A stretch of DNA of 59,586 nucleotides, taken from NCBI RefSeq assembly GCF_004138165.1, contig NZ_RYFF01000020.1, positions 33,982 through 93,567 of the forward strand. Reading direction: 5' to 3'. The notes under the pieces are model-generated. The model saw only the letters and a program-made list of their open reading frames with translations, ran no database searches and was not told the origin of the DNA. Origin of the DNA: Candidatus Chloroploca sp. Khr17 (GTDB lineage Bacteria; Chloroflexota; Chloroflexia; Chloroflexales; Chloroflexaceae). A program made the position numbers and the translations under genes. This document shows positions 1 to 59,586 of this stretch, one piece after another; position 1 is the first letter of the stretch; the number at the start of each line of letters is the position of its first letter.

Positions 1-3000
1 CCGGCGGCGGGGAACTGGGTCTGGATTCGCTTCATGCCGGAGAGTGCGGGGAGTCATCTGCGGTATGTGCGGGTGAGTTATGGCGGGAATACCTACGGGC
101 GCAGTCTGGACGTGCAGACAAGCGCCCTGCTGGTCGAAGACAGTACGATTGTTCGGTCGAATGGTAGCGGTATCTATAACGAAGGCGGCACCGTCACGGT
201 GCGCAACAGCGCTCTGCTCGACAGCACCAGTGGGGCGCAGGTCAGCGGGGGCCAGTTGCTGATCGAAAATAGCTTGATCAGCGGCAACAGTGAGGGTGTT
301 GCGGTCAGTGGCTCGCCTGCGGTGACGATTACCAACAGTTCGCTGGCTGACAACAGCAGTTATGGAGTCAACAATAGCAGTACGACCGTGATGGTGCAGG
401 CGGGGAATAACTGGTGGGGCGCGGCTTCGGGGCCGTACCACCCTACGCTCAATGCCGCTGGTCAGGGCGCCCGCGTGAGTGACCGGGTTGTCTTTAGCCC
501 GTGGCTTGGCGCGCCGCCCGCAGGCGTCGAACGACGCTATACCGTTGGTGGGCGGGTGACTTTCGACGGAGTTGGGCTGGCGGGCGTAACCGTCTCGGAC
601 GGTACGCGCAGTGCGGCGACCGATGCGAGTGGAGTCTACCTGCTGAATGCGGTGCCGGTGGGCGACTATACCCTAACCCCGGCCCGCGCTGGCTACAGCT
701 TTACCCCGGCAACCCGGGCGATCAGTGTCACGAATGACCTGAGTGGTCAGGACTTCAGTGCGACGACGACGAGTGGGCCGTCGCCAACGCCGACCGCGAC
801 AGCAACGAGTGTGCCGCCAACGGCGACATCTACCTCTACGGCAACGAGTGTGCCGCCGACGGCAACATCTACCTCCACGGCAACGCCGACGACAACCAGT
901 GTGCCGCCAACCCCAACTGCGACGGCAACTGGTGGCCCGTCGGCGACGCCGACACCAACGATTGTCGCTGCGCCAATCTGTGGCGCAACGGTGCAGGAAG
1001 TCAACGGGACGATCAATGGAGTGGTCACCTGGACGGCGGGCACGGTCTATGTGCTCAACGATGTCTATGTCAACAGCACGGCCACGCTGATCATTCAGCC
1101 GGGTACCGTGATCAAGGGGCGGGCCAACTCGCGCCTGCGGGTTGATGGACGCCTGTTCGCCGATGGAACGGTTGCCAATCCGATCTATTTCACTTCGTAC
1201 TACGATGATAGCCTGTGTGGTGACACTGATGGCAATGGAGCTTTGCCTCCGCCGGCAGCGCAGGACTGGGGCTTCATCCAGTTCAACTCGATCAGCAACG
1301 ATACGAGCAGTTTGACGCGGGCGGTGTTGCGTTATGGTGGCAAGGGTCAGGACACGGCGGCAAGTGGCGTTGTTCGGCTGGTTGATGCCGGGCCGAACCT
1401 GGCGAATCTGAGTATGAGCCAGAACTATCGCAATGGGGCTGAGTTGGTTTATACCGGGTCGGGTTGGAATACCACCACGCTCAACAGTCCCAGTGTCGTC
1501 TACTGGCTGAGCAGTGCGCTGGTGGTGAATGCCAACCAGACCTTGACGCTTGGGCCGGGGGTGAAGGTCAAGGGGGCGGCTCTGTCACGCCTGATCGTGA
1601 ATGGCACGCTCACGGCTGATGGTACCGTGCAAGCACCGCTGGTCTTTAGCTCGGAGAAGGATGACACCGTCTGTGGCGTTGGCGCGTCCGATGAGCCGGT
1701 CTGCGACATGGACAATGCCGTAGCGACACCGACGGCCCAGAACTGGGGCTACATCCAGTTTGGCGCGGGCAGCAACGATATCAGCAGTCTGACGCGGGCG
1801 GTGCTGCGTTATGGCGGGCTGGGCCAAGACACGGCGGCAAGCGGGGTGGTGCGGCTGGTGGATGCCGGGCCGAACCTGGCGAATCTCAGCATGAGCCAGA
1901 ACTACCGCAACGGGGCCGAGTTGTCCTACACCGGGGCGGGCTGGAATACCGCCACGCTCAACAGCCCCAGTGTCGTCTACTGGTTGAGCAGTGCGCTGGT
2001 GGTGAATGCCAACCAGACCTTGACGCTCGGGCCGGGGGTGAAGGTCAAGGGGGCGGCCCTGTCACGCCTGATCGTGAATGGCACGCTCACGGCGGATGGC
2101 ACGGCCCAGGCACCGCTGGTCTTCACCTCTGAGAAGGACGATACCGTCTGCGGCGTTGGCGCGGCTGATGAGCCGGTCTGCGATATGGACAATGCCGTGG
2201 CGACCCCGGCAACCCAGGACTGGGGCTTCATCCAGTTTAGCGCGGGCAGCAACGATACGAGCAGCCTGACGCGGGCGGTGCTGCGTTATGGCGGCAAGGG
2301 TCAGGATACGGCAGTGGGTGGGGTCGTGCGGCTGCTTGATGCTGCCCCGACCTTGAGTTACAACCTGCTGCGCACAAACTATGGTGGCGTCGAGTTGCTC
2401 AACGGTGCGTTGCCAGCACTTACCTGCAACGACTTCGAGCAGAACCAGCAGTTTGGCATGCGGAACGCGCTGCCGGCCACGGCGGTGACCGCCGAGAACC
2501 AGTGGTGGGGCCGTGCGACCGGGCCTACCCACGCCGGCAATGCGGGCGGCAATGGCGATGTGGTGTCGGATGGTGTGGACTACAACCCGTGGCGGAGTAT
2601 GCCGTGTACCTATACCGGTGAGCCAACCCCGACGCCGACCGTGACCACGACGAGCCAGCCAACCGCGACGGCGACGGCAACGAGTGTGCCGCCAACCGCG
2701 ACAGCGACGGCGACGAGTGTACCGCCAACCGCTACCGCGACGAGCGTGCCACCGACGCCAACATCCACGGCAACCTCGACCACTGTGCCTCCGACGCCGA
2801 CGGGCACAGCGACCGCCACCGCGACGAGCGTGCCACCGACTGCGACGGCGACCGCTACCGCGACGAGCGTGCCGCCAACCCCGACAACAACACCGATGCC
2901 AACGGTCGAGCCGGGTACCTGGCAGGCAACGGGCAGCATGCAGACCGGACGGGCCTGGCATACGGCTACGCGCCTGGCCGATGGTCGCGTGCTCGTTGCT

Positions 3001-5646
3001 GGTGGAAGTGCCGGTGCGTGGGGCACAGGGCTGCAGAGCGCCGAGATCTATGATCCGGCCACAGGAACCTGGACGCCCACGGGCAATATGAGCCAGGCTC
3101 GTTTTGCCCATACAGCGAACCTGCTGCCCAATGGCAAAGTGCTGGTTGCTGGTGGTGAAGGTGCTGGTTGGCTTGCCAGCGCCGAGATCTATGATCCGGC
3201 GACGGGCACTTGGAGTAGAACCGGTAATTTGCAGCGTGGACGGTCAATGCATACGGCAACGCTGTTGCCCAATGGCAAGGTGCTGGTTGCTGGTGGGTAC
3301 GGCGGCGGCGATCTTGCTAGTGCCGAACTCTATGACCCGGTCACTGGTCAGTGGAGCACCACCGGGAGCATGAAGACGGCGCGGATGCGCTATCCGGCGG
3401 TGCTGTTGACGAACGGCAAGGTGCTGGTTGCTAGTGGCTCGCAGTTTGGCGGGGGCACCTATCCAACGACGACTGGCGCCGAGATCTATGATCCCGCAAC
3501 TGGTCAGTGGAGTGACACCGGCAGCCTGAATATCTCGCGCCACCATCATCAGGCAGTGGTGTTGCCCAATGGCAACGTGCTGGTCGCCGGCGGCCAGAAT
3601 CTTCCGAATGCGAATAACGTGTTGAGCGCCGAGTTGTATGATCTGGCGAGCGGTCAGTGGAGCATGACCGCCTCGATGCAAGAGCCTCATACCAATATTG
3701 GTCCGATGGCGGTGCTCTTGTCAAATGGTCAGGCGCTGATGAGTGGCGGTGGGGCTCAGGAGTTGGGCAACGCGATTGTGCTGAGTGAACTCTACAATGC
3801 GACGACAGGTACCTGGAGTCGTACTGGTGATCTGCGTGAGGGTCGAAGTTCGCATGCGGTGGTGGTGCTGAACAATGGCTTGGTACTTGCTTCTGGTGGC
3901 TTCACAACCTATGGCGTTGGCCTGGCTACGGCCGAACTCTATGCGGTTGCGCAGAACCCTGGGGCGATCACGGTTGATGCCATCACACCACGCGAAGGTT
4001 CCGCCGGTCAGACGATCCGCGTGACGGTGCAGGGCACTGGTTTTGCCACGACACCGCCACCGACGGCGCGGCTCGTTGGGGTGGCAGGCTCATTTGCGCT
4101 GACCGAGGTCACGGCGCAAGGTGCGACCAGTTTCGCGGCAACGGTGCCGGCGACGGTGCCGCCTGGTGCATATGATCTGGTGGTGGACACAAATGGGCAG
4201 ACCGCGACCTTGCCCAACGCCTTCACGGTGCTGGCCGCCGCCCCGGCGGTGACCAGTGTCTTGCCACCGTCGGCGCTGAATGATGTTGAGACCGAGATGC
4301 TGGTGCAGGGGCGCAACTTTGCGGCAGGCGTTGGCGTGCGCCTCGGCACGACCAATCTTGAGACGACGCGCATTGATGGTGCAACGCTGCTCGCGGTGGT
4401 ACCGGCGGGTCTTGCGCCGGCAATCTACGACGTGGTCGTGACGAATCTCGGTGGTGGCGAGGCGCAACTTGCGCAAGCCTTCACCGTGGTTGATGCGACT
4501 GATGCAACCTTCGATGACCTCTTTAGCAGCAGCGATCAGCTTTGGATCAACCCGGTCTTGCCACGGGCGAATGAGCCTTTTGAGGTGGGTCTGGTGGTGC
4601 AACGCAGTGGGGGCAAGACGACCCTCACTGATATACCGGTCACCTTCCGCCGTGACTCGGTGACTGGCCCAGTCTTGGGCACGGCGACGGTGCCGTTCCT
4701 CGATCCACCGGCGAGCAGCGAGAGTACCACGCCGCTGAGCATCACGCTGCCAAACGCTGGGATCGTGACGCTCTATGCGATCATTGATCCCGAGGGCACG
4801 CTCACCGAAAGCACGACGACCAACAATGTGATCAGCCGGACGATGCTGGTGGCGGTGGCCGCCCGTGACCAGACGCCACCAGTCGTCACTGGCATTGGCA
4901 TCAATGGGGGTGCCGCGACGACCGTCGTGACCCGCGGCATAACGATCAATATCAGCGCTCTTGACCCATCGCCAAATGCCAGCGGGGTGCGGTCAGTCCA
5001 TGTGATCGAGTATGTCTACAACGAAGGCGCGCAGCGCTGGGTGCCGATGGCGAGTTCGGGCTGGTTGCCCTACAACCAGACGCCCGAAAGCTACCGCTGG
5101 ACCCTGGCACCGTTGCCAGGCATGCACTACCTGCAGGTACGGGCGCGAGACATGGCGAACAACATCTCGATCGGCCAGGCGCGTCGCTTGATCACCTACG
5201 AACCAGCAACTGACCGGATCAGGCGACGCCAGACGCGCATCTACCGCTATGAGGTCGGGGCGGGCCAGGAATTCCGGGTCAACCTGGATGTACTCTCGGG
5301 CGATGCGGATCTCTATGTCTGGTCATCTGATCCGCAGCAATCGGCCTGGGTGAGCAACCTGCCAGGCAGCGCCGACGAGCAGGTGAGCATCCCGGCTAGC
5401 CAGGTGGTACCGGGAGTGTACCAGGTCGAGGTCTACGGCTACACGGCGGCAGAATACCTGCTGACCACCTCGCTTGGCGGTACTCCGGCGTCGGCGCAGA
5501 TGTTGGGTGGTGGACTGGCCCAAGCGAAAGATTTGCCTGTAGCACCGTTGTTGCCAGTGAATGCGCAGCCGGATGCGCTGGTAGGCGATGTACCGCCAAT
5601 CGAAGCCGAGGTCTATCGGGTGTACTTGCCGTTGAGCTTGCGGTAA
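1..5646 (+). CDS. Giant secreted multidomain surface protein, 5' end cut by the window edge. Domains: beta-helix repeats, CarboxypepD_reg-like, PT linkers, 3x ~159-aa repeat, 7-blade Kelch propeller, IPT/TIG-like, PPC-like.
   Basis: The frame is open from nt 1, and the residues before the first Met at 34 (PAAGNWVWIRF) continue the repeat pattern. Motifs seen: 'YTVGGRVTFDGVGLAGVTVSDG..GDYTLTP'; PT-rich linkers (ATSVPPTATSTST); seven blades of type 'GRxxHTATLLPNGKVLVAGG'; 'ITPREGSAGQTIRVTVQGTGF'; 'SGDADLYVWS'. The protein ends ...RVYLPLSLR*. Confidence 0.8.
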   Translation, partial: PAAGNWVWIRFMPESAGSHLRYVRVSYGGNTYGRSLDVQTSALLVEDSTIVRSNGSGIYNEGGTVTVRNSALLDSTSGAQVSGGQLLIENSLISGNSEGVAVSGSPAVTITNSSLADNSSYGVNNSSTTVMVQAGNNWWGAASGPYHPTLNAAGQGARVSDRVVFSPWLGAPPAGVERRYTVGGRVTFDGVGLAGVTVSDGTRSAATDASGVYLLNAVPVGDYTLTPARAGYSFTPATRAISVTNDLSGQDFSATTTSGPSPTPTATATSVPPTATSTSTATSVPPTATSTSTATPTTTSVPPTPTATATGGPSATPTPTIVAAPICGATVQEVNGTINGVVTWTAGTVYVLNDVYVNSTATLIIQPGTVIKGRANSRLRVDGRLFADGTVANPIYFTSYYDDSLCGDTDGNGALPPPAAQDWGFIQFNSISNDTSSLTRAVLRYGGKGQDTAASGVVRLVDAGPNLANLSMSQNYRNGAELVYTGSGWNTTTLNSPSVVYWLSSALVVNANQTLTLGPGVKVKGAALSRLIVNGTLTADGTVQAPLVFSSEKDDTVCGVGASDEPVCDMDNAVATPTAQNWGYIQFGAGSNDISSLTRAVLRYGGLGQDTAASGVVRLVDAGPNLANLSMSQNYRNGAELSYTGAGWNTATLNSPSVVYWLSSALVVNANQTLTLGPGVKVKGAALSRLIVNGTLTADGTAQAPLVFTSEKDDTVCGVGAADEPVCDMDNAVATPATQDWGFIQFSAGSNDTSSLTRAVLRYGGKGQDTAVGGVVRLLDAAPTLSYNLLRTNYGGVELLNGALPALTCNDFEQNQQFGMRNALPATAVTAENQWWGRATGPTHAGNAGGNGDVVSDGVDYNPWRSMPCTYTGEPTPTPTVTTTSQPTATATATSVPPTATATATSVPPTATATSVPPTPTSTATSTTVPPTPTGTATATATSVPPTATATATATSVPPTPTTTPMPTVEPGTWQATGSMQTGRAWHTATRLADGRVLVAGGSAGAWGTGLQSAEIYDPATGTWTPTGNMSQARFAHTANLLPNGKVLVAGGEGAGWLASAEIYDPATGTWSRTGNLQRGRSMHTATLLPNGKVLVAGGYGGGDLASAELYDPVTGQWSTTGSMKTARMRYPAVLLTNGKVLVASGSQFGGGTYPTTTGAEIYDPATGQWSDTGSLNISRHHHQAVVLPNGNVLVAGGQNLPNANNVLSAELYDLASGQWSMTASMQEPHTNIGPMAVLLSNGQALMSGGGAQELGNAIVLSELYNATTGTWSRTGDLREGRSSHAVVVLNNGLVLASGGFTTYGVGLATAELYAVAQNPGAITVDAITPREGSAGQTIRVTVQGTGFATTPPPTARLVGVAGSFALTEVTAQGATSFAATVPATVPPGAYDLVVDTNGQTATLPNAFTVLAAAPAVTSVLPPSALNDVETEMLVQGRNFAAGVGVRLGTTNLETTRIDGATLLAVVPAGLAPAIYDVVVTNLGGGEAQLAQAFTVVDATDATFDDLFSSSDQLWINPVLPRANEPFEVGLVVQRSGGKTTLTDIPVTFRRDSVTGPVLGTATVPFLDPPASSESTTPLSITLPNAGIVTLYAIIDPEGTLTESTTTNNVISRTMLVAVAARDQTPPVVTGIGINGGAATTVVTRGITINISALDPSPNASGVRSVHVIEYVYNEGAQRWVPMASSGWLPYNQTPESYRWTLAPLPGMHYLQVRARDMANNISIGQARRLITYEPATDRIRRRQTRIYRYEVGAGQEFRVNLDVLSGDADLYVWSSDPQQSAWVSNLPGSADEQVSIPASQVVPGVYQVEVYGYTAAEYLLTTSLGGTPASAQMLGGGLAQAKDLPVAPLLPVNAQPDALVGDVPPIEAEVYRVYLPLSLR
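1495..2448 (+). repeat. Near-identical in-frame 477-nt (159-aa) tandem duplication inside the giant CDS. A more diverged third copy lies at ~1018-1494.
   Basis: 'gtcgtctactgg' followed by 'gagcagtgcgctggtggtgaatgccaaccagaccttgacgct' occurs at 1495 and again at 1972 (offset 477). The protein units 'VVYWLSSALVVNANQTLTLGPGVKVKGAALSRLIVNGTLTADGT...' are almost identical. Confidence 0.9.
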
Positions 5647-5662
5647 GAGTGCGTTTGGATGC

Positions 5663-5703
5663 CGTGCGTACGGAGGCCAGGGTAACTGGCCTCCGTACGT
5701 ACG
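5663..5703 (+). terminator. GC-rich hairpin 17 nt after the stop of the giant CDS; likely an intrinsic terminator without a U-tract.
   Basis: Arm 'cgtacggaggccag' (5667-5680), loop 'ggtaa', and arm 'ctggcctccgtacg' (5686-5699) are perfect complements. The stem is extendable by a few pairs. Confidence 0.5.
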
Positions 5704-5770
5704 AGGGCAACGGCATTATACGAAACCGGATACAACGGGGCACCCGCAAGGGGTACCCGTACCGGGGTGG

Positions 5771-5840
5771 GGCACCCGCCAGGGGTGCCCCTACAGGGCC
5801 GGGGGGCGGGCCCGGTGTAGGGGCACCCCTGGCGGGTGCC
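5771..5840. repeat. 25-bp perfect inverted repeat with a 20-nt GC loop.
   Basis: 'ggcacccgccaggggtgcccctaca' (5771-5795) is the exact reverse complement of 'tgtaggggcacccctggcgggtgcc' (5816-5840). The right arm runs straight into the 12-nt tandem array. Confidence 0.9.
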
Positions 5841-5960
5841 CTGGCGGGTGCCTTGGCGGGTGCCTTGGCGGGTGCCTTGGCGGGTGCCCTGGCGGGTGCC
5901 TTGGCGGGGTGCCCTGGCGGGTGCCCTGGCGGGTGCCCTGGCGGGTGCCCTGGCGGGGTG
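5827..5960. repeat. Tandem array of about 11 units of a 12-13-nt G-rich repeat (ccc/cct-tggcgggtg).
   Basis: Read directly: 'ccctggcgggtg ccttggcgggtg ccttggcgggtg ...', with two 13-nt variants (ggcggggtg). It is intergenic between two + strand genes. Confidence 0.95.
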
Positions 5961-6005
5961 CATACACGGAAGATGCAATCGCCCTGCGTACGATGTGAGC
6001 TATCA

Positions 6006-6035
6006 TTGACACGAGAACTATAATAAAGATATGAT
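6006..6035 (+). promoter_or_regulatory. Candidate sigma70-type promoter for the 6185 gene.
   Basis: TTGACA at 6006-6011, an 18-nt spacer, then TATGAT at 6030-6035, in the only AT-rich stretch upstream of the gene. Hexamer match only. Confidence 0.35.
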
Positions 6036-6184
6036 GGCTCATCAGGTGATGAAAGGAGACACAACGCACTCAAATCCAGTTGGTTGTAACACACTCACAT
6101 GCATTTATATATCTTTCTCGCTGATGTGAGGTCAGTGATACCTGTTTCTGGGCAGATACCACGGCCACAAACAAGGTGAATATC

Positions 6185-9100
6185 ATGCAAGCCTCGTCGC
6201 GCCCTTCTCTTTCACCACGTTCATTGATCTTTTTGGGTCTGCTTGTTGTTGGTCTTGTGCTTGTTGGCTTTGCGCCCTTTGCCAGAGCCGCGCCGGGCTT
6301 CCCTACGGCCCCCGAGACGTTTGATGGTACCAGTCTTCCTTCTGGCTGGACTGTCGTCAATGTCCGCACTGATGCCCCCTATCCGATTGATGACCCCTAT
6401 CCCTTGCCCAATGATAGCCATGGATGGCGCTTTGATAACCCCGGAGCACGCCGGAATGTGACTGGTGGCACGGGTAATTTTGCCATTGCTGATAGCGACC
6501 ATGCTGGTCGTGGCAAAACGATGGATACGCAGTTACGCACGCCAACGTTCAGCCTCGAGGGCGTTGCTGCGGCCCGTCTCCAGTTCAATACCACCTTTCG
6601 TGCCTATGATCAGTCGACCGGCGATGTCGATCTGAGCATTGATGGTGGGCAAACCTGGACGACGATCTGGCGTACGACGAGGACGGTGCATGGGCAAGTC
6701 AAGGTCACCCTGCCCGCCAGTGCGCTCAATCAAACCAAGGTCAAGGTACGCTTCCGCTACTATAATGCCACCTGGGACTGGTACTGGGCCATTGATAATG
6801 TTGCCATTGTTATGGTTAATCTCCCCAATCCACCCGATGGCTTGCAGGCGACGCTCAAGGGTAGCGAGATTCAGTTGAACTGGAATGCCGCGCCCAATGT
6901 AAGCCGCTATGTCATCGAGCGTTCGCCTGATGGCACGAACTGGGCGACGATCGCTGAGGTTTTTGGTTCCCAGACACGGTTCACCGATACGCAGGGCTTG
7001 GTCTGTGGCCTCCCTTATCGCTATCGCCTGCTGGCGCGCAATGTGGCCGGCCTGTCACAGCCAAGCGCACCCGTAACCGCGACGACCGCCTCGTGTGATC
7101 GCCCGACGACGCTCAATGAGACTTTTACGGCCACCACGCTGCCTAATGGCTGGACAGTCGCGCCATCCTCGGGGGCGACCTGGTCGTTCAATAATCCGGG
7201 TGGACGCTTGAATTGGACCGGGGGGACAGGCAATTTTGCGGGTGTCGATAGCAACCGCGCTGGTGGTGCGTCGGTGGATGCCTCACTTGTCTCGCCTTCC
7301 CTCAACCTGAGCGATCAACCCAGTGTTGTCTTGCAATTCAAGACTTTTTTCTGGGCTTATCGACGGGCGACCGCTGGGGTTGATGTCAGTACCGATGGCG
7401 GAGAAACCTGGGTCAATGTCTGGCGACGAACCGGGTTGTTTTGGGGTCCCGTCACGCTCGATCTCTCTTCACGGCTGGCCGGCAAGAGCGTAGCGATGGT
7501 GCGCTTCAGCTACTCCACTCATGCGTACAATAATTCGTACTGGCAGGTTGACGATGTGCAGTTGCTGGCGATGAGCCCACCTGTCGCGCCGACCAATTTG
7601 CGTGGTTCCCTCCTGACTTCAGGTGACATAAGTCTCACCTGGGATGGCCGTGGGAGCCAGACCTTTGAACTGGAACGGGCGCTCGGCAGCAGTGGCAGTT
7701 TCCAGAAGATTGCCGAACTTGATCACGGCGTCACGAGCTTTATTGATACGACGGTTGCCTCGGAAACGCTCTATCGCTACCGTGTTCGTTCACGCAACGC
7801 GGTCGGCGTCTCGGCTTATAGCAATCTTGTTTCGCTCACCAGTGGCAATCGCAATGTACGAATGATTGACATAACAATTTCGTATTACGCGAATAGTGCG
7901 ACGGCACAGGCTCGCCGCCAGGCGATCGAAGCGAACGTGCGCTACTTTGCCGATAGCATCTACGAGATGTCCAACGGGGCGAATAAACTTCGTCGGGTGA
8001 CGATCTATACGGGTGGTGCCTTTGCCAATCAGGCGGATATTGTCTGGGTCGCGAATTGCTGGCCCAACGCCCATCTTTCAGGCTATGGCACGCCAGGGTT
8101 GCGCATTCAGCACTGTGATACGTTCCATGCGGCCAATTTCATGAACAGTGAGGTTGGCTATCGTCAAGGTGGCTATGTCCTTGGTCATGAAATGGGCCAC
8201 TACTTCTACTCGGTCTACGATGAATATCGGGGCAGCAGCCCGTCGACAGCCTGGATTGGTTTTCCGCGCTTGACTGATACCCCGGTGAATAACTCAGTAA
8301 TGAATAGTCAGTGGTATGCTGTGGACGGCAATCTCAACTGGCTCAACTTCTCGACTCTACGCAACAATACCGGCAATACGGCGCAGCACCGGGTCTATGC
8401 TGCCAGTGCCTGGCAAACCCTTGCCCGCCCCTTGTACCAGGATCCACGCAATGGTACACGGATGACGGCACCGGTGCGCCTCTTCCATCCTGAACTGGCG
8501 GCGGTTGCGCCGGCATTAGGGCAGGCGCCACGGATCGATCTGACCAGTCCCACTGCCCAGGCCAATGCACGCAACGCATTGAATTTCGTCTGGGTTGGCC
8601 AGTCAGGGAGCCCGCGCCTGCAGCAAGCCAATGCTGAAATGGCACTGCAGTTTGTGGTGGACACCTCGACGCAGATGAGCGAGGCGCAACTGGCTTCGAT
8701 CAAGGCGAATCTGAAGAATCTGGTTGACCAGGCGGCTGACACGACGATGATCGGCCTGCTGACCTATGCCGATACGGTGACGGTTGTGCAGCAGCCGGTG
8801 CTGCTCGACAGCGAGGCGAGCCGTACCGCGCTCAAGGCAACGCTTGATGGTCTGATGCTGAGCAATAGCGCTGCCGTGTTGACCGGCGAAGCGTTGGAAG
8901 CCGCGCTGGGGGTTGAGGGTGCTGCCGGTATTCCCGACAACGCGGTGCGTGCGGTCTATCTCTTTAGCGCCGGGATGTATACGGGCGCAAGCCATCCTTT
9001 TGCGCAGGTTGGCGCGTATCAAGATGCCGCCGTTACGCTAGAGACCTTTGATCTGGGACGCGATCCGCAACTTGCGGCAGAACTCTTCCAGATCGCGACG

Positions 9101-10432
9101 GCAACTGGCGGCGACTACTTTAGTGTCGCCGATACGACCGCCCTGCAGATGGGCTTGCGTGACGTGACCCATCGTGTATCACCCGTCGTTGACGTAGGCA
9201 TCGCCACCGGCTCGGGTGAGATGACGAATGGCACGCCGTATGAGGCGACCTTCTATGTTGATGCCAGCCTTGGCACCCTTGATCTCGATGTGATCTTCAG
9301 TGGCCTGCCCGCTGAGGCTACGCTCACGCTCACGCGACCTGATGGCACTGCGAGTGGAGCCATCTTTGCAACCTCTGGTGTTGATGATGGTTTTGGTGGT
9401 CAGTTTACGCTGGCCAGCACGCGCATCACTAATCCCGCCCTTGGTACCTGGACAGTGCGGGTGACCACAACGAGTGCCCGCAGCCGTGTCGCCTTCTGGG
9501 CTGACGGTGCGCCGCAAGCCGATGAAGGCACGTTCTTTGCCCACGTTCGTTCGCTGACGGGCAAGACAATCGCCGCCCCTGAGGCGCTCTTGATCGATGC
9601 GATGGTTGCCCAAGACTTCCCGATCACTGGTGGTGGTATCCGTGGCGAAATCACGCTGCCTGACGGCACGACCGTGCCGGTGGTCTTTACCGATGATGGC
9701 GTGGCCCCCGACTTCCTGGCGAATGATGGGCACTACAGTGCACTGATTGATTACCGGGGTGACGGTGCCTATTCCATTGCGGCCTTTTTCGATAACGACA
9801 ACGGGCAAGCCGTCTTTACCGAAGAGGCGGTTGCCCCATCCACGGCGCCCGATGGCTCCGTCCGGGAAGCTCAGACCTACCCGGTCGAAGGCAACTTCCA
9901 GCGGTACGCCACCACGAAGGTCTTTGTGACGGGATGGCAACCTGACGATCACGCGGATGATATGTTCGCGGCAACGCAGGTGTCGCCCGATAACACCCCG
10001 TTTGATGGGCGCATTGATCGTGCCGGCGACGTTGACATCTTCAAGGTTGACGTACCGGCTGATTACAGCGACGCGCTGGTACTGCGCATCGCGCAACTGG
10101 CCTTGGGCATGGATCCGGTTCTGACCGCCTTTGACACCGATGAGACCTGGTCAATCGACCGCTCGCTCGCCGATGCCACGGGTGACATGATCAGTGTCAG
10201 CCTGCCGAATAGTGCAGGGACAACGGTCTATATTGCGGTCAAGCATCACAACGCCGCCGCAACCACTGGCCTCTACGAGCTATCGGTGGGGCCACTGCTC
10301 GCCAATGAAGTGCCGGGTAACCTTGATCCAAAAGGTGCAGAGAATGCAATCTTCCTGCCCATGCTCCGGGTACCGGCACAAGGTATCCCGAATGCAGTGC
10401 ATGCGGTCTATCTGCCGCTTACGCTCCGGTGA
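6185..10432 (+). CDS. Giant secreted zinc metallopeptidase-like protein. Domains: 2x lectin/MAM-like module plus FN3, HEXXH, vWA-like, PPC-like.
   Basis: ATG 6185 lies 7 nt after 'aaggtga'. Signal peptide 'LIFLGLLVVGLVLVGFAPFARAAP'. Duplicated 'GWTV...F(D/N)NPG...TGGTGNFA..DS' modules are each followed by an FN3-like segment ('LNWNAAPNVSRYVIERSPDGTNW'). 'HEMGH' at 8185-8199. 'LQFVVDTSTQM' is vWA/MIDAS-like. 'RAGDVDIFKV'. Ends ...AVYLPLTLR*. Confidence 0.8.
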   Translation: MQASSRPSLSPRSLIFLGLLVVGLVLVGFAPFARAAPGFPTAPETFDGTSLPSGWTVVNVRTDAPYPIDDPYPLPNDSHGWRFDNPGARRNVTGGTGNFAIADSDHAGRGKTMDTQLRTPTFSLEGVAAARLQFNTTFRAYDQSTGDVDLSIDGGQTWTTIWRTTRTVHGQVKVTLPASALNQTKVKVRFRYYNATWDWYWAIDNVAIVMVNLPNPPDGLQATLKGSEIQLNWNAAPNVSRYVIERSPDGTNWATIAEVFGSQTRFTDTQGLVCGLPYRYRLLARNVAGLSQPSAPVTATTASCDRPTTLNETFTATTLPNGWTVAPSSGATWSFNNPGGRLNWTGGTGNFAGVDSNRAGGASVDASLVSPSLNLSDQPSVVLQFKTFFWAYRRATAGVDVSTDGGETWVNVWRRTGLFWGPVTLDLSSRLAGKSVAMVRFSYSTHAYNNSYWQVDDVQLLAMSPPVAPTNLRGSLLTSGDISLTWDGRGSQTFELERALGSSGSFQKIAELDHGVTSFIDTTVASETLYRYRVRSRNAVGVSAYSNLVSLTSGNRNVRMIDITISYYANSATAQARRQAIEANVRYFADSIYEMSNGANKLRRVTIYTGGAFANQADIVWVANCWPNAHLSGYGTPGLRIQHCDTFHAANFMNSEVGYRQGGYVLGHEMGHYFYSVYDEYRGSSPSTAWIGFPRLTDTPVNNSVMNSQWYAVDGNLNWLNFSTLRNNTGNTAQHRVYAASAWQTLARPLYQDPRNGTRMTAPVRLFHPELAAVAPALGQAPRIDLTSPTAQANARNALNFVWVGQSGSPRLQQANAEMALQFVVDTSTQMSEAQLASIKANLKNLVDQAADTTMIGLLTYADTVTVVQQPVLLDSEASRTALKATLDGLMLSNSAAVLTGEALEAALGVEGAAGIPDNAVRAVYLFSAGMYTGASHPFAQVGAYQDAAVTLETFDLGRDPQLAAELFQIATATGGDYFSVADTTALQMGLRDVTHRVSPVVDVGIATGSGEMTNGTPYEATFYVDASLGTLDLDVIFSGLPAEATLTLTRPDGTASGAIFATSGVDDGFGGQFTLASTRITNPALGTWTVRVTTTSARSRVAFWADGAPQADEGTFFAHVRSLTGKTIAAPEALLIDAMVAQDFPITGGGIRGEITLPDGTTVPVVFTDDGVAPDFLANDGHYSALIDYRGDGAYSIAAFFDNDNGQAVFTEEAVAPSTAPDGSVREAQTYPVEGNFQRYATTKVFVTGWQPDDHADDMFAATQVSPDNTPFDGRIDRAGDVDIFKVDVPADYSDALVLRIAQLALGMDPVLTAFDTDETWSIDRSLADATGDMISVSLPNSAGTTVYIAVKHHNAAATTGLYELSVGPLLANEVPGNLDPKGAENAIFLPMLRVPAQGIPNAVHAVYLPLTLR

Positions 10433-10455
10433 AAGATGGGCGCTGCGTTAGATCC

Positions 10456-10510
10456 ATAATGAATGGGTGGAGACGAGGGGCGTAGCTCCTCGTCTCCACC
10501 CATTCATTAT
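10456..10510 (+). terminator. 23-bp perfect hairpin downstream of the 6185-10432 gene.
   Basis: 'ataatgaatgggtggagacgagg' (10456-10478) and 'cctcgtctccacccattcattat' (10488-10510) are exact reverse complements. No U-tract follows. Confidence 0.5.
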
Positions 10511-10637
10511 AGGCTCATGGTACAATACGAGCCAGCAAGAATTGTGCAAGAAAGATCCACCGAAACGCGCCAATGATCAGCATACGGGCCGGCCAGATGA
10601 GCGGAACAGCGGTGGAACGTGAGAAACAGAGAAGCGT

Positions 10638-13433
10638 ATGAGCGAATGGCTGCAGTTTCATGGCCCCAATGCGGGCTACTTGATGGAGTTGTACGAACGC
10701 TATCAGGCCGATCCTGCGTCGGTTGATGCGGCAACCCGCGACTTTTTTGCGGCGTGGACGCCTCCCGGGGCCGAGGTGCGCGATAGCGAGCACGGGGCCG
10801 GGCTTGATGTGACGCGCATTGTTGGCGCGGCACGCCTGATCCGCTATTTGCGTGAATTGGGTCACGTGGCGGCCCGCATCGATCCGTTGGGGAGTGACCC
10901 GCCCGGCGATCCGGGGTTGGAATTGATCTCGCATGGGGTGACCCAGGCTGACCTCGCGATGTTGCCCGCCCATATTATCCGCGGGCCTGTGGCGACCCAT
11001 GTCCGCAATGCCGCCGAAGGGGTCGAGCGTTTGCGCCAAATCTATTCGGGGGCGATTGGCTATGAGACCGATCAGATCCAGAACTGGGAAGAACGGAACT
11101 GGATCCGTGAGTCGGCTGAGAGTGGTCGCTTTGGCTTTGATCTCGATACCGACCGCCAGCGTGAGTTGCTCGACCGCCTGACTGAGGTCGAGACCTTCGA
11201 GCGCTTTTTGCATAAAACCTTCCCCGGCCAAAAGCGGTTTTCGATCGAGGGCACCGATATGCTGGTGCCCGTGATTGATGCGATTATTCGCAATGCCGCT
11301 GCTGGTGGTACCCGTGAGGTCGTGATCGGCATGGCTCACCGTGGCCGGATCAATGTGCTTGCCCATATTCTTGGCAAACCATATTCGTCAATTCTGAGTG
11401 AATTTCATACGCCAGATTATACAAAAGATACCTATCTGGGCTGGACGGGTGATGTCAAGTATCACCTTGGCGCACGCAAGGCCTATCGTGAGAGTGGTGT
11501 CTCTGAGATGCCGATTACCCTCGCGCCCAATCCGAGCCACCTGGAGTATGTGAATCCGGTGATTGTCGGGCGTGCCCGCGCTGCCCAAGAGAAACGTACG
11601 CGCCCTGGCTATCCCGAGGAGGACGAGAAGGAGTCACTCGCCATCCTGATTCACGGCGATGCGGCCTTCCCCGGGCAGGGGATCGTCGCCGAGACCCTCA
11701 ATATGTCGCGGCTGGAAGGCTATCACGTTGGCGGAACAATCCATATTATTTTAAATAATCAGATCGGTTTTACCACCGATTATCAAGAATCACGCTCAAC
11801 GCTCTATGCTTCTGATCTTGCCCGCGGCTTCGAGATGCCGGTCGTGCATGTCAATGCGGATGACCCCGAGGCGTGCATTTCGGTCGCTCGGATGGCCTGG
11901 GCGTACCGCGATAAGTTCCAGAAGGATATCTTGATTGACCTGGTCGGCTACCGGCGTTGGGGCCACAACGAGGGTGATGAGCCGGAATTTACTCAGCCCC
12001 GGATGTATGAGAAGATCCGCAATCACCCGACAGTACGTGAGATCTGGGCCCGTGAGTTAGAGCGCCGTGGTGTGATTACCCACGAAGAGGCCCAGGCCCG
12101 CGTCGAGGCCGTGATGCAGCGGCTGCAACAAGCATTTGATACGGTGCGTGAGCGTCAGCGCCTCGCGGCCAGCCTGCCACCGACCGAGGAGTTGCCGCCT
12201 GCCCCTCTCGCCAACCCCTTGCGTGAAACGATCTTTGCCAAGCCGATCTCGGCGCAGAAGTTGCTTGAGTTGAATGAGGCGTTGCTCGATCGCCCCGAAG
12301 AGTTTATTGCGCACCCCAAGCTTGAACGGATGTTGCAGCGGCGGCGTCAGACGATCCATGACCACGCTGGGATTGAGTGGGCGCATGCCGAGGCGCTCGC
12401 TTTTGCGGCGATTCTGGCCGATGGTACGCCGATCCGTATGACTGGACAGGATAGTGAGCGTGGTACTTTTAGTCAGCGCCATCTGGTGCTGCACGATTCG
12501 CTGACAGGCGAACGCTTTGTTCCGTTGCACCATATGCCCCAGGCCCGCGCTGCGTTCGCGCTCTACAATAGTCCGCTCTCAGAGGCGGCGGTGCTTGCCT
12601 TTGAGTATGGCTATAGCACCCATGCCCCCGGTACGATGGTGCTGTGGGAGGCGCAGTTTGGCGATTTTGCCAATGGGGCGCAGGTGATCATTGATCAGTT
12701 CATTGTCGCCGGGCGCTCGAAGTGGGCCGTTGATCCTGCTCTGGTGCTCTTGTTGCCGCATGGCTACGAGGGTCAGGGCCCCGAGCATTCGTCGGCACGT
12801 CTCGAACGCTTTTTGCAACTCGCCGCCACGGATAATATCCGGGTGGCGAATCCGACCACGGCGGCGCAGTATTTCCACTTGTTGCGCTACCAGGCGTCGG
12901 CGCTGGCGCTGCATCCGCGCCCGCTGATTGTGATGACGCCCAAGAGCCTGTTGCGCAATCCGCGCTCGAATTCGTCACTTAGCGACCTGACGGCTGGCCC
13001 TTTCAAGCCGGTGCTCGATCGCGGGGCCGATGCGCCTCCTCCCGAAGATGTGACCAGGCTCATTCTCTGTAGTGGCAAGGTCGCAATTGACATGTTGGCC
13101 TCGGGCGAACTCGAACGGGCCGGGGGCAGCGTTGATCTTGTGCGCGTCGAGATGCTCTATCCGTTCCCCGAGCACGATCTGCGGACGACGCTTGAACGCT
13201 ATCCCAATCTGCTCGAGGTGATCTGGATGCAGGAAGAGCCACAAAATATGGGCGCATGGTCGTATATCGCCCCACGGTTGCAGGCGATCCTCGACCCTGA
13301 CCTGACGTTCCGTTATGTCGGCAGAGGTGAGTCGGCTTCAACCGCCGAGGGTATGCATAGTCTCCATGCCCGCGAGCAGCAGCGTATCTTGCGTGAAGCT
13401 GTCGCCGGGGTTGTGGTCAGTACGATAAGGTAA
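10638..13433 (+). CDS. sucA: 2-oxoglutarate dehydrogenase E1 component.
   Basis: 931 aa. The N-terminus 'MSEWLQFHGPNAGYLMELYERYQADP', together with 'RFSIEGTDMLVP', 'MAHRGRINVLAHILGKPY' and 'GDVKYHLG', are hallmark OGDH-E1 segments. It is followed by the E2 gene. Confidence 0.93.
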   Translation: MSEWLQFHGPNAGYLMELYERYQADPASVDAATRDFFAAWTPPGAEVRDSEHGAGLDVTRIVGAARLIRYLRELGHVAARIDPLGSDPPGDPGLELISHGVTQADLAMLPAHIIRGPVATHVRNAAEGVERLRQIYSGAIGYETDQIQNWEERNWIRESAESGRFGFDLDTDRQRELLDRLTEVETFERFLHKTFPGQKRFSIEGTDMLVPVIDAIIRNAAAGGTREVVIGMAHRGRINVLAHILGKPYSSILSEFHTPDYTKDTYLGWTGDVKYHLGARKAYRESGVSEMPITLAPNPSHLEYVNPVIVGRARAAQEKRTRPGYPEEDEKESLAILIHGDAAFPGQGIVAETLNMSRLEGYHVGGTIHIILNNQIGFTTDYQESRSTLYASDLARGFEMPVVHVNADDPEACISVARMAWAYRDKFQKDILIDLVGYRRWGHNEGDEPEFTQPRMYEKIRNHPTVREIWARELERRGVITHEEAQARVEAVMQRLQQAFDTVRERQRLAASLPPTEELPPAPLANPLRETIFAKPISAQKLLELNEALLDRPEEFIAHPKLERMLQRRRQTIHDHAGIEWAHAEALAFAAILADGTPIRMTGQDSERGTFSQRHLVLHDSLTGERFVPLHHMPQARAAFALYNSPLSEAAVLAFEYGYSTHAPGTMVLWEAQFGDFANGAQVIIDQFIVAGRSKWAVDPALVLLLPHGYEGQGPEHSSARLERFLQLAATDNIRVANPTTAAQYFHLLRYQASALALHPRPLIVMTPKSLLRNPRSNSSLSDLTAGPFKPVLDRGADAPPPEDVTRLILCSGKVAIDMLASGELERAGGSVDLVRVEMLYPFPEHDLRTTLERYPNLLEVIWMQEEPQNMGAWSYIAPRLQAILDPDLTFRYVGRGESASTAEGMHSLHAREQQRILREAVAGVVVSTIR

Positions 13434-13480
13434 GCCGTCTCCAAGCTAAACTACTCACCGGTGTGGACAGTTTAGCCCCC

Positions 13481-13534
13481 GGGAGCGCGGGCGGCTCGCC
13501 CGCAAGTGCTTGCGGGCAAGTCGCCCGCGCTCCC
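13481..13534. repeat. Imperfect 26-bp inverted repeat in the sucA-sucB spacer (REP-like element or attenuator/terminator).
   Basis: 'gggagcgcgggcggctcgcccgcaag' / 'cttgcgggcaagtcgcccgcgctccc', with 2-3 mismatches. Confidence 0.6.
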
Positions 13535-13599
13535 AGGCGAAGGGTGAACAGTTACGCTTCAAATAGGGTGTTTTGTGAGTGACTTTGCGGAGCAAGCAT

Positions 13600-14928
13600 A
13601 TGGCATATGAGATCAAAGTTCCAGCGCTTGGTGAGTCGATTGTGGAAGCGATTGTGGCACGCTGGTTGAAGCAAGCGGGTGAAGCGGTTGCCGCTGGTGA
13701 GCCAGTCGTTGAACTTGAAACCGATAAGGTGAATCTTGAAGTTGCGGCTGATCATGCCGGGGTGATCGGGGCGCTGCTGGTGCAAGAGGGGGCGACGGTC
13801 GGCATTGGCGATGTCCTGACGACGATTATCCCCGGTGCTGCCACGACGATCGTGCCCCCGCCGCCTGCCGCTATCGCGCCCCATAGCGAGAATGGTGCGC
13901 ACGCCACGCAAGAAGAAGCGGTGAGTATGCCCGGTGGGGTTGTCGCTACCCCAACGGCCCAGAAAGTGGCCGCGCAGCATGGCATTGACCTGCGTACGCT
14001 CAGCGGAACTGGTCCTGATGGGCGCATTACGAAAGAGGATGTCCTGCGGAGCGTGGAGGCGCCTGCGACCAGTACCATTGCGGTACCTGTGGCACCTGCG
14101 CGCCCCCAACCAGTTGCCCCCCCACGAGCGGCACCGGTAGCACCTGTTCCTCCCATTGCTGCCCCGGCCCCGACCCCTATCGAGTATGCACCAACGCCAG
14201 CCCCAGTGGTCGCGTCGGGGGGCGATGGTCGCCGTGAGGAACGGCAACGCCTGACCCGGCGCCGCCAGACGATTGCCCGTCGCCTGGTCGAAGCGCAGCA
14301 GACCGCTGCGATGCTCACAACCTTTAATGAGGTTGATATGAGCAGCGTGATGGAGTTGCGCAAGCGCCATAAGGATGGCTTCAAAGAGCGCCACGGGGTC
14401 AACCTCGGGTTTATGTCGTTCTTTACCAAAGCCGTAGTCGGGGCACTCAAGGCCTTTCCGACAGTCAATGCCGAAATTCAGGGCGAAGAGGTGGTGATTA
14501 AGTACTACTACGATATCGGGATGGCGGTTGGCGTTGAAGAGGGCCTGGTGGTGCCGGTGGTGCGCGATGCTGACCGCAAGAGCTTTGCGCAGATCGAGCA
14601 AGAGATTGGCGTGCTGGCGGGCAAAGCTCGCAATGGTACGCTGAGTCTCGCTGAATTGATGGGGGGCACGTTCACCATTACCAATGGTGGCGTCTATGGC
14701 TCACTGATGTCCACGCCTATTCTCAATGCGCCGCAAGTTGGCATTCTCGGTCTCCACAAAATCGAAGAGCGCCCGATTGTGCGCGAGGGTCAGATTGTGA
14801 TCCGCCCGATGATGTACCTGGCACTTAGTTATGACCATCGTCTGATTGATGGGAGTACGGCGGTGCGCTTCCTCGTGCGACTCAAAGAATTGATGGAAGA
14901 TCCTGAAGCCTTGCTGCTTGAGGGATAA
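13600..14928 (+). CDS. sucB: Dihydrolipoyllysine-residue succinyltransferase (OGDH E2).
   Basis: Start taken at ATG 13600 ('[17 protein letters not shown]'). Lipoyl-attachment motif 'ELETDKV'. E3-binding segment '[33 protein letters not shown]'. Catalytic '[10 protein letters not shown]'. Confidence 0.93.
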
Positions 14929-14935
14929 TCCGTTT

Positions 14936-14981
14936 GTGCGTCGTGCGCGGTGCCAGCAAGCTGGCACCGCGCACGACGCAC
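14936..14981 (+). terminator. 22-bp perfect hairpin 8 nt after the sucB stop.
   Basis: 'gtgcgtcgtgcgcggtgccagc' - aa - 'gctggcaccgcgcacgacgcac'. Confidence 0.55.
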
Positions 14982-15021
14982 AGGGTAGTCGAAGCGATCG
15001 GCCTATTGAGGAGCAACACTG

Positions 15022-16323
15022 ATGTACGTGTGGCCCGAGACGGTTGCGGTGGGTGATGGGCGGCTCGCGGTTGGGGGATGCGATCTGGTTGCGCTGGCTG
15101 AACAGTATGGGACGCCGCTCTATGTCTTTGATGAGGTGACGCTGCGCGGCGCGATGCGCACCTATCGGGCGGCGTTTGCCGAAGCCTACCCGGCGCAGCA
15201 TCGCGTCCACTATGCAAGCAAGGCGTTGCTCAATACGGCGCTGGCCCAGATTGTTGCCGAGGAGGGCCTCGGCTTGGATGTGGTCTCGGCGGCTGAGTTG
15301 TGCGTGGCCCAGCGAGCCGGGGTGCCGATGGGGCACGTGCATCTGCATGGCAATGCGAAAAGTGAAGCCGAATTGGTGCGTGCGATGACATGGGGCGTCG
15401 GGGCGATCGTCGTTGATAATCTCGATGAGCTTGGCTTGCTCGAGGCGTTGACCAGGCAGTGCGAAGAACCGCAAGGGGTGTTGCTGCGCCTCGCCCCCGA
15501 TATTGCCGCCCAGACGCATGCCCATATTGCGACCGGTAGCAGTGACGCCAAATTCGGTTTACCACGTGAGGCGCTTGACACCGCCGTTAGGCGCATCCTG
15601 GCGGCCCCTGGACTGCATTTGCTTGGTCTGCATGCCCATATTGGCTCGCAGCTCTTTCGGCTTGATCAGTTGCAGGCGACGGTGCAGGTTCTGGTCGAAG
15701 CGGCGGTACAGGTGCGTGATCAGTATGGGTATACTGTGACCGAGTTGAGCCCCGGTGGTGGCCTGGGGGTTCCGTATACGACCGAGCAACCGCCGACGGA
15801 CCTTTGTGGCTACGCGACGATGCTTGCCGCGACCCTGACAGATGCGTGTACGCGGGCGAACTTCCCCCTACCCAGGTTGACGATCGAGCCGGGGCGTTCC
15901 ATTATTGCGCGGGCGGGCGTTGCGCTCTATCGAGTCATCGGACGCAAATATGCGCCCGATGGACGGCTGCTCTACCTGCACGTTGACGGCGGTATGGCCG
16001 ACAATTTACGCCCGGCGCTCTATGGGGCGCAGTATAGTGCGCTGCTGGCCAATCGTGCCGACGAGCCAGCGGATACGGTCGTGGCGGTCGCAGGCCGGTA
16101 CTGCGAATCTGGTGATATTCTGTTGCGTGAGATAGCCCTGCCATCCGGCGCACCTGGCGACATCGTAGCGATTGCTACCGCAGGTGCGTATACGTTGAGC
16201 ATGGCGAGCAACTACAATCTTGTTCCACGCCCCGCCGTGCTCTTGCTCGATGCTGGAACAGTTCGGCTGATCCAGCGCCGCGAGACCGAAGAGGAGTTAC
16301 TTGCGCGTGACATCGTGCTGTAG
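15022..16323 (+). CDS. lysA: Diaminopimelate decarboxylase (PLP-dependent, Orn/DAP/Arg decarboxylase fold).
   Basis: SD 'gaggag' before the ATG. Motifs 'HYASKALLNTALAQIVAEEGLGLDVVSAAEL', 'HAHIGSQ', 'SPGGGLGVPY', 'GRYCESGD'. Confidence 0.9.
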   Translation: MYVWPETVAVGDGRLAVGGCDLVALAEQYGTPLYVFDEVTLRGAMRTYRAAFAEAYPAQHRVHYASKALLNTALAQIVAEEGLGLDVVSAAELCVAQRAGVPMGHVHLHGNAKSEAELVRAMTWGVGAIVVDNLDELGLLEALTRQCEEPQGVLLRLAPDIAAQTHAHIATGSSDAKFGLPREALDTAVRRILAAPGLHLLGLHAHIGSQLFRLDQLQATVQVLVEAAVQVRDQYGYTVTELSPGGGLGVPYTTEQPPTDLCGYATMLAATLTDACTRANFPLPRLTIEPGRSIIARAGVALYRVIGRKYAPDGRLLYLHVDGGMADNLRPALYGAQYSALLANRADEPADTVVAVAGRYCESGDILLREIALPSGAPGDIVAIATAGAYTLSMASNYNLVPRPAVLLLDAGTVRLIQRRETEEELLARDIVL

Positions 16324-16334
16324 CGGGGTAGGTG

Positions 16335-17681
16335 ATGCAAAATCATTTCTTTTATCGTGGCCCGATCCGTGATCGGCGCTACCTCTATGGGCGCGAGCCG
16401 CTGCTCGAGCGTGCGCTCGCCTTCATTACCTCTGGACAGAGTGTGGCGCTGATTGGCCCGCGACGCATTGGCAAGACCTCGCTGCTACTTCAGCTTGGTG
16501 ATCCAGCGTTATATGCGCAGATCGGGCATGAGGTCAGCAGGCTCCATTGTGTCTACCTCGACTGCCAGAGTCTCATTCAGGCTAGCCCTGAGATGATCTA
16601 TGGGCGGCTACTTGCCGCGATCGGCGAAGGATCGGAGGCTGCTTCAGCGGGGTGCCGTGCGGATGGCAGCGAAGGCGTAGCGTTTGCCCAGTTCGAAGCA
16701 GCCATTGAGTACGCCAGCTCCAACGGCTATGCGTTGATTTTTTTGCTCGACGAGTTTGAGAGTTTGCTTGCGAATACGCAGCTTGATCATGCTTTCTACA
16801 CGAGTCTGCGGGCACTAGCTACAACGCAGAGGGTCGTCTATGTGCTTGCTTCGTCGTGCCCCTTGCTTGAACTCGACCATGTGCATCTTGAGGCGTGGAA
16901 CGTCGCGTTGCTCAACGACTTTGCAGTTATTCACCTGGGGTTACTCTCGGTTGAAGCGAGTCGTCTGCTGTTGCAAGAGTTGTCAGCGCGAAGTGGTTTT
17001 GCCTTTGATGAACCGTTGATCGAACAGTTGCTTGAACTGGCCGGCTGCCATCCTCTCTTGCTCCAGATCGCCGGTTACCATGCGATCGATTTGCTGAAGA
17101 CCGATGAGCTCCAGCATTCTTGTGATGTGCAGATGCTCGAGCGTGCCTTTCTGAGCGAAGCCGCCGCACAATGGAGTGCCATGTGGCATCGGTTGAACCT
17201 TGAGAGTAAACAGATGCTGGCCCTCTTTGCGCTGCTCGCCCCGACCTATCCAGCTGCGGTGCGTCGCCTCGAAGCCTGTGGTCTTGTGATGCAGGGGGCC
17301 GATGGGCAACCAACGCTGCTCTCGGTAGCCTTTCGTCGTTTTGTCGCGGAACAAGAGGTTCCCGGCGTGATCCAAGTGCCACCGGTGACGCTTGTGCCGT
17401 CACTCAAGACAGCCCTGTTGCGCGGTGAGCCATTGCCCTTGCCGCCGCAGCAGTTTGAGCTCTTGAGCTATCTGGTCGAGCATCGCCAGCGCATCGTCTC
17501 ACGTGAAGAATTGACCGCGGCGCTCTGGGGGCGTTACGATGCAGCGAGCCTTGAGAGTCTGCGTACCGCGTTGCGCAGTCTGCGCGAGGCGCTGGGCGAA
17601 GACCAGGGCTGTATCCAGATTCTCCGCGGGCACGGCTGCCAGTTTGTTGCGCTCGATCTTCCGGTTTTGCTCCTCCAATGA
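16335..17681 (+). CDS. AAA/P-loop ATPase fused to a C-terminal OmpR/PhoB-type winged-helix DNA-binding domain (transcriptional regulator).
   Basis: Walker A 'GPRRIGKTS' and Walker B 'FLLDEFES'. C-terminus 'LPPQQFELLSYLVEHRQRIVSREELTAALWG...LRTALRSLREAL' is trans_reg_C-like. The start lies 9-12 nt after the lysA stop. Confidence 0.7.
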   Translation: MQNHFFYRGPIRDRRYLYGREPLLERALAFITSGQSVALIGPRRIGKTSLLLQLGDPALYAQIGHEVSRLHCVYLDCQSLIQASPEMIYGRLLAAIGEGSEAASAGCRADGSEGVAFAQFEAAIEYASSNGYALIFLLDEFESLLANTQLDHAFYTSLRALATTQRVVYVLASSCPLLELDHVHLEAWNVALLNDFAVIHLGLLSVEASRLLLQELSARSGFAFDEPLIEQLLELAGCHPLLLQIAGYHAIDLLKTDELQHSCDVQMLERAFLSEAAAQWSAMWHRLNLESKQMLALFALLAPTYPAAVRRLEACGLVMQGADGQPTLLSVAFRRFVAEQEVPGVIQVPPVTLVPSLKTALLRGEPLPLPPQQFELLSYLVEHRQRIVSREELTAALWGRYDAASLESLRTALRSLREALGEDQGCIQILRGHGCQFVALDLPVLLLQ

Positions 17682-17950
17682 TCCGCCAAACTTCCCTGTT
17701 TGCTCCCTCCACAAACTGAGCGGCGATGGGCTATCATAGACTCAATCCCAGCAAAACATTGCTTCCAGATCGCTCCTTGTTCGTGTTTTGGACACTCTTA
17801 TGCTCAGCGAGCCTCCCTGGTTGAGGTGCAACTGCCGCGCCTTCTGCCACTCCCCCTCCGTTGCCCAGGTGCCCCCTTGACAGGGCTTGCAGTTGCCCCA
17901 AACGCCAGCAGCAAGGCCCTGATGAGTACAGCGCAAAGGAATGGGTCAGC

Positions 17951-20134
17951 ATGGGAAGGGAGCAACCCCGTCGGTTCTCTGGTCGCACGTCGGGTCGTTT
18001 GATCGGGTTATGGCTGCTTGTGGTGCTGCTTGGGGGCGCGTTGGCCTTGCCCTCGCTCTTGGCTGCAGCGTCACGTCAGGCGAGTCTCGCCAGTTGTGCC
18101 CAGGTTCCCGTGGTCGAAGCGGGTACCGAGTTGGCGCAGTCTTTCGCCCAGACGGCCTCAGGGGCAGCCTGGGTTCGTTTGATGGTCGAACAGGATCAGC
18201 GCTATCGGCTCGAGGTGAGTGAGGCTGCCGCGCTGCAACTGAGTCTCTATGACCATTGTAGCCGTGGTGGCGCATCGTTTGCATTATCGAATGGCACGCT
18301 TGAGTTTACCGCGCTGCGTGATGGACCACTCTTTTTGCTTGCCGAGCGCAACGGGCGTGCTGTGGCGAGTGAGGCGAGTTTTGCCGTCAGTCTGGCCCCC
18401 GCCGCGCCGCATCGCCCGAACCTCGCCCAGAGTCAAGAGGTGCCCGAGGCGGTGCAACGCCGGGCGATTGAGTTTCTCGAAGAGTTGCGCGGCAGCGACC
18501 TTGCCCCGGAATGGGTCGAGGCTCGCCTGAGCCGCGATGTGCGCATCATCTATCGCCCTGATCTGCAAACTCCAGCCTATTACGAATTTAGTGTTGAAAA
18601 ACCAGGGCCAAATGGCTATGATCCGGCTGGGTTTATTCAGCTTGCCGCCGGCGAGCATGATTATCCGGTAGCGCACTGGGATGTCTCGGGCATGTCGCCG
18701 ACCCAGGAGTTGGCCGAAATTGCGCCGCTCGGGGCGAGACTGACCGAGTTTTACAAGCTCGATGCGCTCTCGTATGCCTCGGAGTATGAAGCGATCACGC
18801 CGGTGGGGATCAGCGCCGTGGTCGATGATGTCGTGAACCTTGGCGATCTGCCGCAACGCATTCCGGGTCTGAGCGATCTGCCGCAGGAAGAAGCCGAACT
18901 GGTGACCGAAGGCGTCGACTCGGAGGGCAATGTGGAGCGTGAAGGCCCCGAAGAATTGCCGCTGAGCGAACAGGAAGAGTGGCCTTCATGGGAAGCGTTG
19001 AAGAAGGAGTATGAGACCGCCTACGCACCGTTGCTTGCCGCCCAGACGCAACGGGTCGAAGAGACCTGGAAACTGGATCAGAACCTGCGCACCAACGGCG
19101 AGACGTTGATTCGTGGGGATCTCCGTGAGGTCTTTGGTTTGCCGAATCAGCCGATTACCGCGATCAATGTGACGGGCGACGGTACCACAGCGCAGTATCT
19201 CCAGCAGGAGCAACTGACCGAAGAGACGCAGTTGCGCGGTGTTCGGCTGGTGGTGCTTGATGAGCCCACCGATCCCGCAACGCTGCTGCCGGTCAATGTT
19301 GAAATTACTTATGGAAGCGGTCTTTCCGAGACAGTCAAGTATGCGATTGCCAACAGTCAGGCCCTTGGTCTGACGGGAAGCAATGTCGTCTATTTGCCGG
19401 TCGTCACGCAGGGTGGTGCTGGTACCGCTGAAGTTGCGCTGAGCCAGACCGGGGCAGAGCTCAACGGATGGGGCCCGTGGCAATACTGGTGGGCCGACGG
19501 CAATGCTGGCGGCATTCGCTACGGCCAGTTTACTACCGGCGGTTGTGCCAGCGGCTGTGGTGCCACGGCCTGGTCGATCCTCTTTGCTTGGGTTGACCGA
19601 CGGGCAGCCGAGAATCACCCGCTCTGGCGCAATCACTGGGGGCTCTACCGCGAAAATGGTGGCCTCGGCAGCAATGCTGTTGCACCGTTGAGCCAGGATA
19701 CCGGTGTGCGCAATATGACGAGCGAGATCCGTGGGCAGATAGGCACCTTCTGTATTGCCGGCAGTGGGGCGACCTGGCCGTGGCGGATGATTGATGCGTC
19801 CAAGTATGTGCGGCCACGGGCAAGCACCTCGTGGCGCATGAATACGCGCTATGATCCGACGGGGCTCTGCTGGTTTGGGGCATGTGACCGCAACCGCAAC
19901 CTTGCCCGTGATCAGATCATCAATCGGCGTGCGCCAGCCGTGGTTGGGACCGGCTGGTTGCAACATTACCCGGTCGCCTATGGCTACGCCCAGCGCCGCA
20001 AGCGCTCATGCTTCCTCTTTATCTGCAATACGAGCTATCAGCGTAGCTTCTATGTCAACAACGGCTGGTATGGCAACAATAACGGCTGGACAAGTGCCGA
20101 TGTCTGGTTTGCTGGGGTCTATAATAATCCGTGA
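17951..20134 (+). CDS. Secreted protein with a C-terminal papain-fold, streptopain (C10)-like cysteine peptidase domain (tentative).
   Basis: Start at ATG 17951 gives a signal/anchor 'LIGLWLLVVLLGGALALPSLLAAAS'. 'GCGATAWSILFAW' (Cys at ~19556) resembles the C10 catalytic 'GCVATA' motif. 'WLQHYPVAYGY' is the candidate catalytic His. 'NNGWYGNNNGW' resembles the C10 'NWGWGG' segment. The protein contains an internal 'VVYLPVVT'. Confidence 0.5.
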   Translation: MGREQPRRFSGRTSGRLIGLWLLVVLLGGALALPSLLAAASRQASLASCAQVPVVEAGTELAQSFAQTASGAAWVRLMVEQDQRYRLEVSEAAALQLSLYDHCSRGGASFALSNGTLEFTALRDGPLFLLAERNGRAVASEASFAVSLAPAAPHRPNLAQSQEVPEAVQRRAIEFLEELRGSDLAPEWVEARLSRDVRIIYRPDLQTPAYYEFSVEKPGPNGYDPAGFIQLAAGEHDYPVAHWDVSGMSPTQELAEIAPLGARLTEFYKLDALSYASEYEAITPVGISAVVDDVVNLGDLPQRIPGLSDLPQEEAELVTEGVDSEGNVEREGPEELPLSEQEEWPSWEALKKEYETAYAPLLAAQTQRVEETWKLDQNLRTNGETLIRGDLREVFGLPNQPITAINVTGDGTTAQYLQQEQLTEETQLRGVRLVVLDEPTDPATLLPVNVEITYGSGLSETVKYAIANSQALGLTGSNVVYLPVVTQGGAGTAEVALSQTGAELNGWGPWQYWWADGNAGGIRYGQFTTGGCASGCGATAWSILFAWVDRRAAENHPLWRNHWGLYRENGGLGSNAVAPLSQDTGVRNMTSEIRGQIGTFCIAGSGATWPWRMIDASKYVRPRASTSWRMNTRYDPTGLCWFGACDRNRNLARDQIINRRAPAVVGTGWLQHYPVAYGYAQRRKRSCFLFICNTSYQRSFYVNNGWYGNNNGWTSADVWFAGVYNNP

Positions 20135-20207
20135 GACAAGGGGGCCATAGGCCCCCTTGTCTCACGTTCAGCCTTCGGCTAGGGAGGTGGGGGCCTACGG
20201 CCCCCAC
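20131..20207 (+). terminator. Two consecutive GC hairpins. The first overlaps the stop codon of the 17951-20134 gene.
   Basis: 'gtgagacaagggggcc ata ggcccccttgtctcac' (20131-20165) and 'gtgggggcc tac ggcccccac' (20187-20207). Confidence 0.55.
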
Positions 20208-20240
20208 GCCCTGCTGGGATAGCGCAGGAGAAGCAGCATC

Positions 20241-23200
20241 ATGACACGGATGACCTCGTATGCGCTTGGGATCACGATGGTGGGCTTGATCGGCCTGCTG
20301 GTAAGCCTGGGAACCGCACTTGGGGCGGCATCGAGTCGTAGCGGGACTCAAGCCTTTGCGCTAGCCTCAGGTATACGAGCGCCCCTCTCTCCTGCCCCTA
20401 TCGGGACGCCCATCGCTGTATCGCACGGTGTGGCGGATACGACGTTGCCGGATCTGGTGATTACGGCGCTTAATCTGACGCCATCCGACCCTGGCGAGGG
20501 AGGTACTGCCGATATTGAGGTGGTGGTCAAAAATCAGGGCACCGCCGCAACGTCGGGCCGCTTCACTATCTATCTCTATGTTGAACCGACCGATGAACCG
20601 CCAACTGAGCAGACTGAGTATACGACCTTTGCTGGCTATGCGCTGACGTTGCCCCCCGGGGGGACGTTTAGCTTTACCCGGTTTGACCAGCAATTTACGC
20701 GCACACCGCCGACGGTCTATGCCTGGGTTGATCCGCCATGGGAAAATTTCATTACCGAGTTAAATGAAGCAAATAATCTCTTTCCACAGGTTGCTACTGG
20801 GGTTGATACCTTTGAAGATGATGATACGTGTGTTCAGGCGAAACCCATTCTAACCGATGGGACGCCACAGAGTCGCAATTTCTTTCCGAATTCGGGGCGT
20901 GAACGTGATGTTGATTGGGTGACGTTCAATGCGGTCGGTGGTGTCACCTATGCGGTCGAAGCGAGTCCGACCGGCGTTGATGCTGATCCAATTATTGAAC
21001 TCTACAGTACCTGTACAGGGGCACCGAGTTTTAGCAATAAAGTCATTACCGAATTCACTGCCCCTGCCGATGGCCCGATCTTTTTGCGGGTTCTTAATAA
21101 CAAGACCGACGCTGGGCCTGATCATCCTTACACGCTTCAGGTAACGAACGATAGCGCCTGCCCGAATTATTTCGAGCCAAATAATAGTGCCGCTACCGCT
21201 GGCGATTTGCCGCTTGCGACCGTGCAAACTCACAGCTTTTGCAAGCCTGCCGATCACGACTGGGTACGCCTGGCGGTTGAGGCGGGGGCCAGTTATCGTG
21301 TGGTTGCGACGAACGTCGGGCCACGAGCGAACGCGATCCTTGAACTCTATCGTACGCTTGAGGCGGCAACGAGTGCGGCAAGCGGGGCTACCATCGAGTT
21401 TATTGCGGCAGAAACCGGCCATGTCTATCTCAAAGCGGCCCAGGTTGAGCCTGAGGTTGCTGGTAGTGGCACTGAATATACCCTGCGCGCCGAGCGTCTG
21501 AGTGCCTCGGGGTGTACGCCGGATAGCTTTGAAGATGACGATACGCTTGAACAGGCCGGTTCAATTGCGGCTGATGGAACCACCCAGACGCGCAATGTCT
21601 GCCCTGAAGGCGATCTGGATTGGATCAGTTTTACGGCCAATGCGGGAACGACCTATACCATCGAGACGCTGAATCTGGGTGAAGCGGCTGATACCGTGAT
21701 GTGTCTGCATACCAGCACTGGTGAACAGATCGCGTGTGATGATGATGGCGGCACCGGCAAAGCCTCGCGCCTGAGCTTTGAACCGCCCGTGAATGGCAGC
21801 TATCTGTTGCAGATCAAGGATTTCTCGCCAACTGTTGCGGGTGATCTGACCAACTACGATCTCAAGGTGACACAACGCATTTGTCAGCCCGATGTCTTTG
21901 AGGATGATAATAGCCGTGATAGTGCGCGGGTCGTTGTTGTTGGAAGCGCAGCAACCAACCGCAACTTCTGCCCGGCAGGTGATGAAGACTGGATCGCCTT
22001 TGTCGCTGACGAAGGCAAAAATTATCTGGTCGATGCGATTGCGCTCGGTGCCGAAGCCGATACGCTCGTTGAGTTGTACGACGCCAACCAGGTCTTGCTC
22101 GCGCTCAATGACGATTTTACCCCCGGTACCAGTTCGCAGGTGAGTCTGGCCGAGGCTCGTGCAGGCAACTATTTTGTCCGGGTACGCCAGTATAATCCGA
22201 GCTACCAGGGCATCGGCACCGAATATTCGTTGCGTGTCCGCGAAGGTACTGCGGTACCTCCGCCGACGCCTTCCCCTGGCCCAACCCAGGGACCCTCGCA
22301 ACCCCCAGGGGAGACCGACGTGCGGACGTTGATCCTCTTCAACGAGACGCGTTTTGGGCAGATCCATAGTGTCGTCGAGGCCACTGAAGTTTTGACGCGC
22401 CTTCAGGCTTTAGCGCAACATCCGCAGGTGAGCGGCGAGCTTGTTTTGCTTGACGATAATGCCCAGGTTCAGGCTGCTTATGCCGCCTGGACGGCCGATC
22501 TTGGCAATGTCGAAAAAGCGAATCAGGTGACGGCCGCCATTCGTGCGGTTGTTCTGACCTATCAGCAACAGCGGAGTGGCCTCGCATATCTGGTGCTGGT
22601 TGGCGATGATCGGGCGCTTCCGATGCGGCGCATCTTCGATACCACCCCACGCTCATCAGAACGAACCTATCCGCATGTCAGTACGAACAATCCCGCCGGA
22701 GTGGCCCTCAAGGAGAACCACTATCTCACCGACGACTACTTTTCAGATCGCGAGCCAGCCGAGGTTAACGGGCGCGAGCTCTTCATCCCTGATCTCGCCA
22801 CCGGACGCCTAGTTGAAACGCCTGCCGAGATCATCGCTCAGCTCGACGCCTTTCTCGCACGCCAGCGCACCACAGTGACCAATACCTTGATCACTGGTTA
22901 CGATTTTGTGCAGGATCTTGCCGCGGCCGATTGCGACGACTGGCGAGCCGATCTGGGCATTCCCCGCATTGATTGCACGCTGATCGGCGATACCTGGACG
23001 GGCGATCAACTGCGTGCGTTGCAACCACGCACAACGTCGCCGTTTAATATTCAAATCTTCAATGGTCACGGAACCCACTATGCCCACGGGGTACCGGTGG
23101 GCAATGCGTTGCGCGCCAACGAGGTTGCCGAGGGCACCGCCGATCTACGTGGTGGCCTGATCTATTCGCCCGCCTGTCATGCTGGACTCAATTTGCCCCC

Positions 23201-24395
23201 GGCCAATGAAACGAACCCGCTTGATCTGCCGCAGGCCTTTGCCGGTCGCGGGGCCAGTTATATTGGCAATACCGGCTATGGCTGGGGTATGCGCAGTGCC
23301 GTCGGTCTCTCGGAACGCATGATCCGGCTCTATACGCAAGAACTGCTCAAAGGCACGCGGGCGAGCATGGGCCAGGCGCTGGCGACAGCAAAAAGCCTCT
23401 ATTTTCAGCAGGGCCAGTCTTTTTCCAGTTATGACGAAAAGGTGATGCAGCAACTGGTCTTTTATGGCTTGCCGATGTATGAAATCGAGACCGGGGCGGT
23501 GCTCTCGGGCCCGGGCAATGAATTCCCCGGGGTCGGGTTCACCCCGATCCTGCCGGGTGGCGGCGCCGCACTGATGAGCAATGGCTCAGTCTTGACCGGC
23601 TCGGTGGCGATTGACTTTCGCAACGCCGAGAATCTTGCGCTGTCAGAGACCGACGATGGCGGCTATTATGCGTTGAATGGTTCGGTGCAGACGGTACCGG
23701 GCTTGCCAGTGCAGCCGTTGCACTTTGGCAACGTGACGGCCCCCAACCTGGAGGCTCGCGGAGTCTTGTTGCTCGAGGCGACCTATCAGGAAGCCGAGCC
23801 GTTCGATCCGCTCATTGCGGCCCCCTTCAACGAATATCAACCCGATAATGAGCCTGGCGAGCTGGCCCAGGCCCGTGGGCTCTTCCCGCTTGTCCCAGTC
23901 TCGATCCAGCGCCATAACCAAACGTCGAGCCTGGTAACGCAACTTGGCCAGTATGATGCGGATCTGGGATCTTTGCGCCTGCTGAACGACGTCAATGCCG
24001 AAATCTACTACAGCCTCTCAGAGGAGCAGTTTTCACGCGAAACGACCGTCATTGACGGCATTACCCGTGTTGGCACTCCTCAGGTCGAAATTAAAGTTGG
24101 TACTGTTGAAGTTGCCGGGATCGAACGAGTTGTCTTGTCGTATATTCAAGACATCAACCAGGCCGCCCGCCAACTGCAATCAATGGATCTCACCTACGAT
24201 CCACGCTCACAAAAATGGGTTGGCTCGTTCCAGGGTGACACCAACTCGCGCTATCTCGTTCAGATCGTTGACAAGGCGGGCAAGATCACCGTTGCCGCCA
24301 ACAAAGGCCAGTATTACACTCCGGGCCTCGTGACTGCCGCACCGGATACGTCGTGTACCGGCCGTTGTGTGTTCCTCCCGCTGGTGAGTCGTTGA
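20241..24395 (+). CDS. Giant secreted clan-CD, gingipain (C25)-like cysteine peptidase with a CARDB-like domain and about five PPC-type domains.
   Basis: SD 'aggaga'. 'LPDLVITALNLTPSDPGEGGTADIEVVVKNQG' is CARDB-like. A repeated 'FEDDDT/N...DxDW(V/I)xF' module occurs five times. His 'FNGHGTHY' (~23064) and Cys 'SPACHAG' (~23175) form a His/Cys dyad in C25 order. Ends ...CVFLPLVSR*. Confidence 0.7.
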   Translation: MTRMTSYALGITMVGLIGLLVSLGTALGAASSRSGTQAFALASGIRAPLSPAPIGTPIAVSHGVADTTLPDLVITALNLTPSDPGEGGTADIEVVVKNQGTAATSGRFTIYLYVEPTDEPPTEQTEYTTFAGYALTLPPGGTFSFTRFDQQFTRTPPTVYAWVDPPWENFITELNEANNLFPQVATGVDTFEDDDTCVQAKPILTDGTPQSRNFFPNSGRERDVDWVTFNAVGGVTYAVEASPTGVDADPIIELYSTCTGAPSFSNKVITEFTAPADGPIFLRVLNNKTDAGPDHPYTLQVTNDSACPNYFEPNNSAATAGDLPLATVQTHSFCKPADHDWVRLAVEAGASYRVVATNVGPRANAILELYRTLEAATSAASGATIEFIAAETGHVYLKAAQVEPEVAGSGTEYTLRAERLSASGCTPDSFEDDDTLEQAGSIAADGTTQTRNVCPEGDLDWISFTANAGTTYTIETLNLGEAADTVMCLHTSTGEQIACDDDGGTGKASRLSFEPPVNGSYLLQIKDFSPTVAGDLTNYDLKVTQRICQPDVFEDDNSRDSARVVVVGSAATNRNFCPAGDEDWIAFVADEGKNYLVDAIALGAEADTLVELYDANQVLLALNDDFTPGTSSQVSLAEARAGNYFVRVRQYNPSYQGIGTEYSLRVREGTAVPPPTPSPGPTQGPSQPPGETDVRTLILFNETRFGQIHSVVEATEVLTRLQALAQHPQVSGELVLLDDNAQVQAAYAAWTADLGNVEKANQVTAAIRAVVLTYQQQRSGLAYLVLVGDDRALPMRRIFDTTPRSSERTYPHVSTNNPAGVALKENHYLTDDYFSDREPAEVNGRELFIPDLATGRLVETPAEIIAQLDAFLARQRTTVTNTLITGYDFVQDLAAADCDDWRADLGIPRIDCTLIGDTWTGDQLRALQPRTTSPFNIQIFNGHGTHYAHGVPVGNALRANEVAEGTADLRGGLIYSPACHAGLNLPPANETNPLDLPQAFAGRGASYIGNTGYGWGMRSAVGLSERMIRLYTQELLKGTRASMGQALATAKSLYFQQGQSFSSYDEKVMQQLVFYGLPMYEIETGAVLSGPGNEFPGVGFTPILPGGGAALMSNGSVLTGSVAIDFRNAENLALSETDDGGYYALNGSVQTVPGLPVQPLHFGNVTAPNLEARGVLLLEATYQEAEPFDPLIAAPFNEYQPDNEPGELAQARGLFPLVPVSIQRHNQTSSLVTQLGQYDADLGSLRLLNDVNAEIYYSLSEEQFSRETTVIDGITRVGTPQVEIKVGTVEVAGIERVVLSYIQDINQAARQLQSMDLTYDPRSQKWVGSFQGDTNSRYLVQIVDKAGKITVAANKGQYYTPGLVTAAPDTSCTGRCVFLPLVSR

Positions 24396-24424
24396 CCTAA
24401 GCTTTGTGACAAAGGGTGACTGTT

Positions 24425-25918
24425 ATGCGTATGTTATTCACGGCCGTGCTGGTCTTTGCCGTCGTTGTGCTCGTTGCGACGACGCGCTATCCAGCCGAAG
24501 CTCAGGGAACCTTGAGCGCCAGTACCAGTTTCAACTACCAGGGTGTGCTGACGACTGATGGAGCACCAGCCAGTGGAAGCTTCGATCTGCGCTTCATTCT
24601 CTACACTGCTGCCACCGGCGGCTCGCAAGTTGGTGCGAGTCTTTTGCGCGAGGATGTCACGGTCAACCGTGGGCTCTTTGTGGTAGCGCTTGATTTTGGA
24701 GATGTCTTTGATGGCGACCCGCGTTTTCTCGAAATTGCGGTGCGCCAGGGTGGTTCCACGGGTGAGTTTACGATCCTTTCGCCCCGCCAGGAACTGACCA
24801 GCGTGCCGATGGCGATCTTTAGCCAGAATAGCGTCAACAGCCAGAATAGCGTCAACAGCCAGAATAGTGTCACGAGCGAAAGCACCAATGCTTTGCGTGA
24901 GCAACCCATCGCCGAGACTGCGCCAACCAGCGGCCAGGTCTTGAAGTGGAACGGGACAGCCTGGTCACCGGCGGCTGACAATAATACAACCTACAGCGCT
25001 AGTACCGGGTTATCGCTTGCAGGCACCACCTTTAGTGTCAACTTTGGTGGCAATGGCAGCTCGAGCCTCATAGCCCGGGCGGATCACACCCATCTTGGCT
25101 CATTGTGGCGCGGTGATGTTGGGTTCACCGCGCTGTGGGTCGAAAACCAGTCGACGGTGAGTGGCGCTTCGGGGGTGGTCGGCATCAGTGTCGCGGCGAA
25201 CGGCTTGAGTGGGCGGAGCACGTCGGGCAACGGCGTGAATGCGGTCAGCACGTCGGGGAATGGGGTGAATGCCAGCAGTTCCACAGGTACCGGTGTGCGT
25301 GGCGTCAGTTCGGCTGACAATAGCGTCGGGGTCTGGGGTCGCAATAGTTCCGGGGGATGGGGTGGCTATTTCGAGGGTCGTGTCACCGTGGTGGGCACCT
25401 TGAGCAAGTCGGGCGGCTCGTTCTTGATTGATCATCCGCTCGATCCGGCCAATCGCTATTTGAGTCACTCGTTTGTCGAGTCGCCCGATATGATGAATGT
25501 CTACAATGGCAATGTCGTGCTTGATGCCAACGGACGCGCCGAGGTCACGTTGCCCGACTATTTCGAGGCGCTCAATATCGAGTACCGCTATCAGTTGACG
25601 CCGATTGGCGGCGCGGCCCCCAATCTGCATATTGCCGAAGAGATCGTTGACAACCACTTTGTGATTGCCGGGGGTTCAGCGGGGCTCAAGGTCTCGTGGC
25701 AGGTGACGGGCATTCGCAATGACCCGTGGGCACGCGACAACCGGATCATTGTTGAGCAGGAAAAGATCCCGGCCGAACAGGGCACCTTCCTCTATCCAGG
25801 GGCGAATCCTGACGTGACAGTACAGCCGCAAACAACGCCTGGCGAGCCAGGGCCAATGGTCCCGGCTTCATCTGGTACGACGGTAGATGTCCCTGCGCCT
25901 GCTGATGTGTCCCGCTAG
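24425..25918 (+). CDS. Secreted tail-fibre-like / repetitive adhesin-like protein with a conserved C-terminal 'IDHPLDP' domain.
   Basis: N-terminal TM/signal sequence. 'FNYQGVLTTDGAPASGSFDLRFILY' and 'GQVLKWNGTAWSPAAD' are motifs I associate with tail-fibre-domain proteins. Gly/Ser/Asn-rich repeats 'TSGNGVNAVSTSGNGVNAS'. C-terminus 'GGSFLIDHPLDPANRYLSHSFVESPDMMNVYNG'. The start is ambiguous (GTG 24416, ATG 24425 or ATG 24431). Confidence 0.6.
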   Translation: MRMLFTAVLVFAVVVLVATTRYPAEAQGTLSASTSFNYQGVLTTDGAPASGSFDLRFILYTAATGGSQVGASLLREDVTVNRGLFVVALDFGDVFDGDPRFLEIAVRQGGSTGEFTILSPRQELTSVPMAIFSQNSVNSQNSVNSQNSVTSESTNALREQPIAETAPTSGQVLKWNGTAWSPAADNNTTYSASTGLSLAGTTFSVNFGGNGSSSLIARADHTHLGSLWRGDVGFTALWVENQSTVSGASGVVGISVAANGLSGRSTSGNGVNAVSTSGNGVNASSSTGTGVRGVSSADNSVGVWGRNSSGGWGGYFEGRVTVVGTLSKSGGSFLIDHPLDPANRYLSHSFVESPDMMNVYNGNVVLDANGRAEVTLPDYFEALNIEYRYQLTPIGGAAPNLHIAEEIVDNHFVIAGGSAGLKVSWQVTGIRNDPWARDNRIIVEQEKIPAEQGTFLYPGANPDVTVQPQTTPGEPGPMVPASSGTTVDVPAPADVSR

Positions 25919-25937
25919 CGATGGAAAGGCAAGCCTC

Positions 25938-28157
25938 ATGCAACGCACATCGCTTTTCGGGGTGATTATTGGTGGCTTGTTGCTCGTGCTGACGATCACG
26001 ATGGTGGCGGCCCAGGCCGGTTTTGGCTTGCCGTGGGTAGCGGTCAGTGGTGGCGGCGGCACGAGTAGCAGCGGCTCGTTTGCGGTTCAAGGTTCGGTTG
26101 CATATGACAGTAGCCCACCCCTGAGCAGTGGCGTCTACACGCTGACCGGCGGTTTCTGGCCCGGCCTCAATGACGAGGCCCCGATGTTGAGTGCCGTCGA
26201 GCCCACGGCAGCGCGCAGTGTGGTGCCAGTTGCGTTGGCGCTGACGGGCAACTATTTTCAAGTTGGGGCGACCGTGACGCTCGGCACGACGGCGCTGGAA
26301 AATGTGACGACGATCAGCGCCTCGCGCATCGAAGCGGTGATCCCCGCCGGGGTAGCTGCCGGGGTCTACGCGCTTGAGGTGCGCAACCCCGACGGGCAGA
26401 GTGTCACGCTTGATGATGCCTTTACCGTCGAATTGCCCAACCTGCGCATTTTGCAAGTCCAACCTGATCAGGGTGCCAATCAGCAACCCGTCGAGATTGT
26501 CATTGCCGGCGAGGATTTCTCGCCAGCGGCTGAGGTTCGGCTTGGTGAAACGCCGCTGACCGTCATCCACGATAGCACGACCCGCATGCGCGCAACGGTG
26601 CCGGCTGGACTTGACCCGCAGGCCTATCCATTGACCGTGATCACGCCCGGGGTCGCTCAGGCAACGCTTGAGAATGCCTATACCGTCGTGGTACAGGCTT
26701 CAGCGGGGGCCGACAATTTTGAGCCAGACAATACCTGTGCGACCGCAAAAACGATTAGCATTGACGGCGTCGCCCAGGCGCGCACGTTTCATCGTACCGA
26801 AGATGTTGACTGGGTCGCCTTCAGCGCCGAAGCAGGACGGCGCTATCTACTGGTAGCTCGCCCACCCGCAGGTTCCCCCGCCAGTCTTGCGGTCGAACTG
26901 TATGATCGGTGCGAGAGCGACCCAACAGGTGGGCAGAATAACACCTTTAGCAACGGCGTCAGCATCTCGTTTGATGCTGCAATCACAGGCACGATCTACC
27001 TCAAGGTGATCAACCGCGATCCAAGCATCTTCGGATCAGAGGTCGCGTACGACCTCTCGGTGCGCGATCTCACGACGATCACCACCGCTGAGGCGCGAGG
27101 TGCAGTGATCATTGTTGCTGGCAAGTTGCGCGACAATGATGATGTGCAACAGCAGATCCACGGGGTCGCACGCAATGCCTATCAACTCTTCCGCGCCAGC
27201 GGGTATGACGACGATCATATTCAGGTACTGGCGACTGATCCAACGCTGGATGGGTACGATGCCCCGGCCACGCTCACGAACCTGCGCAACGCGATCACCA
27301 GCTGGGCGCGTGAACGGGTCGTCTCGAGTAGCCCCCTGACCATCTACATGGTTGGCCATGGTGACGAAAATCGTTTCTATGTTGATGAGACTGCGGGGCA
27401 GCAGCGTCTCGAACCCGAGCAACTCAACGAGTGGCTGAATCAACTCGAAACAGCCCGCCCCGGACTCAAGGTCAATCTGATCATCGAAGCCTGTTTCGCC
27501 GGCAGCTTCATTCTCGACCCGGGCAGCCTCAGCAAAGTCGGGCGGGTGGTCATCGCCTCATCGCCTGCCGACAACGTGGCCTATGCCTCGCCCGAGGGGG
27601 CCTATTTCTCGGATACCTTCCTTGCGTCACTCGCCTCATACAGTCTCTACGAGAGCTTTCTTGACGGCAAAGCGATTGCCCGTGCGACCTATCCCGACCA
27701 GATCGCCTGGCTGGACGATAACGGGAATCGGGTGCCGAACGAAGCCGCCGACGGGCAAGAAGCGCAGCAGCGGAGTTTTGCGCTTGCAACCCTGAGTGAC
27801 GATCTCAACTTCCGCCCGCTCATTGTCGAAGCGACCTTTGTGCGCACCGAGGGCAGCAATGGTACCATCAGTGCGGTGGTACGCGACGATCATGGCGTCG
27901 AAGAGGTCTTTGCCCAGATCTTCCCACCCTCATACCAACCACCCGATCCACAGTCAGGGCTGGTCACGGTAGCCGTACCCTTTGTCACCCTGACCCCGCT
28001 GGGCAATGATCGGTACAGCGTAAGCTACGACGGCTTCACCGAAGAAGGTGACTATCGCCTTGTCATCCAGGCCCGCGACAATGACGGATCCAATGCCTTG
28101 CCCGCTATTGCCACCACGGGCGGGCAGCGGGTCTATTTGCCATTGACGATCAGGTAG
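25938..28157 (+). CDS. Secreted clan-CD, legumain (C13)-like cysteine peptidase with IPT/TIG-like and PPC-like domains.
   Basis: ATG 25938 gives the signal peptide 'LFGVIIGGLLLVLTITMVAAQA'. Two 'P..A.....V.V.LTG..F' IPT-like units. 'FEPDNTCATAKTISIDG...DVDWVAFSA' is PPC-like. 'YMVGHGD' (~27354) and 'IIEACFAGSF' (~27486) match the C13 His/Cys motifs. Ends ...RVYLPLTIR*. Confidence 0.7.
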   Translation: MQRTSLFGVIIGGLLLVLTITMVAAQAGFGLPWVAVSGGGGTSSSGSFAVQGSVAYDSSPPLSSGVYTLTGGFWPGLNDEAPMLSAVEPTAARSVVPVALALTGNYFQVGATVTLGTTALENVTTISASRIEAVIPAGVAAGVYALEVRNPDGQSVTLDDAFTVELPNLRILQVQPDQGANQQPVEIVIAGEDFSPAAEVRLGETPLTVIHDSTTRMRATVPAGLDPQAYPLTVITPGVAQATLENAYTVVVQASAGADNFEPDNTCATAKTISIDGVAQARTFHRTEDVDWVAFSAEAGRRYLLVARPPAGSPASLAVELYDRCESDPTGGQNNTFSNGVSISFDAAITGTIYLKVINRDPSIFGSEVAYDLSVRDLTTITTAEARGAVIIVAGKLRDNDDVQQQIHGVARNAYQLFRASGYDDDHIQVLATDPTLDGYDAPATLTNLRNAITSWARERVVSSSPLTIYMVGHGDENRFYVDETAGQQRLEPEQLNEWLNQLETARPGLKVNLIIEACFAGSFILDPGSLSKVGRVVIASSPADNVAYASPEGAYFSDTFLASLASYSLYESFLDGKAIARATYPDQIAWLDDNGNRVPNEAADGQEAQQRSFALATLSDDLNFRPLIVEATFVRTEGSNGTISAVVRDDHGVEEVFAQIFPPSYQPPDPQSGLVTVAVPFVTLTPLGNDRYSVSYDGFTEEGDYRLVIQARDNDGSNALPAIATTGGQRVYLPLTIR

Positions 28158-28190
28158 GGGCACGGCGGTGCCATGACCCAACGGAAGAAT

Positions 28191-28199
28191 TGGTATAAT
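28191..28199 (+). promoter_or_regulatory. Extended -10 element (TGgTATAAT) upstream of the membrane-protein gene.
   Basis: 'tggtataat' at 28191-28199, about 100 nt upstream of ATG 28300. It is preceded by a small hairpin 'ggcacggcggtgcc' after the previous stop. No clear -35 element. Confidence 0.35.
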
Positions 28200-28299
28200 A
28201 GAGCCATGGCGTTCGCACCCCTTACGCGGGGATGGAAAAGGTGGTATGTGTGTGCTCGTGGCTCTGCCACGAGCACGCACATACCACCTTCACAATGAT

Positions 28300-30030
28300 A
28301 TGTTCTATGCGATTGGCGTGCTTGTTCGGGCACGTTTGCAGATCACACGCAATAATCTCATCCGAAGCTCGCTCGGCAACAAAATTGGCCTGGCTTTCCT
28401 CTTGGTGTTAGGCAGCCTGGCGATGTTGGGGCTCTATAGTTTCACCCGTTTTACGGTGAGCCTTTTACGCGATCCTGAGTTCGCGGCGCTTTTGCGTGAG
28501 GCCGCCGAGACGACCCCCGGGTTGCCTACGGCGATCGCGCCGTTGCTGGCGGCTGTGCCGAGCATGATTATGCTCATAGCGCTGACCCTGCTGATCTTTT
28601 CCAGTTTTACCAGTCTGCTCAATTCCCTCTATTTGGCGGGTGATCTTGATATGTTGCTGGTCGCGCCGGTGCCGATGCGGGCGGTCTTTGTGGTGAAGTT
28701 TTTTGGTGGTTTGCTCACGCAGTATCTCATCCTCTTTGTGCTGCTCGCCCCCGTGCTCGTTGGCTATGGGCATGGGATGGCCTACGGGTTTTTCTATCTC
28801 GTCAGTGTCTTGGTAGCCTTGCTCGTGGTGCCTTTTTTGCCGGCGGGGTTGGGGGCGATGCTGGTGATGGGTGTGGTTCGCATCATCCCCGCCCGTCGCG
28901 CCCGCGAGTTGGTGAGCATCCTGGGCGGGCTCATCGGGGTGACGTTCTTTCTCTTGTCGCAGTTCAGTCGACAATTCATCGCTTCAGTTGCTGGCCCCGA
29001 TACACTTGCCCTGCTGTTGCTCCTTGATATGCCGCTGTTGCCCTCGACCTGGGCAGGCCGTGCGCTCGTGGCGTCCGGCGAAGGTCAGTGGCTGACTCTG
29101 CTCGGGTATGGTTCGCTCTTTCTGGGCACGTCGCTGGCTGTTTTTGCCGCCTGTCTGGTGCTGGCTGAACGACTCTACTATGATGGCTGGAGCAACCTCG
29201 CCAATCAGGGGGGCAAGCTACGGGCGCGCAAGGCGATCGAGCGGAACGCCTGGCTGCCGGGGCGCACCCTGGTCGCGCGGCTCCTCCCGAGTGAAGCCCG
29301 GGCGCTGCTCGCCAAAGATCTGCGGCTCTTTTTTCGCGATTTGCGCAATCTACAGGCGCTCATCTTTCCGCTTGCGCTCGCCGGGATCTGGACGTTCCAG
29401 GCGCTGACCACGCCAAATACGCTTGAGTCCCCCGCCGTCGCGTGGGCGCTCCCATTTGTGCAACTGCTCAGTGCTGGCATTGCTTTTTTCATCTGTCTCA
29501 GCATTTCAAGCGTGCTTGCCGGTACCGGGATCAGCCGCGAGGGCAAGGCCTTCTGGCTCCTCAAACTTGCCCCGATCAGCGCCAGCAGGCTCTTGCTTGG
29601 CAAGATGACCCTGGCCTTCCTGCCCTTTCCGGTGATCGGGACGGCCTTTCTGTTGATTCTGGCGCTGGTTGGGCATCAATCGCCTGGCATCTTCGTGCAG
29701 CAGTGGGTTCTCTTGATGCTCGTAGGGCTCGGCTGCGCCGCCTTTGGCATCGGCCTCGGCGCGGCGTTCCCCCGGCTCGACTGGGAAAATCCACAGCAAC
29801 AGGCGACCTGGCAGAGCGGGTGCCTCAGCACGATCTTCTACCCGCTCTACCTCGGGTTGATGCTGCTGCTCGTCGCGGGTAGCGGGTCGCTCGGTGTGGT
29901 GCTTGGCGGCGGCGTCGCCGGCTTTGGCATCCAGCTCACTGGCTGGTCGGCTGCCGCGATCGTTACGCTGGGTGTGATCTGGAGTGGTCTGAAGATCGGG
30001 GTAAAAGGGTTAGACCGGATCGAATTGTAG
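28300..30030 (+). CDS. Polytopic integral membrane protein (10 or more predicted TM helices), ABC-2/exporter-permease-like, function unknown.
   Basis: Start taken at ATG 28300 ('MFYAIGVLVRARLQITRNNL'), downstream of an imperfect hairpin that covers the earlier ATG 28246. The protein has long hydrophobic segments throughout. No adjacent ATPase gene. Confidence 0.6.
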   Translation: MFYAIGVLVRARLQITRNNLIRSSLGNKIGLAFLLVLGSLAMLGLYSFTRFTVSLLRDPEFAALLREAAETTPGLPTAIAPLLAAVPSMIMLIALTLLIFSSFTSLLNSLYLAGDLDMLLVAPVPMRAVFVVKFFGGLLTQYLILFVLLAPVLVGYGHGMAYGFFYLVSVLVALLVVPFLPAGLGAMLVMGVVRIIPARRARELVSILGGLIGVTFFLLSQFSRQFIASVAGPDTLALLLLLDMPLLPSTWAGRALVASGEGQWLTLLGYGSLFLGTSLAVFAACLVLAERLYYDGWSNLANQGGKLRARKAIERNAWLPGRTLVARLLPSEARALLAKDLRLFFRDLRNLQALIFPLALAGIWTFQALTTPNTLESPAVAWALPFVQLLSAGIAFFICLSISSVLAGTGISREGKAFWLLKLAPISASRLLLGKMTLAFLPFPVIGTAFLLILALVGHQSPGIFVQQWVLLMLVGLGCAAFGIGLGAAFPRLDWENPQQQATWQSGCLSTIFYPLYLGLMLLLVAGSGSLGVVLGGGVAGFGIQLTGWSAAAIVTLGVIWSGLKIGVKGLDRIEL

Positions 30031-30091
30031 CGTCGCATTTCGCATGGCCCACAAGCCAGTGACGCCGCGAGCAACCGGGCGGGCACCCGTC

Positions 30092-30319
30092 AGACCTCAC
30101 AGGTCTTGCAGACCTGTGAGGTCTCGCCCGTGTTACCCATACCGGATTATGTACTGAAAACCATAAGTAGTTTGGAACTAAATCTCCCGGTAGCGCCGCC
30201 GACCACGAAGAACCCTCACGAATATACGAAGCCAGGCTTTGTGACGCAATTATTCGTTGTTTCGTGGCCCCAATTCGTGGACGGCAACACCCTTTGCGCC
30301 TTTGCGCCTTTGCGTCAAA
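30092..30319. repeat. Composite interspersed repeat with three modules: a palindrome, an inverted-repeat 'ccgaccacgaa ... ttcgtgg.cgg' element, and a 'gcgcctttgcgtcaaa' module.
   Basis: The palindrome is 'agacctcacaggtct tgc agacctgtgaggtct' (30092-30124). 'gcgccgccgaccacgaagaaccctcacgaata...attcgttgtttcgtggccccaattcgtggacggc' spans 30193-30285. 'ccctttgcgcctttgcgcctttgcgtcaaat' spans 30290-30319. Each module recurs elsewhere in the window. Confidence 0.85.
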
Positions 30320-30324
30320 TCATC

Positions 30325-31791
30325 TCAGAGACTCGTCACCAAGCCGGGTCGTACGATCACATTCTGCCAGACTTGCTGGCGATCATTCTGCGTTACGACG
30401 ACCGTGTAGCTCCCTGGGGGCAATTCAACGGCCCCAAACCAGCCATCGGCGCTGGCGGTAAGATCGCGCAGCCAGGTGCCTTCGTGGATGAGCGTAACCC
30501 GCGCATCGGGCGTGAGCACGCCGTCAATGGCGGCCATGCCTTGCAGATGGCCGGCGGTCGGGGCGACGATCCAGGGCCAGTCGGGGGCGCGGGCTGGTTG
30601 GGCAAAGACGGTGGCGCGCAGTTGATCCATAAAAGCCCGGCGCGACTCGTCATTGCTGCCGGCAAAGGCCCCTGCATACGAAAAGAAGGCGACCCCAGAG
30701 AGCACGCGCCCTTGCTCATCAGGCGTCAATGCACGGGCAACCTGGCTGATATTCTGCTCGGGCGTATTAAGCCACGAGCCGATCCCAGCGACAATCGTGC
30801 GCCGTCCAGTATTGGCGCGATCAAAAGCCAGCCAGCCATCGTACCACTCACGTGAACGCGGCACGCCTTCGGCAAAATAGTGCATCGGGATCGCCACGTC
30901 AATGATGCCCTCGGCCAACCAGGCAGGCCAATCTTGAAAAACTGTGCTATAGGCCGACGAACGCCCCCAGTTGCCATCGTTGCCCAGGCTCCCCCAGGTA
31001 ATCGTGGCTGCACTCACCTCGATGGATGGCTTGATCGCCTTGGCCCGTAGATAGAGCCGTCGCGCCAGTTCGGTGACACGATCCCGCCGCCACTGGCTCC
31101 ACGCCGGATCACTCGGCTCTGGCCGGCTGTTGAGCGGGCGGCCCGTCGCCCGGTTGAAGCGCTCGACGCTCACCTGATTGTAGCCATAGCTTTGCCCCCC
31201 AAAACGAATATAATCCCAGTGGAGGCCATCGAGCGTAGGGTACGCCCGCAGCAGATGTTCGACCACCCGCTCGGTATGGATAATCGCCTCGGGATGCCCA
31301 AAATCAAAATCGCCGATCTGCTGCCCCGCATACGTCGCCGTCGTCCAGCGGGCCGTGCCCTGCGCCCGTGGGCCGTGGGCAGTACAGACATGATCCGGAT
31401 GGCCCCAGAGCCGATCCGAGGTACGACAGACAACCGAAACGACCAGCCATGCATGAACGCGCAACCCCTCTTCGTGGGCGCGAGCCAGCAAATAGCCAAG
31501 CGGATCAAACTCGGCGGCAGGGGCGAGGCGCGGATCGGCCGCCCGGGGTTCGATGGCATTGTTATACCAGGCGTCCCCGTGGCGACGCACCTGCACAATG
31601 ATCGTATTGGCCCCGGCCCGCTTCACATTCGCCACCAACTCATCGACCTGCGGATGATTATGGAAACCGGGATTGAGACTATCAACCCAAAAGGCCCGCA
31701 TCTGCTGCACCGGCTCTTGTGCCTGTACCCCCGGGGTGGGCAACGCCGTGATCAGCAGCACGAACACGAGCAACGAAAGAATGAATCGCAT
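30325..31791 (-). CDS. Secreted GHL10-type (glycoside hydrolase-like family 10, DUF187/YngK-like) protein with a C-terminal CarboxypepD_reg-like domain.
   Basis: ATG 31791 gives the signal peptide 'MRFILSLLVFVLLITALPTPGVQAQ'. 'MRAFWVDSLNPGFHN..QVDELVANVKRAGANTIIVQVRRHGDAWY' and 'GLRVHAW' are typical of the family as I remember it. Confidence 0.7.
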   Translation of the reverse strand: MRFILSLLVFVLLITALPTPGVQAQEPVQQMRAFWVDSLNPGFHNHPQVDELVANVKRAGANTIIVQVRRHGDAWYNNAIEPRAADPRLAPAAEFDPLGYLLARAHEEGLRVHAWLVVSVVCRTSDRLWGHPDHVCTAHGPRAQGTARWTTATYAGQQIGDFDFGHPEAIIHTERVVEHLLRAYPTLDGLHWDYIRFGGQSYGYNQVSVERFNRATGRPLNSRPEPSDPAWSQWRRDRVTELARRLYLRAKAIKPSIEVSAATITWGSLGNDGNWGRSSAYSTVFQDWPAWLAEGIIDVAIPMHYFAEGVPRSREWYDGWLAFDRANTGRRTIVAGIGSWLNTPEQNISQVARALTPDEQGRVLSGVAFFSYAGAFAGSNDESRRAFMDQLRATVFAQPARAPDWPWIVAPTAGHLQGMAAIDGVLTPDARVTLIHEGTWLRDLTASADGWFGAVELPPGSYTVVVTQNDRQQVWQNVIVRPGLVTSL

Positions 31792-31870
31792 AGAGATTAG
31801 CCTTTGCGCCAAATCATTACAAAACGTACGTTACAGGCTACTTACTGGTCTGTCAACAGAGTTTTCCGAT

Positions 31871-31964
31871 AGCACCGCCGACCACGAATACTGATCACGA
31901 AGAAACGAATATGGGCGTTGCGGTGCGGTATTCGTTTCTTCGTGCCCCCAATTCGTGGACGGCT
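31871..31964. repeat. Second copy of the 'caccgccgaccacgaat ... attcgtggacggc' inverted-repeat element.
   Basis: 'agcaccgccgaccacgaatactgatcacgaagaaacgaatatgggcg...ttcgtgcccccaattcgtggacggc'. It is closely similar to 59219-59307 and 30193-30285. Confidence 0.85.
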
Positions 31965-32000
31965 GAGGACGCCAGAAAACTTAATTCACAAACTACGTAC

Positions 32001-34742
32001 CTACCCGGTTGAACCGAGCCCATCCGCAATCGCGTTGACCGTCAGCAACAGCCGGGTGAGCAAGGTGGCGTCGACTTCAGTGCCTGTGGCCCGCTTGGTG
32101 CGCCACTCACCGAGCAACGTGACTTGCTGACGGTGCAACAGGCGTAGCCCCGGCGTACGAACCTGGATCATGGCATGGACGTTGGGCCGTCGCTGGTCCA
32201 GCGGTGCGCCATAGATCTCTTCCAGAAGCGTGACGGTGCGGTCGTACTCGGTCAAAATGATCTTCTCCAAGCGTTCGCGTAGTGCGCGCTCTTCGACAAG
32301 ATCGCTGTACCAGCCCATAACTTCAGTATCGGCGGTAGCGACGCTGGTAGCTGCGTTGCTGAGGATGTAGTGCAGGGGTGCCCAGGTAATCAGGTGTTCG
32401 CTCAGCGCCGCAAAAGCCGCTTGATCTTCACTTTTCAACCGTTCGAGGGCGCTTCCAACTCCATACCACCCAGGCAGAAAAAAGCGCGCCTGGCTCCAAC
32501 TAAAGACCCACGGGATCGCGCGCAAGTCAGCCAGGGTAGCCTGACCAGACCGACGGGCCGGGCGCGAGCCAATCCGGCTCTCTTCCAACACATCGACGGG
32601 CGTGGCCTGACGATAAAAGCGCAGGAATCCGTCACTACTCAGCAGCGTCGTATAGGCCTCACGACTCCAAGCGGCTAGGCGATCCATCGCCGGTTCGAGC
32701 GGATGGGTTGTCGCCGTACCGAACCGCTCACGCATTGTGGTACGGGTGACACCAGCCAGAAACAGCTCAAGGTTGTAGCTTGCCGTGACGGGGTTGGCAT
32801 ATTTTTGCGCAATCGTCTCACCCTGTTCGGTAATGCGCACATCGCCACCAACTGATCCGGCGGGTAGCGCCTTGAGGAAGCGATGCGTCGGCCCGGCCCC
32901 TCGACTGATCGTGCCACCGCGCCCGTGGAAAAAGCGAATCCGCACGCCCCGCGCCAGGCCGACGGCAGCGAGGGCCGCCTGAGCACGATAGAGCGCCCAC
33001 AGGCTCGCGATCAGGCCCCCATCTTTGTTACTGTCACTATAGCCAATCATCACCTGCTGGATAAGATCCGCCGCGCCGGTCTGGCGCCGTTGCTCTTCCA
33101 GACTGCGCTGGGTCATTGGATGATCGAGAAAGGCTGCAAGAATGCTCGGGCTGCGCTCGAGATCTTCAATCGTCTCGAAGAGGGGCACCACCGACAGCGG
33201 GCAGGCAAGACCATCCGGGGTCGCAACGAGCAAGCCGGTCTCACGCGCAAAGAGATAGACGGTGAGCAAGTCAGCGACATTGCGGGTCATGCTGACGATA
33301 AGCCCGCCCAGACCCGCCGCGCCATAGGTGTGCAAGGCAATCCGGATCGCCCGATAACTACTGAGGATCATATCGGCTTCGGTGCCGACGCCTGCTCGCG
33401 CACGGGTAAAAGGCCGTGGCGAAACGAGTTCGCGGGTCAACAGATCCATCCGACGTGCGACATCCCAGGTTGTCACATCATGATCAGCAAAACCGGCGGC
33501 AGCGAGCAATTGCGCAAGCGCACGGTCGTGAACCGCACTATTCTGGCGAATGTCGAGCCGCGCGAGGTGGAAGCCAAAGGTATGAACATTACGGATAACT
33601 GGTGTCACCAGATGCGCCACGAGGCTCCCTGCCCCGATCATCTCCAGGGACTGCGCGAGGATCTGCAGGTCGCGCACCAGTTCCTCGGCGCGCTGATAGA
33701 CGTGCGCCGCAGGAGCATCAGGGAGGCGTGCGAGCATCAGATTGATCCACTGACGCCACGGCTCATTGGGATTACGGGCAAGCGCGTGCGCCCCTCGTTC
33801 GCCCAATTGGGAGGCGGCGATCGTCATCTGATCGACCAAGAGCTGCGGGGCAGCCTGCAACTGATCAGAGAGACTCAAGTAGCTCGCCAGATCGCTCAAC
33901 TGGTCGTGGAGCAGACCAAGCGCCTGGCGGCGGAGCTCTGCAAGTGTCTCGGTTGTCACCTCGGCGGTCACCAGCGGATGCCCATCACGGTCGCCACCGA
34001 CCCAGGTACCAAACTGGAGCGACGGAAGGGCCTCGGGAGCCTGGAGCAGCGTCGGATTGAAACCAGCTGCTTGCCAAGCCTGGCGCACCCGTGCATCGAG
34101 CATAGGAAGAACGGAGGGAAAAACCGTCCGCAGATAATGAATAATATTGCGTCGCTCTGAAGCAACATCCGGCTTCGCGAGAAAGATCTCGCCGGTACGC
34201 CAGAGCGCAATCAGACGAATCACCGCCTCGTCACGGATCGCCTGCTGCTCATAGGGGGTCCAGTGCGGATTAGCGCGCTTGAGCAACAGCAGATAGAGAG
34301 CACGGTGATGTTCAAGCACCGTCGCACGTTTCGCCTCAGTCGGATGCGCCGTCAGCACAATCTCAACGCGCATCGTTGGCAACGCCGCAGCCAGCGCCGC
34401 CTCATCGAGGCCGTGGGCCTGTAACTGCGCCAACGCCTCACCCCAAAGCGCAGGCACCGCCGCGAGACCAGCGCGGGTCTCGGTCGTACGGCGATACTGT
34501 ACAGCAGCGCGTTGTTCAACCATACTCAACAACTGAAACGCGATCGAAAGCGCCTGCACCAACCGCTCGGGCGGCAAATCGGCGCGAGGAGGATCATCCT
34601 GCGGCGGCGTAATCCAGGGCAACACCCTAGCAAGATCCGGCTCACCAGAGTCAAGCAACGCCTCACGCAGACAATCCATCAGAAAAGAAAGCTCGTCGGA
34701 AAACGTCGCCGGATCAACGGTCGACAAATTCACCAGGGTCAT
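32001..34742 (-). CDS. ppc: Phosphoenolpyruvate carboxylase.
   Basis: ATG 34742 lies 8 nt after 'gggagga'. Motifs 'VLTAHPTE', 'GYSDSNKDGG', 'FHGRGGTISRGAGPTH', and C-terminus '...ADGLGSTG'. Confidence 0.93.
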   Translation of the reverse strand: MTLVNLSTVDPATFSDELSFLMDCLREALLDSGEPDLARVLPWITPPQDDPPRADLPPERLVQALSIAFQLLSMVEQRAAVQYRRTTETRAGLAAVPALWGEALAQLQAHGLDEAALAAALPTMRVEIVLTAHPTEAKRATVLEHHRALYLLLLKRANPHWTPYEQQAIRDEAVIRLIALWRTGEIFLAKPDVASERRNIIHYLRTVFPSVLPMLDARVRQAWQAAGFNPTLLQAPEALPSLQFGTWVGGDRDGHPLVTAEVTTETLAELRRQALGLLHDQLSDLASYLSLSDQLQAAPQLLVDQMTIAASQLGERGAHALARNPNEPWRQWINLMLARLPDAPAAHVYQRAEELVRDLQILAQSLEMIGAGSLVAHLVTPVIRNVHTFGFHLARLDIRQNSAVHDRALAQLLAAAGFADHDVTTWDVARRMDLLTRELVSPRPFTRARAGVGTEADMILSSYRAIRIALHTYGAAGLGGLIVSMTRNVADLLTVYLFARETGLLVATPDGLACPLSVVPLFETIEDLERSPSILAAFLDHPMTQRSLEEQRRQTGAADLIQQVMIGYSDSNKDGGLIASLWALYRAQAALAAVGLARGVRIRFFHGRGGTISRGAGPTHRFLKALPAGSVGGDVRITEQGETIAQKYANPVTASYNLELFLAGVTRTTMRERFGTATTHPLEPAMDRLAAWSREAYTTLLSSDGFLRFYRQATPVDVLEESRIGSRPARRSGQATLADLRAIPWVFSWSQARFFLPGWYGVGSALERLKSEDQAAFAALSEHLITWAPLHYILSNAATSVATADTEVMGWYSDLVEERALRERLEKIILTEYDRTVTLLEEIYGAPLDQRRPNVHAMIQVRTPGLRLLHRQQVTLLGEWRTKRATGTEVDATLLTRLLLTVNAIADGLGSTG

Positions 34743-34981
34743 AGGCACATCCTCCCGCAGTCAAACCGAGCGCAAAGGCACATCTCTCACGCTATGATGC
34801 CACATTCTGGTAGTTCATGCCAGGGGCATTTGCCTGGTGGGAGGGGCGGCAGGCACGAACAGAAGCTGACATCGCTGAGGTTGGAAGAGACCTGTTTCGT
34901 CGATTCGGCGCTGCACGAGAGTGAGTTGGATCTGGGACGAGTCATTCAAAGCCGAGCCAACGCAACAGTTGTTACGCTCCA

Positions 34982-35455
34982 TTATCCCGATGATCTTCTA
35001 TAAGGGGCGCAGTGCCTGGACGTATTCGCTGCAGTGACCGCCAGCGTCATGCCGATCAAACCAGCGGCGAGCAGCATCGCCGCTGGTTCCGGCAAAAAGA
35101 TCCAGGGGATCCCGCTCGCTGACAAGAAAAAGACCAGGATGAGCGGGATGCTGAGGATCACCAGGGCTGCAAAGGCGATCAACGCGATGGTCGCCAGGCT
35201 GTAGAGCGTTGGATCAACCGTTGCAATGACCAGCGCCGAACGCCATTGCGCACGCGAGGAGATATAGCTGAAGCCCAGGGCTACCAGGATGACCGCCATG
35301 AAGAGCCCGTGTGCCAGGGCGGTCGGCAAAAGTACCAAAATACCGAGACTTTCGTGGCCTCCGGGTTCGCCATCCGTAGAGAGCCCATAAATGCAATGCC
35401 TAATCCGGGGTGTGGCATCTTTATTGATGATGCCACACCCTCTCTGGATCGTCAT
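34982..35455 (-). CDS. Small hypothetical membrane protein (3-4 TM). The start is uncertain.
   Basis: Hydrophobic stretches 'LGILVLLPTALAHGLFMAVILVALGF', 'LYSLATIALIAFAALVILSIPLILVFFL' and 'AAMLLAAGLIGMTLAV'. No recognisable motif. Confidence 0.35.
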   Translation of the reverse strand: MTIQRGCGIINKDATPRIRHCIYGLSTDGEPGGHESLGILVLLPTALAHGLFMAVILVALGFSYISSRAQWRSALVIATVDPTLYSLATIALIAFAALVILSIPLILVFFLSASGIPWIFLPEPAAMLLAAGLIGMTLAVTAANTSRHCAPYRRSSG

Positions 35456-35600
35456 CGGCCCATTGCAACAACAAACTAGAGATAAGCTAACGGTAGCGTA
35501 ATGAGGACGTGTGCGTGTCTTTCACCATTCAGCAATCTCATTCGTGATGATCTTCTGCTTGTGGCGGTGGCCGACAACCAGAATTTTCTCTAGTCTCATG

Positions 35601-36859
35601 CTATCGCCAATCGGCGATCATAATAGCGCTACCTCTGGAAGGAATGCCTCCTCCGCCAGCAACTCTTCGGCCATTGCCGTCGAGAACAGTAATAGTCACT
35701 TCTTGACCTACTTGCAAACCACATAAACGAGCATTCCCACCAGTATCAAAGCGACCACTTAGACCAATTCCATCCACCACGAAGTACCAACCTGCAGGAG
35801 TAATACCATTAATTTTAACCGAGATGCAACGAGGATCGTCATTGTAATTCACTACTCTGAACCGAAGCCTCTTAGCTTCAGGTTGAGGTGCTGGTACGGG
35901 TGTTGGTGGAGGTCTGAGACGATCTAAGGCTGCTTGCGCAACTGATGTATTTGAAATAGGGAGAGCGACAGCTTTGGCATAGATGCGTCGAGCATCACTA
36001 AGATTACCTTGCCGTTCGAGTTGTTCGCCATATGCAATGTATGCATCATAGAGCAGAGCATTGCTATCAAGAAAATTCGCTTGTATTGCAGCTAACTCCT
36101 CGAACTTAATTGCTGCATCACGCCATTGACGCTTCTTGTTCAATGCTACTCCATCAAGGTAGAGTACTAAGATTTGCTGCTGAGCAAGAGCCAACTGATG
36201 TGACGGATCAACGGCAAGCGCTGCATTGAATTTATCAAGTGCATCAACTGGCTGCTCTCCCCTAATGAGTTGAATTCCCCAATTGTAGTAGGTAGAACTC
36301 AACTTTTCGGTTACATCTAGATAGTTTCTGTCACTCTGGTAAATGGACTGAAAAGCATCGGCTGCATCACGCCATCGCTCTTTGGTGTAAGCATCGACTC
36401 CTTTCCTATAGTTTAGTGCGTTTACCGTTCGGGTATCTGGGGTTGGAGATCGTGCCGCGATAGAGGTTCTGGACGGAGAAGTTCTGGGTGTAGCTGAGGG
36501 CCTTTGTTGCTCTGGTCTAGAGGTCGGTTGAGTGCGCACCGGTGTAGCGGTATCAGCGCTGGCTACTACTACAGCAGCTGGCTCACGATTAGGCGACTGG
36601 CTAACCTCGGGAGGAGGTGTGCCATTACGCCCAATGATTACACCAATCAGCACCCCCACAATGAGCAAGACACCAACCCCGATTGCGATCACAATTGGTG
36701 GAAAAGTTCGTTGTGCTATGCCTCGTGTAGGCGGTGTTGACCGTTGAACCTGCTTTTCAGGAACATCAATCGGCCCCACCTCTTTCTGCTGGAGATACTG
36801 TTGATACTCTTCATCATTAGCATCGATCTCACCGTGTTTGTTAAATGTGGGCATAAACA
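35601..36859 (-). CDS. Island operon gene 14: single-pass membrane protein with TPR-like helical repeats and a C-terminal beta-rich domain.
   Basis: Start at ATG 36859/36853 ('MFMPTF'). TM 'FPPIVIAIGVGVLLIVGVLIGVIIG'. Repeats carry a W-x2-A-x3-[FL] signature ('WRDAADAFQSIY', 'WRDAAIKFEELA'). The layout matches the ectodomains of 47366-49150 and 50021-52735. Confidence 0.7.
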
Positions 36860-36931
36860 TCCTCGCCTGGCAAAAACGTGCGGTTAATTCCACCACAACT
36901 GACTACAGATAAGAATACATAAGCGTACAAA

Positions 36932-37735
36932 TCAACGTGTTAAAGCGCGTTGAACCATTGCCGAAGGGCGCAGAGCTTGATCACTCTCGAGAAACGCCCG
37001 CGCCATCCGCATGGGTTGGTAGCGGCGCGAACCTACCACCACGACACTATCCTCAAGCGGATCCGCTAGATCCCAACGCCCCAGTCCATGACGTACCAGT
37101 ACCTCGCCGATGTAAGCACCAAATGTACGTACATTGGCTGTAAGCAGATCTTCATCCCGTAGGAATGTACGATGTTCATTGTCTACATTGAACTCGAAAC
37201 GTTCCAGGCTCTCGACGGAGTAGTCGAGAGCAAGATCTTCATAGAGTGCCGTACGAAAACGTTCAGCTAGGGTAGCCGGTTCGAGCTCTTCCGCATCCGT
37301 GTCTTCATCATACGTATCACCATTGAAGGCACGGTAGATGAGCTCAATGGTAGCTTGGAGGTGCGCTATCGTCTGAGTCACTGTTGCGGCCGTGAACGTT
37401 GGTAGTGGACGATCACAGATCAAGCAGAGGTCACGATCATGATCGAAAGATAGACATGCATCCACTAAGTCATTGTTCATTTGGCTCATTATCAATGCAA
37501 GGGGACTGATATCTTCCCCTTCCTCAGCCGCATACAAGGGCGTTATGCAAAAACGCACATACTCATCGCCAAGTGGCCCTATCTGGGGATATGCCATAAG
37601 ACGGAATGTGCCGCTCGTAGTAGGCCCAATCGGACACTCGATGTCGAAATAGATAATAGGTTGATCGCTATCAGGATCTTCAACGTCGTAGACAAGCCCT
37701 GCTGTGGTGAAAGCAGTCGTAAAAGATATAGACAC
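36932..37735 (-). CDS. Island operon gene 13: strongly acidic cytoplasmic protein, possibly a chaperone/immunity-like partner of the basic proteins.
   Basis: GTG 37735 is preceded by AGGAG ('taggagtaagcctGTG'), immediately after the stop of the upstream gene. Asp/Glu-rich runs include 'DVEDPDSD' and 'YDEDTDAEELEP'. The N-terminal half looks YbjN/chaperone-like by eye only. Confidence 0.65.
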   Translation of the reverse strand: MSISFTTAFTTAGLVYDVEDPDSDQPIIYFDIECPIGPTTSGTFRLMAYPQIGPLGDEYVRFCITPLYAAEEGEDISPLALIMSQMNNDLVDACLSFDHDRDLCLICDRPLPTFTAATVTQTIAHLQATIELIYRAFNGDTYDEDTDAEELEPATLAERFRTALYEDLALDYSVESLERFEFNVDNEHRTFLRDEDLLTANVRTFGAYIGEVLVRHGLGRWDLADPLEDSVVVVGSRRYQPMRMARAFLESDQALRPSAMVQRALTR

Positions 37736-37748
37736 AGGCTTACTCCTA

Positions 37749-38390
37749 TTACGGTATCTGACGAATTTCCACATTTTTACGCTTCGCGGCTGTAATACGC
37801 TGCTTGATTATCGCATTTTGTTCAGGTGTGGTGTTCTTTGGCTTTGGAACCGCGACAACAAGATTGCTATTCTTGCTGGATAAAGCGTTTAATTCGGGAT
37901 TTTTATTTGATTTAAACTTCTTGTCCTTATAAGATTTGACTTGTGATATCTTTCTGTTGAGATTTTTTTGATCAACACCAGCGATACCCTTTACCGGTCG
38001 ATAATTTTCAATCAATTCAAATTTAAATTTTTTCGGATCAGTACTCCGCTTTAGCACCCTAAGTGTGTCAACACGTTTTCTATTCTCAAGTGCTACTTCA
38101 GAGAAAACATCTCCGCGCTTAATTTGCTTATAGTTTGGCGGTGTTTTTCCCTGCAAAGTAGTTGCAGACTTCGGTTTGCGATTGTGTAATTTTGCATGGT
38201 AATTTGTGGAGATTTTGTTGAATTTATGTCCATTAGCTGTATTTCGCCGCAGTTGTGTTCGCTTAAGCTCATTTGACGAAGAGACATTGCGTGCGGCAGC
38301 TTTCATTTTTGTTTTGGAGATCGGAACGGAGATGCTACTTCTATTTACTTTGGGTGTGCCATGCGTAGATTTGCTGCCAACTTTTTTCAT
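37749..38390 (-). CDS. Island operon gene 12: extremely basic Lys/Asn/Arg-rich protein of unknown function. It is the lowest-GC gene in the window.
   Basis: SD 'aggggtg' before ATG 38390. 213 aa dominated by K/N/R/S/T ('KKFKFELIENYRPVKG', 'KSYKDKKFKSNKNPE'). In the 60-nt line starting at 37861 I count 18 G+C. Confidence 0.7.
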   Translation of the reverse strand: MKKVGSKSTHGTPKVNRSSISVPISKTKMKAAARNVSSSNELKRTQLRRNTANGHKFNKISTNYHAKLHNRKPKSATTLQGKTPPNYKQIKRGDVFSEVALENRKRVDTLRVLKRSTDPKKFKFELIENYRPVKGIAGVDQKNLNRKISQVKSYKDKKFKSNKNPELNALSSKNSNLVVAVPKPKNTTPEQNAIIKQRITAAKRKNVEIRQIP

Positions 38391-38410
38391 TTCACACCCC
38401 TATACATTCA

Positions 38411-38977
38411 TTACTTCTTACGCACAATCTTTGGTCTGCCCTGGAAACGTCCGAGCCGCCGCGCCTGTTCGATATGCTGTTCGTTGCGCTCTTGCATCTG
38501 TGCAGCTTCAAAATCGCGCAGGATCTCGTCGGGTTTCTGTAGTGGTTCGGCATGGGGCATAAACATGCTGCTGAGTGCTGCCAACCCCACGAGACCATCA
38601 ACTGTCTTCACCGCAGTGTAGGCTTTGGCCTGATTGAACTTGCCTTTGAACCAATTTAGTTTAGATATTTGATTCGGTGTGGGGGATTTTGGCTGATTCG
38701 AGCCACGAACAGTAGGGTGCTGCAGACCTCCTCGCACGTTGCGTGTTGGCAACGTACTGCTTGGCTTCGCCTTAACTTGTTTTAGTGGTGGCGTCCGAAC
38801 CTTTGATGTTGGGTGCTTCGCCAGTTTGCGTGTCGCTTGCTGCAACTTGACTGGTGTAACCCGCTGCCGGGCGGTTGTTGAAGCAACTGGTTGTAGAGCA
38901 CGTACTGGCGGCGTAGGCTTTGGGGTATTGGGGTTGCTCACACCTGCCCCACTTTTAGTACTCCGATTAACCTTCAT
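38411..38977 (-). CDS. Island operon gene 11: basic Pro/Thr/Lys/Arg-rich protein of unknown function.
   Basis: ATG 38977-38975 overlaps the TGA 38976-38974 of the upstream ATPase gene (ATGA coupling). The N-terminal ~110 aa are low-complexity and basic ('KPTPPVRALQ...KHPTSKVRTPPLKQVKAKP'). The C-terminus is helical ('DEILRDFEAAQMQERNEQHIEQARRLG'). Confidence 0.65.
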   Translation of the reverse strand: MKVNRSTKSGAGVSNPNTPKPTPPVRALQPVASTTARQRVTPVKLQQATRKLAKHPTSKVRTPPLKQVKAKPSSTLPTRNVRGGLQHPTVRGSNQPKSPTPNQISKLNWFKGKFNQAKAYTAVKTVDGLVGLAALSSMFMPHAEPLQKPDEILRDFEAAQMQERNEQHIEQARRLGRFQGRPKIVRKK

Positions 38978-41787
38978 GCGCCTGCTCCAATCAACATTTG
39001 CAGCACCTGGGCATCTACGGGTAAGCCCGAGTTGCGCATCCAATCAGCAGCCAAACGCAGGTAGACCCGTCGCACTTCGGCGTAGCGCGGGTGCGCACCA
39101 AATCGTGCCGTACAGATCTGCTCAATCTGGGTATGGTCCAGGGCACGATCTCCATAGCCCCCCAGAACATCTTCAATCGTTTCAGGCAAGCTATACCCAT
39201 CTTGTGCAAGCACCCACTTAGCTGCGGCATGGGGATCGTCCGGTAGGATGCTAACGGTCTGCACTTGGTTTGGCATCGGTGGCTGCCAGAGCGCCGCTGG
39301 CGGCATCTGCAACGGGCGGCGGGCCATCATCGCCTTCACGGCCTCATCGGAGTCATCAAAGATCGGGCGATCATCGGGCGTCTGAAAACGATCCAGGTAG
39401 TTGCCAACCTGCACGAAGATCGGGCGACTATCGGGGCCTCGTACAATCACTTGGCCCTGCCCGAGTGAGCGTACGTATTCGCGCTGACGCTCATTCAGGT
39501 TCATCACCTCACAGAAGAGCTTAAAGCTCTCCTGATCTTCGAGCCGATGCATGATTTTGAGGTTCGTATTGCCTAGCGCACCATTGACCAGTTGGGTTGG
39601 GATCTGCTCAGCGATCAAGATCCCTTCCCCAAACCCGCGCACCTCAGCCAAAATATTGGCGAAATCCTCTCCACCACGACTCCGTGCGTCAGCAAGATCT
39701 TCGCTACCCTTGTGTCCAGCCGACATAAGCCGATGGGCTTCTTCGATCAGAGTCATGTGCAGTTGTTTGCCGCGTTGTTCGGGTGGGAGGCGTTTGTAGC
39801 GGCTCTGCAATTCTTGGGTCAGTTGTACCAACAAAAAGGCCATAATCAGGGCGCTATCTTCGGGGGAGCCAACCCTTCCTAATTCCATGACGGTTGGCCG
39901 TGAGAGCACTACACTGAGCGGGGCTGGAGCCGTGGTATTGACAATTGTCCCTGCATTGAGCAGAAGATCACGCATGCGAATTTCGGCTGATTGGCGTACC
40001 CGGTCTTTGGCCTCCTCATCAAAGCCCGCCGTCATCAACTCGCTCACCGCAACGAGCGTCGTGTAGAACGCAGCCAAGGTGGGGGTGCCTACCCCCGGAT
40101 CGCCCCCCTTGCCCTGTTCGAGATTCCAACCTGCATCGGTATAGACCTGACGCAGGGCTGCGCGATAAATCGCTGGCAGAGGATCCCACATCGAGAAGGC
40201 GGCCATAAAACAGCGCATCAACAAACTGAGATGGGTCTTAAGCAAGATCCCCTCTGCCACGTAGAAGGGGTTGAAGCGGAAAGGCGTGGTGGTTTCATCA
40301 CCCAGCGTAAAAATTAGCAGATCGTCGGCCATTTGTGGGTCGGCCATGAGTAGCCGATAGTCCGGTTTGTCAATTGGGTACATCACCAGGAATGGTACCT
40401 GGTGGTCGGCCCAAAGTTGGGCCAGCATGTGCAGGCATGTGTTAGTTTTACCGCTTCCCGTAGCCCCTGCGATGAGACCGTGGCGGTTAAGGTCACGGAT
40501 CGGAATTTGCATATACTGGCCAGTACGCGTGCCACGATGGATGATCTCACCGAGGTTCAAACAGGGCACGTTGGTGAGCAGGCGATCGGTTGGCAAAACG
40601 AATGGCTCGTCGCGTACCTCAAGCCCGGGTAGATAACCACTCTCGGGGGGGATCGGCAGACGGAAGGCCCCCGCCGCTTGGTCGGTACTGACGAGATAGC
40701 GCAAGCGTACTGTCGCCTGATCAACGCGTGTTGGCCCCCAGGCTCCGTACTCAAGAAACGCAAAGTTATAACGTGCAATCGCCAGATCTTGATCATCCTT
40801 AGGGCTTTCGCTGGCCCATTGACGTGGCTCCGGCGTATTGTTTTGAATCAACTCGGAACCCAGCGCTTCCATTACATCATTAGGTGCATAATCCGATCCT
40901 ATCACTTGGATTTTTATGCGGAATAAATGATTTCTTTTGTTGATCAGAGGCATAAAGGTACGGGAAATATCATCAAAGCGTTCACGGCGATACAAATCAA
41001 ACCATGATTTGGACTCAACTTCTGCTGTGAGATTGCGATAACGTGAGAGCAGTAAGTTAATCTGGAGTAGCTCTTCGTGGAAGAGCACTGTTGGTCGCAA
41101 GCAGATGCTTGCGACACAGGTTTGCTCTTGTTGCACCAGCGTTTCTAAGAAGCGGCCAAAAGCAGAAGCATCAAAAACTGGACTAAAGGGATGTGGGAAG
41201 TAGCCAATGGCATCAGTACCTGCGTATGGATCAAAATCCTCAAACTTGCGAATCTCGACCAATTGGTTCATGCCTACCTGTTCAATGGGAATAGGTAACA
41301 TTGAACGCATGAAGTCGTCTTCGCCTAACGGCTCTAATGGGTAGTTGAAAGGATCTTCGAGAGGGTAGTGACTACGAAACTTGCACCAGAGCTGCCAGCA
41401 CAGATTTTTGGCGCGATTGCGGTTGGGATGGAAAGCCTTGCCAAGAAAGACAATCTCAATGGTTGGGCGATGTCCTGTCACTTGACTTGGTCGAGCAATA
41501 AACCGCAGATCGAAGGCGGCACTACCCTCGGCAATCATCCGAGCGTTGATCAAATCATTCAGGAAGCGGATTTGACGCAGCGTAATCAACCGAATACGAC
41601 TCAGTTCACCTCCACTGAGCGTACGCGTGAAATCGCTGGTTAAAAAACTAGGAATGAACGGCACCCGTGCTGCAAAGATAGCGTGCGCCCCCTGCTGGCG
41701 AGTGACTTGCACCCCACTACCCCCCCAACTCTCGGCATAGTGGAACTCATCGGGATTGCTGACGTAGATGAACGGCTCTTGCAACAT
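38974..41787 (-). CDS. Island operon gene 10: HerA/FtsK-superfamily (DUF87-like) P-loop ATPase with a ~430-aa N-terminal domain of unknown function.
   Basis: SD 'aggaagg' lies 8 nt before ATG 41787. Walker A 'GLIAGATGSGKTN' at 40444-40467. Walker B/sensor 'LHMTLIEEAHRL'. 'ILIAEQIPTQL...NTNLKIMHRL' is typical of HerA-like NTPases. Confidence 0.75.
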   Translation of the reverse strand: MLQEPFIYVSNPDEFHYAESWGGSGVQVTRQQGAHAIFAARVPFIPSFLTSDFTRTLSGGELSRIRLITLRQIRFLNDLINARMIAEGSAAFDLRFIARPSQVTGHRPTIEIVFLGKAFHPNRNRAKNLCWQLWCKFRSHYPLEDPFNYPLEPLGEDDFMRSMLPIPIEQVGMNQLVEIRKFEDFDPYAGTDAIGYFPHPFSPVFDASAFGRFLETLVQQEQTCVASICLRPTVLFHEELLQINLLLSRYRNLTAEVESKSWFDLYRRERFDDISRTFMPLINKRNHLFRIKIQVIGSDYAPNDVMEALGSELIQNNTPEPRQWASESPKDDQDLAIARYNFAFLEYGAWGPTRVDQATVRLRYLVSTDQAAGAFRLPIPPESGYLPGLEVRDEPFVLPTDRLLTNVPCLNLGEIIHRGTRTGQYMQIPIRDLNRHGLIAGATGSGKTNTCLHMLAQLWADHQVPFLVMYPIDKPDYRLLMADPQMADDLLIFTLGDETTTPFRFNPFYVAEGILLKTHLSLLMRCFMAAFSMWDPLPAIYRAALRQVYTDAGWNLEQGKGGDPGVGTPTLAAFYTTLVAVSELMTAGFDEEAKDRVRQSAEIRMRDLLLNAGTIVNTTAPAPLSVVLSRPTVMELGRVGSPEDSALIMAFLLVQLTQELQSRYKRLPPEQRGKQLHMTLIEEAHRLMSAGHKGSEDLADARSRGGEDFANILAEVRGFGEGILIAEQIPTQLVNGALGNTNLKIMHRLEDQESFKLFCEVMNLNERQREYVRSLGQGQVIVRGPDSRPIFVQVGNYLDRFQTPDDRPIFDDSDEAVKAMMARRPLQMPPAALWQPPMPNQVQTVSILPDDPHAAAKWVLAQDGYSLPETIEDVLGGYGDRALDHTQIEQICTARFGAHPRYAEVRRVYLRLAADWMRNSGLPVDAQVLQMLIGAGA

Positions 41788-41806
41788 ACGGGTGCCTTCC
41801 TGATCA

Positions 41807-43195
41807 CTAAGCGTAAGCGGTCATAACGGCTTCGACCAGCACAAGTAGATCGCACTGGGGCGTCCAGTTAGCGAGCGGTTCAGGCATGAAGCGCTGCTCT
41901 TGTCCATCGAACTCTACAAACATAGTTGGAGCCTCTTGGGGATACCGAGCCGTACAACTAAAATAGATGCCGAGGGTGTGCCCAAGCTGATCACGCAGGC
42001 TGACACTGACCAGGAAGACGTTCGCATCTTCGTGTAGGGCGGCGTTTAGTCCCTGTGCTAGCATTGCGCCTATCTCGTTGCGCAGGCGTTCGCCAGCACC
42101 TGCGCCGCTGAAGCGTGCGACGGGTGACGGTAAAGCGGGAACAGTCACACCATACATCCCTCCGAGAGTAGCTGTAGGTGGGGCTACGGCCTGTCCGGTG
42201 AGCGCCCCAAGCAACACCTGTTGAAGGTCATTGCTACCTGCCGCCGATGTCCCCATCGGCAGCATCCCCGCCTTCGCCATCTCGGTCAGGGCCAGTAAGC
42301 GTTGTCCATCTGTTTGCGCTTTATCACCAAAGACACGCGTGTACATGTCTGGATTGGTCAGCAAGAGATATTGCGGTGTCAATTCAATCATGCGCGAGAT
42401 ATTCATCTGTGTGAGCGCCTGTGCCATCGCAATCTCGGCCTGCGAGTTCGCCTGGATCTTCGCGACCTCGGCATCAGTTTGCGCCTCGCGGGTACGCATA
42501 TAAACGTCACGTAATTTCTTGTCCAGTTCTTCAGCACCCGCAATACGCGTGATCTGGACGTTCGAGACTCGTATTCCCAAGTTGTCTTCAATGCCGCGTT
42601 GCTGCAATTGCTGTGCAACCATGTAACCTGCATGACCGCCCGCCTGGAAATCCTGGTATTTAGCAATTGATGCAGTGATCGAACGAATTGATTCCATCAC
42701 CGTATCATAGAGCCTCGTGAGCGGCTGTTCGACGACAAGCGCAACGTGTTCAGGATGAATTATCTGATAACTGACTGCAACATCGAGATCAACTGGCAAT
42801 GCAATCTTCTCACCCTGGGGCGGCTGATAGAAAATCGTAAACTCCTTCGTCGTTGTTATATCCAGCGTGCGCTCACGCGTATTGACCACGTAGAGATCAA
42901 TGCGATTCATCACGGGAAACGAGAGCGCGTGATAACTCCCTTCTTGCAGCACTTCGAGCACTCTGCCATCCCCGGTCACAACGACGGTAGTGCCAGCCAT
43001 AACCCGAAAGATACGAAAGATACTGGTGAAGACATTGTTATGAACACGTACTGGACCAAAGACAAGGGGTGAATTACTTAGATCAGCAAACGGTTCACGC
43101 AGGAAGTCATCAAGCGAGCCCTGTCTGCTCGCTGCTTCCTTATCGTTAACGTGACGACGGTTTAGGGGCATGGTCTGGTCACGGTTAGTTCCCAT
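41807..43195 (-). CDS. Island operon gene 9: SPFH/Band-7 (flotillin/prohibitin-like) domain fused to a C-terminal UEV/RWD-like (non-catalytic E2-fold) domain.
   Basis: ATG 43195 follows 'ggaaggag'. The SPFH-like core runs from 'VVVTGDGRVLEVLQEGSYHA...' through 'VDLDVAVSYQIIHPEHVALVV' and 'GIRVSNVQITRI' to a coiled-coil 'AQTDAEVAKIQANSQAEIAMAQA'. C-terminus 'LGIYFSCTARYPQEAPTMFVEF...NWTPQCDLLVLVEAV'. Confidence 0.7.
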   Translation of the reverse strand: MGTNRDQTMPLNRRHVNDKEAASRQGSLDDFLREPFADLSNSPLVFGPVRVHNNVFTSIFRIFRVMAGTTVVVTGDGRVLEVLQEGSYHALSFPVMNRIDLYVVNTRERTLDITTTKEFTIFYQPPQGEKIALPVDLDVAVSYQIIHPEHVALVVEQPLTRLYDTVMESIRSITASIAKYQDFQAGGHAGYMVAQQLQQRGIEDNLGIRVSNVQITRIAGAEELDKKLRDVYMRTREAQTDAEVAKIQANSQAEIAMAQALTQMNISRMIELTPQYLLLTNPDMYTRVFGDKAQTDGQRLLALTEMAKAGMLPMGTSAAGSNDLQQVLLGALTGQAVAPPTATLGGMYGVTVPALPSPVARFSGAGAGERLRNEIGAMLAQGLNAALHEDANVFLVSVSLRDQLGHTLGIYFSCTARYPQEAPTMFVEFDGQEQRFMPEPLANWTPQCDLLVLVEAVMTAYA

Positions 43196-43229
43196 ACGAG
43201 CCAACTCCTTCCTGAGGCGCACAAGGTTG

Positions 43230-44453
43230 TTAGGTTTGATTGGGTAATATGCTAAGCTGAATGACCGGAAGATCAGCCAAGATGTCCGAAGCTTCGGCGG
43301 CTGCTTCTTGTTCACTCATCTTGAGGCTTTCGGCTACGAAAGCTGAATAGTTGCACACCGGACATTGAGCATTCTTCGGCACATCAATGAAGAGGCTCTC
43401 TAACGGCTGTTGAAAGATCCACTCCGCACGATTACCGAAGAGGAGCCAGTTCGTCGGCAGATCCGGTAGCGTGTTCTGCTTATCGCGCAGAAGCGTTAGT
43501 AACGCCATACGCGCCATTAACAGCGCAATCATACCCACATCAACCCCTAGACCTGGCTGAGCCAGTAATTCTTCCATACGTGCGGGATCTTCGTAACCCA
43601 GCGAGAAATCCTGTGTAGCGGCAGGGGGAGGGCCAAAAAAATCGGCAATGACGGTCTGAAAACAGGCGTAGCAAGCACCCTCGGAGGGAATTGCACGGAA
43701 GATATCACCCCCAAAGGCGCGATTGTAGGCTGCGGCATAGATAGCCGGGATCCCTCTTGGCCAGCACACGGTATTGACCGCCAACTTTGAGTCTTCATGA
43801 TCAGTAGCGACCACAACCAGATCACACCCGGTAACAATGGTAGCTAGTTGATCCTCATGGCCTAACACGTTCAACTCGTAGGTCTCGACGGTAATTGCGG
43901 GCGAGATGTCGTAGAGCAGATCGCGCAGGGCACGGGTCTTATAGCGCCCGATATCGTGGAGGCCACACGCATGACGTGCAATATTGTGAACTTTGAGCCG
44001 ATCAAAATCCACCAACCGCATCTGCCCTACTCCGCAACGAGCAAGCTGGCTCGCCACCACTGAACCACCTGAGCCGAGGCCAATCACGGCAATGCACGTA
44101 TTGGCGAGGCTGCTCACTTCAAAGATGCCGTGCATACGTGAGGCATAGTCAGTATGCAAACGGATGACGTTGCAGGAAATCGTTTCCCATCCAGTAGCCT
44201 TGCTTTGCCAACCAGCAACCTGATCTGGCAACTCATCGTCAATGTTGAGGACTATTTCTTCCGGGGCCAGTTCTGTTGTTGGCGGTACAGGGCTGCGATA
44301 CCAGCGACCTAGGTACGCACCGGACGCCTCAAGGATTCCCCTGATTTGCACGACATCGCCATCGTCATAACGGTAGCCGTAGAGCTTGCCCTCTGTCTGT
44401 GCAGCAGTACCAAGCAACTGGTTAATCAAGCTATCAGGAACGGTAAGAAACAT
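43230..44453 (-). CDS. Island operon gene 8: ThiF/MoeB/E1-like adenylyltransferase with an N-terminal degenerate JAB-like segment.
   Basis: SD 'ggag' lies between the upstream TAG and ATG 44453. Rossmann motif 'IAVIGLGSGGS' at 44061-44081. 'RLVDFDRLKVHNIARH' is the E1 Arg-finger/Asp region. 'GACYACF'. The N-terminal 115 aa align by eye to the two JAB proteins, but with HKH replaced by YRS. Confidence 0.8.
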   Translation of the reverse strand: MFLTVPDSLINQLLGTAAQTEGKLYGYRYDDGDVVQIRGILEASGAYLGRWYRSPVPPTTELAPEEIVLNIDDELPDQVAGWQSKATGWETISCNVIRLHTDYASRMHGIFEVSSLANTCIAVIGLGSGGSVVASQLARCGVGQMRLVDFDRLKVHNIARHACGLHDIGRYKTRALRDLLYDISPAITVETYELNVLGHEDQLATIVTGCDLVVVATDHEDSKLAVNTVCWPRGIPAIYAAAYNRAFGGDIFRAIPSEGACYACFQTVIADFFGPPPAATQDFSLGYEDPARMEELLAQPGLGVDVGMIALLMARMALLTLLRDKQNTLPDLPTNWLLFGNRAEWIFQQPLESLFIDVPKNAQCPVCNYSAFVAESLKMSEQEAAAEASDILADLPVIQLSILPNQT

Positions 44454-44464
44454 CGGCAGACTCC

Positions 44465-45865
44465 CTATTGCAGTGGCTTCCCTTGATCTGGTTGAACCGA
44501 TGTTGGAAATACATAGCTGCGGTTGAACTCAGCGCAGAGGTCAGCCGCACTACGACAGGCCAGTTCAACTTGACGTACGATCAGACGACCTTGAAATTCG
44601 AGCAACTCACCAATGCGCTGGGATGGACGTGGTTGGGTCAAGGTTTCAAGCACATTGCGCACTACATCACGTAGGCGTATATGGGTACGCCAACCACCAG
44701 GAAAGAGTTGTTCAGTCACAATACGTACTACGTTATCATCACTCAACACGACTTGGACTTCAGGCGCTTGCTGCGGAAACTGTGAACCAGGATCAAGCTT
44801 AATAGCTTTGATCTGTAGCGGCTCTGTTTGCGCAACTGGCGCGACATTTACCATCCCCTCCGGCGTTTGCTGGGGTGCTGGGATTATCTCAGGGATATTC
44901 AGGGTCATTAGGGGCGGATGCGTAAAGGTAATCGTATACCAAACTCCGTTATCATCGCGCGTATGTACCTCCAGATGCGCCCCAGATCGCAAGGTCTGGC
45001 AGTACTGTTCCAGATCCTGTTGTTCGCGTGCAAAGCGGCCAGGAAGGGGAGGGATTGGCGGAATGCTTGCATCAGGTGGTGAACCTGAGAAAGGTGGTAT
45101 TTCAGGCGGCACGAAATCAGTCGCTGAACGACGAGTGTAAGAGGAACTTTCTAGATCGATGACCTCCAGGGTATCAGGAGGTTCCACATCTAGTGTGTAA
45201 GGTGAGGTATGTGGCTGCACCGGAGGATGGGAATGCAGATTGGCCCGGGCAGCACGGAGATCGGCCGGGTTGACTCCCCAGCGATCAGCAGTTCCTGATG
45301 TTGCGTGAGGAGGTTTTGGCGCAACTGTCTGTTGTTCTAGCGCAACCAGACCATCCAACAAGACGCGAAGGTCGCCTTCGACAAGCTCACATGGCACAGG
45401 CGTCGCACTCATCGTCTCACGGGGATAGTAGTGCCCATGGAGCAGAAATGTACCATCTTCAATGGTTACAAGTGGGGTGAAGATACCGTGGGGCAAATGA
45501 TAGGACTCATCGCTCAAGATATCGACCACCTGAAGCGTATCACCCGAACTTGGCCGATGCAAACCTGGCGGATGCTTATGCCACTCACCAACATAATCAA
45601 CGTGGTAGGTGGCGTAGTGCTGACGCCACGTTTCCAGGTCGCGTTGGCGAGCAAGTGCATCTGGAGCATAGGTATGCGCCCGTCGGTCGGCATTGCTACC
45701 AGGACCAGAGGCTGCCACAACGACGAGGTGGAGTCCATCGGGGAGTTGGAACATACGTCCAACCAGGATGCCGCCGGTCTCACGTCCAGGGCTCGTACAT
45801 GCCTCGTCGTACATCCGCTGATAGACATCTTGTTGGGCCAGATAGACGGTATTTGGTACTGGCAT
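44465..45865 (-). CDS. Island operon gene 7: JAB/MPN+ (JAMM) metallopeptidase fused to a C-terminal UEV/RWD-like domain.
   Basis: ATG 45865 lies one nt after the E2 stop codon (TAA 45869-45867). 'ETGGILVG'. An intact JAMM motif 'HKHPPGLHRPSSGD' (H-x-H-x7-S-x2-D) at 45539-45580. C-terminus 'IKAIKLDPGSQFPQQAPEVQVVL...GGWRTHIRLRDVVRNVL'. Confidence 0.85.
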   Translation of the reverse strand: MPVPNTVYLAQQDVYQRMYDEACTSPGRETGGILVGRMFQLPDGLHLVVVAASGPGSNADRRAHTYAPDALARQRDLETWRQHYATYHVDYVGEWHKHPPGLHRPSSGDTLQVVDILSDESYHLPHGIFTPLVTIEDGTFLLHGHYYPRETMSATPVPCELVEGDLRVLLDGLVALEQQTVAPKPPHATSGTADRWGVNPADLRAARANLHSHPPVQPHTSPYTLDVEPPDTLEVIDLESSSYTRRSATDFVPPEIPPFSGSPPDASIPPIPPLPGRFAREQQDLEQYCQTLRSGAHLEVHTRDDNGVWYTITFTHPPLMTLNIPEIIPAPQQTPEGMVNVAPVAQTEPLQIKAIKLDPGSQFPQQAPEVQVVLSDDNVVRIVTEQLFPGGWRTHIRLRDVVRNVLETLTQPRPSQRIGELLEFQGRLIVRQVELACRSAADLCAEFNRSYVFPTSVQPDQGKPLQ

Positions 45866-45866
45866 G

Positions 45867-46322
45867 TTAGTCTGCCTCAATTCCAGGCCAATAGGTTTTC
45901 CCTGACTCAAGCCAGGTTTCGTAGGCAAAGAACCAAGCGGCGGCTACCGCGATCACGGTTGCTGCCGTGGTTTGCTGGGCAAACGAACGATCACCAGGGT
46001 AGTAGAGGCATAGGTGTCCATCGTTATACTGGTGCTTGAGGCGGCCTGCTTGCTCGTCCTTCCAGACGGTAATCGCTGGGTTAATGGGATAAACTTTAGG
46101 CGGATCATCGGGAAAGTTGTCAGGATAGTAGAGTGCAATCTCATAGCGCCTTTCGCGATTACTCTCTAAGGTGCCGATCCAGACCAACTGGTTACTATCA
46201 CGCACGAGCTGAAACTGGGGAAAGCGCGTTTCCATAGCTCTCTTTTCCAGTACGAGTCGTGCGGGATTAAGGTCATACCACGCTGCATACCAGCGCATCG
46301 GACGGAGAATAGTTTGGCCCAT
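45867..46322 (-). CDS. Island operon gene 6: E2/UBC-like ubiquitin-conjugating-type enzyme with a candidate catalytic Cys.
   Basis: 'YEIALYYPDNFPDDPPKVYPINP' is the E2 flap motif (46098-46115). 'KHQYNDGHLCLYYPG' has the Cys codon at 46008-46010 (H..N..G.lC, as in E2 HPN...C). A C-terminal helix 'TVIAVAAAWFFAY' follows. Confidence 0.8.
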   Translation of the reverse strand: MGQTILRPMRWYAAWYDLNPARLVLEKRAMETRFPQFQLVRDSNQLVWIGTLESNRERRYEIALYYPDNFPDDPPKVYPINPAITVWKDEQAGRLKHQYNDGHLCLYYPGDRSFAQQTTAATVIAVAAAWFFAYETWLESGKTYWPGIEAD

Positions 46323-46387
46323 CGTAACTACCCTTATTCGTTGCTGCTTAACAGTGCTTTAGATGTCTATGTCCACAAGTGGATCGT

Positions 46388-46588
46388 TTATGCTCGTGTA
46401 AATAGGGCAAACCAGCGCTGCGGTTTAAGCACTGTCTTGCTCTGTGGATCGGTCTGCGCGACCTTGGGATCTTCTGGGACGTGCATCTTGCCATCCGGAC
46501 TGACGACAACTTCCTGTGCGGTGGCAAGACGCTTCTTAAGTTCTTCCAGGCTGGATTGTGGGCTACGAGGGGGTTGTGGCGTGCTCAT
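46388..46588 (-). CDS. Island operon gene 5: 66-aa hypothetical protein, probably disordered, occupying the position where a Ubl gene would be expected.
   Basis: ATG 46588 is preceded by a strong SD ('caggaggtacaccaccATG'). Sequence: MSTPQPPRSPQSSLEELKKRLATAQEVVVSPDGKMHVPEDPKVAQTDPQSKTVLKPQRWFALFTRA. There is no C-terminal Gly and no obvious beta-grasp pattern. Confidence 0.55.
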   Translation of the reverse strand: MSTPQPPRSPQSSLEELKKRLATAQEVVVSPDGKMHVPEDPKVAQTDPQSKTVLKPQRWFALFTRA

Positions 46589-46640
46589 GGTGGTGTACCT
46601 CCTGGGATTTGCTGACACGACTGGTATACGTACAAGGGAA

Positions 46641-47357
46641 TTAGATAATACGTTCGGTATATTGTGCCCAAACCGACTGTTGCGTCGGTGGCTGGTTCGT
46701 GACTTGAGCATAAGAAATGAGGCCCAAAAGGTTGTTGACCACTGCCAGCAGTGAACTATTGCCATTCCAACTGCGCAGAACAGACGAATCAAGTGCGAGG
46801 TGATGTTCGGCTAGTTCACCACAGGCATCAAACCCGAGCATGGTGGCAATGAGCTGCGGTGCGATAATTGGATAGTCATCCGTACAAATGAGATGGATCG
46901 AGACATTCTCCCCATCACTCCGTGCCACCCGGATCTGAACACAGTACTCTTCGACATCCGGGCGCCCGGCGAGGCTCACCGCCTCGTAACCATTACTGCG
47001 TAACTTCGCTACTTCTTGCGTCAAACGTTGCACCACATTTATTGGGGTAACATCAATCACTTGGCGACTTGCAACTGGGGTTCCGGCTGGTGTAAAACCA
47101 CCCGCGCCGGAACTCCAGGTTGGTACCTGCGATGAAAGCGTCGAAGTGTCTTCATGGATTGGCATTGGAGGCGGGCGCATGGTGGGACTAGCCGGTGGGA
47201 GAATGAACGCTTTACCCTGTTTTGATGTTACTTCTGATTGGCTCGTTGTGGCGCGTCGCCCACTCCCGCCTCGTTGGAGTACGAAGACAACGAGGATCAG
47301 GACGACGAGAACGAGGACGCCCCCACCAGCAATGATCAGCAGAATTGATGTATCCAA
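46641..47357 (-). CDS. Island operon gene 4: N-terminal TM anchor, Pro-rich linker and UEV/RWD-like domain.
   Basis: TTG start at 47357 follows GGAGG, which overlaps the upstream TAG ('TAGGAGGcgtcTTG'). TM 'ILLIIAGGGVLVLVVLILVVFVL'. 'VSIHLICTDDYPIIAPQLIATM...SWNGNSSLLAVVNNLL'. Confidence 0.7.
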   Translation of the reverse strand: MDTSILLIIAGGGVLVLVVLILVVFVLQRGGSGRRATTSQSEVTSKQGKAFILPPASPTMRPPPMPIHEDTSTLSSQVPTWSSGAGGFTPAGTPVASRQVIDVTPINVVQRLTQEVAKLRSNGYEAVSLAGRPDVEEYCVQIRVARSDGENVSIHLICTDDYPIIAPQLIATMLGFDACGELAEHHLALDSSVLRSWNGNSSLLAVVNNLLGLISYAQVTNQPPTQQSVWAQYTERII

Positions 47358-47365
47358 GACGCCTC

Positions 47366-49150
47366 CTAGCGGGGTATGATGCGTACCAGATAAGTCGCAC
47401 TGGTACTCAGATCCAGGTTCGCTTCGCCTACCATCGGCAATTCCGCCAGGCTCAGCAAGTAACGTCCACTGGGTAGGGCCGCACTCGCGACACCTGTCTG
47501 ATCAGTCACGATCTGGCGATTGCCGCTCGATCCCACAAGGTTGAGTACCAGATTAGAGGTAGGTGCAATAATCAGCAGATTGACCGGATCGCCATTGATC
47601 TGCGTTGCGAGACGACGATCCGTAAGCAAACGCGTCCATTCAGATGCATCGAGTCGGGTTGTAATGATTTGATAGGCACTCGTGCTTGCAAGCAAAGCTT
47701 CGGCTTCGCGCTTGAGTTGGCGCGCACTTTCCCCACGATCCTCTGCAACCTGAGCAAGGCTAAGTGCGGCGTTGGCCTGAGCGAGCGCGTCGGTGCCAAC
47801 TGTCCCGCCGCGTTCGAGCAAGGCTAGACCGTAACCGACATAAGAATCGTAGAGCCACTGCTCGACGGTGCGTACCGCAGGGTCGCTTGTGTTAGGCCTT
47901 AATTGCACGGCCTGTTCAAGTTCGCTGATCAGGGCGGGCCATGTAGCGACACTTGCATCGCGGAATTGTGTCGCCCGTGCAATCCACTTCAAACGATCAG
48001 CTAGTCCTTCAAGATCTTGCTCCAGAGTTGCAGCAAGTACATAATGCTCGTGAGACTCAATGACATCCGTGGCAAAGAGGAGGTCACCCCATGCCAGCTG
48101 GGCTTGTGCCAAGCGGGTCTTGACGCCTATCGCTGCTTCAGGACTCTGCGCTTCAGGGTGGAGAACATGGATCTGTTCAAGCAGGGCTACTACTTGTGCC
48201 CAACTTGCCGTGGTATTCACTGCCCATAGTTGCTCGGCCTCAGTCCAGAGCGTCTTCGTCCGGGCTTCGATAACAGCAACTAGTCCAGCCTGAGCATCAG
48301 AGGAGGCTGGATCAAGCGCGAGAGCCTGGCGAAACATGGCTTCCGCCTGATCAAGTTGGTTCGCTTCGAGGAGTGCGGACGCATAACGCTCATAGGCGGT
48401 GATGAGCGGGATTGGATTGGCAACCAGGCTACCGCAACTACCACCCACCCCGCTCTGACCACGGTTGTGCATTGCTTCGAGGGTATGGGTTACTTGCGCG
48501 AGGGATTCGCGATCACCGACTGCATAGGCTTGAGCCACGAACTGCTGCTCGGAAGCGCACGGATCGTAGAGCAAGGTATAGTAGAGTAGCAACCCCCCGG
48601 CAATGAGCAGGGTGACACCTCCACCTACCACGGCTAAGATCTTCCCTGTGGCGGAACGACGCGTTGGGGTAGGAAGGGGACGTTCTTCACGAGGTGGCAA
48701 CTCCTTAGGGAATGGCACATCAAGTGGTGGCATGGGGGCCACCGGTTCAGCAATGCGTGCAAGCCGTAGATTGGAACTCTGTACGCTGTCCTGGACTTCC
48801 AGAACGATTTCGTAGAGCATCTGGCGACTCGACCAACTGAGACGGGTTTTTGACTCGACATCAATCGGGAGTTCTTGTAACTCGCCGTAGCTTGTTGTGC
48901 CGGGTGTGGTCACGGTGACCACAAGATTGGGCGCCGTAGCTGGAAAATTTGCATCAAGCTGGAAGTAGAGATGCACCGGCTGTGGCCCTTCGTGCGTGTC
49001 ACGAACCAACTCTACTGTTAAGTAGTAGCGCTGAGCACTCGCGTCCTGCTGGAGGTCGCAAGCATAGCCCATATCACGGATGGCCTTGACCTCTTGACCA
49101 ATGCGCTCAGCGTGACTTTGGTCAGCGGCCATGGGGGGGAGGGATGACAT
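47366..49150 (-). CDS. Island operon gene 3: UEV/RWD-like domain, TM, helical (TPR-like) repeats and a C-terminal CarboxypepD_reg-like beta-sandwich.
   Basis: 'PVHLYFQLDANFPATAPNLVVTV...SWSSRQMLYEIVLEV'. TM 'ILAVVGGGVTLLIAGGLLLYYTLLY'. Repeats 'SWAQVVALLEQIHVLHP' and 'TWPALISELEQAVQLRP'. C-terminus 'DQTGVASAALPSGRYLLSL'. Confidence 0.75.
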   Translation of the reverse strand: MSSLPPMAADQSHAERIGQEVKAIRDMGYACDLQQDASAQRYYLTVELVRDTHEGPQPVHLYFQLDANFPATAPNLVVTVTTPGTTSYGELQELPIDVESKTRLSWSSRQMLYEIVLEVQDSVQSSNLRLARIAEPVAPMPPLDVPFPKELPPREERPLPTPTRRSATGKILAVVGGGVTLLIAGGLLLYYTLLYDPCASEQQFVAQAYAVGDRESLAQVTHTLEAMHNRGQSGVGGSCGSLVANPIPLITAYERYASALLEANQLDQAEAMFRQALALDPASSDAQAGLVAVIEARTKTLWTEAEQLWAVNTTASWAQVVALLEQIHVLHPEAQSPEAAIGVKTRLAQAQLAWGDLLFATDVIESHEHYVLAATLEQDLEGLADRLKWIARATQFRDASVATWPALISELEQAVQLRPNTSDPAVRTVEQWLYDSYVGYGLALLERGGTVGTDALAQANAALSLAQVAEDRGESARQLKREAEALLASTSAYQIITTRLDASEWTRLLTDRRLATQINGDPVNLLIIAPTSNLVLNLVGSSGNRQIVTDQTGVASAALPSGRYLLSLAELPMVGEANLDLSTSATYLVRIIPR

Positions 49151-49207
49151 AGCAACTACTCTCTTGTAAGCGACGCGAATGCCCAGCGTTGACGAGCCTT
49201 ACGAAAC

Positions 49208-50017
49208 TCAGATCCGGCCATAGAGATCAGTAACAATCGTTGCCAGACGACACGAACCGTCCCAGGGGAAGAAGATTCCGGAACCAATATTGAGCGAGGT
49301 GCCATGGCGCTCGACAACCACGGAAGGTGGTTGCTGAGGGTAAGTTGGCTCACACACCATATAGATCGTCGTCCCATCCTGTGGTCGGGTAACGGTTACG
49401 CAGCACGTGCCGTCTTGGAGGGTATTGATCTGGACGGTGCCAAATTGGGCCAGTGCTATGCGCTCACCAGCGATACGCTCGGCGAGATCCAAACTAGGAC
49501 GAGGTGTGGCTCCCCCTACCGTCTGGTGCGGGCTAGGTGGTGGATCAGGTGGTAGTAATGGCCCCGAACTACGTAGCCCAGCAGTAGGGGAGGCGTTCGT
49601 TCTAGCTATGAGTCCGCTCGTCCGGAGATTGCCGTCCGACCTAGAGGCTATAGTAGGCCCGCGGCCCATTGAACTGCCAAGCACGAGGCCAAGCAGTAGG
49701 CCGGGAGCTGTCCCAAGCAGCATTGCCACACTGTACATACGCAAACTCCCAAGGGCTAGTCCTAGATTATCGCTCAGCAGCATATTTAGGACACCACAAA
49801 GCAGCACAAAGACGAGCGCACTAGCTGCGGGGCCAACGAAGATCGCCCAGTGGTAACCTTGTGCGACACGCCCGCGTAAGAGTAGACCTCCACCCAGGCC
49901 CCCGATGATCAGCCCGATCATTGCCAGAGCTAGAACCACCAGCGGGTTCGTGCTGATCAATAGGCCCATGCCCAGGAAGAAGAGACAACTGACGATGATA
50001 ACCATTGCTGCAAGCAT
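49208..50017 (-). CDS. Island operon gene 2: 4-TM Gly-zipper membrane domain, Pro-rich linker and UEV/RWD-like domain.
   Basis: ATG 50017 lies 3 nt after the upstream TAA, with GGAGGA inside the last codons of the upstream gene. TM segments include 'GLIIGGLGGGLLL'. 'TTIYMVCEPTYPQQPPSVVVER...PWDGSCRLATIVTDLY'. Confidence 0.75.
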   Translation of the reverse strand: MLAAMVIIVSCLFFLGMGLLISTNPLVVLALAMIGLIIGGLGGGLLLRGRVAQGYHWAIFVGPAASALVFVLLCGVLNMLLSDNLGLALGSLRMYSVAMLLGTAPGLLLGLVLGSSMGRGPTIASRSDGNLRTSGLIARTNASPTAGLRSSGPLLPPDPPPSPHQTVGGATPRPSLDLAERIAGERIALAQFGTVQINTLQDGTCCVTVTRPQDGTTIYMVCEPTYPQQPPSVVVERHGTSLNIGSGIFFPWDGSCRLATIVTDLYGRI

Positions 50018-50020
50018 GGG

Positions 50021-52735
50021 TTATTCCTCCAGGCTAACAGTAATTTTGTAGTATTTCGATTTCTCGAAGCTAAACTCAATTGCTGTTGATCGAATTTTTG
50101 TTTCACCACCTACTGATTCCACTGTCAGTCTATTGCGGCCATCAATATTCATAAACTTAAAGCTTACACGAATTTCAGAATCTCCTCCTCTTAAAATTGC
50201 ATCACTAGGCCCTACGAGAAGTACATTAACATTTGGAGGCGGCGTTCCACCATTGGCTTCGGTCATCTCATTCTCTGAAATTTCACTAATTGCGATTCTA
50301 TATAGGGGCCATGTAGCTTCCTCAGCCGTTTGGGTTTGGGTTTGGGCTTGCGCCAGAGCCTCCGCTTGTGCGGTAGCAGCAACAGCAGAGGCTGTGGCTT
50401 CAGCATTAGCGGTGGCACTAGCAGCAGCAGCAGCAGCAGCAGTAGCGCTGGCCTGGGCCACAGCCGTGGTCGTTTGCGCCTGTGCGGTTGCGGCGGGGTT
50501 AGGTGTGGGGCGGGGTGTAGAGACATCAGCAGCCAAGGCACGATTAGCACTTTCCTTTAGCTTGGCAACTGTCTCTGCTGTCTCTGCTGTCTCTGCTGAG
50601 CTCGGCCTGACGGCTTCACTACCAAAGTCGTCGAGTTGCTCCAGCAAGCTTAATGCGTCTAAGACCGCACGCCAATCAGTACGATTGAGCGCCTCTTCAA
50701 CTTCAGACCATAACTCATCGGCCTGCGTCTGGGTAGTATTGGCATCATCAATGGACTGATCTAATGCATCATCACCACGCTCATTCGTACGCAAAAAATC
50801 TGCATTTACCCTGGCTTCATTGATCTGAGCCTGTGCATCGTCAAGCTTCCCATCCCGCCAGAGAGCACGGGCATATTTTAGGCGGGTCTCAGACTGGATT
50901 TTAGCCACGTCTGATATGCGTGGATCACCTCCTTGAAATGCAACAGGATCCGGTAAAAGGCCAGTAGTTGCTACAATTTCGTCAAGGATCCTCACCGCCT
51001 GTTGCCAATTACCATCGTCTACTGCTTTATCGTAGCTGGCCCACTCGGCCTCTAACCGCTGCACGTCACCAAGAGCATCAACAGCTTGACGGATCTCAGT
51101 ACGTAGTGCGCTGAGTTCCTCCTGTAAGGAGCGCGAGATTTGGCTGTCATTGCCTTCCGGCCAATTAGTAGATAACAGCGTTCGTGCCTCTACCAGTTTC
51201 TGTGCTTCCACGTTTTCAGTATCAATCTTTGTACGCACCTCGGCCATGAGCACTTTCACGAACCAATCGTTAGCTCGTTGCTTCGCTTCGTCATCCATAC
51301 TCAAAGCAGCACGCTGAGCCTGCTTCGCTACCTCGCGTGCGAGGTCGAACTCAGGTGGCTCAGCAGCAAGATAATCGTTGATTAACAGTAGGCGCGCATC
51401 ATGGATCAATTGCGTGATGTCGCGTCCTCGTGGGTCCGTAGTTTCACCTTCTTTAAGTCGTTCCTGTAACTTAGCAATGCGCTCTGAAAGCGAGAGGTTA
51501 GGATTATCTATTTCGATCCACATAGCGATGGCGGTCTGGGTTTGGGTAGCCTGAAGAGCAGCAGTCGCCGTTGCGTCGCTCGCTGTCTGATCCAGAGTTA
51601 AAGTTGCGCTAGGTGTCTGTTCGATCCCAGTCAATGGTTCCTGGCCCTGTGGTTGACCAACCTGCTCACCACTGGACCAGATCTGCCAACCGACAAAGCC
51701 AAATAAACCAAGCGCTACGAGTGATAAGGCCGCAACGAGAACAACAAAGCCTCCATTCTGGCGTTTCCTTGCCGCAGTTCTCGATGGCGGCGAAACCGGG
51801 CTAGGCGTTGATGGATGCACGACAGGAGCAATGGGCAGTGCAGCGGCGACGGGCATCGCACGAAGAACGCCCTCGACTACATCAACCAAGTGTGAATTGC
51901 CGTTATGATAGGTCCACTGGTTAATCACACCATCATCGTTCTGTGGCAACGCAGTGCCAGCCCGTTCAATGGCTACCAGGGCCGGTGGTACTCGTGGGAA
52001 GTCATTCGGGGCCATCAGATAGATCGTGAGATCAGGATGCTGGTTCGTGCGGACTTCAAAGAAGAAATTCGTATCTTGGCTCTTCAGCGTCACCTGATAG
52101 CCCCGCTCACGAAGCAAACGATGCTCTTCGCCAATACGATCATTGATCGGTGGGCTGCTTGCACCATCAGCTCGCTCGCGCTGGATCAGAGGATGCTCAT
52201 CATCAATTTCATGCACACGTGAAGCCTGAATTTCTACAAAAGGCTCACGCCGTTGCGCCATTTGGCGACTCATGTAGTAGTAACGGATGGTAAACTCACC
52301 GCGATCAACCCAGACAATCGGGTTAATGATCTCATTGATTTTATAGGCCGGATCGCGAAAGACGGCATGGGCAGTGGCGACATCACCCGCACTAAATGTC
52401 TGGTAACGTGCAGGATGTTTATGCCATGTGCCGATATAATCTGTTTTCGGGTAGCGGGCGTGATATTCTTGTAACTTACCGTTAACATAGTCAATGTCGG
52501 GATTAAATTCCACCGGATGGTGATACGCATTTTCACCCGGCCCAGTGGCTGCAATGATCAATAGCTGAACGATCTCTTCCCCATCAAGACGTCGTCCAAC
52601 CAGGATGCCCCCAGTCTCATTTTCCAAACTCGTTGTACTACCTCGCCGGGCTTCCTCTTCAATCAGGCGGCGGGCTGAACGCGTGATATAAATCTTACCA
52701 GGGAGCGGTGACTTCTGGGTACTGAGCTGTGACAT
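50021..52735 (-). CDS. Island operon gene 1: JAB/MPN+ metallopeptidase, UEV/RWD-like domain, TM, ~550-aa helical-repeat region and a C-terminal beta domain.
   Basis: SD 'ggagga' lies 5 nt before ATG 52735. 'ETGGILVG'. Intact JAMM 'HKHPARYQTFSAGD' at 52382-52423. 'LTIYLMAPNDFPRVPPALVAIE' with FPRVPP at 51983-52000. TM 'GGFVVLVAALSLVALGLFGFVGW'. Helical repeats ('NWQQAVRILDEIV', 'DWRAVLDALSLLEQL'), an Ala/Thr/Gln low-complexity stretch, and a beta-rich C-terminus. Confidence 0.8.
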   Translation of the reverse strand: MSQLSTQKSPLPGKIYITRSARRLIEEEARRGSTTSLENETGGILVGRRLDGEEIVQLLIIAATGPGENAYHHPVEFNPDIDYVNGKLQEYHARYPKTDYIGTWHKHPARYQTFSAGDVATAHAVFRDPAYKINEIINPIVWVDRGEFTIRYYYMSRQMAQRREPFVEIQASRVHEIDDEHPLIQRERADGASSPPINDRIGEEHRLLRERGYQVTLKSQDTNFFFEVRTNQHPDLTIYLMAPNDFPRVPPALVAIERAGTALPQNDDGVINQWTYHNGNSHLVDVVEGVLRAMPVAAALPIAPVVHPSTPSPVSPPSRTAARKRQNGGFVVLVAALSLVALGLFGFVGWQIWSSGEQVGQPQGQEPLTGIEQTPSATLTLDQTASDATATAALQATQTQTAIAMWIEIDNPNLSLSERIAKLQERLKEGETTDPRGRDITQLIHDARLLLINDYLAAEPPEFDLAREVAKQAQRAALSMDDEAKQRANDWFVKVLMAEVRTKIDTENVEAQKLVEARTLLSTNWPEGNDSQISRSLQEELSALRTEIRQAVDALGDVQRLEAEWASYDKAVDDGNWQQAVRILDEIVATTGLLPDPVAFQGGDPRISDVAKIQSETRLKYARALWRDGKLDDAQAQINEARVNADFLRTNERGDDALDQSIDDANTTQTQADELWSEVEEALNRTDWRAVLDALSLLEQLDDFGSEAVRPSSAETAETAETVAKLKESANRALAADVSTPRPTPNPAATAQAQTTTAVAQASATAAAAAAASATANAEATASAVAATAQAEALAQAQTQTQTAEEATWPLYRIAISEISENEMTEANGGTPPPNVNVLLVGPSDAILRGGDSEIRVSFKFMNIDGRNRLTVESVGGETKIRSTAIEFSFEKSKYYKITVSLEE

Positions 52736-52900
52736 GCATCCTCCGAGACGACATGGGGTGCGAACGTTAGGACATCACTTTCTGATGAACATAATCTTGA
52801 TTCTTGAATAAGGTTCAGCGTCTTAATCTTGGTGAGCGATCTCTCTCTATAATCTTAGTAACAATCTTTGGAGGTTTGCGCTTGTGTTTTTTGCTCTGGT
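52736..52900 (-). promoter_or_regulatory. AT-rich leader/promoter zone of the island operon (exact elements not resolved).
   Basis: It lies immediately upstream of the first gene and is noticeably AT-rich ('cataatcttgattcttgaataagg', 'tctctctataatcttagtaacaatc'). No convincing -35/-10 pair at canonical spacing was found. Confidence 0.25.
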
Positions 52901-53189
52901 TGATCAAGGTGGTCAGGCTTGAACGCAGGGAAGCAGCGCACGCGGGCATGGTGACCGTGGTCGCTCGGTGAACGAACGAGATTCTTCAGTTCTTGGTTCG
53001 CATATGTACCGCAATTGCAGCTTCGGGCCGTGAACCGCGCGGCTTGTGGGCAGCGAAGGCTACCTGCGTGGCCTGATCCAGCCGACGAAGGTCGGCTTTG
53101 CCATGCGTCGCCGCCGCGTTGACGCCGACGGTCTGGGCGGATGGGTGCGTTCTGCCGGTTGGGGAATTTGCGCGCCTGGCTTTAGTGTC

Positions 53190-53201
53190 GTATCATGATA
53201 C
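53190..53201 (+). promoter_or_regulatory. 12-bp perfect palindrome abutting the hicA start codon (candidate HicB operator).
   Basis: 'gtatcatgatac' at 53190-53201, with the ATG at 53203. Confidence 0.3.
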
Positions 53202-53202
53202 T

Positions 53203-53469
53203 ATGGAGCTAAGCAGTCGCCACCGCAAGATGCTACGGGCCGTTTTTGCTGATCCCGTTCGCGCTGACGTGAAGTGGGCGGACGTTGAGACGCTGCTGCA
53301 TGCGCTTGGTGTCGACATTGGCGAAGGAAGAGGGTTACGCGTCCGGATCCAACTCAACGGTGTGCGCGCCGTCTTTCATCGACCGCATCCTATCCCGGAT
53401 ACCGACAAAGGTGCGCTTAGGTCATTACGACGGTTCCTAATAGAAGCAGGTGTGAAGCCGGAGGAATGA
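53203..53469 (+). CDS. hicA: Type II toxin-antitoxin system toxin, HicA family.
   Basis: 88 aa from ATG 53203. 'HRKMLRAVFADPVRADVKWADVETLLHALG...FHRPHP' matches the HicA-family pattern as I remember it. It lies directly upstream of the hicB-like gene. Confidence 0.75.
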   Translation: MELSSRHRKMLRAVFADPVRADVKWADVETLLHALGVDIGEGRGLRVRIQLNGVRAVFHRPHPIPDTDKGALRSLRRFLIEAGVKPEE

Positions 53470-53472
53470 GCC

Positions 53473-53793
53473 ATGCTGCAGTATAAGGGCTATACGGGTC
53501 GCGTTGAGCTTGATGATGAGGCTGGCATTTTCCATGGAGAGGTGCTCGACCTCCGTGATGTGGTCACCTTCCAGGGAAGGAGTGTGGACGAGTTAGTCCA
53601 AGCCTTTCGTGACTCGATCGATGACTATCTCGACTTCTGCAAAGAACGTGGCGAGGAACCGGATAAGCCTTTCACGGGACGGTTGATGCTTCGCCTGCCG
53701 CCTGAATTGCATCGGAAGGCCTATGTTCGGGCGCAGCGTGAGGGCAAGAGTTTGAACCAGTGGATTAGTGATAAGCTGGCGGAGGTCAGCTAA
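53473..53793 (+). CDS. hicB: Type II toxin-antitoxin system antitoxin, HicB family (with a C-terminal RHH-like DNA-binding tail).
   Basis: SD GGAGGA sits within the hicA 3' end. 'MLQYKGYTGRVELDDEAGIFHGEV...FQGRSVDELVQAFRDSIDDYLDFCKERGEEP' and 'GRLMLRLPPELHRKAYVRAQREGKSLNQWI'. Confidence 0.85.
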   Translation: MLQYKGYTGRVELDDEAGIFHGEVLDLRDVVTFQGRSVDELVQAFRDSIDDYLDFCKERGEEPDKPFTGRLMLRLPPELHRKAYVRAQREGKSLNQWISDKLAEVS

Positions 53794-53920
53794 CCCTGCT
53801 TGAAAGCTGAGTGCGAAACGGTTCTCGGCTGCGCAAACACGTATAATGCAGTGCTAGGGGACTTGTTTGGGGGCCGCGCCCAAGCGACAATCACAAATCT
53901 GCAATCTACAATCCCCCTGC

Positions 53921-53964
53921 CCCTATTCGCTTATTCGTGAGGGTTCTTCGTGGTCGGCGGTGCT
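53921..53964. repeat. Solo arm of the 'ttcgtggtcggcgg' inverted-repeat element.
   Basis: 'ccctattcgcttattcgtgagggttcttcgtggtcggcggtgct' is nearly the reverse complement of 30193-30230. Confidence 0.75.
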
Positions 53965-54152
53965 CCCAGAAAACTTTTGTTACGCACTACTACCTTGTCC
54001 CGCCTAAGCATAGTGTCTAATTCTTAACGGAATCTGCCCCTCTGCTGATGCGTTTCTGCTGTATACTTGCAGGGTAGAAAAGCACGTCTTGCCCTGCCCT
54101 TCGGCAGGGTGCTTCTCACTTCTGGCTCCGGTGTTGAGCGTCGCTTCCCAGT

Positions 54153-54956
54153 ATGAAGAGTGCACCTATGGACTATCAGCATCCCTCCGTCGATCAGATG
54201 ACGTTGCACAAGATAATTGCCCAGTGCAATGCTGAATTTGGGTGGGGGCTCAGTGCAAGTGAGCTTGAGTCTTATGCGCAGTCGCTTGTGCGCTGTCTGC
54301 CTGAGCATGTCGATCAGGTGAAGCTTACGCAGATGGTGCTGTATTATCATCAGGATCATCAGCAGGTTGCGGCGCTGCAAAATAGATCCCATCCAGACCA
54401 TGATCAGTTCTGGACGATCTGGTTGCATGACGTGGCGCAGGTGATTAACCGGGGTAAGATGGCGTCACTTGGCGATCATGCGCTTGATGCTGATGATCTT
54501 GCCCAGACGGCGCTCGATGAAATGTCACGCTCGCTCAAGAATTTCAAATACCAGAGCAGCCTGAAGACTTGGGTGTATAGATTAGTTGTGCAGACTTCCC
54601 GCCGGATGCTGCGCGATCTTCGTGCGAAGAAGCGTCCGCGTGGGGTTGCGTCGTTAGATGAGTTGCCTGAGGAGGCGTTGGCGCTCTGTGATGCTTGTGA
54701 GCCCGATGAAGAAGCATGTGGCGAGATGTTGATTGGGTTGACGTGCGCGTTGCTTGAGCGGATCAAAGATCAACGTATGGCTCAGATCTTCTATCTTGCC
54801 GCCGTTGATGACCTCTCGACTGCGCAGATCGGCAACATCGTGCATCTCCATCCGTCACGGGTGCGGGCGTTGTTGCAGCAGGCTCGCACGTTGTTGCAAG
54901 AACGCCCGGAAATTCAGGCGTGGCTCGCGGATCACGAAGCTTCCCCGTTCGTCTAA
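54153..54956 (+). CDS. ECF-type RNA polymerase sigma-70 family factor with a ~100-aa N-terminal extension.
   Basis: Region 2-like 'LAQTALDEMSRSLKNFKYQSSLKTWVYRLVVQTSRRMLRD'. Region 4 HTH 'LSTAQIGNIVHLHPSRVRALLQQARTLLQ'. The start is uncertain (ATG 54153 or 54168, no clear SD). Confidence 0.75.
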   Translation: MKSAPMDYQHPSVDQMTLHKIIAQCNAEFGWGLSASELESYAQSLVRCLPEHVDQVKLTQMVLYYHQDHQQVAALQNRSHPDHDQFWTIWLHDVAQVINRGKMASLGDHALDADDLAQTALDEMSRSLKNFKYQSSLKTWVYRLVVQTSRRMLRDLRAKKRPRGVASLDELPEEALALCDACEPDEEACGEMLIGLTCALLERIKDQRMAQIFYLAAVDDLSTAQIGNIVHLHPSRVRALLQQARTLLQERPEIQAWLADHEASPFV

Positions 54957-54984
54957 GCCCAATGCGCTGTAACAAAGATGTTTT

Positions 54985-55061
54985 TTTGACGCAAAGGCGC
55001 GAAGGCTTGATGTATCTCCAGTTAAGAGCTCACAGGTCTGCCAGACCTGTGAGCTCTTAAC
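54985..55061. repeat. 'tttgacgcaaaggcgcgaagg' module followed by a 20-bp perfect palindrome. Both are related to modules of the 30092-30319 composite repeat.
   Basis: 'gttaagagctcacaggtctg c cagacctgtgagctcttaac' (55021-55061) shares its core 'cacaggtct...agacctgtg' with 30092-30124. 54985-55005 is the reverse complement of the 'ccttcgcgcctttgcgtcaaa' module. Confidence 0.8.
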
Positions 55062-55280
55062 GCTATGCCTTGCAAACCCGTCTTCGGATCTGTTTTTCTG
55101 TGCTGATTGATTCATATTACTTTGTGACCCTGAATTTCTCATGTTACTCTACGTTCAGGTTTGCAAGCGCTTTTCTGAATAAATTGTTACAAAGAAGGTA
55201 GCGAAGTAGGGTTAGTTGATGCAGCGCATGACATGTGCTATGCTACTCTACCGTTTGAGAAATGAAGATAGAGTGATCCT

Positions 55281-56084
55281 ATGAGTCTTGTAAACGATAT
55301 ATGTACGGACATTCTTGAGTGGCTCGCTGGGCGTCAAGATCCGTCTTCACTGGAATTACCCTCACAAGCGTGGTGTGACCACGTTGCTGTCTGCCCTCGC
55401 TGCCGTGCCGCGTTGCTGTTGCTGATGACGGATCTGCTTGAGGTGCCTCGCGATATAGCCGCGACGTCGTGTGATCAGTGTCAGGATGATCTGGCGGCGT
55501 ATATTGATCTGGAGCGCTACAAAGGGACGCAACAGGCCATCCGTTCCTATCCCCATGTCTGGTGGCATCTCTGGGTTTGCCGTGATTGTTCTGAAACCTA
55601 TCGGATGGTGCTCGCCCTGCAAGAGGCAGAGGCTTCGGGTTTGTTGCCACCGATGCCGCTGGATAAGATGGTTCAACCCGTGACGCCGCAGCCGACGACG
55701 CCCGTGCCTCCACCGGCGACCCAGTTACAACCAACGCTCCGCCATATTACACTGCCCCGCATCTGGTTTGCCCGCATGTTGGCGCCGCAGCTTGGGGTTG
55801 CCTGGGGAAGCGATGATGCTGAGGACGAGACGATTCTGCACGAGGCTGAAGATGCGGGGTACCAGTTCTATGTGGGTATTCACCGTACTGATGACCATTG
55901 GTTCATCGCGGTGACGATTCAACCGCCGCTTAGTGGTGATGCGCTGGTGACGTTTGGTTCAGAGCGTTTTCGTGCGCCGTTTGATCTGCGAGGTGTGGCC
56001 AAGGTTGGGCCGATTCCTCCCGCCTTGCTGACGAGCCCAATTGGCCCGGATATGGCGATTGCACTGGAGGTGGGTGGGGTCTGA
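55281..56084 (+). CDS. Putative soluble zinc-binding anti-sigma factor with two H-x3-C-x2-C (ZAS) motifs.
   Basis: 'CDHVAVCPRC' and 'WWHLWVCRDC' both fit HxxxCxxC. No TM segment is seen. It lies 325 nt downstream of the ECF sigma gene. Confidence 0.6.
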   Translation: MSLVNDICTDILEWLAGRQDPSSLELPSQAWCDHVAVCPRCRAALLLLMTDLLEVPRDIAATSCDQCQDDLAAYIDLERYKGTQQAIRSYPHVWWHLWVCRDCSETYRMVLALQEAEASGLLPPMPLDKMVQPVTPQPTTPVPPPATQLQPTLRHITLPRIWFARMLAPQLGVAWGSDDAEDETILHEAEDAGYQFYVGIHRTDDHWFIAVTIQPPLSGDALVTFGSERFRAPFDLRGVAKVGPIPPALLTSPIGPDMAIALEVGGV

Positions 56085-56217
56085 GGGGGTTTTTAACGCA
56101 GAGGCGGTGAGGTGGGGAGGCGCAGGGATGGGGCGCTTTTTTGAACGCAGAGGCGCATCTGCCGGCGGTGACGGTTGACTCGTGTTGGCGCGAAGTTGCG
56201 CATACAGCTCCATCAAA

Positions 56218-56247
56218 CCTTCGCGCCCTTGCGCCTTTGCGTCAAAT
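56218..56247. repeat. Third copy of the 'ccttcgcgcc(c)ttgcgcctttgcgtcaaat' module, directly upstream of the acetyltransferase gene.
   Basis: Read directly. Degenerate relatives occur at ~56095-56155 ('ttaacgcagaggcgg', 'ttgaacgcagaggcgc'). Confidence 0.75.
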
Positions 56248-56261
56248 AAGGATAAGATGCG

Positions 56262-56726
56262 ATGAATATTCACTACCTCACGGCGGAGGATCTCCCGCTG
56301 ATGGATGGTCTGCTCACCATGTTTGGTGAGGCGTTCGATGATCTGGCAACCTACACCGCGCACTGTCCCGATGCAGCCTATCTGCAACGGTTGCTGAGCG
56401 ACGACACGTTTATCGCCCTGGCTGCGGTGAAGAACGGCACGGTGATCGGCGGGCTTGTCGCGTACGAATTGCGCAAATTCGAGCAAGCGCGGAGCGAACT
56501 CTATATCTATGATCTCGCGGTTGCCGCTGCACATCGCCGCGCCGGCGTTGCGACCGCCTTGATTCGGGCCTTGCAAGCGATCGCGGCCGCACGCGGCATC
56601 ACCGTCATCTTCGTGCAGGCTGACACTACCCCCGACGACGAAGCGGCGCTGGCACTCTATAGCAAGCTCGGCACGCGGGAGGATGTCGTGCATTTTGATC
56701 TGGGGGTTGAAGCAGAGGCCCAGTGA
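56262..56726 (+). CDS. aac(3): GNAT-family aminoglycoside 3-N-acetyltransferase, AAC(3)-I-like.
   Basis: 154 aa. 'FGEAFDDLATYTAHCPDAAYLQRLLSDDTFIALAA', 'KFEQARSELYIYDLAVAAAHRRAGVATALI', and 'VIFVQADTTPDDEAALALYSKLGTREDVVHFD' run parallel to the AacC1/AAC(3)-Ia sequence as I recall it ('[30 protein letters not shown]', '[28 protein letters not shown]'). Confidence 0.85.
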   Translation: MNIHYLTAEDLPLMDGLLTMFGEAFDDLATYTAHCPDAAYLQRLLSDDTFIALAAVKNGTVIGGLVAYELRKFEQARSELYIYDLAVAAAHRRAGVATALIRALQAIAAARGITVIFVQADTTPDDEAALALYSKLGTREDVVHFDLGVEAEAQ

Positions 56727-56754
56727 GATAACCCCCTACAACTGTAGTATTAGG

Positions 56755-56860
56755 GGCTGTCTGAAAAGGGTGGCAGCATCGTTCGCCACCACGTGGTGTA
56801 CCCTTGGAGGGCCGGCTAAAGCCGGCCCTCCGAAGCAAACCGGCGACTTTTCAGACAGCC
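56755..56860. terminator. Nested multi-hairpin element between the convergent aac(3) gene and the peptide gene (bidirectional terminator or structured repeat).
   Basis: Outer arms 'ggctgtctgaaaag' (56755-56768) and 'cttttcagacagcc' (56847-56860). Inner hairpins 'ggtggc...gccacc' and 'ggagggccggc taaa gccggccctcc' (56806-56831). Confidence 0.5.
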
Positions 56861-56932
56861 TTTTAGGGGCGCAGTACCTAGATCTATGAAAGGGAACTGC
56901 TCGACCCTCTCAGAACCCACCAACTCGGCCAA

Positions 56933-57145
56933 CTATGCGTGCATACACACCGCAATGTTGATCACAGCCGGTTCGTTTTCGAGGGTGCCATCGTCGGCGA
57001 CTCGGTGGCGCTCACACCCCCCGCCCTTGAAGAATTTGTCATGCATCGTTGAGACGATGATGCCATCCTCGTCGGGGCAAGCTTGCTGGTCTAACTCACG
57101 CAGAACCGCTTCGAGGCTATACGTGATCGTTGTCGCTACATGCAT
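56933..57145 (-). CDS. 70-aa candidate RiPP precursor peptide downstream of the radical-SAM gene.
   Basis: A strong SD ('agaggaggatgcgATG') 24 nt after the rSAM stop. Sequence: MHVATTITYSLEAVLRELDQQACPDEDGIIVSTMHDKFFKGGGCERHRVADDGTLENEPAVINIAVCMHA. It has a helical leader-like N-terminus, a GGG stretch, and a Cys-containing C-terminal 27 aa. Confidence 0.5.
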   Translation of the reverse strand: MHVATTITYSLEAVLRELDQQACPDEDGIIVSTMHDKFFKGGGCERHRVADDGTLENEPAVINIAVCMHA

Positions 57146-57169
57146 CGCATCCTCCTCTTGAATGAAAGC

Positions 57170-58324
57170 TCAGATGGCAAGCTCGCACAGATCACACGCG
57201 TCGAGTTGGTGATTGATCTGCTCACGCAGCATAAGTACTGCTTGCGATTCCTGCCAGATCTCGCGGAACGAACGCTCGGTCAGCCGACCGAGCGGATAAC
57301 GCGACAGCCGCTTCATCTTCAAGCAGGGCAGCAGGCGACCATCTTCGCAGATCGAAAAAAATGAGAACCCCGCTCGGCAGAGCTTCGGCCTGGGTGGTGC
57401 GGCGTTCGGTCGCGCCTGCGCACGCAGATACTCCTGCAACTGCGACGCATCAAGCCGTTCAACGAGATTGTCCGTCCCGCCGTCATCCCGGGGAAAGATC
57501 TCGGCATCAAAGTGAACCGGTATCCCCATGGGATCACCGATCTCGTCGCGCACCTTGTGGTACGTCGCATAATTCGCCTTCATCACCGAACAATTGATGC
57601 GTAAATCGAAGCCTGCTGCGCGCAAGAGATGCAGCGCGTGCAGGGTTTTGTAATAAGATCCCGGCGCATTGGTGATTTGATCGTGGATCTCTGGCTCGGA
57701 ACTGTAGAGGCTGAGATGAATCCGGTAGATATTGTTCAGTTCCTGTAGGGCACGCACGACCGTTTCGTCGATCAGGGTGCCATTCGAATTGATCCGCACC
57801 ACAAACTTCTGCGCATCCAAGTAACGCAGCAACTCAAGGATATCCTTGCGAAAGAAGAGTTCCCCCCCAGTCAGCACCAAGCCTAGCGTCCCACTGTCGC
57901 GCAGGTCATCAAGAATACGGCACACCTGTTCTGTGCTGAGCGTATCCTGTTTGGTCTCGAAAAGACCGTAACAATGGCGACAGCGCAGATTGCAGCGCGA
58001 GGTCAGTTCGAAGTGGCCGCTCAGCGGAATATGGTTCTTGAACGCCCAGAGATGCAAGGCACCGATATCAATGGTGTGCGCTTGCTCGTCGCGTGCGTTG
58101 GGGTGCGGCCTTGACGGAGGGAGTTCGGCAGGCTCGTCGAGCATACCAAGGTGTTGCAGGCGGGCATAGAGGGGATGGCGACGATCCGGCTCGTCGGCCT
58201 GGACGCACTCCTTCCAGAATTGGAGGGACGGCCCCTGGAGCATGGCGACTTGCCTGGTCTTGACATTCATCAGGACAGCAAGCGCCTCACCATAGATGCG
58301 GTAGACAACGGCTTTCGCAATCAT
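57170..58324 (-). CDS. Radical SAM / SPASM-type peptide-modifying enzyme with an N-terminal PqqD-like (RRE) segment.
   Basis: Start taken at ATG 58324 ('MIAKAVVYRIYGEALAVLMNVKTRQVAMLQGPSLQFWKEC' is PqqD-like). 'ELTSRCNLRCRHCYG' (CxxxCxxC, 57969-58010). 'LVLTGGELF'. C-terminal Cys cluster 'CRAGFSFFSICEDGRLLPC...CDLCE'. Confidence 0.8.
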   Translation of the reverse strand: MIAKAVVYRIYGEALAVLMNVKTRQVAMLQGPSLQFWKECVQADEPDRRHPLYARLQHLGMLDEPAELPPSRPHPNARDEQAHTIDIGALHLWAFKNHIPLSGHFELTSRCNLRCRHCYGLFETKQDTLSTEQVCRILDDLRDSGTLGLVLTGGELFFRKDILELLRYLDAQKFVVRINSNGTLIDETVVRALQELNNIYRIHLSLYSSEPEIHDQITNAPGSYYKTLHALHLLRAAGFDLRINCSVMKANYATYHKVRDEIGDPMGIPVHFDAEIFPRDDGGTDNLVERLDASQLQEYLRAQARPNAAPPRPKLCRAGFSFFSICEDGRLLPCLKMKRLSRYPLGRLTERSFREIWQESQAVLMLREQINHQLDACDLCELAI

Positions 58325-58630
58325 AAGCCCCCCACACGCACTAAAGAACCTGAGAAGGAACGCTGCGCGTCCATCTTGCTGGCACATGCCGCCAGCGTGC
58401 GGCGGTGTGCTGCCGTAGGTGACAGGATGGTGCGTACACAAACCTGTTGTACCAGGATGCGTAACCAGGATGAGGGCCAGAAAATCTGCTTCAAAATTGA
58501 AGACAGATTTCATGATGATTTTATCCTACTACGCTCCGTAGCTCTTGTCAAGTAGTGCGAACACAGAGCTAGGGCTGTTGCAAAGTCATTTCGATCGTTC
58601 GCAGATTACGCAGATTAGGTTTCTACCTTA

Positions 58631-59100
58631 TTGTCGCAATCTGGCTCACCTTGGCCGATGATGAGCAACCCGACAGATACCATCTACGTCAACCGTGGTG
58701 GGCCATACTTCTTTCCAGGAACCGAAGATGCCATCCAGAACTCCTGGAATATGTGGTGGACGGCGTTTGCTGTGCGCAATGGCTTGAATCCCTTTGAAAC
58801 ACCCCTGCTTTACTACCCCGAGGGCGTAGAGCTCTATCTACAAACAGTCAATTACGCGACAACGGTGCTCGTTTTACCCTTATGCGTGCGGAGCATCCGT
58901 CGCTGCTCAATCAGATCGCCCATCAGCAGCCAATCCTCGCTGGCTATGTCGCCAGGGCGCCTCAGCGTTATGATGCGATGAACTATGTCCCACTGATCAA
59001 TGGTTTGGGGCGTATGAAAGCCTGGCCTGACACTAACATTGTGGCAATGGATCAGGCAAGTTATCAAGCACAACAATGCTTTTATCGCCTACGCCACGTT
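58631..59100 (+). pseudogene. Probable remnant of a large membrane-protein gene (N-terminal piece and C-terminal piece in different frames).
   Basis: Frame 2 (58631-58880) reads '...DAIQNSWNMWWTAFAVRNGLNPFETPLLYYPEGVELYLQT'. The text then degenerates. Frame 1 from ~58882 reads 'RAEHPSLLNQIAHQQPILAGYVARAPQRYDAMNYVPLINGL...'. Both look protein-like, but together they are far too short and are frame-shifted. Confidence 0.3.
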
Positions 59101-59586
59101 GTTATAGCCGAACATCTGGTGATAGCAGACGAACGAGCCCAGGTGATGGAGGAGCACCACAGCCTTGTCGGAGGAGCGCCGCGAAGCATCGCTACCGTCG
59201 AGACGCCCGAGACTCGGTCGCACCGCCGACCACGAATACTGATCACGAATAAACGAATAGGGGCGGTGCGCTCTTCGTTGCTTCGTGGCCCCATTCGTGG
59301 TCGGCGGCGCGTTCATCGCCACGTCCAGGGTCACGCTCGCCCCGGCGGTGAGGTTCGGCACGACCTGCTGTGCCCGGATCACCGAGTGACTGGGACGCGG
59401 TTCGGCGGGTGAGGGGTCCGCCGCCCCCGCCTCGTCGAAGTGCTTGGCGAGCAGCGAGAAGTCGCGCAGGTTGATCACCCCATCGCCGCTGAAGTCGGCC
59501 CGCCCATCGTAGCCCGTACTGCCGCTGCTCCGCCCGAAGGTGCTCGCGAGCACCGAGAAGTCGGGCAACGAGACGCGATTGTCATT
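59089..59586 (-). CDS. 3' part of a CDS that continues beyond the window. It has a dockerin-like Ca-binding repeat. The C-terminal tail runs through the interspersed repeat, so the 3' end is uncertain.
   Basis: The frame is open to the window edge. 'LPDFSVLASTFG' and 'DFSGDGVINLRDFSLLAKHF' are dockerin/EF-hand-like repeats. The residues encoded by 59219-59307 ('PPTTNGATKQRRAHRPYSFIRDQYSWSA') are repeat-derived. Confidence 0.45.
   Translation of the reverse strand, partial: NDNRVSLPDFSVLASTFGRSSGSTGYDGRADFSGDGVINLRDFSLLAKHFDEAGAADPSPAEPRPSHSVIRAQQVVPNLTAGASVTLDVAMNAPPTTNGATKQRRAHRPYSFIRDQYSWSAVRPSLGRLDGSDASRRSSDKAVVLLHHLGSFVCYHQMFGYNNVA
59219..59307. repeat. Fourth copy of the 'caccgccgaccacgaat ... 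attcgtggtcggcgg' inverted-repeat element.
   Basis: 'cgcaccgccgaccacgaatactgatcacgaataaacgaataggggcggtgcg...cttcgtggccccattcgtggtcggcgg', nearly identical in its left half to 31871-31910. Confidence 0.85.

Follow-up and report, generated by a model that had tools for sequence, protein, structure and literature searches.

A short C-terminal YLP-box, a putative sorting motif, on large secreted proteins of Candidatus Chloroploca and other Chloroflexota

Box-bearing proteins of the Chloroploca window

The window analysed here is a stretch of 59,586 nt from Candidatus Chloroploca sp. Khr17 (Chloroflexota), a filamentous phototroph, in which the motifs were placed by six-frame translation. Four open reading frames (ORFs) on the + strand close with V-[YF]-L-P-L-x-x-R and a stop codon, the motif always lying exactly 8 codons before the stop. 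The genes, domains and motif copies are the following.

1..5646, + strand: ORF1, >1881 aa, 5'-truncated at the window edge with its N-terminus unseen; beta-helix, Kelch propeller, CARDB, PPC
5620-5643, + strand: ORF1 tail RVYLPLSLR-stop (VYLPLSLR-COOH), the most divergent of the four
6185..10432, + strand: ORF2, 1415 aa; signal peptide, choice-of-anchor J, FN3, VWA, choice-of-anchor X
10346-10369, + strand: near-terminal first box copy of ORF2, AIFLPMLR, ~20 aa ahead of the terminal copy
10406-10429, + strand: ORF2 terminal tail AVYLPLTLR-stop (VYLPLTLR-COOH)
17951..20134, + strand: secreted 727-aa zymogen-like protein (WP_129673466.1); signal peptide, large N-terminal region, linker with internal box, C10-like cysteine peptidase domain
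19385-19408, + strand: internal YLP-type box VVYLPVVT of the 17951-20134 protein, in a disordered linker ~20 aa before the peptidase domain
19469..20131, + strand: clan CA, streptopain-like (C10-like) cysteine peptidase domain with invariant Gln, Cys, His and Asn
20241..24395, + strand: ORF3 (WP_129673468.1), 1384 aa; signal peptide, CARDB, PPC repeats, C-terminal half without domain assignment
24369-24392, + strand: ORF3 tail CVFLPLVSR-stop (VFLPLVSR-COOH)
25938..28157, + strand: ORF4, 739 aa with the start site of its orthologues; signal peptide, TIG / choice-of-anchor Z, PPC-like module, Peptidase_C13-like domain, Ig-like domain
27351-27365 and 27483-27497, + strand: HG and EAC catalytic motifs of the ORF4 C13-like domain, present as VGHGD and IEACF
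28131-28154, + strand: ORF4 tail RVYLPLTIR-stop (VYLPLTIR-COOH)
28246..30030, + strand: ABC-2 type permease (PF16949 / ABC_tran_2 / 12TM_1), Pfam score 154.5 bits against a cut-off of 25.7, E 6e-45

An earlier note on this DNA, made from the sequence alone, had described the common tail on the four proteins and the extra copies at 10346 and 19385-19408, all of which are found at these positions. It had also called the four proteins unrelated, which holds for the regions directly before the tails, including a linker of ~60 aa in ORF1, but not for the proteins as wholes, which have PPC/TIG-type modules in common.

The pattern [VIL][YFW]LP[LMVI] has only six matches within long ORFs in all six frames of the window, these being the four tails and the two internal copies. 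With amino-acid frequencies taken from the window itself, chance would give 1e-5 such C-termini among its 29 genes, and P(>=4) is ~5e-22. A looser expression gave one chance match in control loci from 80 other genomes (1.4 Mb, ~5200 ORFs). The codons of the four tails vary at synonymous sites, indicating that the conservation is one of the protein sequence and does not reflect a DNA repeat. Two more matches, at 14144 and 49504, begin 2-3 codons past a stop and lie outside any long ORF.

Assignment of ORF4 to Peptidase C13 is based on PF01650 (30.6 bits against a cut-off of 22.8, E 3.3e-7) together with the His-Gly / Glu-Ala-Cys dyad. The AF2 model for the C-terminal module of this protein was too poor for use (pLDDT 55.6).

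Family models and the spread of the YLP-box

The motif is not new, being already modelled by NCBIfam as the "YLP-box putative sorting motif". The earlier note had considered it unlike known C-terminal signals and had stated that its proposal would fail if the motif were already a known CTERM family. Two models already define it, NF050076 ("sort_motif_YLP") and NF053834, which is literally called "ultrashort_CTERM", both with the title "YLP-box putative sorting motif-containing protein". They have a length of 10-11 positions and curated cut-offs of 15 bits (NF050076) and 10 bits (NF053834), and where they match tails the final model position aligns to the final residue. The ORF2 C-terminal segment scores above both cut-offs, with 17.0 for NF050076 on the terminal tail and 18.3 for NF053834, whose best stretch falls on the upstream AIFLPMLR. 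The tails of ORF3 (12.5) and ORF4 (12.8) remain under the NF050076 cut-off of 15 and have no NF053834 match, and the ORF1 tail is matched by neither model. Consensus metagenome tails exceed the cut-offs, with scores of 16-18.7 (NF050076) and 14-17.9 (NF053834); ORF3 and ORF4 score low and ORF1 is missed because the window tails show S/T or V-S in place of the consensus [VI]-[LR]. For annotation, this means that divergent tails, three of four here, slip under the model cut-offs, and the proteins are named only by generic domains. In the literature searched for the YLP-box, YLPL peptides and Chloroflexota sorting signals, the motif is not mentioned, and the proteomics supplements of the Litorilinea paper contain no YLP-box tail peptides. 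NCBIfam itself grades the box only as a "putative" sorting motif.

We scanned metagenomes with a DNA pattern, obtaining 120 matches, of which 49 lie at the ends of long ORFs and 70 were counted as chance matches. The 49 further tails are found on unrelated, mostly signal-peptide proteins and have the consensus [RHK]-V-Y-L-P-L-[VI]-[LR]-R-COOH. At positions that the pattern left free, V/I/A occurs in 43/49 tails at -3 and R/H/K in 27/49 at -9, whereas the 70 chance matches are random there. A signal-peptide-like N-terminus is present on 25/31 tail proteins compared with 29/117 other ORFs of the same loci (Fisher p = 2e-8). In summary form, the box is a linear motif of 8-9 residues, [RHK]-Phi-[YF]-L-P-[LM]-Phi-x-R-COOH, at the extreme C-terminus behind unrelated last domains or flexible linkers; these include beta-helix / choice-of-anchor Q, C25-like and Ig-like domains and P/T-rich linkers. 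Orthologues hold the tail while the flanks diverge (P0001-P0003, Chloroploca M-50 and a Caldilineaceae MAG). The tail hosts with names are Chloroploca spp. and one Caldilineaceae MAG, and a locus may carry several tails, with 4 in the window, 4-5 in locus L002 and 2 in L205.

Chloroploca and the Caldilineaceae MAG share a three-gene cassette, composed of a tailed C13-module protein, a C10-like zymogen with an internal box and a tailed CARDB/PPC giant. A further internal box separates a beta-helix from a GH114-like domain in locus L089, and a few tails have 1-24 additional residues after the box. A free C-terminus is thus not strictly needed, and this is as compatible with a processing site as with a binding tag. 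When 253 ORFs of tail loci were clustered all against all, no tail-less neighbour of the tail genes recurred that would be a candidate receptor or enzyme.

The C10-like protein with an internal box

The peptidase domain at 19469-20131 has no Pfam match, including Peptidase_C10, and no PDB sequence match. Its predicted structure is a papain-like fold, with an AF2 pLDDT of >90 over the domain, and Q87, C93/C97, H233 and N264 are invariant in 23 sequences. The protein differs from the family C10 zymogens streptopain (SpeB) and interpain A not only in lacking a Pfam or PDB match at the sequence level, but also in its much larger pro-region, in the YLP box in the junction linker and in belonging to a family that has standalone leaderless forms of 217 aa in other phyla. 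The box VVYLPVVT is kept in Chloroflexota orthologues. Across the C10-like family, 39 boxes are found at this same junction, compared with ~2.6 by chance according to a hand estimate from typical residue frequencies. Position 7 of the internal boxes is R or K in one third of cases, and G/S/N-rich flexible sequence comes next. In the AF2 model the box and linker have pLDDT <50, indicating an exposed segment outside any fold, and the box is not docked in the active site. Members of the family without boxes occur in Myxococcota and Thermoplasmata; this, together with the undocked box, makes it less likely that sorting is the dedicated task of the C10-like peptidase.

Comparison with known signals and possible functions

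Tripartite sorting signals are composed of a signature motif, a TM helix and an Arg cluster, the shortest described having 20 aa (bioRxiv 10.1101/2023.06.07.544157). Like the LPXTG, PEP-CTERM, PGF-CTERM, GlyGly-CTERM and MYXO-CTERM signals, the YLP-box is C-terminal on surface proteins with signal peptides and occurs in many copies per genome. As with tripartite signals, it is attached to interchangeable "choice-of-anchor" domains, being carried by choice-of-anchor J, X, Z and Q proteins, the first three of these types in the window. TIG homologues in Myxococcota end in a signal of Cys, TM segment and Arg cluster instead of the box, and the box takes the place that tripartite signals have in homologues of other phyla. 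Unlike these signals, it has no TM helix or Arg cluster, it is 8-9 aa long as opposed to >=20 aa, and it occurs internally too. The earlier note was thus right that the tail has no TM segment of the LPXTG / PEP-CTERM type. Searching the tails against NCBIfam gave no match to TIGR01167 (LPXTG) or to the PEP-CTERM, GlyGly-CTERM, PGF-CTERM and MYXO-CTERM models.

The L-P core resembles LPxT in 2/4 window tails, but V or I is usual at the T position, just 2-3 residues come after LPx[STV] and there is no G among them. The absent Gly, the absent TM segment and V/I at the T position together exclude a sortase substrate. A T9SS C-terminal domain, a folded beta-sandwich of ~80 aa, is also missing, with no TIGR04183 match and the tail disordered in the models. 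Direct membrane anchoring is ruled out by length, as the hydrophobic part comprises seven residues and has a Pro at its centre. Among the sorting tags proposed for prokaryotes the YLP-box is the shortest, and of those compared it alone lacks a membrane segment, so that its reader must work differently from sortases, exosortases and rhombosortases.

We lean towards reading the YLP-box as a modular tag by which Chloroflexota sort or retain proteins with Sec-type signal peptides after export, a reading which we hold to be somewhat better than evenly balanced. The proposal of a sorting or processing signal in the earlier note agrees with the tail acting like a modular tag on exported proteins. A hydrophobic stretch of seven residues that is broken by Pro does not suffice to cross a membrane, so that the box is probably read as an exposed peptide after translocation, by a putative receptor or enzyme in the envelope. 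In this way the large adhesin-like and peptidase-bearing proteins would be held on the multilayered filament envelope, and where the box lies in an inter-domain linker the upstream part would be tethered in the same manner. In filamentous Chloroflexota an outer layer and an S-layer-like protein layer are present (bioRxiv 10.1101/2025.08.19.671072), which could receive the tail proteins. The box bears on the way in which Chloroflexota retain large adhesins and peptidases at their unusual multilayered envelope, which has no outer membrane.

An alternative to retention tagging, which we consider unlikely, is that the box is a cleavage-and-attachment site of sortase-like transpeptidation. A soluble or surface cysteine peptidase would cut in or just after the box and move the upstream protein to an envelope acceptor, the leaving group being a tiny C-terminal piece or, for an internal box, the downstream domain. 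Candidates for this enzyme are found in the cassette, with its C13-like (legumain / GPI-transamidase clan CD) and C10-like peptidases. Boxes both at C-termini and at domain-boundary linkers (the 39 at the C10-like junction and that of L089), the occurrence of double boxes, the keeping of the cassette between Chloroploca and the Caldilineaceae MAG and the retained HG and EAC motifs of ORF4 are in line with this. There are also precedents, as the C13 transpeptidases butelase (N-HV) and GPI transamidase (omega site) work with very short signals at the C-terminus, and the T9SS sortase PorU belongs to the clan CD peptidases and bears the sorting signal itself, like the clan CD peptidase genes of the YLP cassette. 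However, the terminal boxes, as putative substrates, have no Asn/Asp at a plausible P1, the residue of known C13 enzymes; the C13 and C10-like proteins bear boxes themselves and may be mere cargo; C10-like members without boxes exist; AF2 leaves the box outside the active site; and no such peptidase is found near most tail loci. A more specific version, in which a soluble or surface C13-like or C10-like peptidase of the cassette forms a TM-less sortase-like system, cutting terminal or linker boxes, transferring the upstream protein to an outer-envelope acceptor and activating box-bearing zymogens in the same event, seems rather improbable to us. Experiments have concrete candidates in the internal boxes, which are conserved, and in the C13 / C10-like cassette present in two classes.

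The box might also be a protease-maturation or linker motif for clipping multidomain secreted proteins, as in zymogen activation, with no sorting role and with the terminal copies as remnants. Its position between pro-region and catalytic domain in a streptopain-like zymogen, and the R or K followed by a flexible stretch, are compatible with this. A cut within the last 8 residues would be pointless, though, and yet terminal boxes are the commonest and are strongly constrained, including at positions the search left free, and they occur on many families without a downstream domain, so that we regard this explanation as improbable. Even less credit can be given to a structural element, in which the tail would form an oligomerisation strand or be the final beta-strand of a C-terminal domain common to the proteins. 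Proteins of the ORF4 type do have an Ig-like domain directly before the tail in common, but between families the preceding sequences are unrelated, including long P/T-rich or low-complexity linkers, and the tail is disordered in AF2 models.

The least plausible candidate is the polytopic protein at 28246-30030, which the earlier note had suggested as the cognate processing or anchoring factor; we give this hardly any weight, and in the retention model the permease would take no part. It follows ORF4 on the same strand at a distance of 89 bp, likewise in Chloroploca M-50. The protein is an ordinary ABC-2 permease, and a TM-less box would not reach an intramembrane active site. The other tail loci lack the permease, which is not recurrent beside tails in the metagenome loci, and in Chloroploca no ATPase gene adjoins it. 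At the Oscillochloris trichoides permease locus no called gene resembles the large secreted proteins of the window, and none of the four ORF ends read there is tailed. The permease is conserved across Chloroflexales with 50-65% identity, and in O. trichoides its gene comes directly after one for an ABC ATPase, in a housekeeping context.

The terminal motif and its identity

Six-frame translation of the window recovers every motif element at the position the earlier note had assigned to it.

YLP-box copies in the window
C-terminus of ORF1 (open from base 1 to 5646), +, tail RVYLPLSLR
C-terminus of ORF2 (6185-10432), +, tail AVYLPLTLR
10346-10369, +, second ORF2 copy AIFLPMLR
19385-19408, +, internal box VVYLPVVT within the 727-aa protein (17951-20134)
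C-terminus of ORF3 (20241-24395), +, tail CVFLPLVSR
C-terminus of ORF4 (25938-28157), +, tail RVYLPLTIR

In each of the four tails, exactly 8 codons lie between the motif start and the stop. The residue composition of the window predicts 1e-5 such termini for its 29 genes (probability of at least four, ~5e-22), and a looser regular expression gave a single chance match among ~5200 ORFs of 80 unrelated genome loci; the observation is real and far from random. The tail codons differ at synonymous positions, indicating conservation at the protein level, not a DNA repeat.

Scanning the last 40-47 residues against NCBIfam revealed tail models, where full-length scans gave domain matches only. The tail segments match two models, NF053834 (ultrashort_CTERM) and NF050076 (sort_motif_YLP), which share the description "YLP-box putative sorting motif-containing protein". 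Curated models of the motif thus exist already; the earlier note's sorting-signal reading was right in outline but is not new. No mention of the motif was found among the papers of the library searched. ORF2 scores above both cut-offs, ORF3 and ORF4 reach 12.5 and 12.8 on NF050076 (cut-off 15), and the ORF1 tail matches neither model. These divergent tails scoring under the model cut-offs are worth keeping as new.

The pattern V-Y-L-P-[LF]-x-x-R-stop retrieved 120 metagenome loci; 49 of the matches terminate a long ORF, and the 70 found in junk ORFs serve as an internal control. At the pattern-free positions, the real tails carry V/I/A at -3 (43/49), L/R/M/V/A/I at -2, and R/H/K at -9 (27/49), whereas the controls are random. 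The resulting consensus is [RHK]-V-Y-L-P-L-[VI]-[LR]-R-COOH, of which the window tails are, judged by their residues, divergent versions. Consensus-type tails score 16-18.7 and 14-17.9 on the two models, with the model end at the last residue, and additional tails were found within the same loci independent of the pattern. Tail proteins are about twice as long as the other ORFs of these loci, and 25/31 have a signal-peptide-like N-terminus versus 29/117 of the others (p = 2e-8). The box is preceded by beta-helix/choice-of-anchor Q ends (DIGAYE...), C25-like (FGDPALKL) or Ig-like sequence, or P/T-rich linkers of 0-60 aa; among the proteins of the window, choice-of-anchor domains of the J, X, and Z types occur.

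Relatives, internal boxes, and a shared cassette

The tail is kept in ORF4 orthologues. At 95%, 59%, and 38% identity, these end in RVYLPLTLR, LYMPLVAKP, and KVFLPTLLR, the last with an extra box 20 aa upstream, on a contig with five consecutive secreted multidomain genes ending in IYLPMSTR, IYLPATTR, VFLPTLLR, LILPIIRMQR, and VFVPAAMR. The longest ORF for ORF4 begins at 25887, overlapping the preceding gene; orthologues begin with MQRTSLFG (25938), the likelier start.

ORF3 is identical to WP_129673468.1 and the 727-aa protein to WP_129673466.1, both from Candidatus Chloroploca sp. Khr17 (Chloroflexota, Chloroflexia, Oscillochloridaceae); RefSeq names for these proteins give generic domains only. 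Gene order is the same in Chloroploca sp. M-50, with the tails CVLLPLVSR and RVYLPLTLR. In its ORF3 orthologue (locus L204, 1931-6091), L replaces the aromatic residue of the box, which shows the ORF3-type tail to be drifting within the genus.

The C10-like peptidase domain of the 727-aa protein (19469-20131) has no Pfam model, despite 361 family representatives at 50% clustering. A YLP box occurs in 39 members of the family, 55-70 residues ahead of the catalytic Cys and in a disordered junction linker, with the logo [R/Q]-V-[YFW]-L-P-L-[VI]-[TLS]-[R/K/N/G] followed by G/S/N-rich sequence. The box is kept in Chloroflexota orthologues but is found neither in Hyalangium homologues nor in leaderless forms of about 217 aa, one of which comes from a Thermoplasmata archaeon; these standalone proteins of the family start with MSWTYYWA. 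Two loci carry further internal or near-terminal boxes, one separating a beta-helix from a GH114-like domain (L089) and one 24 aa before the protein end (L198), and ORF2 and the ORF4 orthologue P0003 have double boxes. The conserved linker boxes likewise merit recording as new.

A Caldilineaceae MAG (GCA_019637645.1, locus L205, 6658-21149) was compared with window positions 17951-28157. It encodes an NHL + C13 protein (last 490 aa 41% identical to ORF4; tail QLFLPLVTR), two C10-like paralogues, each with an internal box, a 1443-aa PPC + C13-like protein (tail AYLPMVNR), and an ORF3 orthologue. The C13 module with a tail, the C10-like zymogen with an internal box, and the CARDB/PPC giant are thus common to two Chloroflexota classes, a cross-class cassette that is also new. 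ORF4 keeps the catalytic HG and EAC motifs.

Possible function of the box

A tripartite sorting signal is defined by a signature motif together with a TM helix and an Arg cluster; at 20 aa, one such signal is the shortest yet described (bioRxiv 10.1101/2023.06.07.544157). The varied last domains before the box, the choice-of-anchor proteins, and the Myxococcota TIG homologues, which terminate in Cys + TM + Arg-cluster signals, indicate that the YLP-box occupies the sorting-signal slot, although it is without two of the three defining parts. A modular, exposed, export-associated terminal peptide in place of tripartite anchors is best read as a retention or sorting tag, which a putative envelope factor would read after translocation of the exported protein. 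Filamentous Chloroflexota have been described as having an outer layer and an S-layer-like protein layer (bioRxiv 10.1101/2025.08.19.671072), which would offer a plausible destination.

The main rival to this retention or sorting tag is cleavage or transpeptidation at the box, possibly by the clan CD or clan CA peptidases of the cassette, which would account for the internal and double boxes. However, no Asn/Asp P1 is present, the cassette peptidases may themselves be cargo, and AF2 models show no docking. Weaker explanations are that the box is purely a maturation site or a structural strand.

An ABC permease explanation is also weaker. The membrane protein at 28246-30030, which had been put forward as a candidate cognate factor, is a PF16949 ABC-2 permease, 50-65% identical across Chloroflexales, and does not recur in the other tail loci (metagenome loci, L205). 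In Oscillochloris trichoides, its gene lies directly 3' of the gene for an ABC ATPase, with housekeeping genes around them; the locus gene table lists nothing resembling the window's large secreted proteins, and the four ORF ends read show no tail. These findings do not support a role as cognate factor.

Other features of the window

The tail-bearing genes are separated at 10638-17681 by the housekeeping genes sucA, sucB, and lysA and a STAND-NTPase/winged-helix (Trans_reg_C) regulator, and thus do not form one uninterrupted operon. Between ORF3 and ORF4, a 500-aa exported protein (24416-25918) with SVNSQN repeats has a conserved C-terminal region (FLIDHPLDPANRYL...) and is kept in Chloroploca M-50; it lacks the tail and matches no family.

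A ubiquitin-like conjugation island occupies 38974-52735 on the minus strand, adjoining a fall in GC to 0.48 at 36-39 kb.

Ubiquitin-like conjugation island
38974-41787, -, HerA/DUF87-like ATPase
41807-43315, -, SPFH protein
43230-44453, -, ThiF/E1
44465-45928, -, JAB
45867-46322, -, E2
47366-49150, -, TPR protein
50021-52735, -, 904-aa JAB fusion

PADLOC models of the CBASS-accessory type match the E1, E2, and JAB proteins of the island, but no cyclase was seen with it. Near the right end, a radical SAM/SPASM-domain protein (57170-58513, minus strand) adjoins small unassigned ORFs, a locus that may represent a peptide-maturase context.

Follow-up and report, generated by a model that had tools for sequence, protein, structure and literature searches.

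A low-GC accessory island carrying a ubiquitin-type conjugation operon at the ppc-GNAT locus of Candidatus Chloroploca sp. Khr17

RESULTS

Gene content of the operon

The window, meaning the whole stretch of DNA analyzed here, comprises 59,586 nucleotides of Candidatus Chloroploca sp. Khr17, a filamentous phototroph whose recorded proteins are matched exactly. Between ppc and a gene for a GNAT acetyltransferase lies an uncharacterized operon of 14 genes, all on the minus strand (35601 to 52735), that combines ubiquitin-type conjugation enzymes with a membrane scaffold and a motor ATPase. The E1, E2, and JAB products match CBASS models of PADLOC; no defense-system model fits the whole operon. 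Operons with this gene order are also present in Oscillochloris trichoides DG-6 (record L082; ATPase 74% identical), on the metagenomic JGI contigs L083, L084, and L088 (72%, with DDE transposases downstream), and on Logan contig L090 (78%). All of these copies occupy other genomic contexts.

The first gene (50021 to 52735) encodes a 904-amino-acid (aa) protein, 100% identical to WP_129673506 of Khr17, that has a JAB domain with an intact active site (Pfam Prok-JAB; PADLOC JAB, E = 8e-18), an RWD-like domain, a transmembrane helix, and a long helical region. Three genes with RWD-like domains follow. Their products are a 269-aa polytopic membrane protein with the domain at its C terminus (49208 to 50017; by alignment, with orthologues in L082, L083, and L088), a 594-aa protein with an N-terminal RWD-like domain, a transmembrane helix, and TPR (47366 to 49150; weak Pfam RWD, TPR, and alignment), and a 238-aa protein with an N-terminal transmembrane helix and a C-terminal RWD-like domain (46641 to 47357; self-BLAST and RWD-like alignment), whose O. 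trichoides orthologue has a weak RWD match on record. RWD-like domains, which have an inactive E2 fold, number five in the operon: one is on the SPFH protein described below, and four are on membrane-anchored proteins, of which the operon encodes five. The domain has an invariant YPxxxP motif and no conserved Cys. When compared with structures, its profile matched UBC/UEV/RWD folds almost exclusively, although weakly (best E = 7e-4).

Of all the operon products, a 66-aa protein is the most conserved (46388 to 46588; four orthologues, 77 to 87% identity). Its conserved core, ending in ...KPQRWF[A/S], precedes a variable tail that is like the tail of a Cap2 substrate, ...QKTGRFA of E. cloacae CdnD. 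This protein is a candidate for the conjugated modifier; no beta-grasp modifier was detected. The E2 (UBC-fold) enzyme (45867 to 46322; PADLOC E2 models, E = 2e-24) has a candidate catalytic Cys within GHLCLYYPGD, and its orthologues are recorded with PF26395 (E2-CBASS). A second JAB/JAMM peptidase (44465 to 45865, refined start; Pfam Prok-JAB; PADLOC JAB, E = 2e-15) has an intact E...HxH...SxxD motif and, beyond a Pro-rich linker, a C-terminal domain that is conserved; its NCBIfam Cap3-like matches were below cutoff. The E1-like adenylating enzyme of the ThiF family (43230 to 44453; Pfam ThiF, E = 5e-35; PADLOC E1-E2 models, E = 6e-41) carries the motifs GLGSGGS and CxxC...CxxC and most closely resembles the E1 portion of CBASS Cap2; UBA5, MoeB, MccB, and Cap2 are its solved relatives.

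Next are an SPFH/Band-7 protein with a C-terminal RWD-like domain (41807 to 43195, refined start; Pfam Band_7, E = 2.5e-8; RWD-like domain by alignment) and a 937-aa P-loop ATPase of the HerA/FtsK/VirB4 clade (38974 to 41787; Pfam HerA_C, DUF87, and FtsK; PADLOC mad8 and HerA), which has 270 homologues, chiefly in Chloroflexota. The top Foldseek matches of the AlphaFold model of the ATPase (pLDDT 86.7) were R388 VirB4, HerA-NurA, the DndH C-domain, and Sir2-HerA, and the type IV secretion VirB4 of R388 was the top full-length match. The ATPase stop codon is overlapped by the start of a gene for a 188-aa Lys/Pro-rich protein (38411 to 38977), which has a conserved C-terminal domain, orthologues in L083 (134 aa) and L090 (199 aa), and no match in family searches.

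The slot after the ATPase is variable: different copies of the operon have nonhomologous nuclease-like genes there, with matches below family cutoffs. In Khr17 the slot encodes a 213-aa Lys-rich protein (37749 to 38390; GC 0.39) that found only 3 matches among 1.8 billion representative proteins. Both this protein and its L090 orthologue (47% identical) match CDI_toxin_EC869_like below the cutoff (19 bits in Khr17), whereas L082 and L083 have nonhomologous UPF0102 (PD-(D/E)XK) proteins. The 213-aa protein is possibly a restriction-endonuclease-like effector.

The 280-aa product of the next gene (36932 to 37774) is conserved, with 37 to 55% identity to 267-aa counterparts in L082, L083, and L090. 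These orthologues gave weak YbjN or type III secretion chaperone-like matches (YbjN, 18 and 14 bits), and the counterpart in Chloroflexus aggregans gave a YbjN/CesT-type chaperone-like match of 27 bits. The 280-aa protein matched no solved structure, and neither it nor the 188-aa protein has detectable relatives of known function. The last gene (35601 to 36896; likely true start, 36854) encodes a single-pass membrane protein with TPR repeats (Pfam TPR_2 and TPR_14) and has orthologues in L082, L083, and L090.

Genes adjoining the operon

The leader and promoter region of the operon (52736 to 53097) has a unique hairpin (53078 to 53097) and a putative ECF-type site, GAAC-N17-CGTT, at about 52999 on the minus strand, which is a weak lead to the operon promoter. 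Beyond it, on the plus strand, are a hicA-hicB toxin-antitoxin pair (53203 to 53793; Pfam HicA_toxin and HicB; gene calls) and a region (53989 to 56106) with genes for an ECF-type sigma factor (54168 to 54956; Pfam Sigma70_r2 and r4) and a zinc-finger anti-sigma-like protein (55281 to 56084). Homologous sigma/anti-sigma pairs adjoin the operon in O. trichoides (42% and 41%) and L088 (30% and 30%), and thus in three of three genomes in which both flanks are visible. The pair probably controls operon expression.

On the other side of the operon is a 157-aa membrane open reading frame (ORF) (34982 to 35455, minus strand) with no Pfam match and a host-like GC content at third codon positions (GC3) of 0.68. 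It is 47 to 51% identical over 55 to 59 aa to residues 562 to 620 of a 651-aa CHAT protein that adjoins the operon in L088, and it may be what is left of the part of a CHAT-protease gene that encoded the C-terminal anchor.

Base composition and codon usage

A reading of the sequence alone had described 35456 to 53100 as a compositionally distinct island, and quantitative analysis agreed. GC content was 0.597 at positions 1 to 35455, 0.525 at 35456 to 53100, and 0.560 from 53101 to the end. GC3 was 0.37 to 0.575 in island genes (mean, 0.502; n = 12), 0.61 to 0.74 in left-flank genes (mean, 0.667; n = 13), and 0.59 to 0.70 in right-flank genes (mean, 0.632; n = 6); the island and flanks did not overlap (Mann-Whitney U = 0, P = 4e-6). 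For codon usage in pooled genes, chi-square between the island and the left flank was 746 (41 df), versus 99 and 69 in two controls. GC1 and GC2 were similar to those of the flanks, and the shift was concentrated at third codon positions.

Recounting sample lines gave 29 of 60 G+C at 41041, where 30 had been reported, and 18 of 60 at 37861, the 30% previously given. Total GC does not step sharply back up at 53.1 kb. The left change point is at about 35.3 to 35.4 kb, and the GC minimum is the block from 35.4 to 38.7 kb (0.47), the remainder of the window being about 0.54. The dinucleotide signature was not distinctive (island delta*, 46; internal controls, mean 42 and maximum 59).

In other hosts the operon has a host-like GC3, 0.63 to 0.74 in O. 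trichoides and 0.91 to 0.95 in L090, and therefore has no intrinsic need to be AT-rich. The reduced SPFH-ATPase module of C. aggregans is itself a stark low-GC island (GC3, 0.30 to 0.39 versus 0.55 to 0.73).

Comparison with related genomes

By blastn, the locus was compared with that of two relatives, Ca. C. asiatica and Ca. C. mongolica M-50 (records L085, L086, and L087). DNA is collinear and 90 to 92% identical up to 34847, on the promoter side of ppc, and collinearity restarts at 53989 (M-50) or 56248 (C. asiatica). Thus, 34848 to 53988 is not at this locus in M-50, and 34848 to 56247 is missing relative to C. asiatica. Each of the three Chloroploca genomes has the GNAT gene as its conserved right flank (56248 to 56735, plus strand; Pfam Acetyltransf_1; 90 to 92% DNA identity to L086 and L087). 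The interval between ppc and GNAT is a 19- to 21-kb accessory segment in Khr17 and about 190 bp in C. asiatica. In M-50 it is filled by about 70 kb of low-GC cargo of an unrelated kind (record positions 71358 to 141603; GC3, 0.50 to 0.63), with genes for kinases, Endonuclease_NS, a DUF87 ATPase of 30% identity, and other products. A genuine genomic island, the low-GC stretch forms the core of an accessory segment in a hypervariable ppc-GNAT spot.

The edges first proposed, 35456 and 53100, lie inside the comparative ones, and so the island also holds the small membrane ORF and hicAB, the latter being specific to Khr17 at this locus (absent from L085 to L087). Relative to C. asiatica, which lacks the sigma/anti-sigma pair, the island includes that pair as well; in M-50, as in Khr17, the pair adjoins GNAT (80% and 88% aa identity).

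A collection of 5.8 billion proteins, which includes other proteins of both sister genomes, held no orthologue above 78% identity. The 72 to 78% identity of the closest copies is similar to family-level ppc divergence (68 to 70%), and no donor lineage was identified among the copies found. The 2.9 million contigs of IMG/VR held no relatives, and phage and plasmid records gave only distant ATPase-domain matches.

Mobility traces and repeats

Family searches of the window proteins found no intact integrase or transposase, in agreement with the sequence-only reading, which had, however, overlooked a decayed gene at the left junction. This frameshifted and truncated Transposase_31 (PF04754, Rpn/YhgA-like) pseudogene (34875 to 35028, plus strand) is 82 to 86% identical to Transposase_31 genes of M-50 and C. 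asiatica (blastn) and matches residues ~27 to 135 of 327 in two frames (tblastn, E = 7e-14). In the relatives, the locus has intact copies on its flanks, with one paralogue beyond GNAT. The C. asiatica spacer retains a 145-bp diverged copy of the Transposase_31 5' end and 36 bp originating just downstream of the anti-sigma gene.

As had been reported, the window contains no tRNA, and it has no flanking direct repeats or att sites above chance; no phage or conjugation genes were seen in the segment. The route of transfer can therefore only be inferred. The repeat noted on both sides of the operon is real, but copies of this ~100-nt palindrome occur at 30188 to 30285, 31867 to 31963, 53919 to 53992, and 59215 to 59310, and it is therefore a general intergenic repeat, not an island boundary.

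DISCUSSION

Both relatives support island status, but presence in Khr17 alone does not prove a recent gain. An older island that was lost or replaced in the sister branch fits equally well. By flank identity C. asiatica and M-50 are sisters (94.5 to 95%) and Khr17 is outside them (90 to 92%). The operon and sigma/anti-sigma pair could have entered the ppc-GNAT spot before the three Chloroploca species split; M-50 would later have exchanged the operon for other genes, and C. asiatica would have lost the whole block by deletion. M-50 retains beside GNAT the pair that in other genomes adjoins the operon, and the fragments in the C. asiatica spacer look like a deletion scar, so the operon may be one that only Khr17 kept. 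Also in favor of this history are the unremarkable delta* and the divergence of the ATPase from that of O. trichoides, which is comparable to the divergence of ppc at the family level. However, the island GC3 remains far from that of the host, whereas the O. trichoides copy is host-like, and the 20 kb examined of the ~70-kb M-50 region showed no remnants of the operon. We consider an early entry quite conceivable while leaning somewhat against it; it would alter the timing alone, and the island would still be horizontally derived and dispensable.

The cargo might instead be an apparatus for toxin export or contact-dependent antagonism, in which the VirB4-like ATPase would work with membrane partners and a chaperone to secrete a nuclease toxin of polymorphic type. 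The R388 match, the chaperone-like matches of the 280-aa family, the five membrane-anchored proteins, and the changing effector slot would suit such a role, as would the M-50 variant, in which Endonuclease_NS is followed by a YezG-like immunity protein. Yet family searches recognized no further part of a secretion system, no relaxase, and no signal-bearing toxin domain, and in Khr17, O. trichoides, L083, and L090 the effector is not trailed by a variable immunity gene. Moreover, pairings of a HerA-type ATPase with a nuclease or with Sir2 are established as anti-phage modules (PMC9503650). Export is thus an unlikely function.

That the operon is native and vertically inherited, its low GC reflecting amino acid composition, low expression, or local mutation bias, is very improbable. 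In its favor are several low-complexity products rich in Lys, Pro, or Ala, a dinucleotide signature like that of the host, and the missing mobility machinery, but the shift sits at third codon positions, other hosts carry the operon with host-like GC3, no close orthologue was found, and, above all, two sister species with 90 to 95% identical flanks lack the segment, which contradicts a native locus. We give equally little credence to a decayed prophage or integrative conjugative element, despite the VirB4-like fold, the adjoining hicAB, and the transposase relic, because family searches found no integrase, capsid, terminase, relaxase, or coupling protein, and the viral, plasmid, tRNA, and att searches described above were no more favorable.

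The reading that we prefer, and believe to be probably correct as a whole, is a low-GC accessory island that carries a putative membrane-associated conflict or stress operon and is subject to recombinational turnover. The ppc-GNAT content most likely turns over by recombination of segments without integration machinery of their own. This may involve the Rpn/YhgA-like recombination-promoting nuclease (Transposase_31), decayed beside ppc and with an intact paralogue beyond GNAT in the relatives. The synonymous sites of the Khr17 segment would not yet have drifted to the composition of the host.

The function we infer from the domains is that of a membrane-associated conflict or stress system. 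The CBASS-type E1 and E2 would conjugate the C terminus of an operon-encoded substrate, for which the 66-aa protein, after trimming of its tail, is the candidate. The targets probably involve the RWD-like domain proteins, mostly membrane anchored, and the two JAB peptidases would process and reverse the modification. Modification may in turn control the SPFH-scaffolded VirB4/HerA-type ATPase and its swappable nuclease-like effector, with expression probably set by the adjoining sigma/anti-sigma pair. The 14-gene operon would then be a conflict system exchanged horizontally, as one unit, among the Chloroflexales.

A variable block between two core genes

The 14-gene minus-strand operon of Candidatus Chloroploca sp. 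Khr17 had been read, from the sequence alone, as a compositionally distinct island at 35456-53100. We compared the window with the ppc locus of Ca. C. mongolica M-50 and of Ca. C. asiatica and with the sigma/GNAT locus of M-50. The core gene on the left flank is ppc, and that on the right encodes a GNAT acetyltransferase (56248-56735, plus strand); the genes for an ECF-type sigma factor and a zinc-finger anti-sigma-like protein (the sigma pair) lie between hicAB and GNAT. The 904-amino-acid (aa) first protein of the operon is 100% identical to WP_129673506 of Khr17, five proteins of the right flank have exact matches in that genome on a 93.6-kb contig, and the deposited Ppc protein (913 aa) differs in start codon from the window open reading frame (ORF; 915 aa). 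Khr17 ppc is 93% identical to that of M-50, and the C. asiatica ppc falls within the same 90% cluster. The left flank, 21679-34847, is collinear with both relatives at 90 to 92% DNA identity. Because M-50 and C. asiatica resemble each other more (94.5 to 95%), Khr17 is the outgroup of the three.

In C. asiatica about 190 bp separate the start of ppc from GNAT, and 34848-56247 (21.4 kb) is wholly missing. In M-50, ppc and the sigma factor gene are on one contig, about 70 kb apart (SIJK02000002.1, record 71358-141603). Our description of the M-50 cargo covers the outer 20 kb of this interval (records L085 1-9894 and L086 1-8697), which encode several Ser/Thr kinases, one of them fused to Amidase_2; a DUF87 ATPase, just 30% identical to the window ATPase and followed by an Endonuclease_NS gene with a YezG-like immunity gene; and DUF4230 and MamF/MmsF-like proteins. 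The GC content at third codon positions (GC3) of this cargo is 0.50 to 0.63, versus 0.60 to 0.73 in the flanks. Homology between Khr17 and M-50 restarts at 53989, with 86% DNA identity in the sigma and anti-sigma genes and 90% in GNAT, so that the segment specific to Khr17 relative to M-50 is 34848-53988. The ppc-side breakpoints of Khr17 and M-50 are no more than about 15 bp apart.

Between flanks conserved at 90 to 95% identity, the block is therefore polymorphic, absent in C. asiatica and replaced in M-50. Presence at the same locus in all relatives would have spoken against an island; neither M-50 nor C. asiatica has it there. The island claim stands, but the boundaries 35456 and 53100 proved too narrow, the block being wider when compared with the relatives. 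Synteny breaks again right after GNAT, where Khr17 has a radical SAM/SPASM gene and the relatives have Transposase_31. The radical SAM/SPASM enzyme (57170-58513, minus strand) is 447 aa long in Khr17 versus 384 to 387 aa in the relatives, where its gene is on other contigs. The interval 57170-59412 is a possible peptide-modification locus.

Composition of the island

The low GC content noticed by the sequence-only reading was borne out by sliding-window and per-gene composition. GC content is 0.597 in 1-35455, 0.525 in 35456-53100, and 0.560 in the remainder of the window; the two lines cited as samples, starting at 41041 and 37861, contain 29/60 and 18/60 G+C on recount. GC3 ranged from 0.37 to 0.575 (mean, 0.502) in 12 island genes, from 0.61 to 0.74 (mean, 0.667) in 13 left-flank genes, and from 0.59 to 0.70 (mean, 0.632) in six right-flank genes, and the difference between island and flanks was complete (Mann-Whitney U = 0, P = 4e-6). 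GC1 and GC2 vary little across the window, locating the deviation at synonymous sites. The pooled codon-usage chi-square for the island was 746 (41 df), compared with control values of 99 (left-odd versus left-even genes) and 69 (right versus left). By both GC3 and codon chi-square, the block deviates as a genomic island does. The dinucleotide signature of the island was not distinct (delta*, 46; control mean, 42; control maximum, 59). Total GC content has a clear change point on the left only, at about 35.3 to 35.4 kb; the block with the lowest value, 35.4 to 38.7 kb, has a GC content of 0.47, and everything to its right is at about 0.54.

Traces of mobility and possible route of acquisition

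The window contains little by which the block could have moved itself, as the sequence-only reading had also concluded. There is no tRNA gene, and a direct-repeat search gave only short pairs at chance level, none flanking the island above chance, so that a tRNA target and att repeats are both missing. No intact integrase, recombinase, or transposase was found with Pfam; the claim that none is present at all did not hold, since a frameshifted and truncated Transposase_31 pseudogene (PF04754, Rpn/YhgA-like) lies at 34875-35028 (tblastn E = 7e-14, residues ~27 to 135 of 327). It has 82 to 86% DNA identity to the gene of the relatives, and in M-50 and C. asiatica an intact copy directly follows GNAT. 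The C. asiatica spacer contains a 145-bp diverged copy of the Transposase_31 5' end as well as 36 bp that are found in M-50 just downstream of the anti-sigma gene. Because of this fragment and the 36-bp remnant, we regard the spacer as a deletion scar and not a virgin site. The 157-aa product of a small membrane ORF at 34982-35455 is similar to the anchor at the C terminus of a CHAT protein adjoining the operon in a JGI metagenomic contig (L088) and, judged by that resemblance, may be another relic. A candidate second Transposase_31 relic at 53722-53898 (E = 0.04) was rejected because it contains a stop and overlaps hicB.

The interspersed repeat reported on both sides of the island is indeed there (31867-31963 and 53919-53992), but further copies of this ~100-nt palindrome (CACGAAT type) are at 30188-30285 and 59215-59310. 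Because copies also lie away from the junctions, it is a general intergenic element. Two other kinds of repeat were observed. A GC-rich short tandem motif, TTTGACGCAAAGGCGCGAAGG, containing GCGCAAAG/GCGAAGGC units of 8 nt, is found at several intergenic sites (window 30291-30328, 54982-55006, and 56218-56249; M-50 record L086 10800-11010) and is expanded to about 200 nt between the anti-sigma gene and GNAT in M-50. Two near-identical perfect palindromes, AGACCTCACAGGTCT...AGACCTGTGAGGTCT, are at 30092-30124 and 55021-55061, the latter with 20-nt arms that are 100% complementary; both are downstream of convergent or terminal genes and look like a family of terminator-like hairpins.

A contig from a public sequencing run (L081; Logan SRR14864129) is 100% identical to window 53072-59244. 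It begins where the operon meets hicA, at a hairpin that is unique (53078-53097), and it ends within the repeat at 59215-59310. We rejected its start at 53072 as junction evidence, since it probably reflects a break in assembly rather than a junction between strains.

The Rpn proteins of E. coli belong to a family that promotes RecA-independent recombination. Cargo at this locus probably turns over through recombination, at a hot spot with Rpn-like genes on its flanks, rather than by self-mobilization. The locus resembles the accessory or defense hot spots found between core genes in having conserved flanks around unrelated, low-GC, conflict-type cargo, the size of which differs greatly among the sister genomes (0.19, 21, and 70 kb). 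It differs from them in having no integrase or tRNA anchor, its sole recombination-associated genes being the Transposase_31 copies, one of which is decayed.

As to timing, the block may have been gained in the Khr17 lineage, or it may have entered before the split of the three species and been kept intact by Khr17 alone. Given the sigma pair retained in M-50 and the apparent deletion in C. asiatica, we consider early entry about as likely as the later gain. Under either timing, the block is dispensable and horizontally derived.

Gene content of the operon and its other copies

All operon genes, from 52735 down to 35601, are on the minus strand, separated by short gaps or overlapping. The first encodes the 904-aa protein, with a JAB domain, an RWD-like domain, a transmembrane helix, and a helical region. 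It is followed by genes for a 269-aa polytopic membrane protein with an RWD-like domain; a 594-aa protein with an RWD-like domain, a transmembrane helix, and TPR repeats; a 238-aa protein with a transmembrane helix and an RWD-like domain; and a conserved 66-aa ORF (gene 5, 46388-46588). Genes 6 to 8 encode an E2 (151 aa), a second JAB protein (466 aa), and an E1 of the ThiF family (407 aa); gene 9, an SPFH protein with an RWD-like domain (462 aa); and gene 10, a HerA/VirB4-type ATPase (937 aa). The last four products are a Lys/Pro-rich protein (188 aa), a Lys-rich protein (213 aa; gene GC content, 0.39), a 280-aa protein for which a profile search gave no solved relatives, and a membrane protein with TPR repeats. 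Next to the operon, at 53203-53793, adjacent genes encode a HicA-HicB pair (Pfam HicA_toxin, 30.5 bits; HicB, 76.6 bits).

The same gene order occurs in Oscillochloris trichoides DG-6, in three JGI metagenomic contigs (L083, L084, and L088), and in a Logan contig (L090), with different neighbors in each; the block is thus found in other contexts and lineages. Identities to the O. trichoides proteins are 74% for the ATPase, 78% for E2, 66% for SPFH, 62% for E1, and 51% for JAB. The closest operon copy is that of L090, with an ATPase 78% identical to the window's; for the three JGI contigs the identity is 72%. The GC3 of the operon is host-like in O. trichoides (0.63 to 0.74) and in L090 (0.91 to 0.95) and is under that of the flanks in L083 (0.43 to 0.63 versus 0.68 to 0.75). 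Because GC3 varies with the host among copies, the operon is not intrinsically AT-rich; its composition is a record of its residence time in each host. A reduced SPFH-ATPase-YbjN module in Chloroflexus aggregans is a stark low-GC island, with GC3 of 0.30 to 0.39 versus 0.55 to 0.73 in its flanks. This module (L089 8074-13813; CP001337, ~1.345 Mb) has genes for SPFH and a 179-aa membrane protein, for an ATPase with 59% identity to that of the window, and for two further proteins, one of 195 aa and one of 136 aa resembling YbjN. A PIN-domain pair comes next, and E1, E2, and JAB are lacking.

Upstream of the operon in L088 (1376-9482; JGI 3300072959) are genes for two CHAT-protease proteins, one with TPR repeats, two more sigma-70-like genes, and an HTH_17 gene that overlaps the first gene of the operon. 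These form a cluster of conflict-system-type genes, all with GC3 of 0.43 to 0.55. The HTH_17 gene has no counterpart in the window.

Two scans of IMG/VR gave no relatives of the ATPase, and phage and plasmid records gave only distant matches to the ATPase domain. A Priestia plasmid has a full-length ATPase homologue, and all the neighboring genes are annotated as hypothetical.

An ECF-type sigma gene with a zinc-finger anti-sigma-like gene adjoins the operon in Khr17, O. trichoides, and L088, in differing arrangements, giving moderate support to a link between the pair and the operon. An ECF-promoter-like motif, GAAY-N17-CGTT, occurs at 54030 (plus strand), 141 nt upstream of the sigma gene, where it is conserved in M-50 (L086 ~8739); a second copy is at 52999 (minus strand), 264 nt upstream of the operon. 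Since there are only 12 occurrences in the whole window on both strands, matches in both of these short regions are unlikely by chance (roughly 1e-3). The motif is absent upstream of the O. trichoides (L082) and L088 homologues.

ATPase and variable slot of a putative effector

The ATPase, which has roughly 270 homologues, matched HerA_C and DUF87 in Pfam, and profile matches in the PDB were to DUF87 and HerA (E = 1e-10). Its AlphaFold model (pLDDT, 86.7) was matched best, and over the full length, by R388 VirB4 in Foldseek, followed by HerA-NurA, the DndH C-domain, Sir2-HerA, and TrwB, with a probability of 1.0 for HerA and Sir2-HerA. The protein is a HerA-family hexameric ATPase; no Sir2 or DUF4297 partner was found in the operon. 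The VirB4-like fold of the ATPase is the only link to a type IV secretion or conjugation system: neither a coupling protein, relaxase, or channel subunits nor any other family of such systems was found with Pfam or NCBIfam.

The slot following the ATPase gene has different occupants among copies. The window and L090 have proteins of the 213-aa type there (47% identity), with subthreshold matches to EC869-like nucleases, and O. trichoides and L083 have nonhomologous UPF0102 (PD-(D/E)XK) proteins. The 213-aa protein has no solved relatives and just three homologues among 1.8 billion representative proteins, and its single-sequence AlphaFold model was unusable (pLDDT, 43). From these matches, it is a putative nuclease effector. 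In L090 (Logan SRR33230291), the effector-slot gene at 8752-9483 has a GC3 of 0.71 in a host with a GC content of 0.70 and a GC3 of ~0.93. Because it alone deviates from the host, this cassette appears to have been swapped in recently.

CBASS-type enzymes and a candidate substrate

The best PADLOC matches of E1, E2, and the two JABs were CBASS models, with E values of 6e-41, 2e-24, and 2e-15 and 8e-18, respectively. E1 retains a glycine-rich loop and two CxxC pairs, and E2 retains the Cys in GHLCLYYPGD, by reading of the sequences. In both JABs the JAMM motif (E...HxH...SxxD) is intact, as in Cap3-type JABs; their NCBIfam Cap3 matches are below cutoff. E1, E2, and a JAB are consecutive at 43230-46322, the same combination of E1, E2, and peptidase as in Bil and Bub systems.

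The RWD-like domains were compared by means of a profile of 16 sequences, which gave 81 PDB matches at E ≤ 10. Of the 60 listed, nearly all have the UBC fold (FANCL URD, E2, MMS2/TSG101 UEV, and GCN2/IMPACT RWD), with a best E value of 7e-4, and there is a weak Pfam RWD match on the 594-aa protein. Invariant residues are two Pro in a YPxxxP motif, two Glu, one Trp, and one Leu; a conserved Cys is absent. The domains thus have the marks of inactive RWD/UEV-like E2 folds with modest statistical support, and we consider the predicted fold moderately supported.

The 66-aa protein is the best-conserved product of the operon (77 to 87% identity among copies). Its conserved core ends in ...KPQRWF[A/S], followed by 1 to 5 variable tail residues. 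This resembles the ...QKTGRFA end of the Enterobacter cloacae CD-NTase tail that is adenylated by Cap2. Because of this likeness, and because its gene is directly upstream of the E2-JAB-E1 genes, the protein is a candidate substrate, and we infer that it is conjugated.

Relationship to known systems

The closest known system is type II CBASS with Cap2 and Cap3 (family 6b, PMC1779556; bioRxiv 10.1101/2022.03.31.486616), on whose models the E1, E2, and JABs of the operon score best. CBASS has no beta-grasp ubiquitin-like gene, its substrate being a protein tail. No match to a ubiquitin-like family was detected in the operon, the only small conserved ORF of which (66 aa) has no detectable family and no C-terminal Gly. 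The operon is nevertheless not CBASS, because no product matches a CD-NTase (Pfam, NCBIfam, and PADLOC) or a cyclic-nucleotide effector such as SAVED, STING, or patatin (Pfam and PADLOC); the sole match to a "Cyclase" model is to the fused E2 part of that model. It differs further in that E1 (407 aa) and E2 (151 aa) are separate proteins with a JAB gene between theirs, not a Cap2-type fusion; in having two JABs, both fused to further domains; and in adding five RWD-like domains, an SPFH protein, and a VirB4/HerA ATPase.

Family 6e operons (polyUbl, inactive E2/RWD-like protein, and JAB-E1; Iyer, Burroughs and Aravind 2006) likewise place inactive RWD-like domains beside JAB and E1 in a mobile bacterial operon. 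The Khr17 operon has no poly-ubiquitin-like protein, JAB-E1 fusion, or metal-binding "Y" protein; it also has an active E2, and RWD-like domains occur in it several times over, for the most part on proteins anchored in the membrane. HerA-endoDNase pairs have been described as conflict systems (PMC9503650), and with these and Sir2-HerA ("Nezha") the operon has in common a hexameric ATPase fold of the HerA/FtsK clade and, after it, a gene that varies and may be nuclease-like. However, its ATPase has a 400-residue N-terminal region and VirB4 as the best full-length match, there is no Sir2/DUF4297 partner, the effector assignment is below family thresholds, and the ATPase module is embedded in a much larger operon.

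The domain combination of the operon was not found in the open-access literature searched, the coverage of which is incomplete. That literature describes families 6a to 6e (Iyer et al. 2006), type II CBASS, Bil, Bub, FtsH-ternary systems, and HerA-Sir2/HerA-DNase pairs, and what it yielded for this combination was limited to broad overviews of E1/E2/JAB systems, of HerA systems, and of polymorphic toxins.

For the operon we infer a role in conflict or defense. We offer only tentatively the possibility that it represents a bacterial ubiquitination-like system of a class not described before, related to type II CBASS but without a cyclase, in the multicellular Chloroflexales. In such a system, the CBASS-type E1 and E2 would conjugate the stand-alone 62- to 66-aa protein, which would not be a beta-grasp fold, after JAB trimming had exposed its ...RWF[A/S] C terminus. 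The targets would be the RWD/UEV-like proteins, most of which are membrane anchored, or would be reached via them, and conjugation would switch on the SPFH-scaffolded VirB4/HerA-type ATPase and its swappable nuclease.

As an island the block is nothing unusual: it is dispensable, stands out by its composition, and lies in a variable locus. It is of use as an example, with clear boundaries, of how cargo between two core genes turns over without classical integrases, and it comes from a phylum that has been little studied. Three sister species show three states: near-empty with a deletion scar, 21 kb, and 70 kb. The cargo widens the known range of bacterial E1-E2-JAB systems, in that enzymes of the CBASS type, unaccompanied by a cyclase, occur together with an SPFH scaffold, a VirB4/HerA motor, and several E2-fold domains that are inactive and belong mostly to membrane-anchored proteins. 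Should the 66-aa protein be what is conjugated, a dedicated mini-modifier would be reusing the tail-conjugation chemistry known from CBASS, and this would bear on the diversification of ubiquitin-like signaling before eukaryotes.

Follow-up and report, generated by a model that had tools for sequence, protein, structure and literature searches.

A conserved fourteen-gene operon of filamentous Chloroflexota that appears to combine an E1/E2/JAMM conjugation set with an SPFH/ATPase module

We analysed a stretch of 59,586 nucleotides from Candidatus Chloroploca sp. Khr17 (contig NZ_RYFF01000020.1, positions 33,982 to 93,567; hereafter the window, whose numbering is used throughout). Its minus strand carries 14 closely packed genes, g01 to g14, between positions 35601 and 52735 (Table 1), and the 13 intergenic gaps all lie between -26 and +71 nt. 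The GC content of the operon is 0.525 versus 0.597 for the left flank, and 0.477 for the final 3.4 kb. The coordinates and GC figures bear out the lower-GC, 14-gene minus-strand array described in a first-pass annotation, and the four junctions quoted there are exact (4/4): an ATGA overlap at 38974-38977, TAAcATG at 45863-45869, TAGGAGGcgtcTTG at 47355-47368 and TAAcccATG at 50015-50023. Two of its gene models required revision. The number of genes stands, with the fifth now being a 66-aa ORF and not the maximal 134-aa ORF. Likewise, the SPFH gene does encode a Band_7 protein, and its start is most likely at 43195, not at 43315, as indicated by the GGAAGGAG Shine-Dalgarno and by agreement with orthologues.

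Table 1. Genes of the operon and the associated sigma/anti-sigma pair
Gene	Product	Position	Strand	Basis
g01	904 aa, JAMM/JAB peptidase, E2/RWD-like domain, TM and ectodomain	50021-52735	-	Prok-JAB 5e-7; PADLOC JAB 7.6e-18
g02	269 aa, polytopic membrane protein (3-4 TM, residues 1-117), C-terminal Cys-less E2/RWD-like domain (176-268)	49208-50017	-	iterative search and hydropathy
g03	594 aa, E2/RWD-like domain (1-130), TM (169-194), TPR-containing helical region, C-terminal beta-rich ectodomain	47366-49150	-	Pfam RWD E 0.003 and TPR
g04	238 aa, N-terminal TM anchor, linker, Cys-less E2/RWD-like domain (104-215)	46641-47357	-	iterative search and hydropathy
g05	66 aa, short and conserved; candidate for the conjugated tag or for an E2 substrate	46388-46588	-	conserved position and C-terminal motif
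g06	151 aa, active-type E2 of the E2-CBASS family	45867-46322	-	PADLOC E2 models 1.9e-24
g07	466 aa, soluble intact JAMM/JAB peptidase, divergent C-terminal E2/RWD-like domain (~336-410)	44465-45865	-	Prok-JAB 2.5e-8
g08	407 aa, ThiF-type E1 adenylating enzyme	43230-44453	-	ThiF 5e-35; PADLOC Cap2-type E1 models to 5.7e-41
g09	~462 aa, SPFH/Band_7, C-terminal Cys-less E2/RWD-like domain	41807-43195	-	Band_7 2.5e-8
g10	937 aa, VirB4-like N-terminal domain (1 to ~400), HerA/DUF87-type P-loop domain	38974-41787	-	HerA_C/FtsK/DUF87
g11	188 aa, pI 11.7, basic disordered N-terminal region, conserved C-terminal ~100 aa with one hydrophobic helix	38411-38977	-	ATGA overlap with g10
g12	213 aa, pI 11.0, Lys-rich basic protein at variable "effector" position	37749-38390	-	Pfam CDI_toxin_EC869_like E 0.0015, below family cut-off
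g13	280 aa, pI 4.4, acidic, YbjN/T3SS-chaperone-like domain	36932-37774	-	start overlaps g12 by 26 nt
g14	~419 aa, short cytoplasmic N-terminus, TM, TPR repeats, C-terminal beta-rich ectodomain	35601-36860	-	TPR_2 4e-7; TPR_14 1.6e-5
	ECF-type sigma factor	54153-54956	+	Sigma70_r2 and r4_2
	soluble Cys/His-rich anti-sigma-like protein	55281-56084	+	homologous pairs beside the operon in L001 and L004

Profile matches confirmed all the enzymes that had been proposed, namely an E2 with a Cys, two intact JAMM peptidases, a ThiF/E1 enzyme and a HerA/FtsK-like ATPase, and the active sites of the conjugation enzymes are intact. The catalytic Cys105 of g06 (codon 46008-46010) and H97 are invariant in 14/14 orthologues, and the Cys aligns with that of the CBASS E2 8hsb in the PDB (E 1.3e-3); g06 itself has no match in the Pfam copy used, and PF26395 (E2-CBASS) is present on its orthologues. 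The E...HxH(x7)Sx2D signature is intact both in g01 (ETGG at residue 40, HKHx7SxxD at residue 105) and in g07 (conserved E29, H96, H98, S106 and D109). g08 has an extra N-terminal domain of ~105 aa. Its Gly-rich loop reads GLGSGGS, it has a DxD motif and a zinc site of four Cys, and C163 and C230 are conserved; its PDB relatives are UBA5 (7e-18), MoeB, MccB (5e-12) and Cap2 (4e-7).

Six further E2-like domains lacking the Cys had been claimed, and they were indeed united by a local iterative search, with no conserved Cys found in the family. A profile, A1, was built from 13 sequences that cover five of the six types; the domain in g07 was tested apart. Against the PDB, all of its 46 matches are E2, UEV, FANCL-RWD, Vps23 or Tsg101 chains (best E 3.6e-4). 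In hhalign comparisons, the Cys-less family is tied to the active E2 (89 %, E 2e-6) and, in an alignment confined to the C-terminal half of the fold, to the divergent sixth domain in g07 (93.6 %, E 2e-7). On these matches the accessory domains are E2 variants, as first proposed. A hydropathy scan places transmembrane segments in g01, g02, g03, g04 and g14, in line with the claim that four of the E2-like domains sit on membrane-anchored proteins. Behind its peptidase, g01 carries a Cys-less E2/RWD-like domain (~197-294), one TM (~326-353) and a helical and beta-rich ectodomain of ~550 aa; orthologues are found in the related loci L001 (42 %), L009, L017 and L044. The L001 orthologue of g02 is 57 % identical, that of g04 in Oscillochloris has a weak Pfam RWD match, g14 is duplicated in Oscillochloris, and g03 has only 4 homologues among 5.8e9 proteins. 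The common "TM + helical + beta-domain" organisation of g01, g03 and g14 holds as a layout, with pairwise similarity reaching at best E 0.007.

No TM segment was predicted in g09. The HerA-type assignment of g10 is sustained by its family matches and by a Walker A motif, GATGSGKT, at residue 441; the VirB4-like N-terminal domain had been overlooked. The three proteins previously grouped as a basic/acidic trio do have extreme pI values (11.7, 11.0 and 4.4). They now resemble, in order, a membrane protein of small size, a nuclease-like effector at a variable position, and a chaperone. For g11, profile searches gave no family match; between the window and the L001 and L004 versions, identity over its C-terminal half is 38-51 %, and the protein probably partners the ATPase as a small membrane-associated component. 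g12 is not conserved between the loci compared. Its position is occupied by UPF0102/YraN PD-(D/E)xK proteins in L001 (3e-4) and L004 (3e-5), a NERD protein in Chloroflexus aggregans (0.065) and an AHH toxin in L044 (3.7e-13), and the below-threshold match of g12 itself (E 0.0015) weakly suggests a nuclease-like protein. g13 has an orthologue in Oscillochloris (41 %) and is tied by local jackhmmer to L005 13403-13813 and L009 13267-13671, which carry YbjN (3.7e-5, above cut-off) and TY-Chap1; we infer that it may be a chaperone or immunity partner of g12.

The operon is a real, conserved 14-gene unit of filamentous Chloroflexota. The order JAB-RWD-TM / RWD proteins / g05 / E2 / JAB / E1 / SPFH-RWD / ATPase / small proteins recurs in at least 10 independent loci of Chloroflexia and Anaerolineae (among them L001, L003, L004=L007 from Oscillochloris trichoides DG-6, L008, L009, L017, L034, L037 and L044), so that the accessory genes stay with the E1/E2/JAB core in relatives, a synteny that had been proposed as a check. 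The ATPase was found in 25 species genomes, and E1/E2/JAB/g05 in only 4 of these 25. A core of SPFH-RWD, ATPase, YbjN-like, TM-TPR and basic proteins occurs without any E1/E2/JAB in ~20 Chloroflexota genomes; at loci devoid of these enzymes, the SPFH protein has an RWD-like C-terminus in 12 (hhalign 99.3 %, E 6.5e-21), and TM-TPR proteins related to g14 accompany the ATPase in 10. Conversely, a minimal g05-E2-E1 module has other partners in L043, where an NTPase with a g05 end accompanies one CHAT-VMAP and one MoxR-like AAA protein and is followed by E2 and E1, and g05-E2 fusions occur in L040/L041. Judged from these gene contents, the operon is a composite of two modules. Since the SPFH-RWD core occurs without E1/E2/JAB, the E2-variant domain of the SPFH protein is independent of the conjugation enzymes; as it exists in systems without g05, reading a tag can be neither its sole nor its original role.

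The earlier reading of the conjugation set identified its E1/E2/JAB core and missed the candidate modifier, g05, directly upstream of the E2. The sequence of this protein matches a hypothetical protein of Candidatus Chloroploca sp. Khr17 at 100 % identity. Besides a helix and short strands it has a flexible linker, and its C-terminal motif, T-V-L-K-P-Q-R-W-F, leads into a variable tail of 6 residues, ALFTRA. With 76-83 % identity to its orthologues, it is among the best conserved proteins of the operon (E2 78-82 %, ATPase 72-78 %). In 14/14 loci for which adjoining DNA was available, its gene either immediately precedes that of the E2 or is fused with it, and it is absent from every examined locus that has the ATPase and lacks the E2. 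Among 43 homologues, 21 end exactly at RW[F/Y] (KPxRW[F/Y]) and 22 carry 1-11 extra unconserved residues, a split that is the pattern of ubiquitin-type precursors and argues for g05 as a substrate. Proteins with two or three g05 units in head-to-tail order, or with a unit fused to the E2, were also found (P0168, P0195, P0201, P0205), as was a 1547-aa NTPase whose C-terminus is a g05 unit ending in ...KPQRWF and whose gene lies directly upstream of E2-E1, the position of the CD-NTase substrate in type II CBASS. In E2-CBASS, the CD-NTase has an "E2-binding motif" of ~47 aa, a helix and a three-stranded sheet, preceding the residue at which it is joined covalently to E2 (PMC12948482). The AF2 model of g05, of moderate confidence (pLDDT 67, pTM 0.37), shows a single helix and three short strands, with the tail left free. 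No beta-grasp fold is seen in it, no structural match was obtained with Foldseek, and the CdnG E2-binding motif was recovered from g05 neither by Foldseek nor by sequence profile. A terminus other than Gly has a precedent: MccB, a relative of g08, is an E1-like enzyme that adenylates a C-terminal Asn. We know of no E1-E2 cascade in which the C-terminal residue used is aromatic.

These sequence patterns also fit a docking or adaptor module. The N-terminal extension of the E2 itself, TILRPMRWYAAWY, is homologous to the g05 tail and retains the RW[Y/F] motif, and P0196 carries a g05 unit internally, both of which speak for docking. On its sequence features, g05 is a strong candidate, and the best one, for the conjugated tag.

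The first-pass annotation did not recognise this architecture, and we found no named subtype matching it in PADLOC v2, NCBIfam, Pfam or the literature searched. The combination of an E1/E2/peptidase set with a tiny candidate tag, numerous catalytically dead E2-like domains on membrane proteins, a secretion-type ATPase and a toxin cassette was not found described in the databases and papers searched. With respect to its role, HicAB adjoins the operon, genes for an integrase and an HTH_17 protein lie upstream of one relative, and another, without E1/E2/JAB, adjoins PglZ/BrxL/McrBC. L044 has, as extras, two CHAT proteases, Pepco and the AHH toxin together with Imm11 (3.2e-10), and VMAP partners occur in relatives. 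The CHAT proteases, the AHH toxin with Imm11 and the VMAP partners point to conflict or defence, and the gene neighbourhoods favour such a role for the operon. The GC content below that of the flanks was also counted here.

The analysis shows which genes and domains are present, that the active sites are intact, that gene order is conserved and modular, and how the g05 sequence behaves; from this we infer every biochemical step and the biological role proposed below. The operon could be a horizontally acquired two-module conflict system (defence or antagonism) of filamentous Chloroflexota, a reading to which we give slightly better than even odds (about 0.55). The older core would be module B (g09-g14). 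In it, the SPFH scaffold bears an E2-variant (RWD-like) domain, the hexamer-type ATPase would dock at the membrane through its VirB4-like N-domain, and the variable, basic, nuclease-like effector would be paired with the acidic YbjN-type protein as chaperone or immunity partner; the small basic membrane protein and the TM-TPR protein complete the set. This module may handle a toxic effector at the cytoplasmic membrane, by export or activation. Module A (g01-g08), a conjugation set of CBASS lineage, would have been added onto it. Its substrate would be g05, the variable tail being trimmed by a JAB peptidase or by the E2 itself; E1 would adenylate the exposed ...KPQRW-F carboxylate, and the tag would pass to Cys105 of the E2 and on to targets, with both JAB peptidases undoing the tagging. 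In g01-g04 and g07, the E2-like domains that lack the Cys may be copies of the fold already present on the SPFH protein, docking the peptidases and the transmembrane sensors, with their TPR/beta ectodomains outside, onto the same assembly; they may also be non-covalent binders of the tag, much as UEV domains are of ubiquitin. Envelope events could thereby control tagging and, through it, the ATPase/effector module.

Finally, an ECF-type sigma factor and an anti-sigma-like protein are associated with the operon and lie outside it. No such pair is found near the Anaerolineae versions of the operon; homologous pairs adjoin it in L001 (30 %) and in Oscillochloris L004 (41 %), at differing positions and orientations.

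The fourteen genes g01–g14 lie consecutively on the minus strand, as the first-pass annotation had claimed, and the four gene junctions that it quoted were found exact when the sequence was read again. All 13 intergenic distances fall within -26 to +71 nt, and scans of the operon for promoter and terminator consensus sequences returned fewer sites than scans of shuffled sequences. The GC content of the operon is 0.525 (0.477 in its last 3.4 kb), as against 0.597 in the 35 kb on its left side. Ordinary chromosomal genes occupy the left part of the window, among them those for 2-oxoglutarate dehydrogenase, diaminopimelate decarboxylase and PEP carboxylase and those for large surface proteins.

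First, we looked at how the genes are distributed among relatives. The expected synteny of the accessory genes with E1, E2 and JAB is seen on the contigs of the only four homologues that g03, one of the membrane proteins, has among 5.8 billion proteins: all keep the gene order. The ATPase (g10) has more than 272 homologues and is encoded in 25 of 185,579 species genomes, nearly all from Chloroflexota; the labels outside this phylum are one metagenome-assembled genome of Cyanobacteria and one Thermoclostridium. In the tblastn matrix, the loci that combine the ATPase with g05, E2, JAB, E1 and additional RWD proteins form a subset of all ATPase loci (Table). One of them belongs to Oscillochloris trichoides DG-6, which is cultured and has the whole system, so that our predictions are directly testable. 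In the remaining ATPase loci, the SPFH gene adjoins the ATPase gene or lies a few kb upstream of it, and the accessory genes differ; Chloroflexus aggregans, for instance, has Band_7, a TM protein, the ATPase, a basic protein and YbjN. The SPFH C-termini from 12 loci without E1/E2/JAB match the RWD-like family, that is, the Cys-less E2-fold domains of the operon (hhalign 99.3 %, E 6.5e-21), and g14-related TM-TPR proteins and g13-related YbjN-like proteins recur in such loci. Because this SPFH-RWD/ATPase/TM-TPR/YbjN-like set recurs without E1/E2/JAB, the operon is very probably a composite of an older core (g09–g14) and an E1/E2/JAB module (g01–g08). We take it as close to certain that these genes form a genuine, conserved system with the domains described here.

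Table. Positions of the operon, its conjugation enzymes, related loci and neighbouring features, with the fused and tandem forms of g05
Feature	Position	Strand	Description
Operon g01–g14	window 35601-52735	-	14 genes
E1 (g08)	window 43230-44453	-	
E2 (g06)	window 45867-46322	-	catalytic C105
HicA toxin / HicB antitoxin pair	window 53098-53793	+	Pfam 3.9e-7 and 1.4e-21; between operon start and sigma-factor gene
Region upstream of sigma gene	window 53794-54152		
Region upstream of sigma gene	L001 4109-4378		
Region upstream of sigma gene	L004 16993-17804		
Membrane ORF	window 34982-35455	-	157 aa, polytopic
Region of negative AT skew	window 28001-30000		AT skew -0.28 to -0.31
AAA_16-Trans_reg_C regulator	window 16332-17681		
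Kelch/beta-helix/PPC protein	window 34-10432 / 20241-28157	+	predicted surface protein, 1870 aa
fn3/VWA protein	window 34-10432 / 20241-28157	+	predicted surface protein, 1418 aa
CARDB/PPC protein	window 34-10432 / 20241-28157	+	predicted surface protein, 1384 aa
TIG/Peptidase_C13 protein	window 34-10432 / 20241-28157	+	predicted surface protein, 756 aa
Loci L001, L003			E1/E2/JAB module (tblastn matrix)
Locus L004 (=L007)			E1/E2/JAB module; Oscillochloris trichoides DG-6, cultured
Locus L008			E1/E2/JAB module (tblastn matrix)
Loci L009, L017			E1/E2/JAB module; Anaerolineae
Loci L034, L037, L044			E1/E2/JAB module; metagenomic
L044, Logan ERR13731070 contig	356-21186		fuller variant of the system
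L043, Logan ERR14788459 contig	1-8476		tag/E2/E1 module
L006, Logan SRR21762701 contig	1-21000		Anaerolineae relative of the core
L042, Priestia megaterium plasmid NZ_CP064271.1	106849-113322		mobilizable plasmid, ATPase homologue
Protein P0168			two g05 units head to tail
Proteins P0195, P0201 (=L040)			three g05 units joined directly to E2
Protein P0205, locus L041			one g05 unit joined to E2
Protein P0196			g05 unit within an SPFH-...-CHAT protein
Protein P0192			1547-aa AAA_16/NACHT-type NTPase, g05 unit at extreme C-terminus, ending ...KPQRWF

The core is built on the SPFH protein and the ATPase. The SPFH identity of g09 stands (Band_7, 2.5e-8); the protein has no predicted TM segment and is fused to an RWD-like domain, and no match was obtained to NfeD, the protease or anchor whose gene is paired with that of SPFH in membrane scaffold operons. 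The ATPase had been called HerA-type, which is right for its P-loop half only; its overall architecture appears VirB4-like. The P-loop domain belongs to the FtsK/HerA superfamily (HerA 4d2i at 1.9e-10 with the family profile) and scores highest with HerA/DUF87, with no CagE_TrbE_VirB match in Pfam, while the N-domain matches by fold TrwK/VirB4 and then EccE of the T7SS. The ATPase differs from VirB4 of T4SS (TrwK, R388) and from EccE in that its P-loop half is nearer to HerA/DUF87 by sequence, and also in having an SPFH-RWD protein as partner; other T4SS or T7SS components were not found among the operon products with Pfam, NCBIfam or PADLOC. The core also resembles the HerA defence systems (Sir2-HerA, DUF4297-HerA, NurA-HerA), in which a HerA-type hexameric ATPase is encoded with a nuclease-like effector, and one relative without E1/E2/JAB sits in a defence island as they do. 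It is distinguished from them by the VirB4-like N-domain in place of a HAS-barrel, by the absence of SIR2, DUF4297 and NurA from the operon, and by an effector that is variable, basic and accompanied by a YbjN-type partner.

Searched with tblastn against phages and plasmids, the ATPase gave distant matches to its P-loop half and a single full-length one. The latter is a 963-aa protein of a mobilizable Priestia megaterium plasmid (L042), 27 % identical over ATPase residues 26-782, VirB4-like N-domain included, and followed by a 1135-aa hypothetical protein; no SPFH, E1 or E2 gene is annotated near it. No plasmid has DNA near-identical to the window. In an Anaerolineae relative of the SPFH-RWD and VirB4-like ATPase core (L006), E1/E2/JAB and the RWD proteins are replaced by an array of six DnaJ and/or double-zinc-ribbon proteins, followed by PglZ, PDDEXK_4, BrxL, HSDR_N and McrBC genes. 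This is another accessory module on the same core, lodged in a defence island.

The remaining genes of the core encode charged proteins. In the basic protein g11 (pI 11.7), the C-terminal half is conserved and includes a single hydrophobic helix. The gene position that follows g11 varies between loci. In the window this position (g12) gives a sub-threshold match to a CDI-toxin restriction-endonuclease-like family (E 0.0015). UPF0102/YraN-type PD-(D/E)xK matches are found in L001 and Oscillochloris (3e-4 and 3e-5) and a weak NERD match in C. aggregans. In the metagenomic locus L044, an AHH nuclease toxin (3.7e-13) is followed by Imm11 (3.2e-10) and then by a metallopeptidase-like protein and a small partner. 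The acidic g13 (pI 4.4), whose start overlaps g12, is homologous to proteins above the YbjN threshold; its homologues match the T3SS-chaperone family TY-Chap1, and it lies outside the known Imm families. For the window itself, these matches point weakly to g12 and g13 as a putative effector with its chaperone or immunity partner. L044 is a fuller variant of the system: it adds two CHAT caspase-like proteases, one of them as an SPFH-g05 unit-CHAT protein, and a Pepco protein, and its AHH toxin has a Gly/Asp-rich acidic N-terminus.

The conjugation enzymes of the module are those that the first-pass annotation had named. The E2 with its Cys matches the CBASS E2 models of PADLOC (1.9e-24), and an exact search of the assembly index for it gave no record; the E2-CBASS structure 8hsb aligns with it at the catalytic Cys; it escapes the Pfam copy used, but its orthologues carry PF26395 ('E2-CBASS'), and C105 and H97 are invariant in 14/14 sequences. 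The E1 (ThiF, 5e-35) has the Gly-rich loop, the DxD motif, a four-Cys zinc site, two more conserved Cys and about 105 additional N-terminal residues. Its nearest solved relatives are UBA5, MoeB, MccB and ThiF, Cap2 being further off; it matches the Cap2-type E1 models of PADLOC down to 5.7e-41. Both JAB peptidases are intact, with the JAMM motifs ETGG and HKH-x7-S-x2-D kept; matches to PADLOC JAB models go down to 7.6e-18, and the NCBIfam Cap3 match stands at 2.3e-7, below its cut-off. For the triad, NCBIfam also gives a cap2_3 match. E2 and E1 are separate genes, with a JAB gene between them.

This enzymology is of a known kind, namely CBASS-lineage E1/E2/JAB. Type II CBASS (Cap2/Cap3) has an E1, E2 and JAB triad of the same lineage, which conjugates a substrate without ubiquitin fold via its C-terminus, with reversal by JAB; such chemistry is shown for CBASS and would, by extension, apply to the operon. 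The operon differs in its unfused E1 and E2, in the additional N-terminal domain of its E1 and in its two JABs, one of which is membrane-tethered. No CD-NTase domain was detected in the operon products with Pfam, PADLOC or NCBIfam, the sole match to a PADLOC cyclase model (PDLC00816, by E2) falling on the C-terminal E2-like part of that model, and CBASS effectors (CapV, Cap4, Cap5, TM-SAVED and others) have no match in PADLOC or Pfam.

Around these enzymes, six additional E2-like domains without catalytic Cys had been proposed, and sequence profiles bear them out in g01, g02, g03, g04, g07 and g09. In the first tblastn pass the domains match one another at 1e-4 to 1e-8, and an iterative local search seeded with the g03 N-terminus gathers all six together with the N-terminal half of the active E2. 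An alignment of 13 sequences from five of the six domain types, the g07 domain being tested separately, displays an N-terminal helix, a YPxxPP motif and an invariant Glu and Trp (invariant positions R, E, P..P, E and W), and lacks a conserved Cys. Against all PDB sequences, the 46 matches of this profile are without exception E2, UEV or FANCL RWD-type chains (best E 3.6e-4), the UEV chains being Mms2/Uev1, Tsg101/Vps23 and Vps37. With hhalign, the family aligns with the operon's own E2 family (89 %, E 2e-6) and with the C-terminal region of the second JAB protein, g07 (93.6 %, E 2e-7), where the alignment spans only the C-terminal half of the fold; Pfam RWD matches g03 at 0.003. Judged by these profiles, the six domains are E2-like folds that lack the catalytic Cys. 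The location of four of them on membrane proteins is also upheld, hydropathy giving one TM segment in g01, three to four in g02, one in g03 and one, N-terminal, in g04. The positive-inside rule predicts that the E2-like domains of g01–g04 face the cytoplasm. Compared pairwise, the ectodomains of g01, g03 and g14 yielded at best E 0.007, for g01 against g03.

The SPFH-RWD fusion is also present in systems without g05, E1, E2 and JAB; the original role of the RWD domain therefore lies outside g05 tagging and is most simply protein-protein docking inside the core. In the E1/E2/JAB version, the fold would have been copied onto two JAB peptidases and four membrane proteins, among which g01 and g03 have large ectodomains, and it is an economical reading that the copies bring peptidases and sensors to one assembly. 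By analogy, a second, UEV-like role in binding g05 is possible, because the active E2 of the E2-CBASS family binds an equivalent motif.

The small protein g05 (66 aa) is the candidate tag. With 76-83 % identity across orthologues, compared with 78-82 % for E2 and 72-78 % for the ATPase, it is among the most conserved products of the operon. The window copy is 100 % identical to a hypothetical protein of Candidatus Chloroploca sp. Khr17 (Chloroflexales, Oscillochloridaceae), which places the window in that organism or one nearly identical to it. It stands directly upstream of E2 or is fused to it in 14/14 loci with adjoining DNA, and is absent at every locus that has the ATPase without E2. Common to the 43 homologues, which are 53-89 aa long, are the helix LEELKRRL, a region with a short hairpin (VVVDxxGxLHxPxDP), a linker whose length varies and a tail T-V-x-K-P-x-R-W-[F/Y]. 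In 21 of them the protein terminates exactly at the aromatic residue of RW[F/Y], and the other 22 continue for 1-11 unconserved residues (ALFTRA in the window). The N-terminal extension of the window E2, TILRPMRWYAAWY, retains the RW[Y/F] motif; set beside the fusion proteins, it proves homologous to the g05 tail. In its AF2 model (pLDDT 67, moderate confidence), g05 consists of a single helix, three short strands and a free tail and is not a beta-grasp. Searches with Foldseek and with a sequence profile against the PDB give no meaningful match and recover neither a beta-grasp nor the CdnG motif; likewise, Pfam finds no Ubl, ThiS or MoaD match for any operon product.

A profile search of 1.84 billion representatives uncovered wider forms of g05, in which the unit occurs in tandem or joined to other proteins (Table). 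The gene of the P0192 NTPase lies directly upstream of E2 and E1 and is preceded by genes for a CHAT-VMAP protein and a MoxR-like AAA protein. The contig L043 displays this order, with an E2 of the E2-CBASS family and a short ThiF E1 devoid of the N-terminal domain; the contig ends there, and a JAB may be missing. It is a minimal tag/E2/E1 module on a conflict system with VMAP and MoxR-like components. Four divergent proteins (P0197, P0209, P0215 and P0216) combine two to four tandem helix-hairpin units, with a different tail (...GFKPVDKAVVA...), with an E2-like domain. They hint that repeat-unit-E2 proteins form a broader family, so far undescribed, outside Chloroflexota.

In E2-CBASS, the CD-NTase partner of E2 carries a unique C-terminal 'E2-binding motif' of about 47 aa, composed of one helix and a three-stranded sheet, and the conserved terminal Gly that follows it becomes covalently linked to E2; CD-NTase-E2 fusions exist (PMC12948482, a structural study of 2026). 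The parallels with the window are that its E2 is of the same PF26395 family as that of CdnG + E2 (8hsb), with the catalytic Cys present, that the gene directly upstream of E2 encodes the presumed partner, whose C-terminal 45-50 aa or so form a helix, three strands and a tail, and that partner-E2 fusions occur in both. The differences are equally clear: the operon has neither CD-NTase nor cyclic-nucleotide effector, its type of partner is a free protein of 54-66 aa or is carried on an NTPase or on E2, the terminus is KPxRW[F/Y] and not Gly, E1 and two JABs are present, where E2-CBASS has none, and an RWD array, SPFH and ATPase are added. Since its element composition and gene position agree with those of the CdnG motif, we propose that g05 may be a free-standing form of this motif, RW[F/Y] replacing Gly; the likeness is one of secondary-structure elements only, Foldseek and sequence comparison not linking the two.

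On balance, we favour g05 as a covalent substrate of E1 and E2. By analogy, a conserved terminus with disposable tails, head-to-tail precursors and fusions to E2 or to large proteins are the habits of ubiquitin-type modifiers and of the CD-NTase substrates of type II CBASS. E1-like enzymes acting on termini other than Gly exist, MccB adenylating a C-terminal Asn. The tag would be a protein of about 55 aa, a helix plus small sheet with an aromatic end (...KPxRW-F/Y-COOH), whose precursor has a tail to be cut off, is a head-to-tail chain of units, or is joined to E2 or to a sensor NTPase. E1 would activate it, the CBASS-lineage E2 would carry it, the UEV/RWD-like dead-E2 domains of transmembrane sensors and SPFH scaffold would recognise it, and the JAB peptidases would remove it; tagging would gate a VirB4-like translocase that handles the toxin. 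To this tagging pathway without ubiquitin fold, taken as a whole from tag to gated translocase, we assign a probability of roughly 0.25.

The main rival reading, unlikely by our estimate, is that g05 is instead an unconjugated adaptor or docking module that links NTPase, CHAT protease and E2 in the manner of the effector-associated domains of conflict systems, with E1 and E2 acting on another C-terminus, such as that of the ATPase, or with an E1-independent E2 as in E2-CBASS. The unit does sit N-terminally, C-terminally, internally (P0196) and in tandem on differing partners, which is typical of adaptors, E2 keeps the RW[Y/F] motif in cis, and g05 has neither beta-grasp nor Gly terminus. On the other hand, an adaptor does not predict that half of the free-standing proteins stop at one residue and the rest carry unconserved tails, nor spacer-less head-to-tail arrays fused to E2, and it leaves E1 without a substrate. 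The ATPase C-terminus was considered as that substrate, some orthologues ending in GG-x-x or GAGA (...LIGAGA in the window, ...LLGGAK in L001), and was rejected because others end in LVGTTP (Oscillochloris) and SLLR (P0008, an ATPase orthologue). No operon product ends in Gly, and the other products lack a conserved Gly terminus as well.

Which process would a g05 tag serve? A role in conflict or defence is probable, given the following context: the GC below that of the flanks, HicAB directly upstream, the descent of the enzymes from CBASS, one relative that has an integrase and an HTH_17 gene, the BREX/McrBC surroundings of a relative without E1/E2/JAB, the CHAT proteases, Pepco, AHH toxin and Imm11 of L044, and the VMAP/MoxR partners in L043. 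Within this role, the VirB4/EccE-like domain, the chaperone and the AHH + Imm11 pair favour export, while an intracellular function better suits the CHAT/STAND/VMAP partners and the HerA-nuclease precedents.

We tentatively place first an intracellular anti-phage or abortive-infection system, in which ectodomain sensors would detect envelope attack, tagging would activate an ATPase-nuclease or CHAT effector, and the JAB peptidases would reset the response. The CBASS lineage of E2/E1/JAB, the adjoining HicAB and the BREX/McrBC island of the relative are all consistent with it. A HerA-type ATPase with a PD-(D/E)xK nuclease is a known defence pairing (PDB matches 8wiv, 8xau and 9c1m), and the CHAT, VMAP/MoxR and STAND partners of relatives are known from anti-invader conflict systems (PMC7159879). 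Nonetheless, there is no PADLOC match at system level, the ATPase N-domain is VirB4-like instead of a HerA HAS-barrel, and export suits the AHH + Imm11 pair and the chaperone better. That no relatives of the ATPase or g05 were found on IMG/VR viral contigs is neutral either way.

More doubtful is a T4SS/T7SS-like toxin-export machine for antagonism between bacteria, in which the ATPase, an SPFH ring and the membrane proteins would move basic nuclease or AHH toxins, aided by a YbjN-type chaperone, and tagging would select or license the cargo. It would account for the VirB4-like N-domain with EccE as next match, for the YbjN/T3SS-chaperone-like protein conserved beside the basic protein, for the long disordered charged N-termini of proteins in the toxin position, and for L044, where AHH + Imm11 and the metallopeptidase-like protein with its small partner lie directly downstream of the ATPase. 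Toxin and immunity pairs of this kind are a hallmark of exported polymorphic toxins. However, Pfam, NCBIfam and PADLOC reveal no channel-forming component, coupling protein, signal peptide or known trafficking domain, and the window itself has no recognisable Imm-type protein. The CHAT, VMAP and STAND partners and the BREX surroundings suit intracellular anti-invader systems, and HerA-type ATPases of known defence systems also scaffold intracellular nucleases.

Envelope-stress signalling that feeds the ECF sigma/anti-sigma pair beside the operon, its output being a tagged or cleaved anti-sigma factor, seems improbable. Three proteins have TPR-bearing ectodomains, g01 has a marginal NCBIfam anti-sigma match (E 0.009), and three Chloroflexales loci, although rearranged, have homologous sigma/anti-sigma-like pairs next to the operon. 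Yet neither the Anaerolineae versions nor the others have such a pair, and the ATPase, toxin, chaperone, CHAT and Imm11 content is left unexplained. The pair may simply regulate expression of the operon, which it probably does. All three homologous ECF-type sigma genes have the 7-mers GTTCTCG and TATAATG upstream, and in the window they form part of a promoter-like pair, GGTTCTCG-N15-TATAATG; neither was found upstream of the operon. A sigma-dependent promoter common to operon and sigma gene was thus rejected, no 7-mer joining all three sigma upstream regions to that of the operon.

Finally, it is very improbable that the locus is what remains, or the core, of an ICE/T4SS machinery for conjugative DNA transfer with E1/E2/JAB as cargo: the VirB4-like fold of the ATPase, a GC below that of the flanks, the integrase and excisionase-like HTH_17 gene upstream in one relative and weak NCBIfam matches to the DNA-translocating ATPase CedD and an ICE JAB family could hint at it, but relaxase, coupling protein, VirB6/VirB8-like protein, lytic transglycosylase and replication functions are absent from the 14 products and their neighbours (Pfam, NCBIfam, PADLOC), plasmid tblastn matches stay at or below 36 % identity with only the 27 % one also spanning the N-domain, and a tRNA gene, an integrase and an HTH_17 gene, sought as island-border marks or as the relatives' first gene, are absent from the window.

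Type II CBASS, Bil and Bub are under current study as roots of ubiquitin signalling and as immune regulators. Like the operon, Bil (6C/CEHH) and Bub (6E/polyUbl) unite E1, E2, a JAB deubiquitinase and a small modifier, which has a C-terminal extension or tandem repeats, and the 6e type also has a Cys-less RWD-like E2 domain. Their modifiers, however, are beta-grasp Ubls with a Gly end, where no beta-grasp was found in the operon, and the operon has six E2-variant domains, four of them membrane-tethered. We know of no SPFH, VirB4-like ATPase or toxin/chaperone cassette in the Bil and Bub families (PMC1779556, Iyer et al. 2006; bioRxiv 10.1101/2023.09.26.559546 and 10.1101/2024.11.21.623953 describe them). 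With respect to partners (multidomain E1 + CEHH-type E2; JAB-E1 fusion, polyUbl, Zn-finger), the operon is unlike rows 6a-6e of PMC1779556, its E2 being instead of the CBASS family.

The vWA-MoxR-VMAP and FtsH ternary systems (Kaur et al. 2020, PMC7159879) resemble the operon and its relatives in occurring mainly in multicellular or filamentous bacteria, in the CHAT effectors of relatives, in a conjugation set that serves as regulatory add-on and in a modifier fused to other proteins and presumably freed by JAB. In L043, indeed, CHAT-VMAP and MoxR-like AAA genes lie directly upstream of NTPase-g05, E2 and E1. The window differs by having no vWA, MoxR or VMAP gene and by an SPFH/VirB4-like core that is not theirs, and the modifier of these systems is a beta-grasp Ubl, with a RING E3 (PMC7159879).

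The first reading of the DNA had not recognised the architecture among known systems, and the five operon types in Iyer et al. 2006 (PMC1779556) all differ from it. PADLOC v2 gives generic E1/E2/JAB/HerA models only, NCBIfam has no equivalog, and CBASS types I-IV, Bil and Bub are not known to include it. No description of the gene combination came up in the full-text literature searched, where coverage of subscription journals is thin, so that absence is not proof. What is new is the candidate tag without beta-grasp, the six E2-variant domains, their membrane tethering and the coupling to a core of SPFH, VirB4-like ATPase and effector; the tag biology may well prove more novel than a variant of known systems. 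The dead-E2 (UEV/RWD-like) set is the largest that we came across in one bacterial operon, placed on membrane sensors, a deubiquitinase-type peptidase and an SPFH scaffold. The candidate modifier appears to be a free-living E2-CBASS 'E2-binding motif', with poly-precursor and fusion forms like those of ubiquitin genes. The conjugation enzymes are coupled, physically and genetically, to a VirB4-like ATPase and a toxin/chaperone cassette, and an uncharacterised SPFH-RWD and VirB4-like ATPase core is revealed across Chloroflexota. If the tagging pathway is true, it would be a bacterial counterpart of ubiquitin-dependent cargo handling on a different tag, parallel to the UEV receptor, JAMM deubiquitinase and hexameric ATPase that work together at ESCRT or the proteasome.

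The surroundings of the operon call for some further remarks. Conservation of the ECF sigma/anti-sigma-like pair next to the operon extends to three Chloroflexales loci and no further. In L001, the sigma gene and the operon run divergently out of a single 270-bp region; HicAB in the window therefore looks like an insertion. Directly downstream of the operon, on the same strand and ahead of PEP carboxylase, the 157-aa polytopic membrane ORF has been kept out of the system because it has neither a family match nor a conserved counterpart in relatives. Further to the left, several very large predicted surface proteins and the AAA_16-Trans_reg_C regulator are apparently unrelated to the operon, and the strongly negative AT skew coincides with a putative ABC-type protein gene (PF16949, 6e-45).
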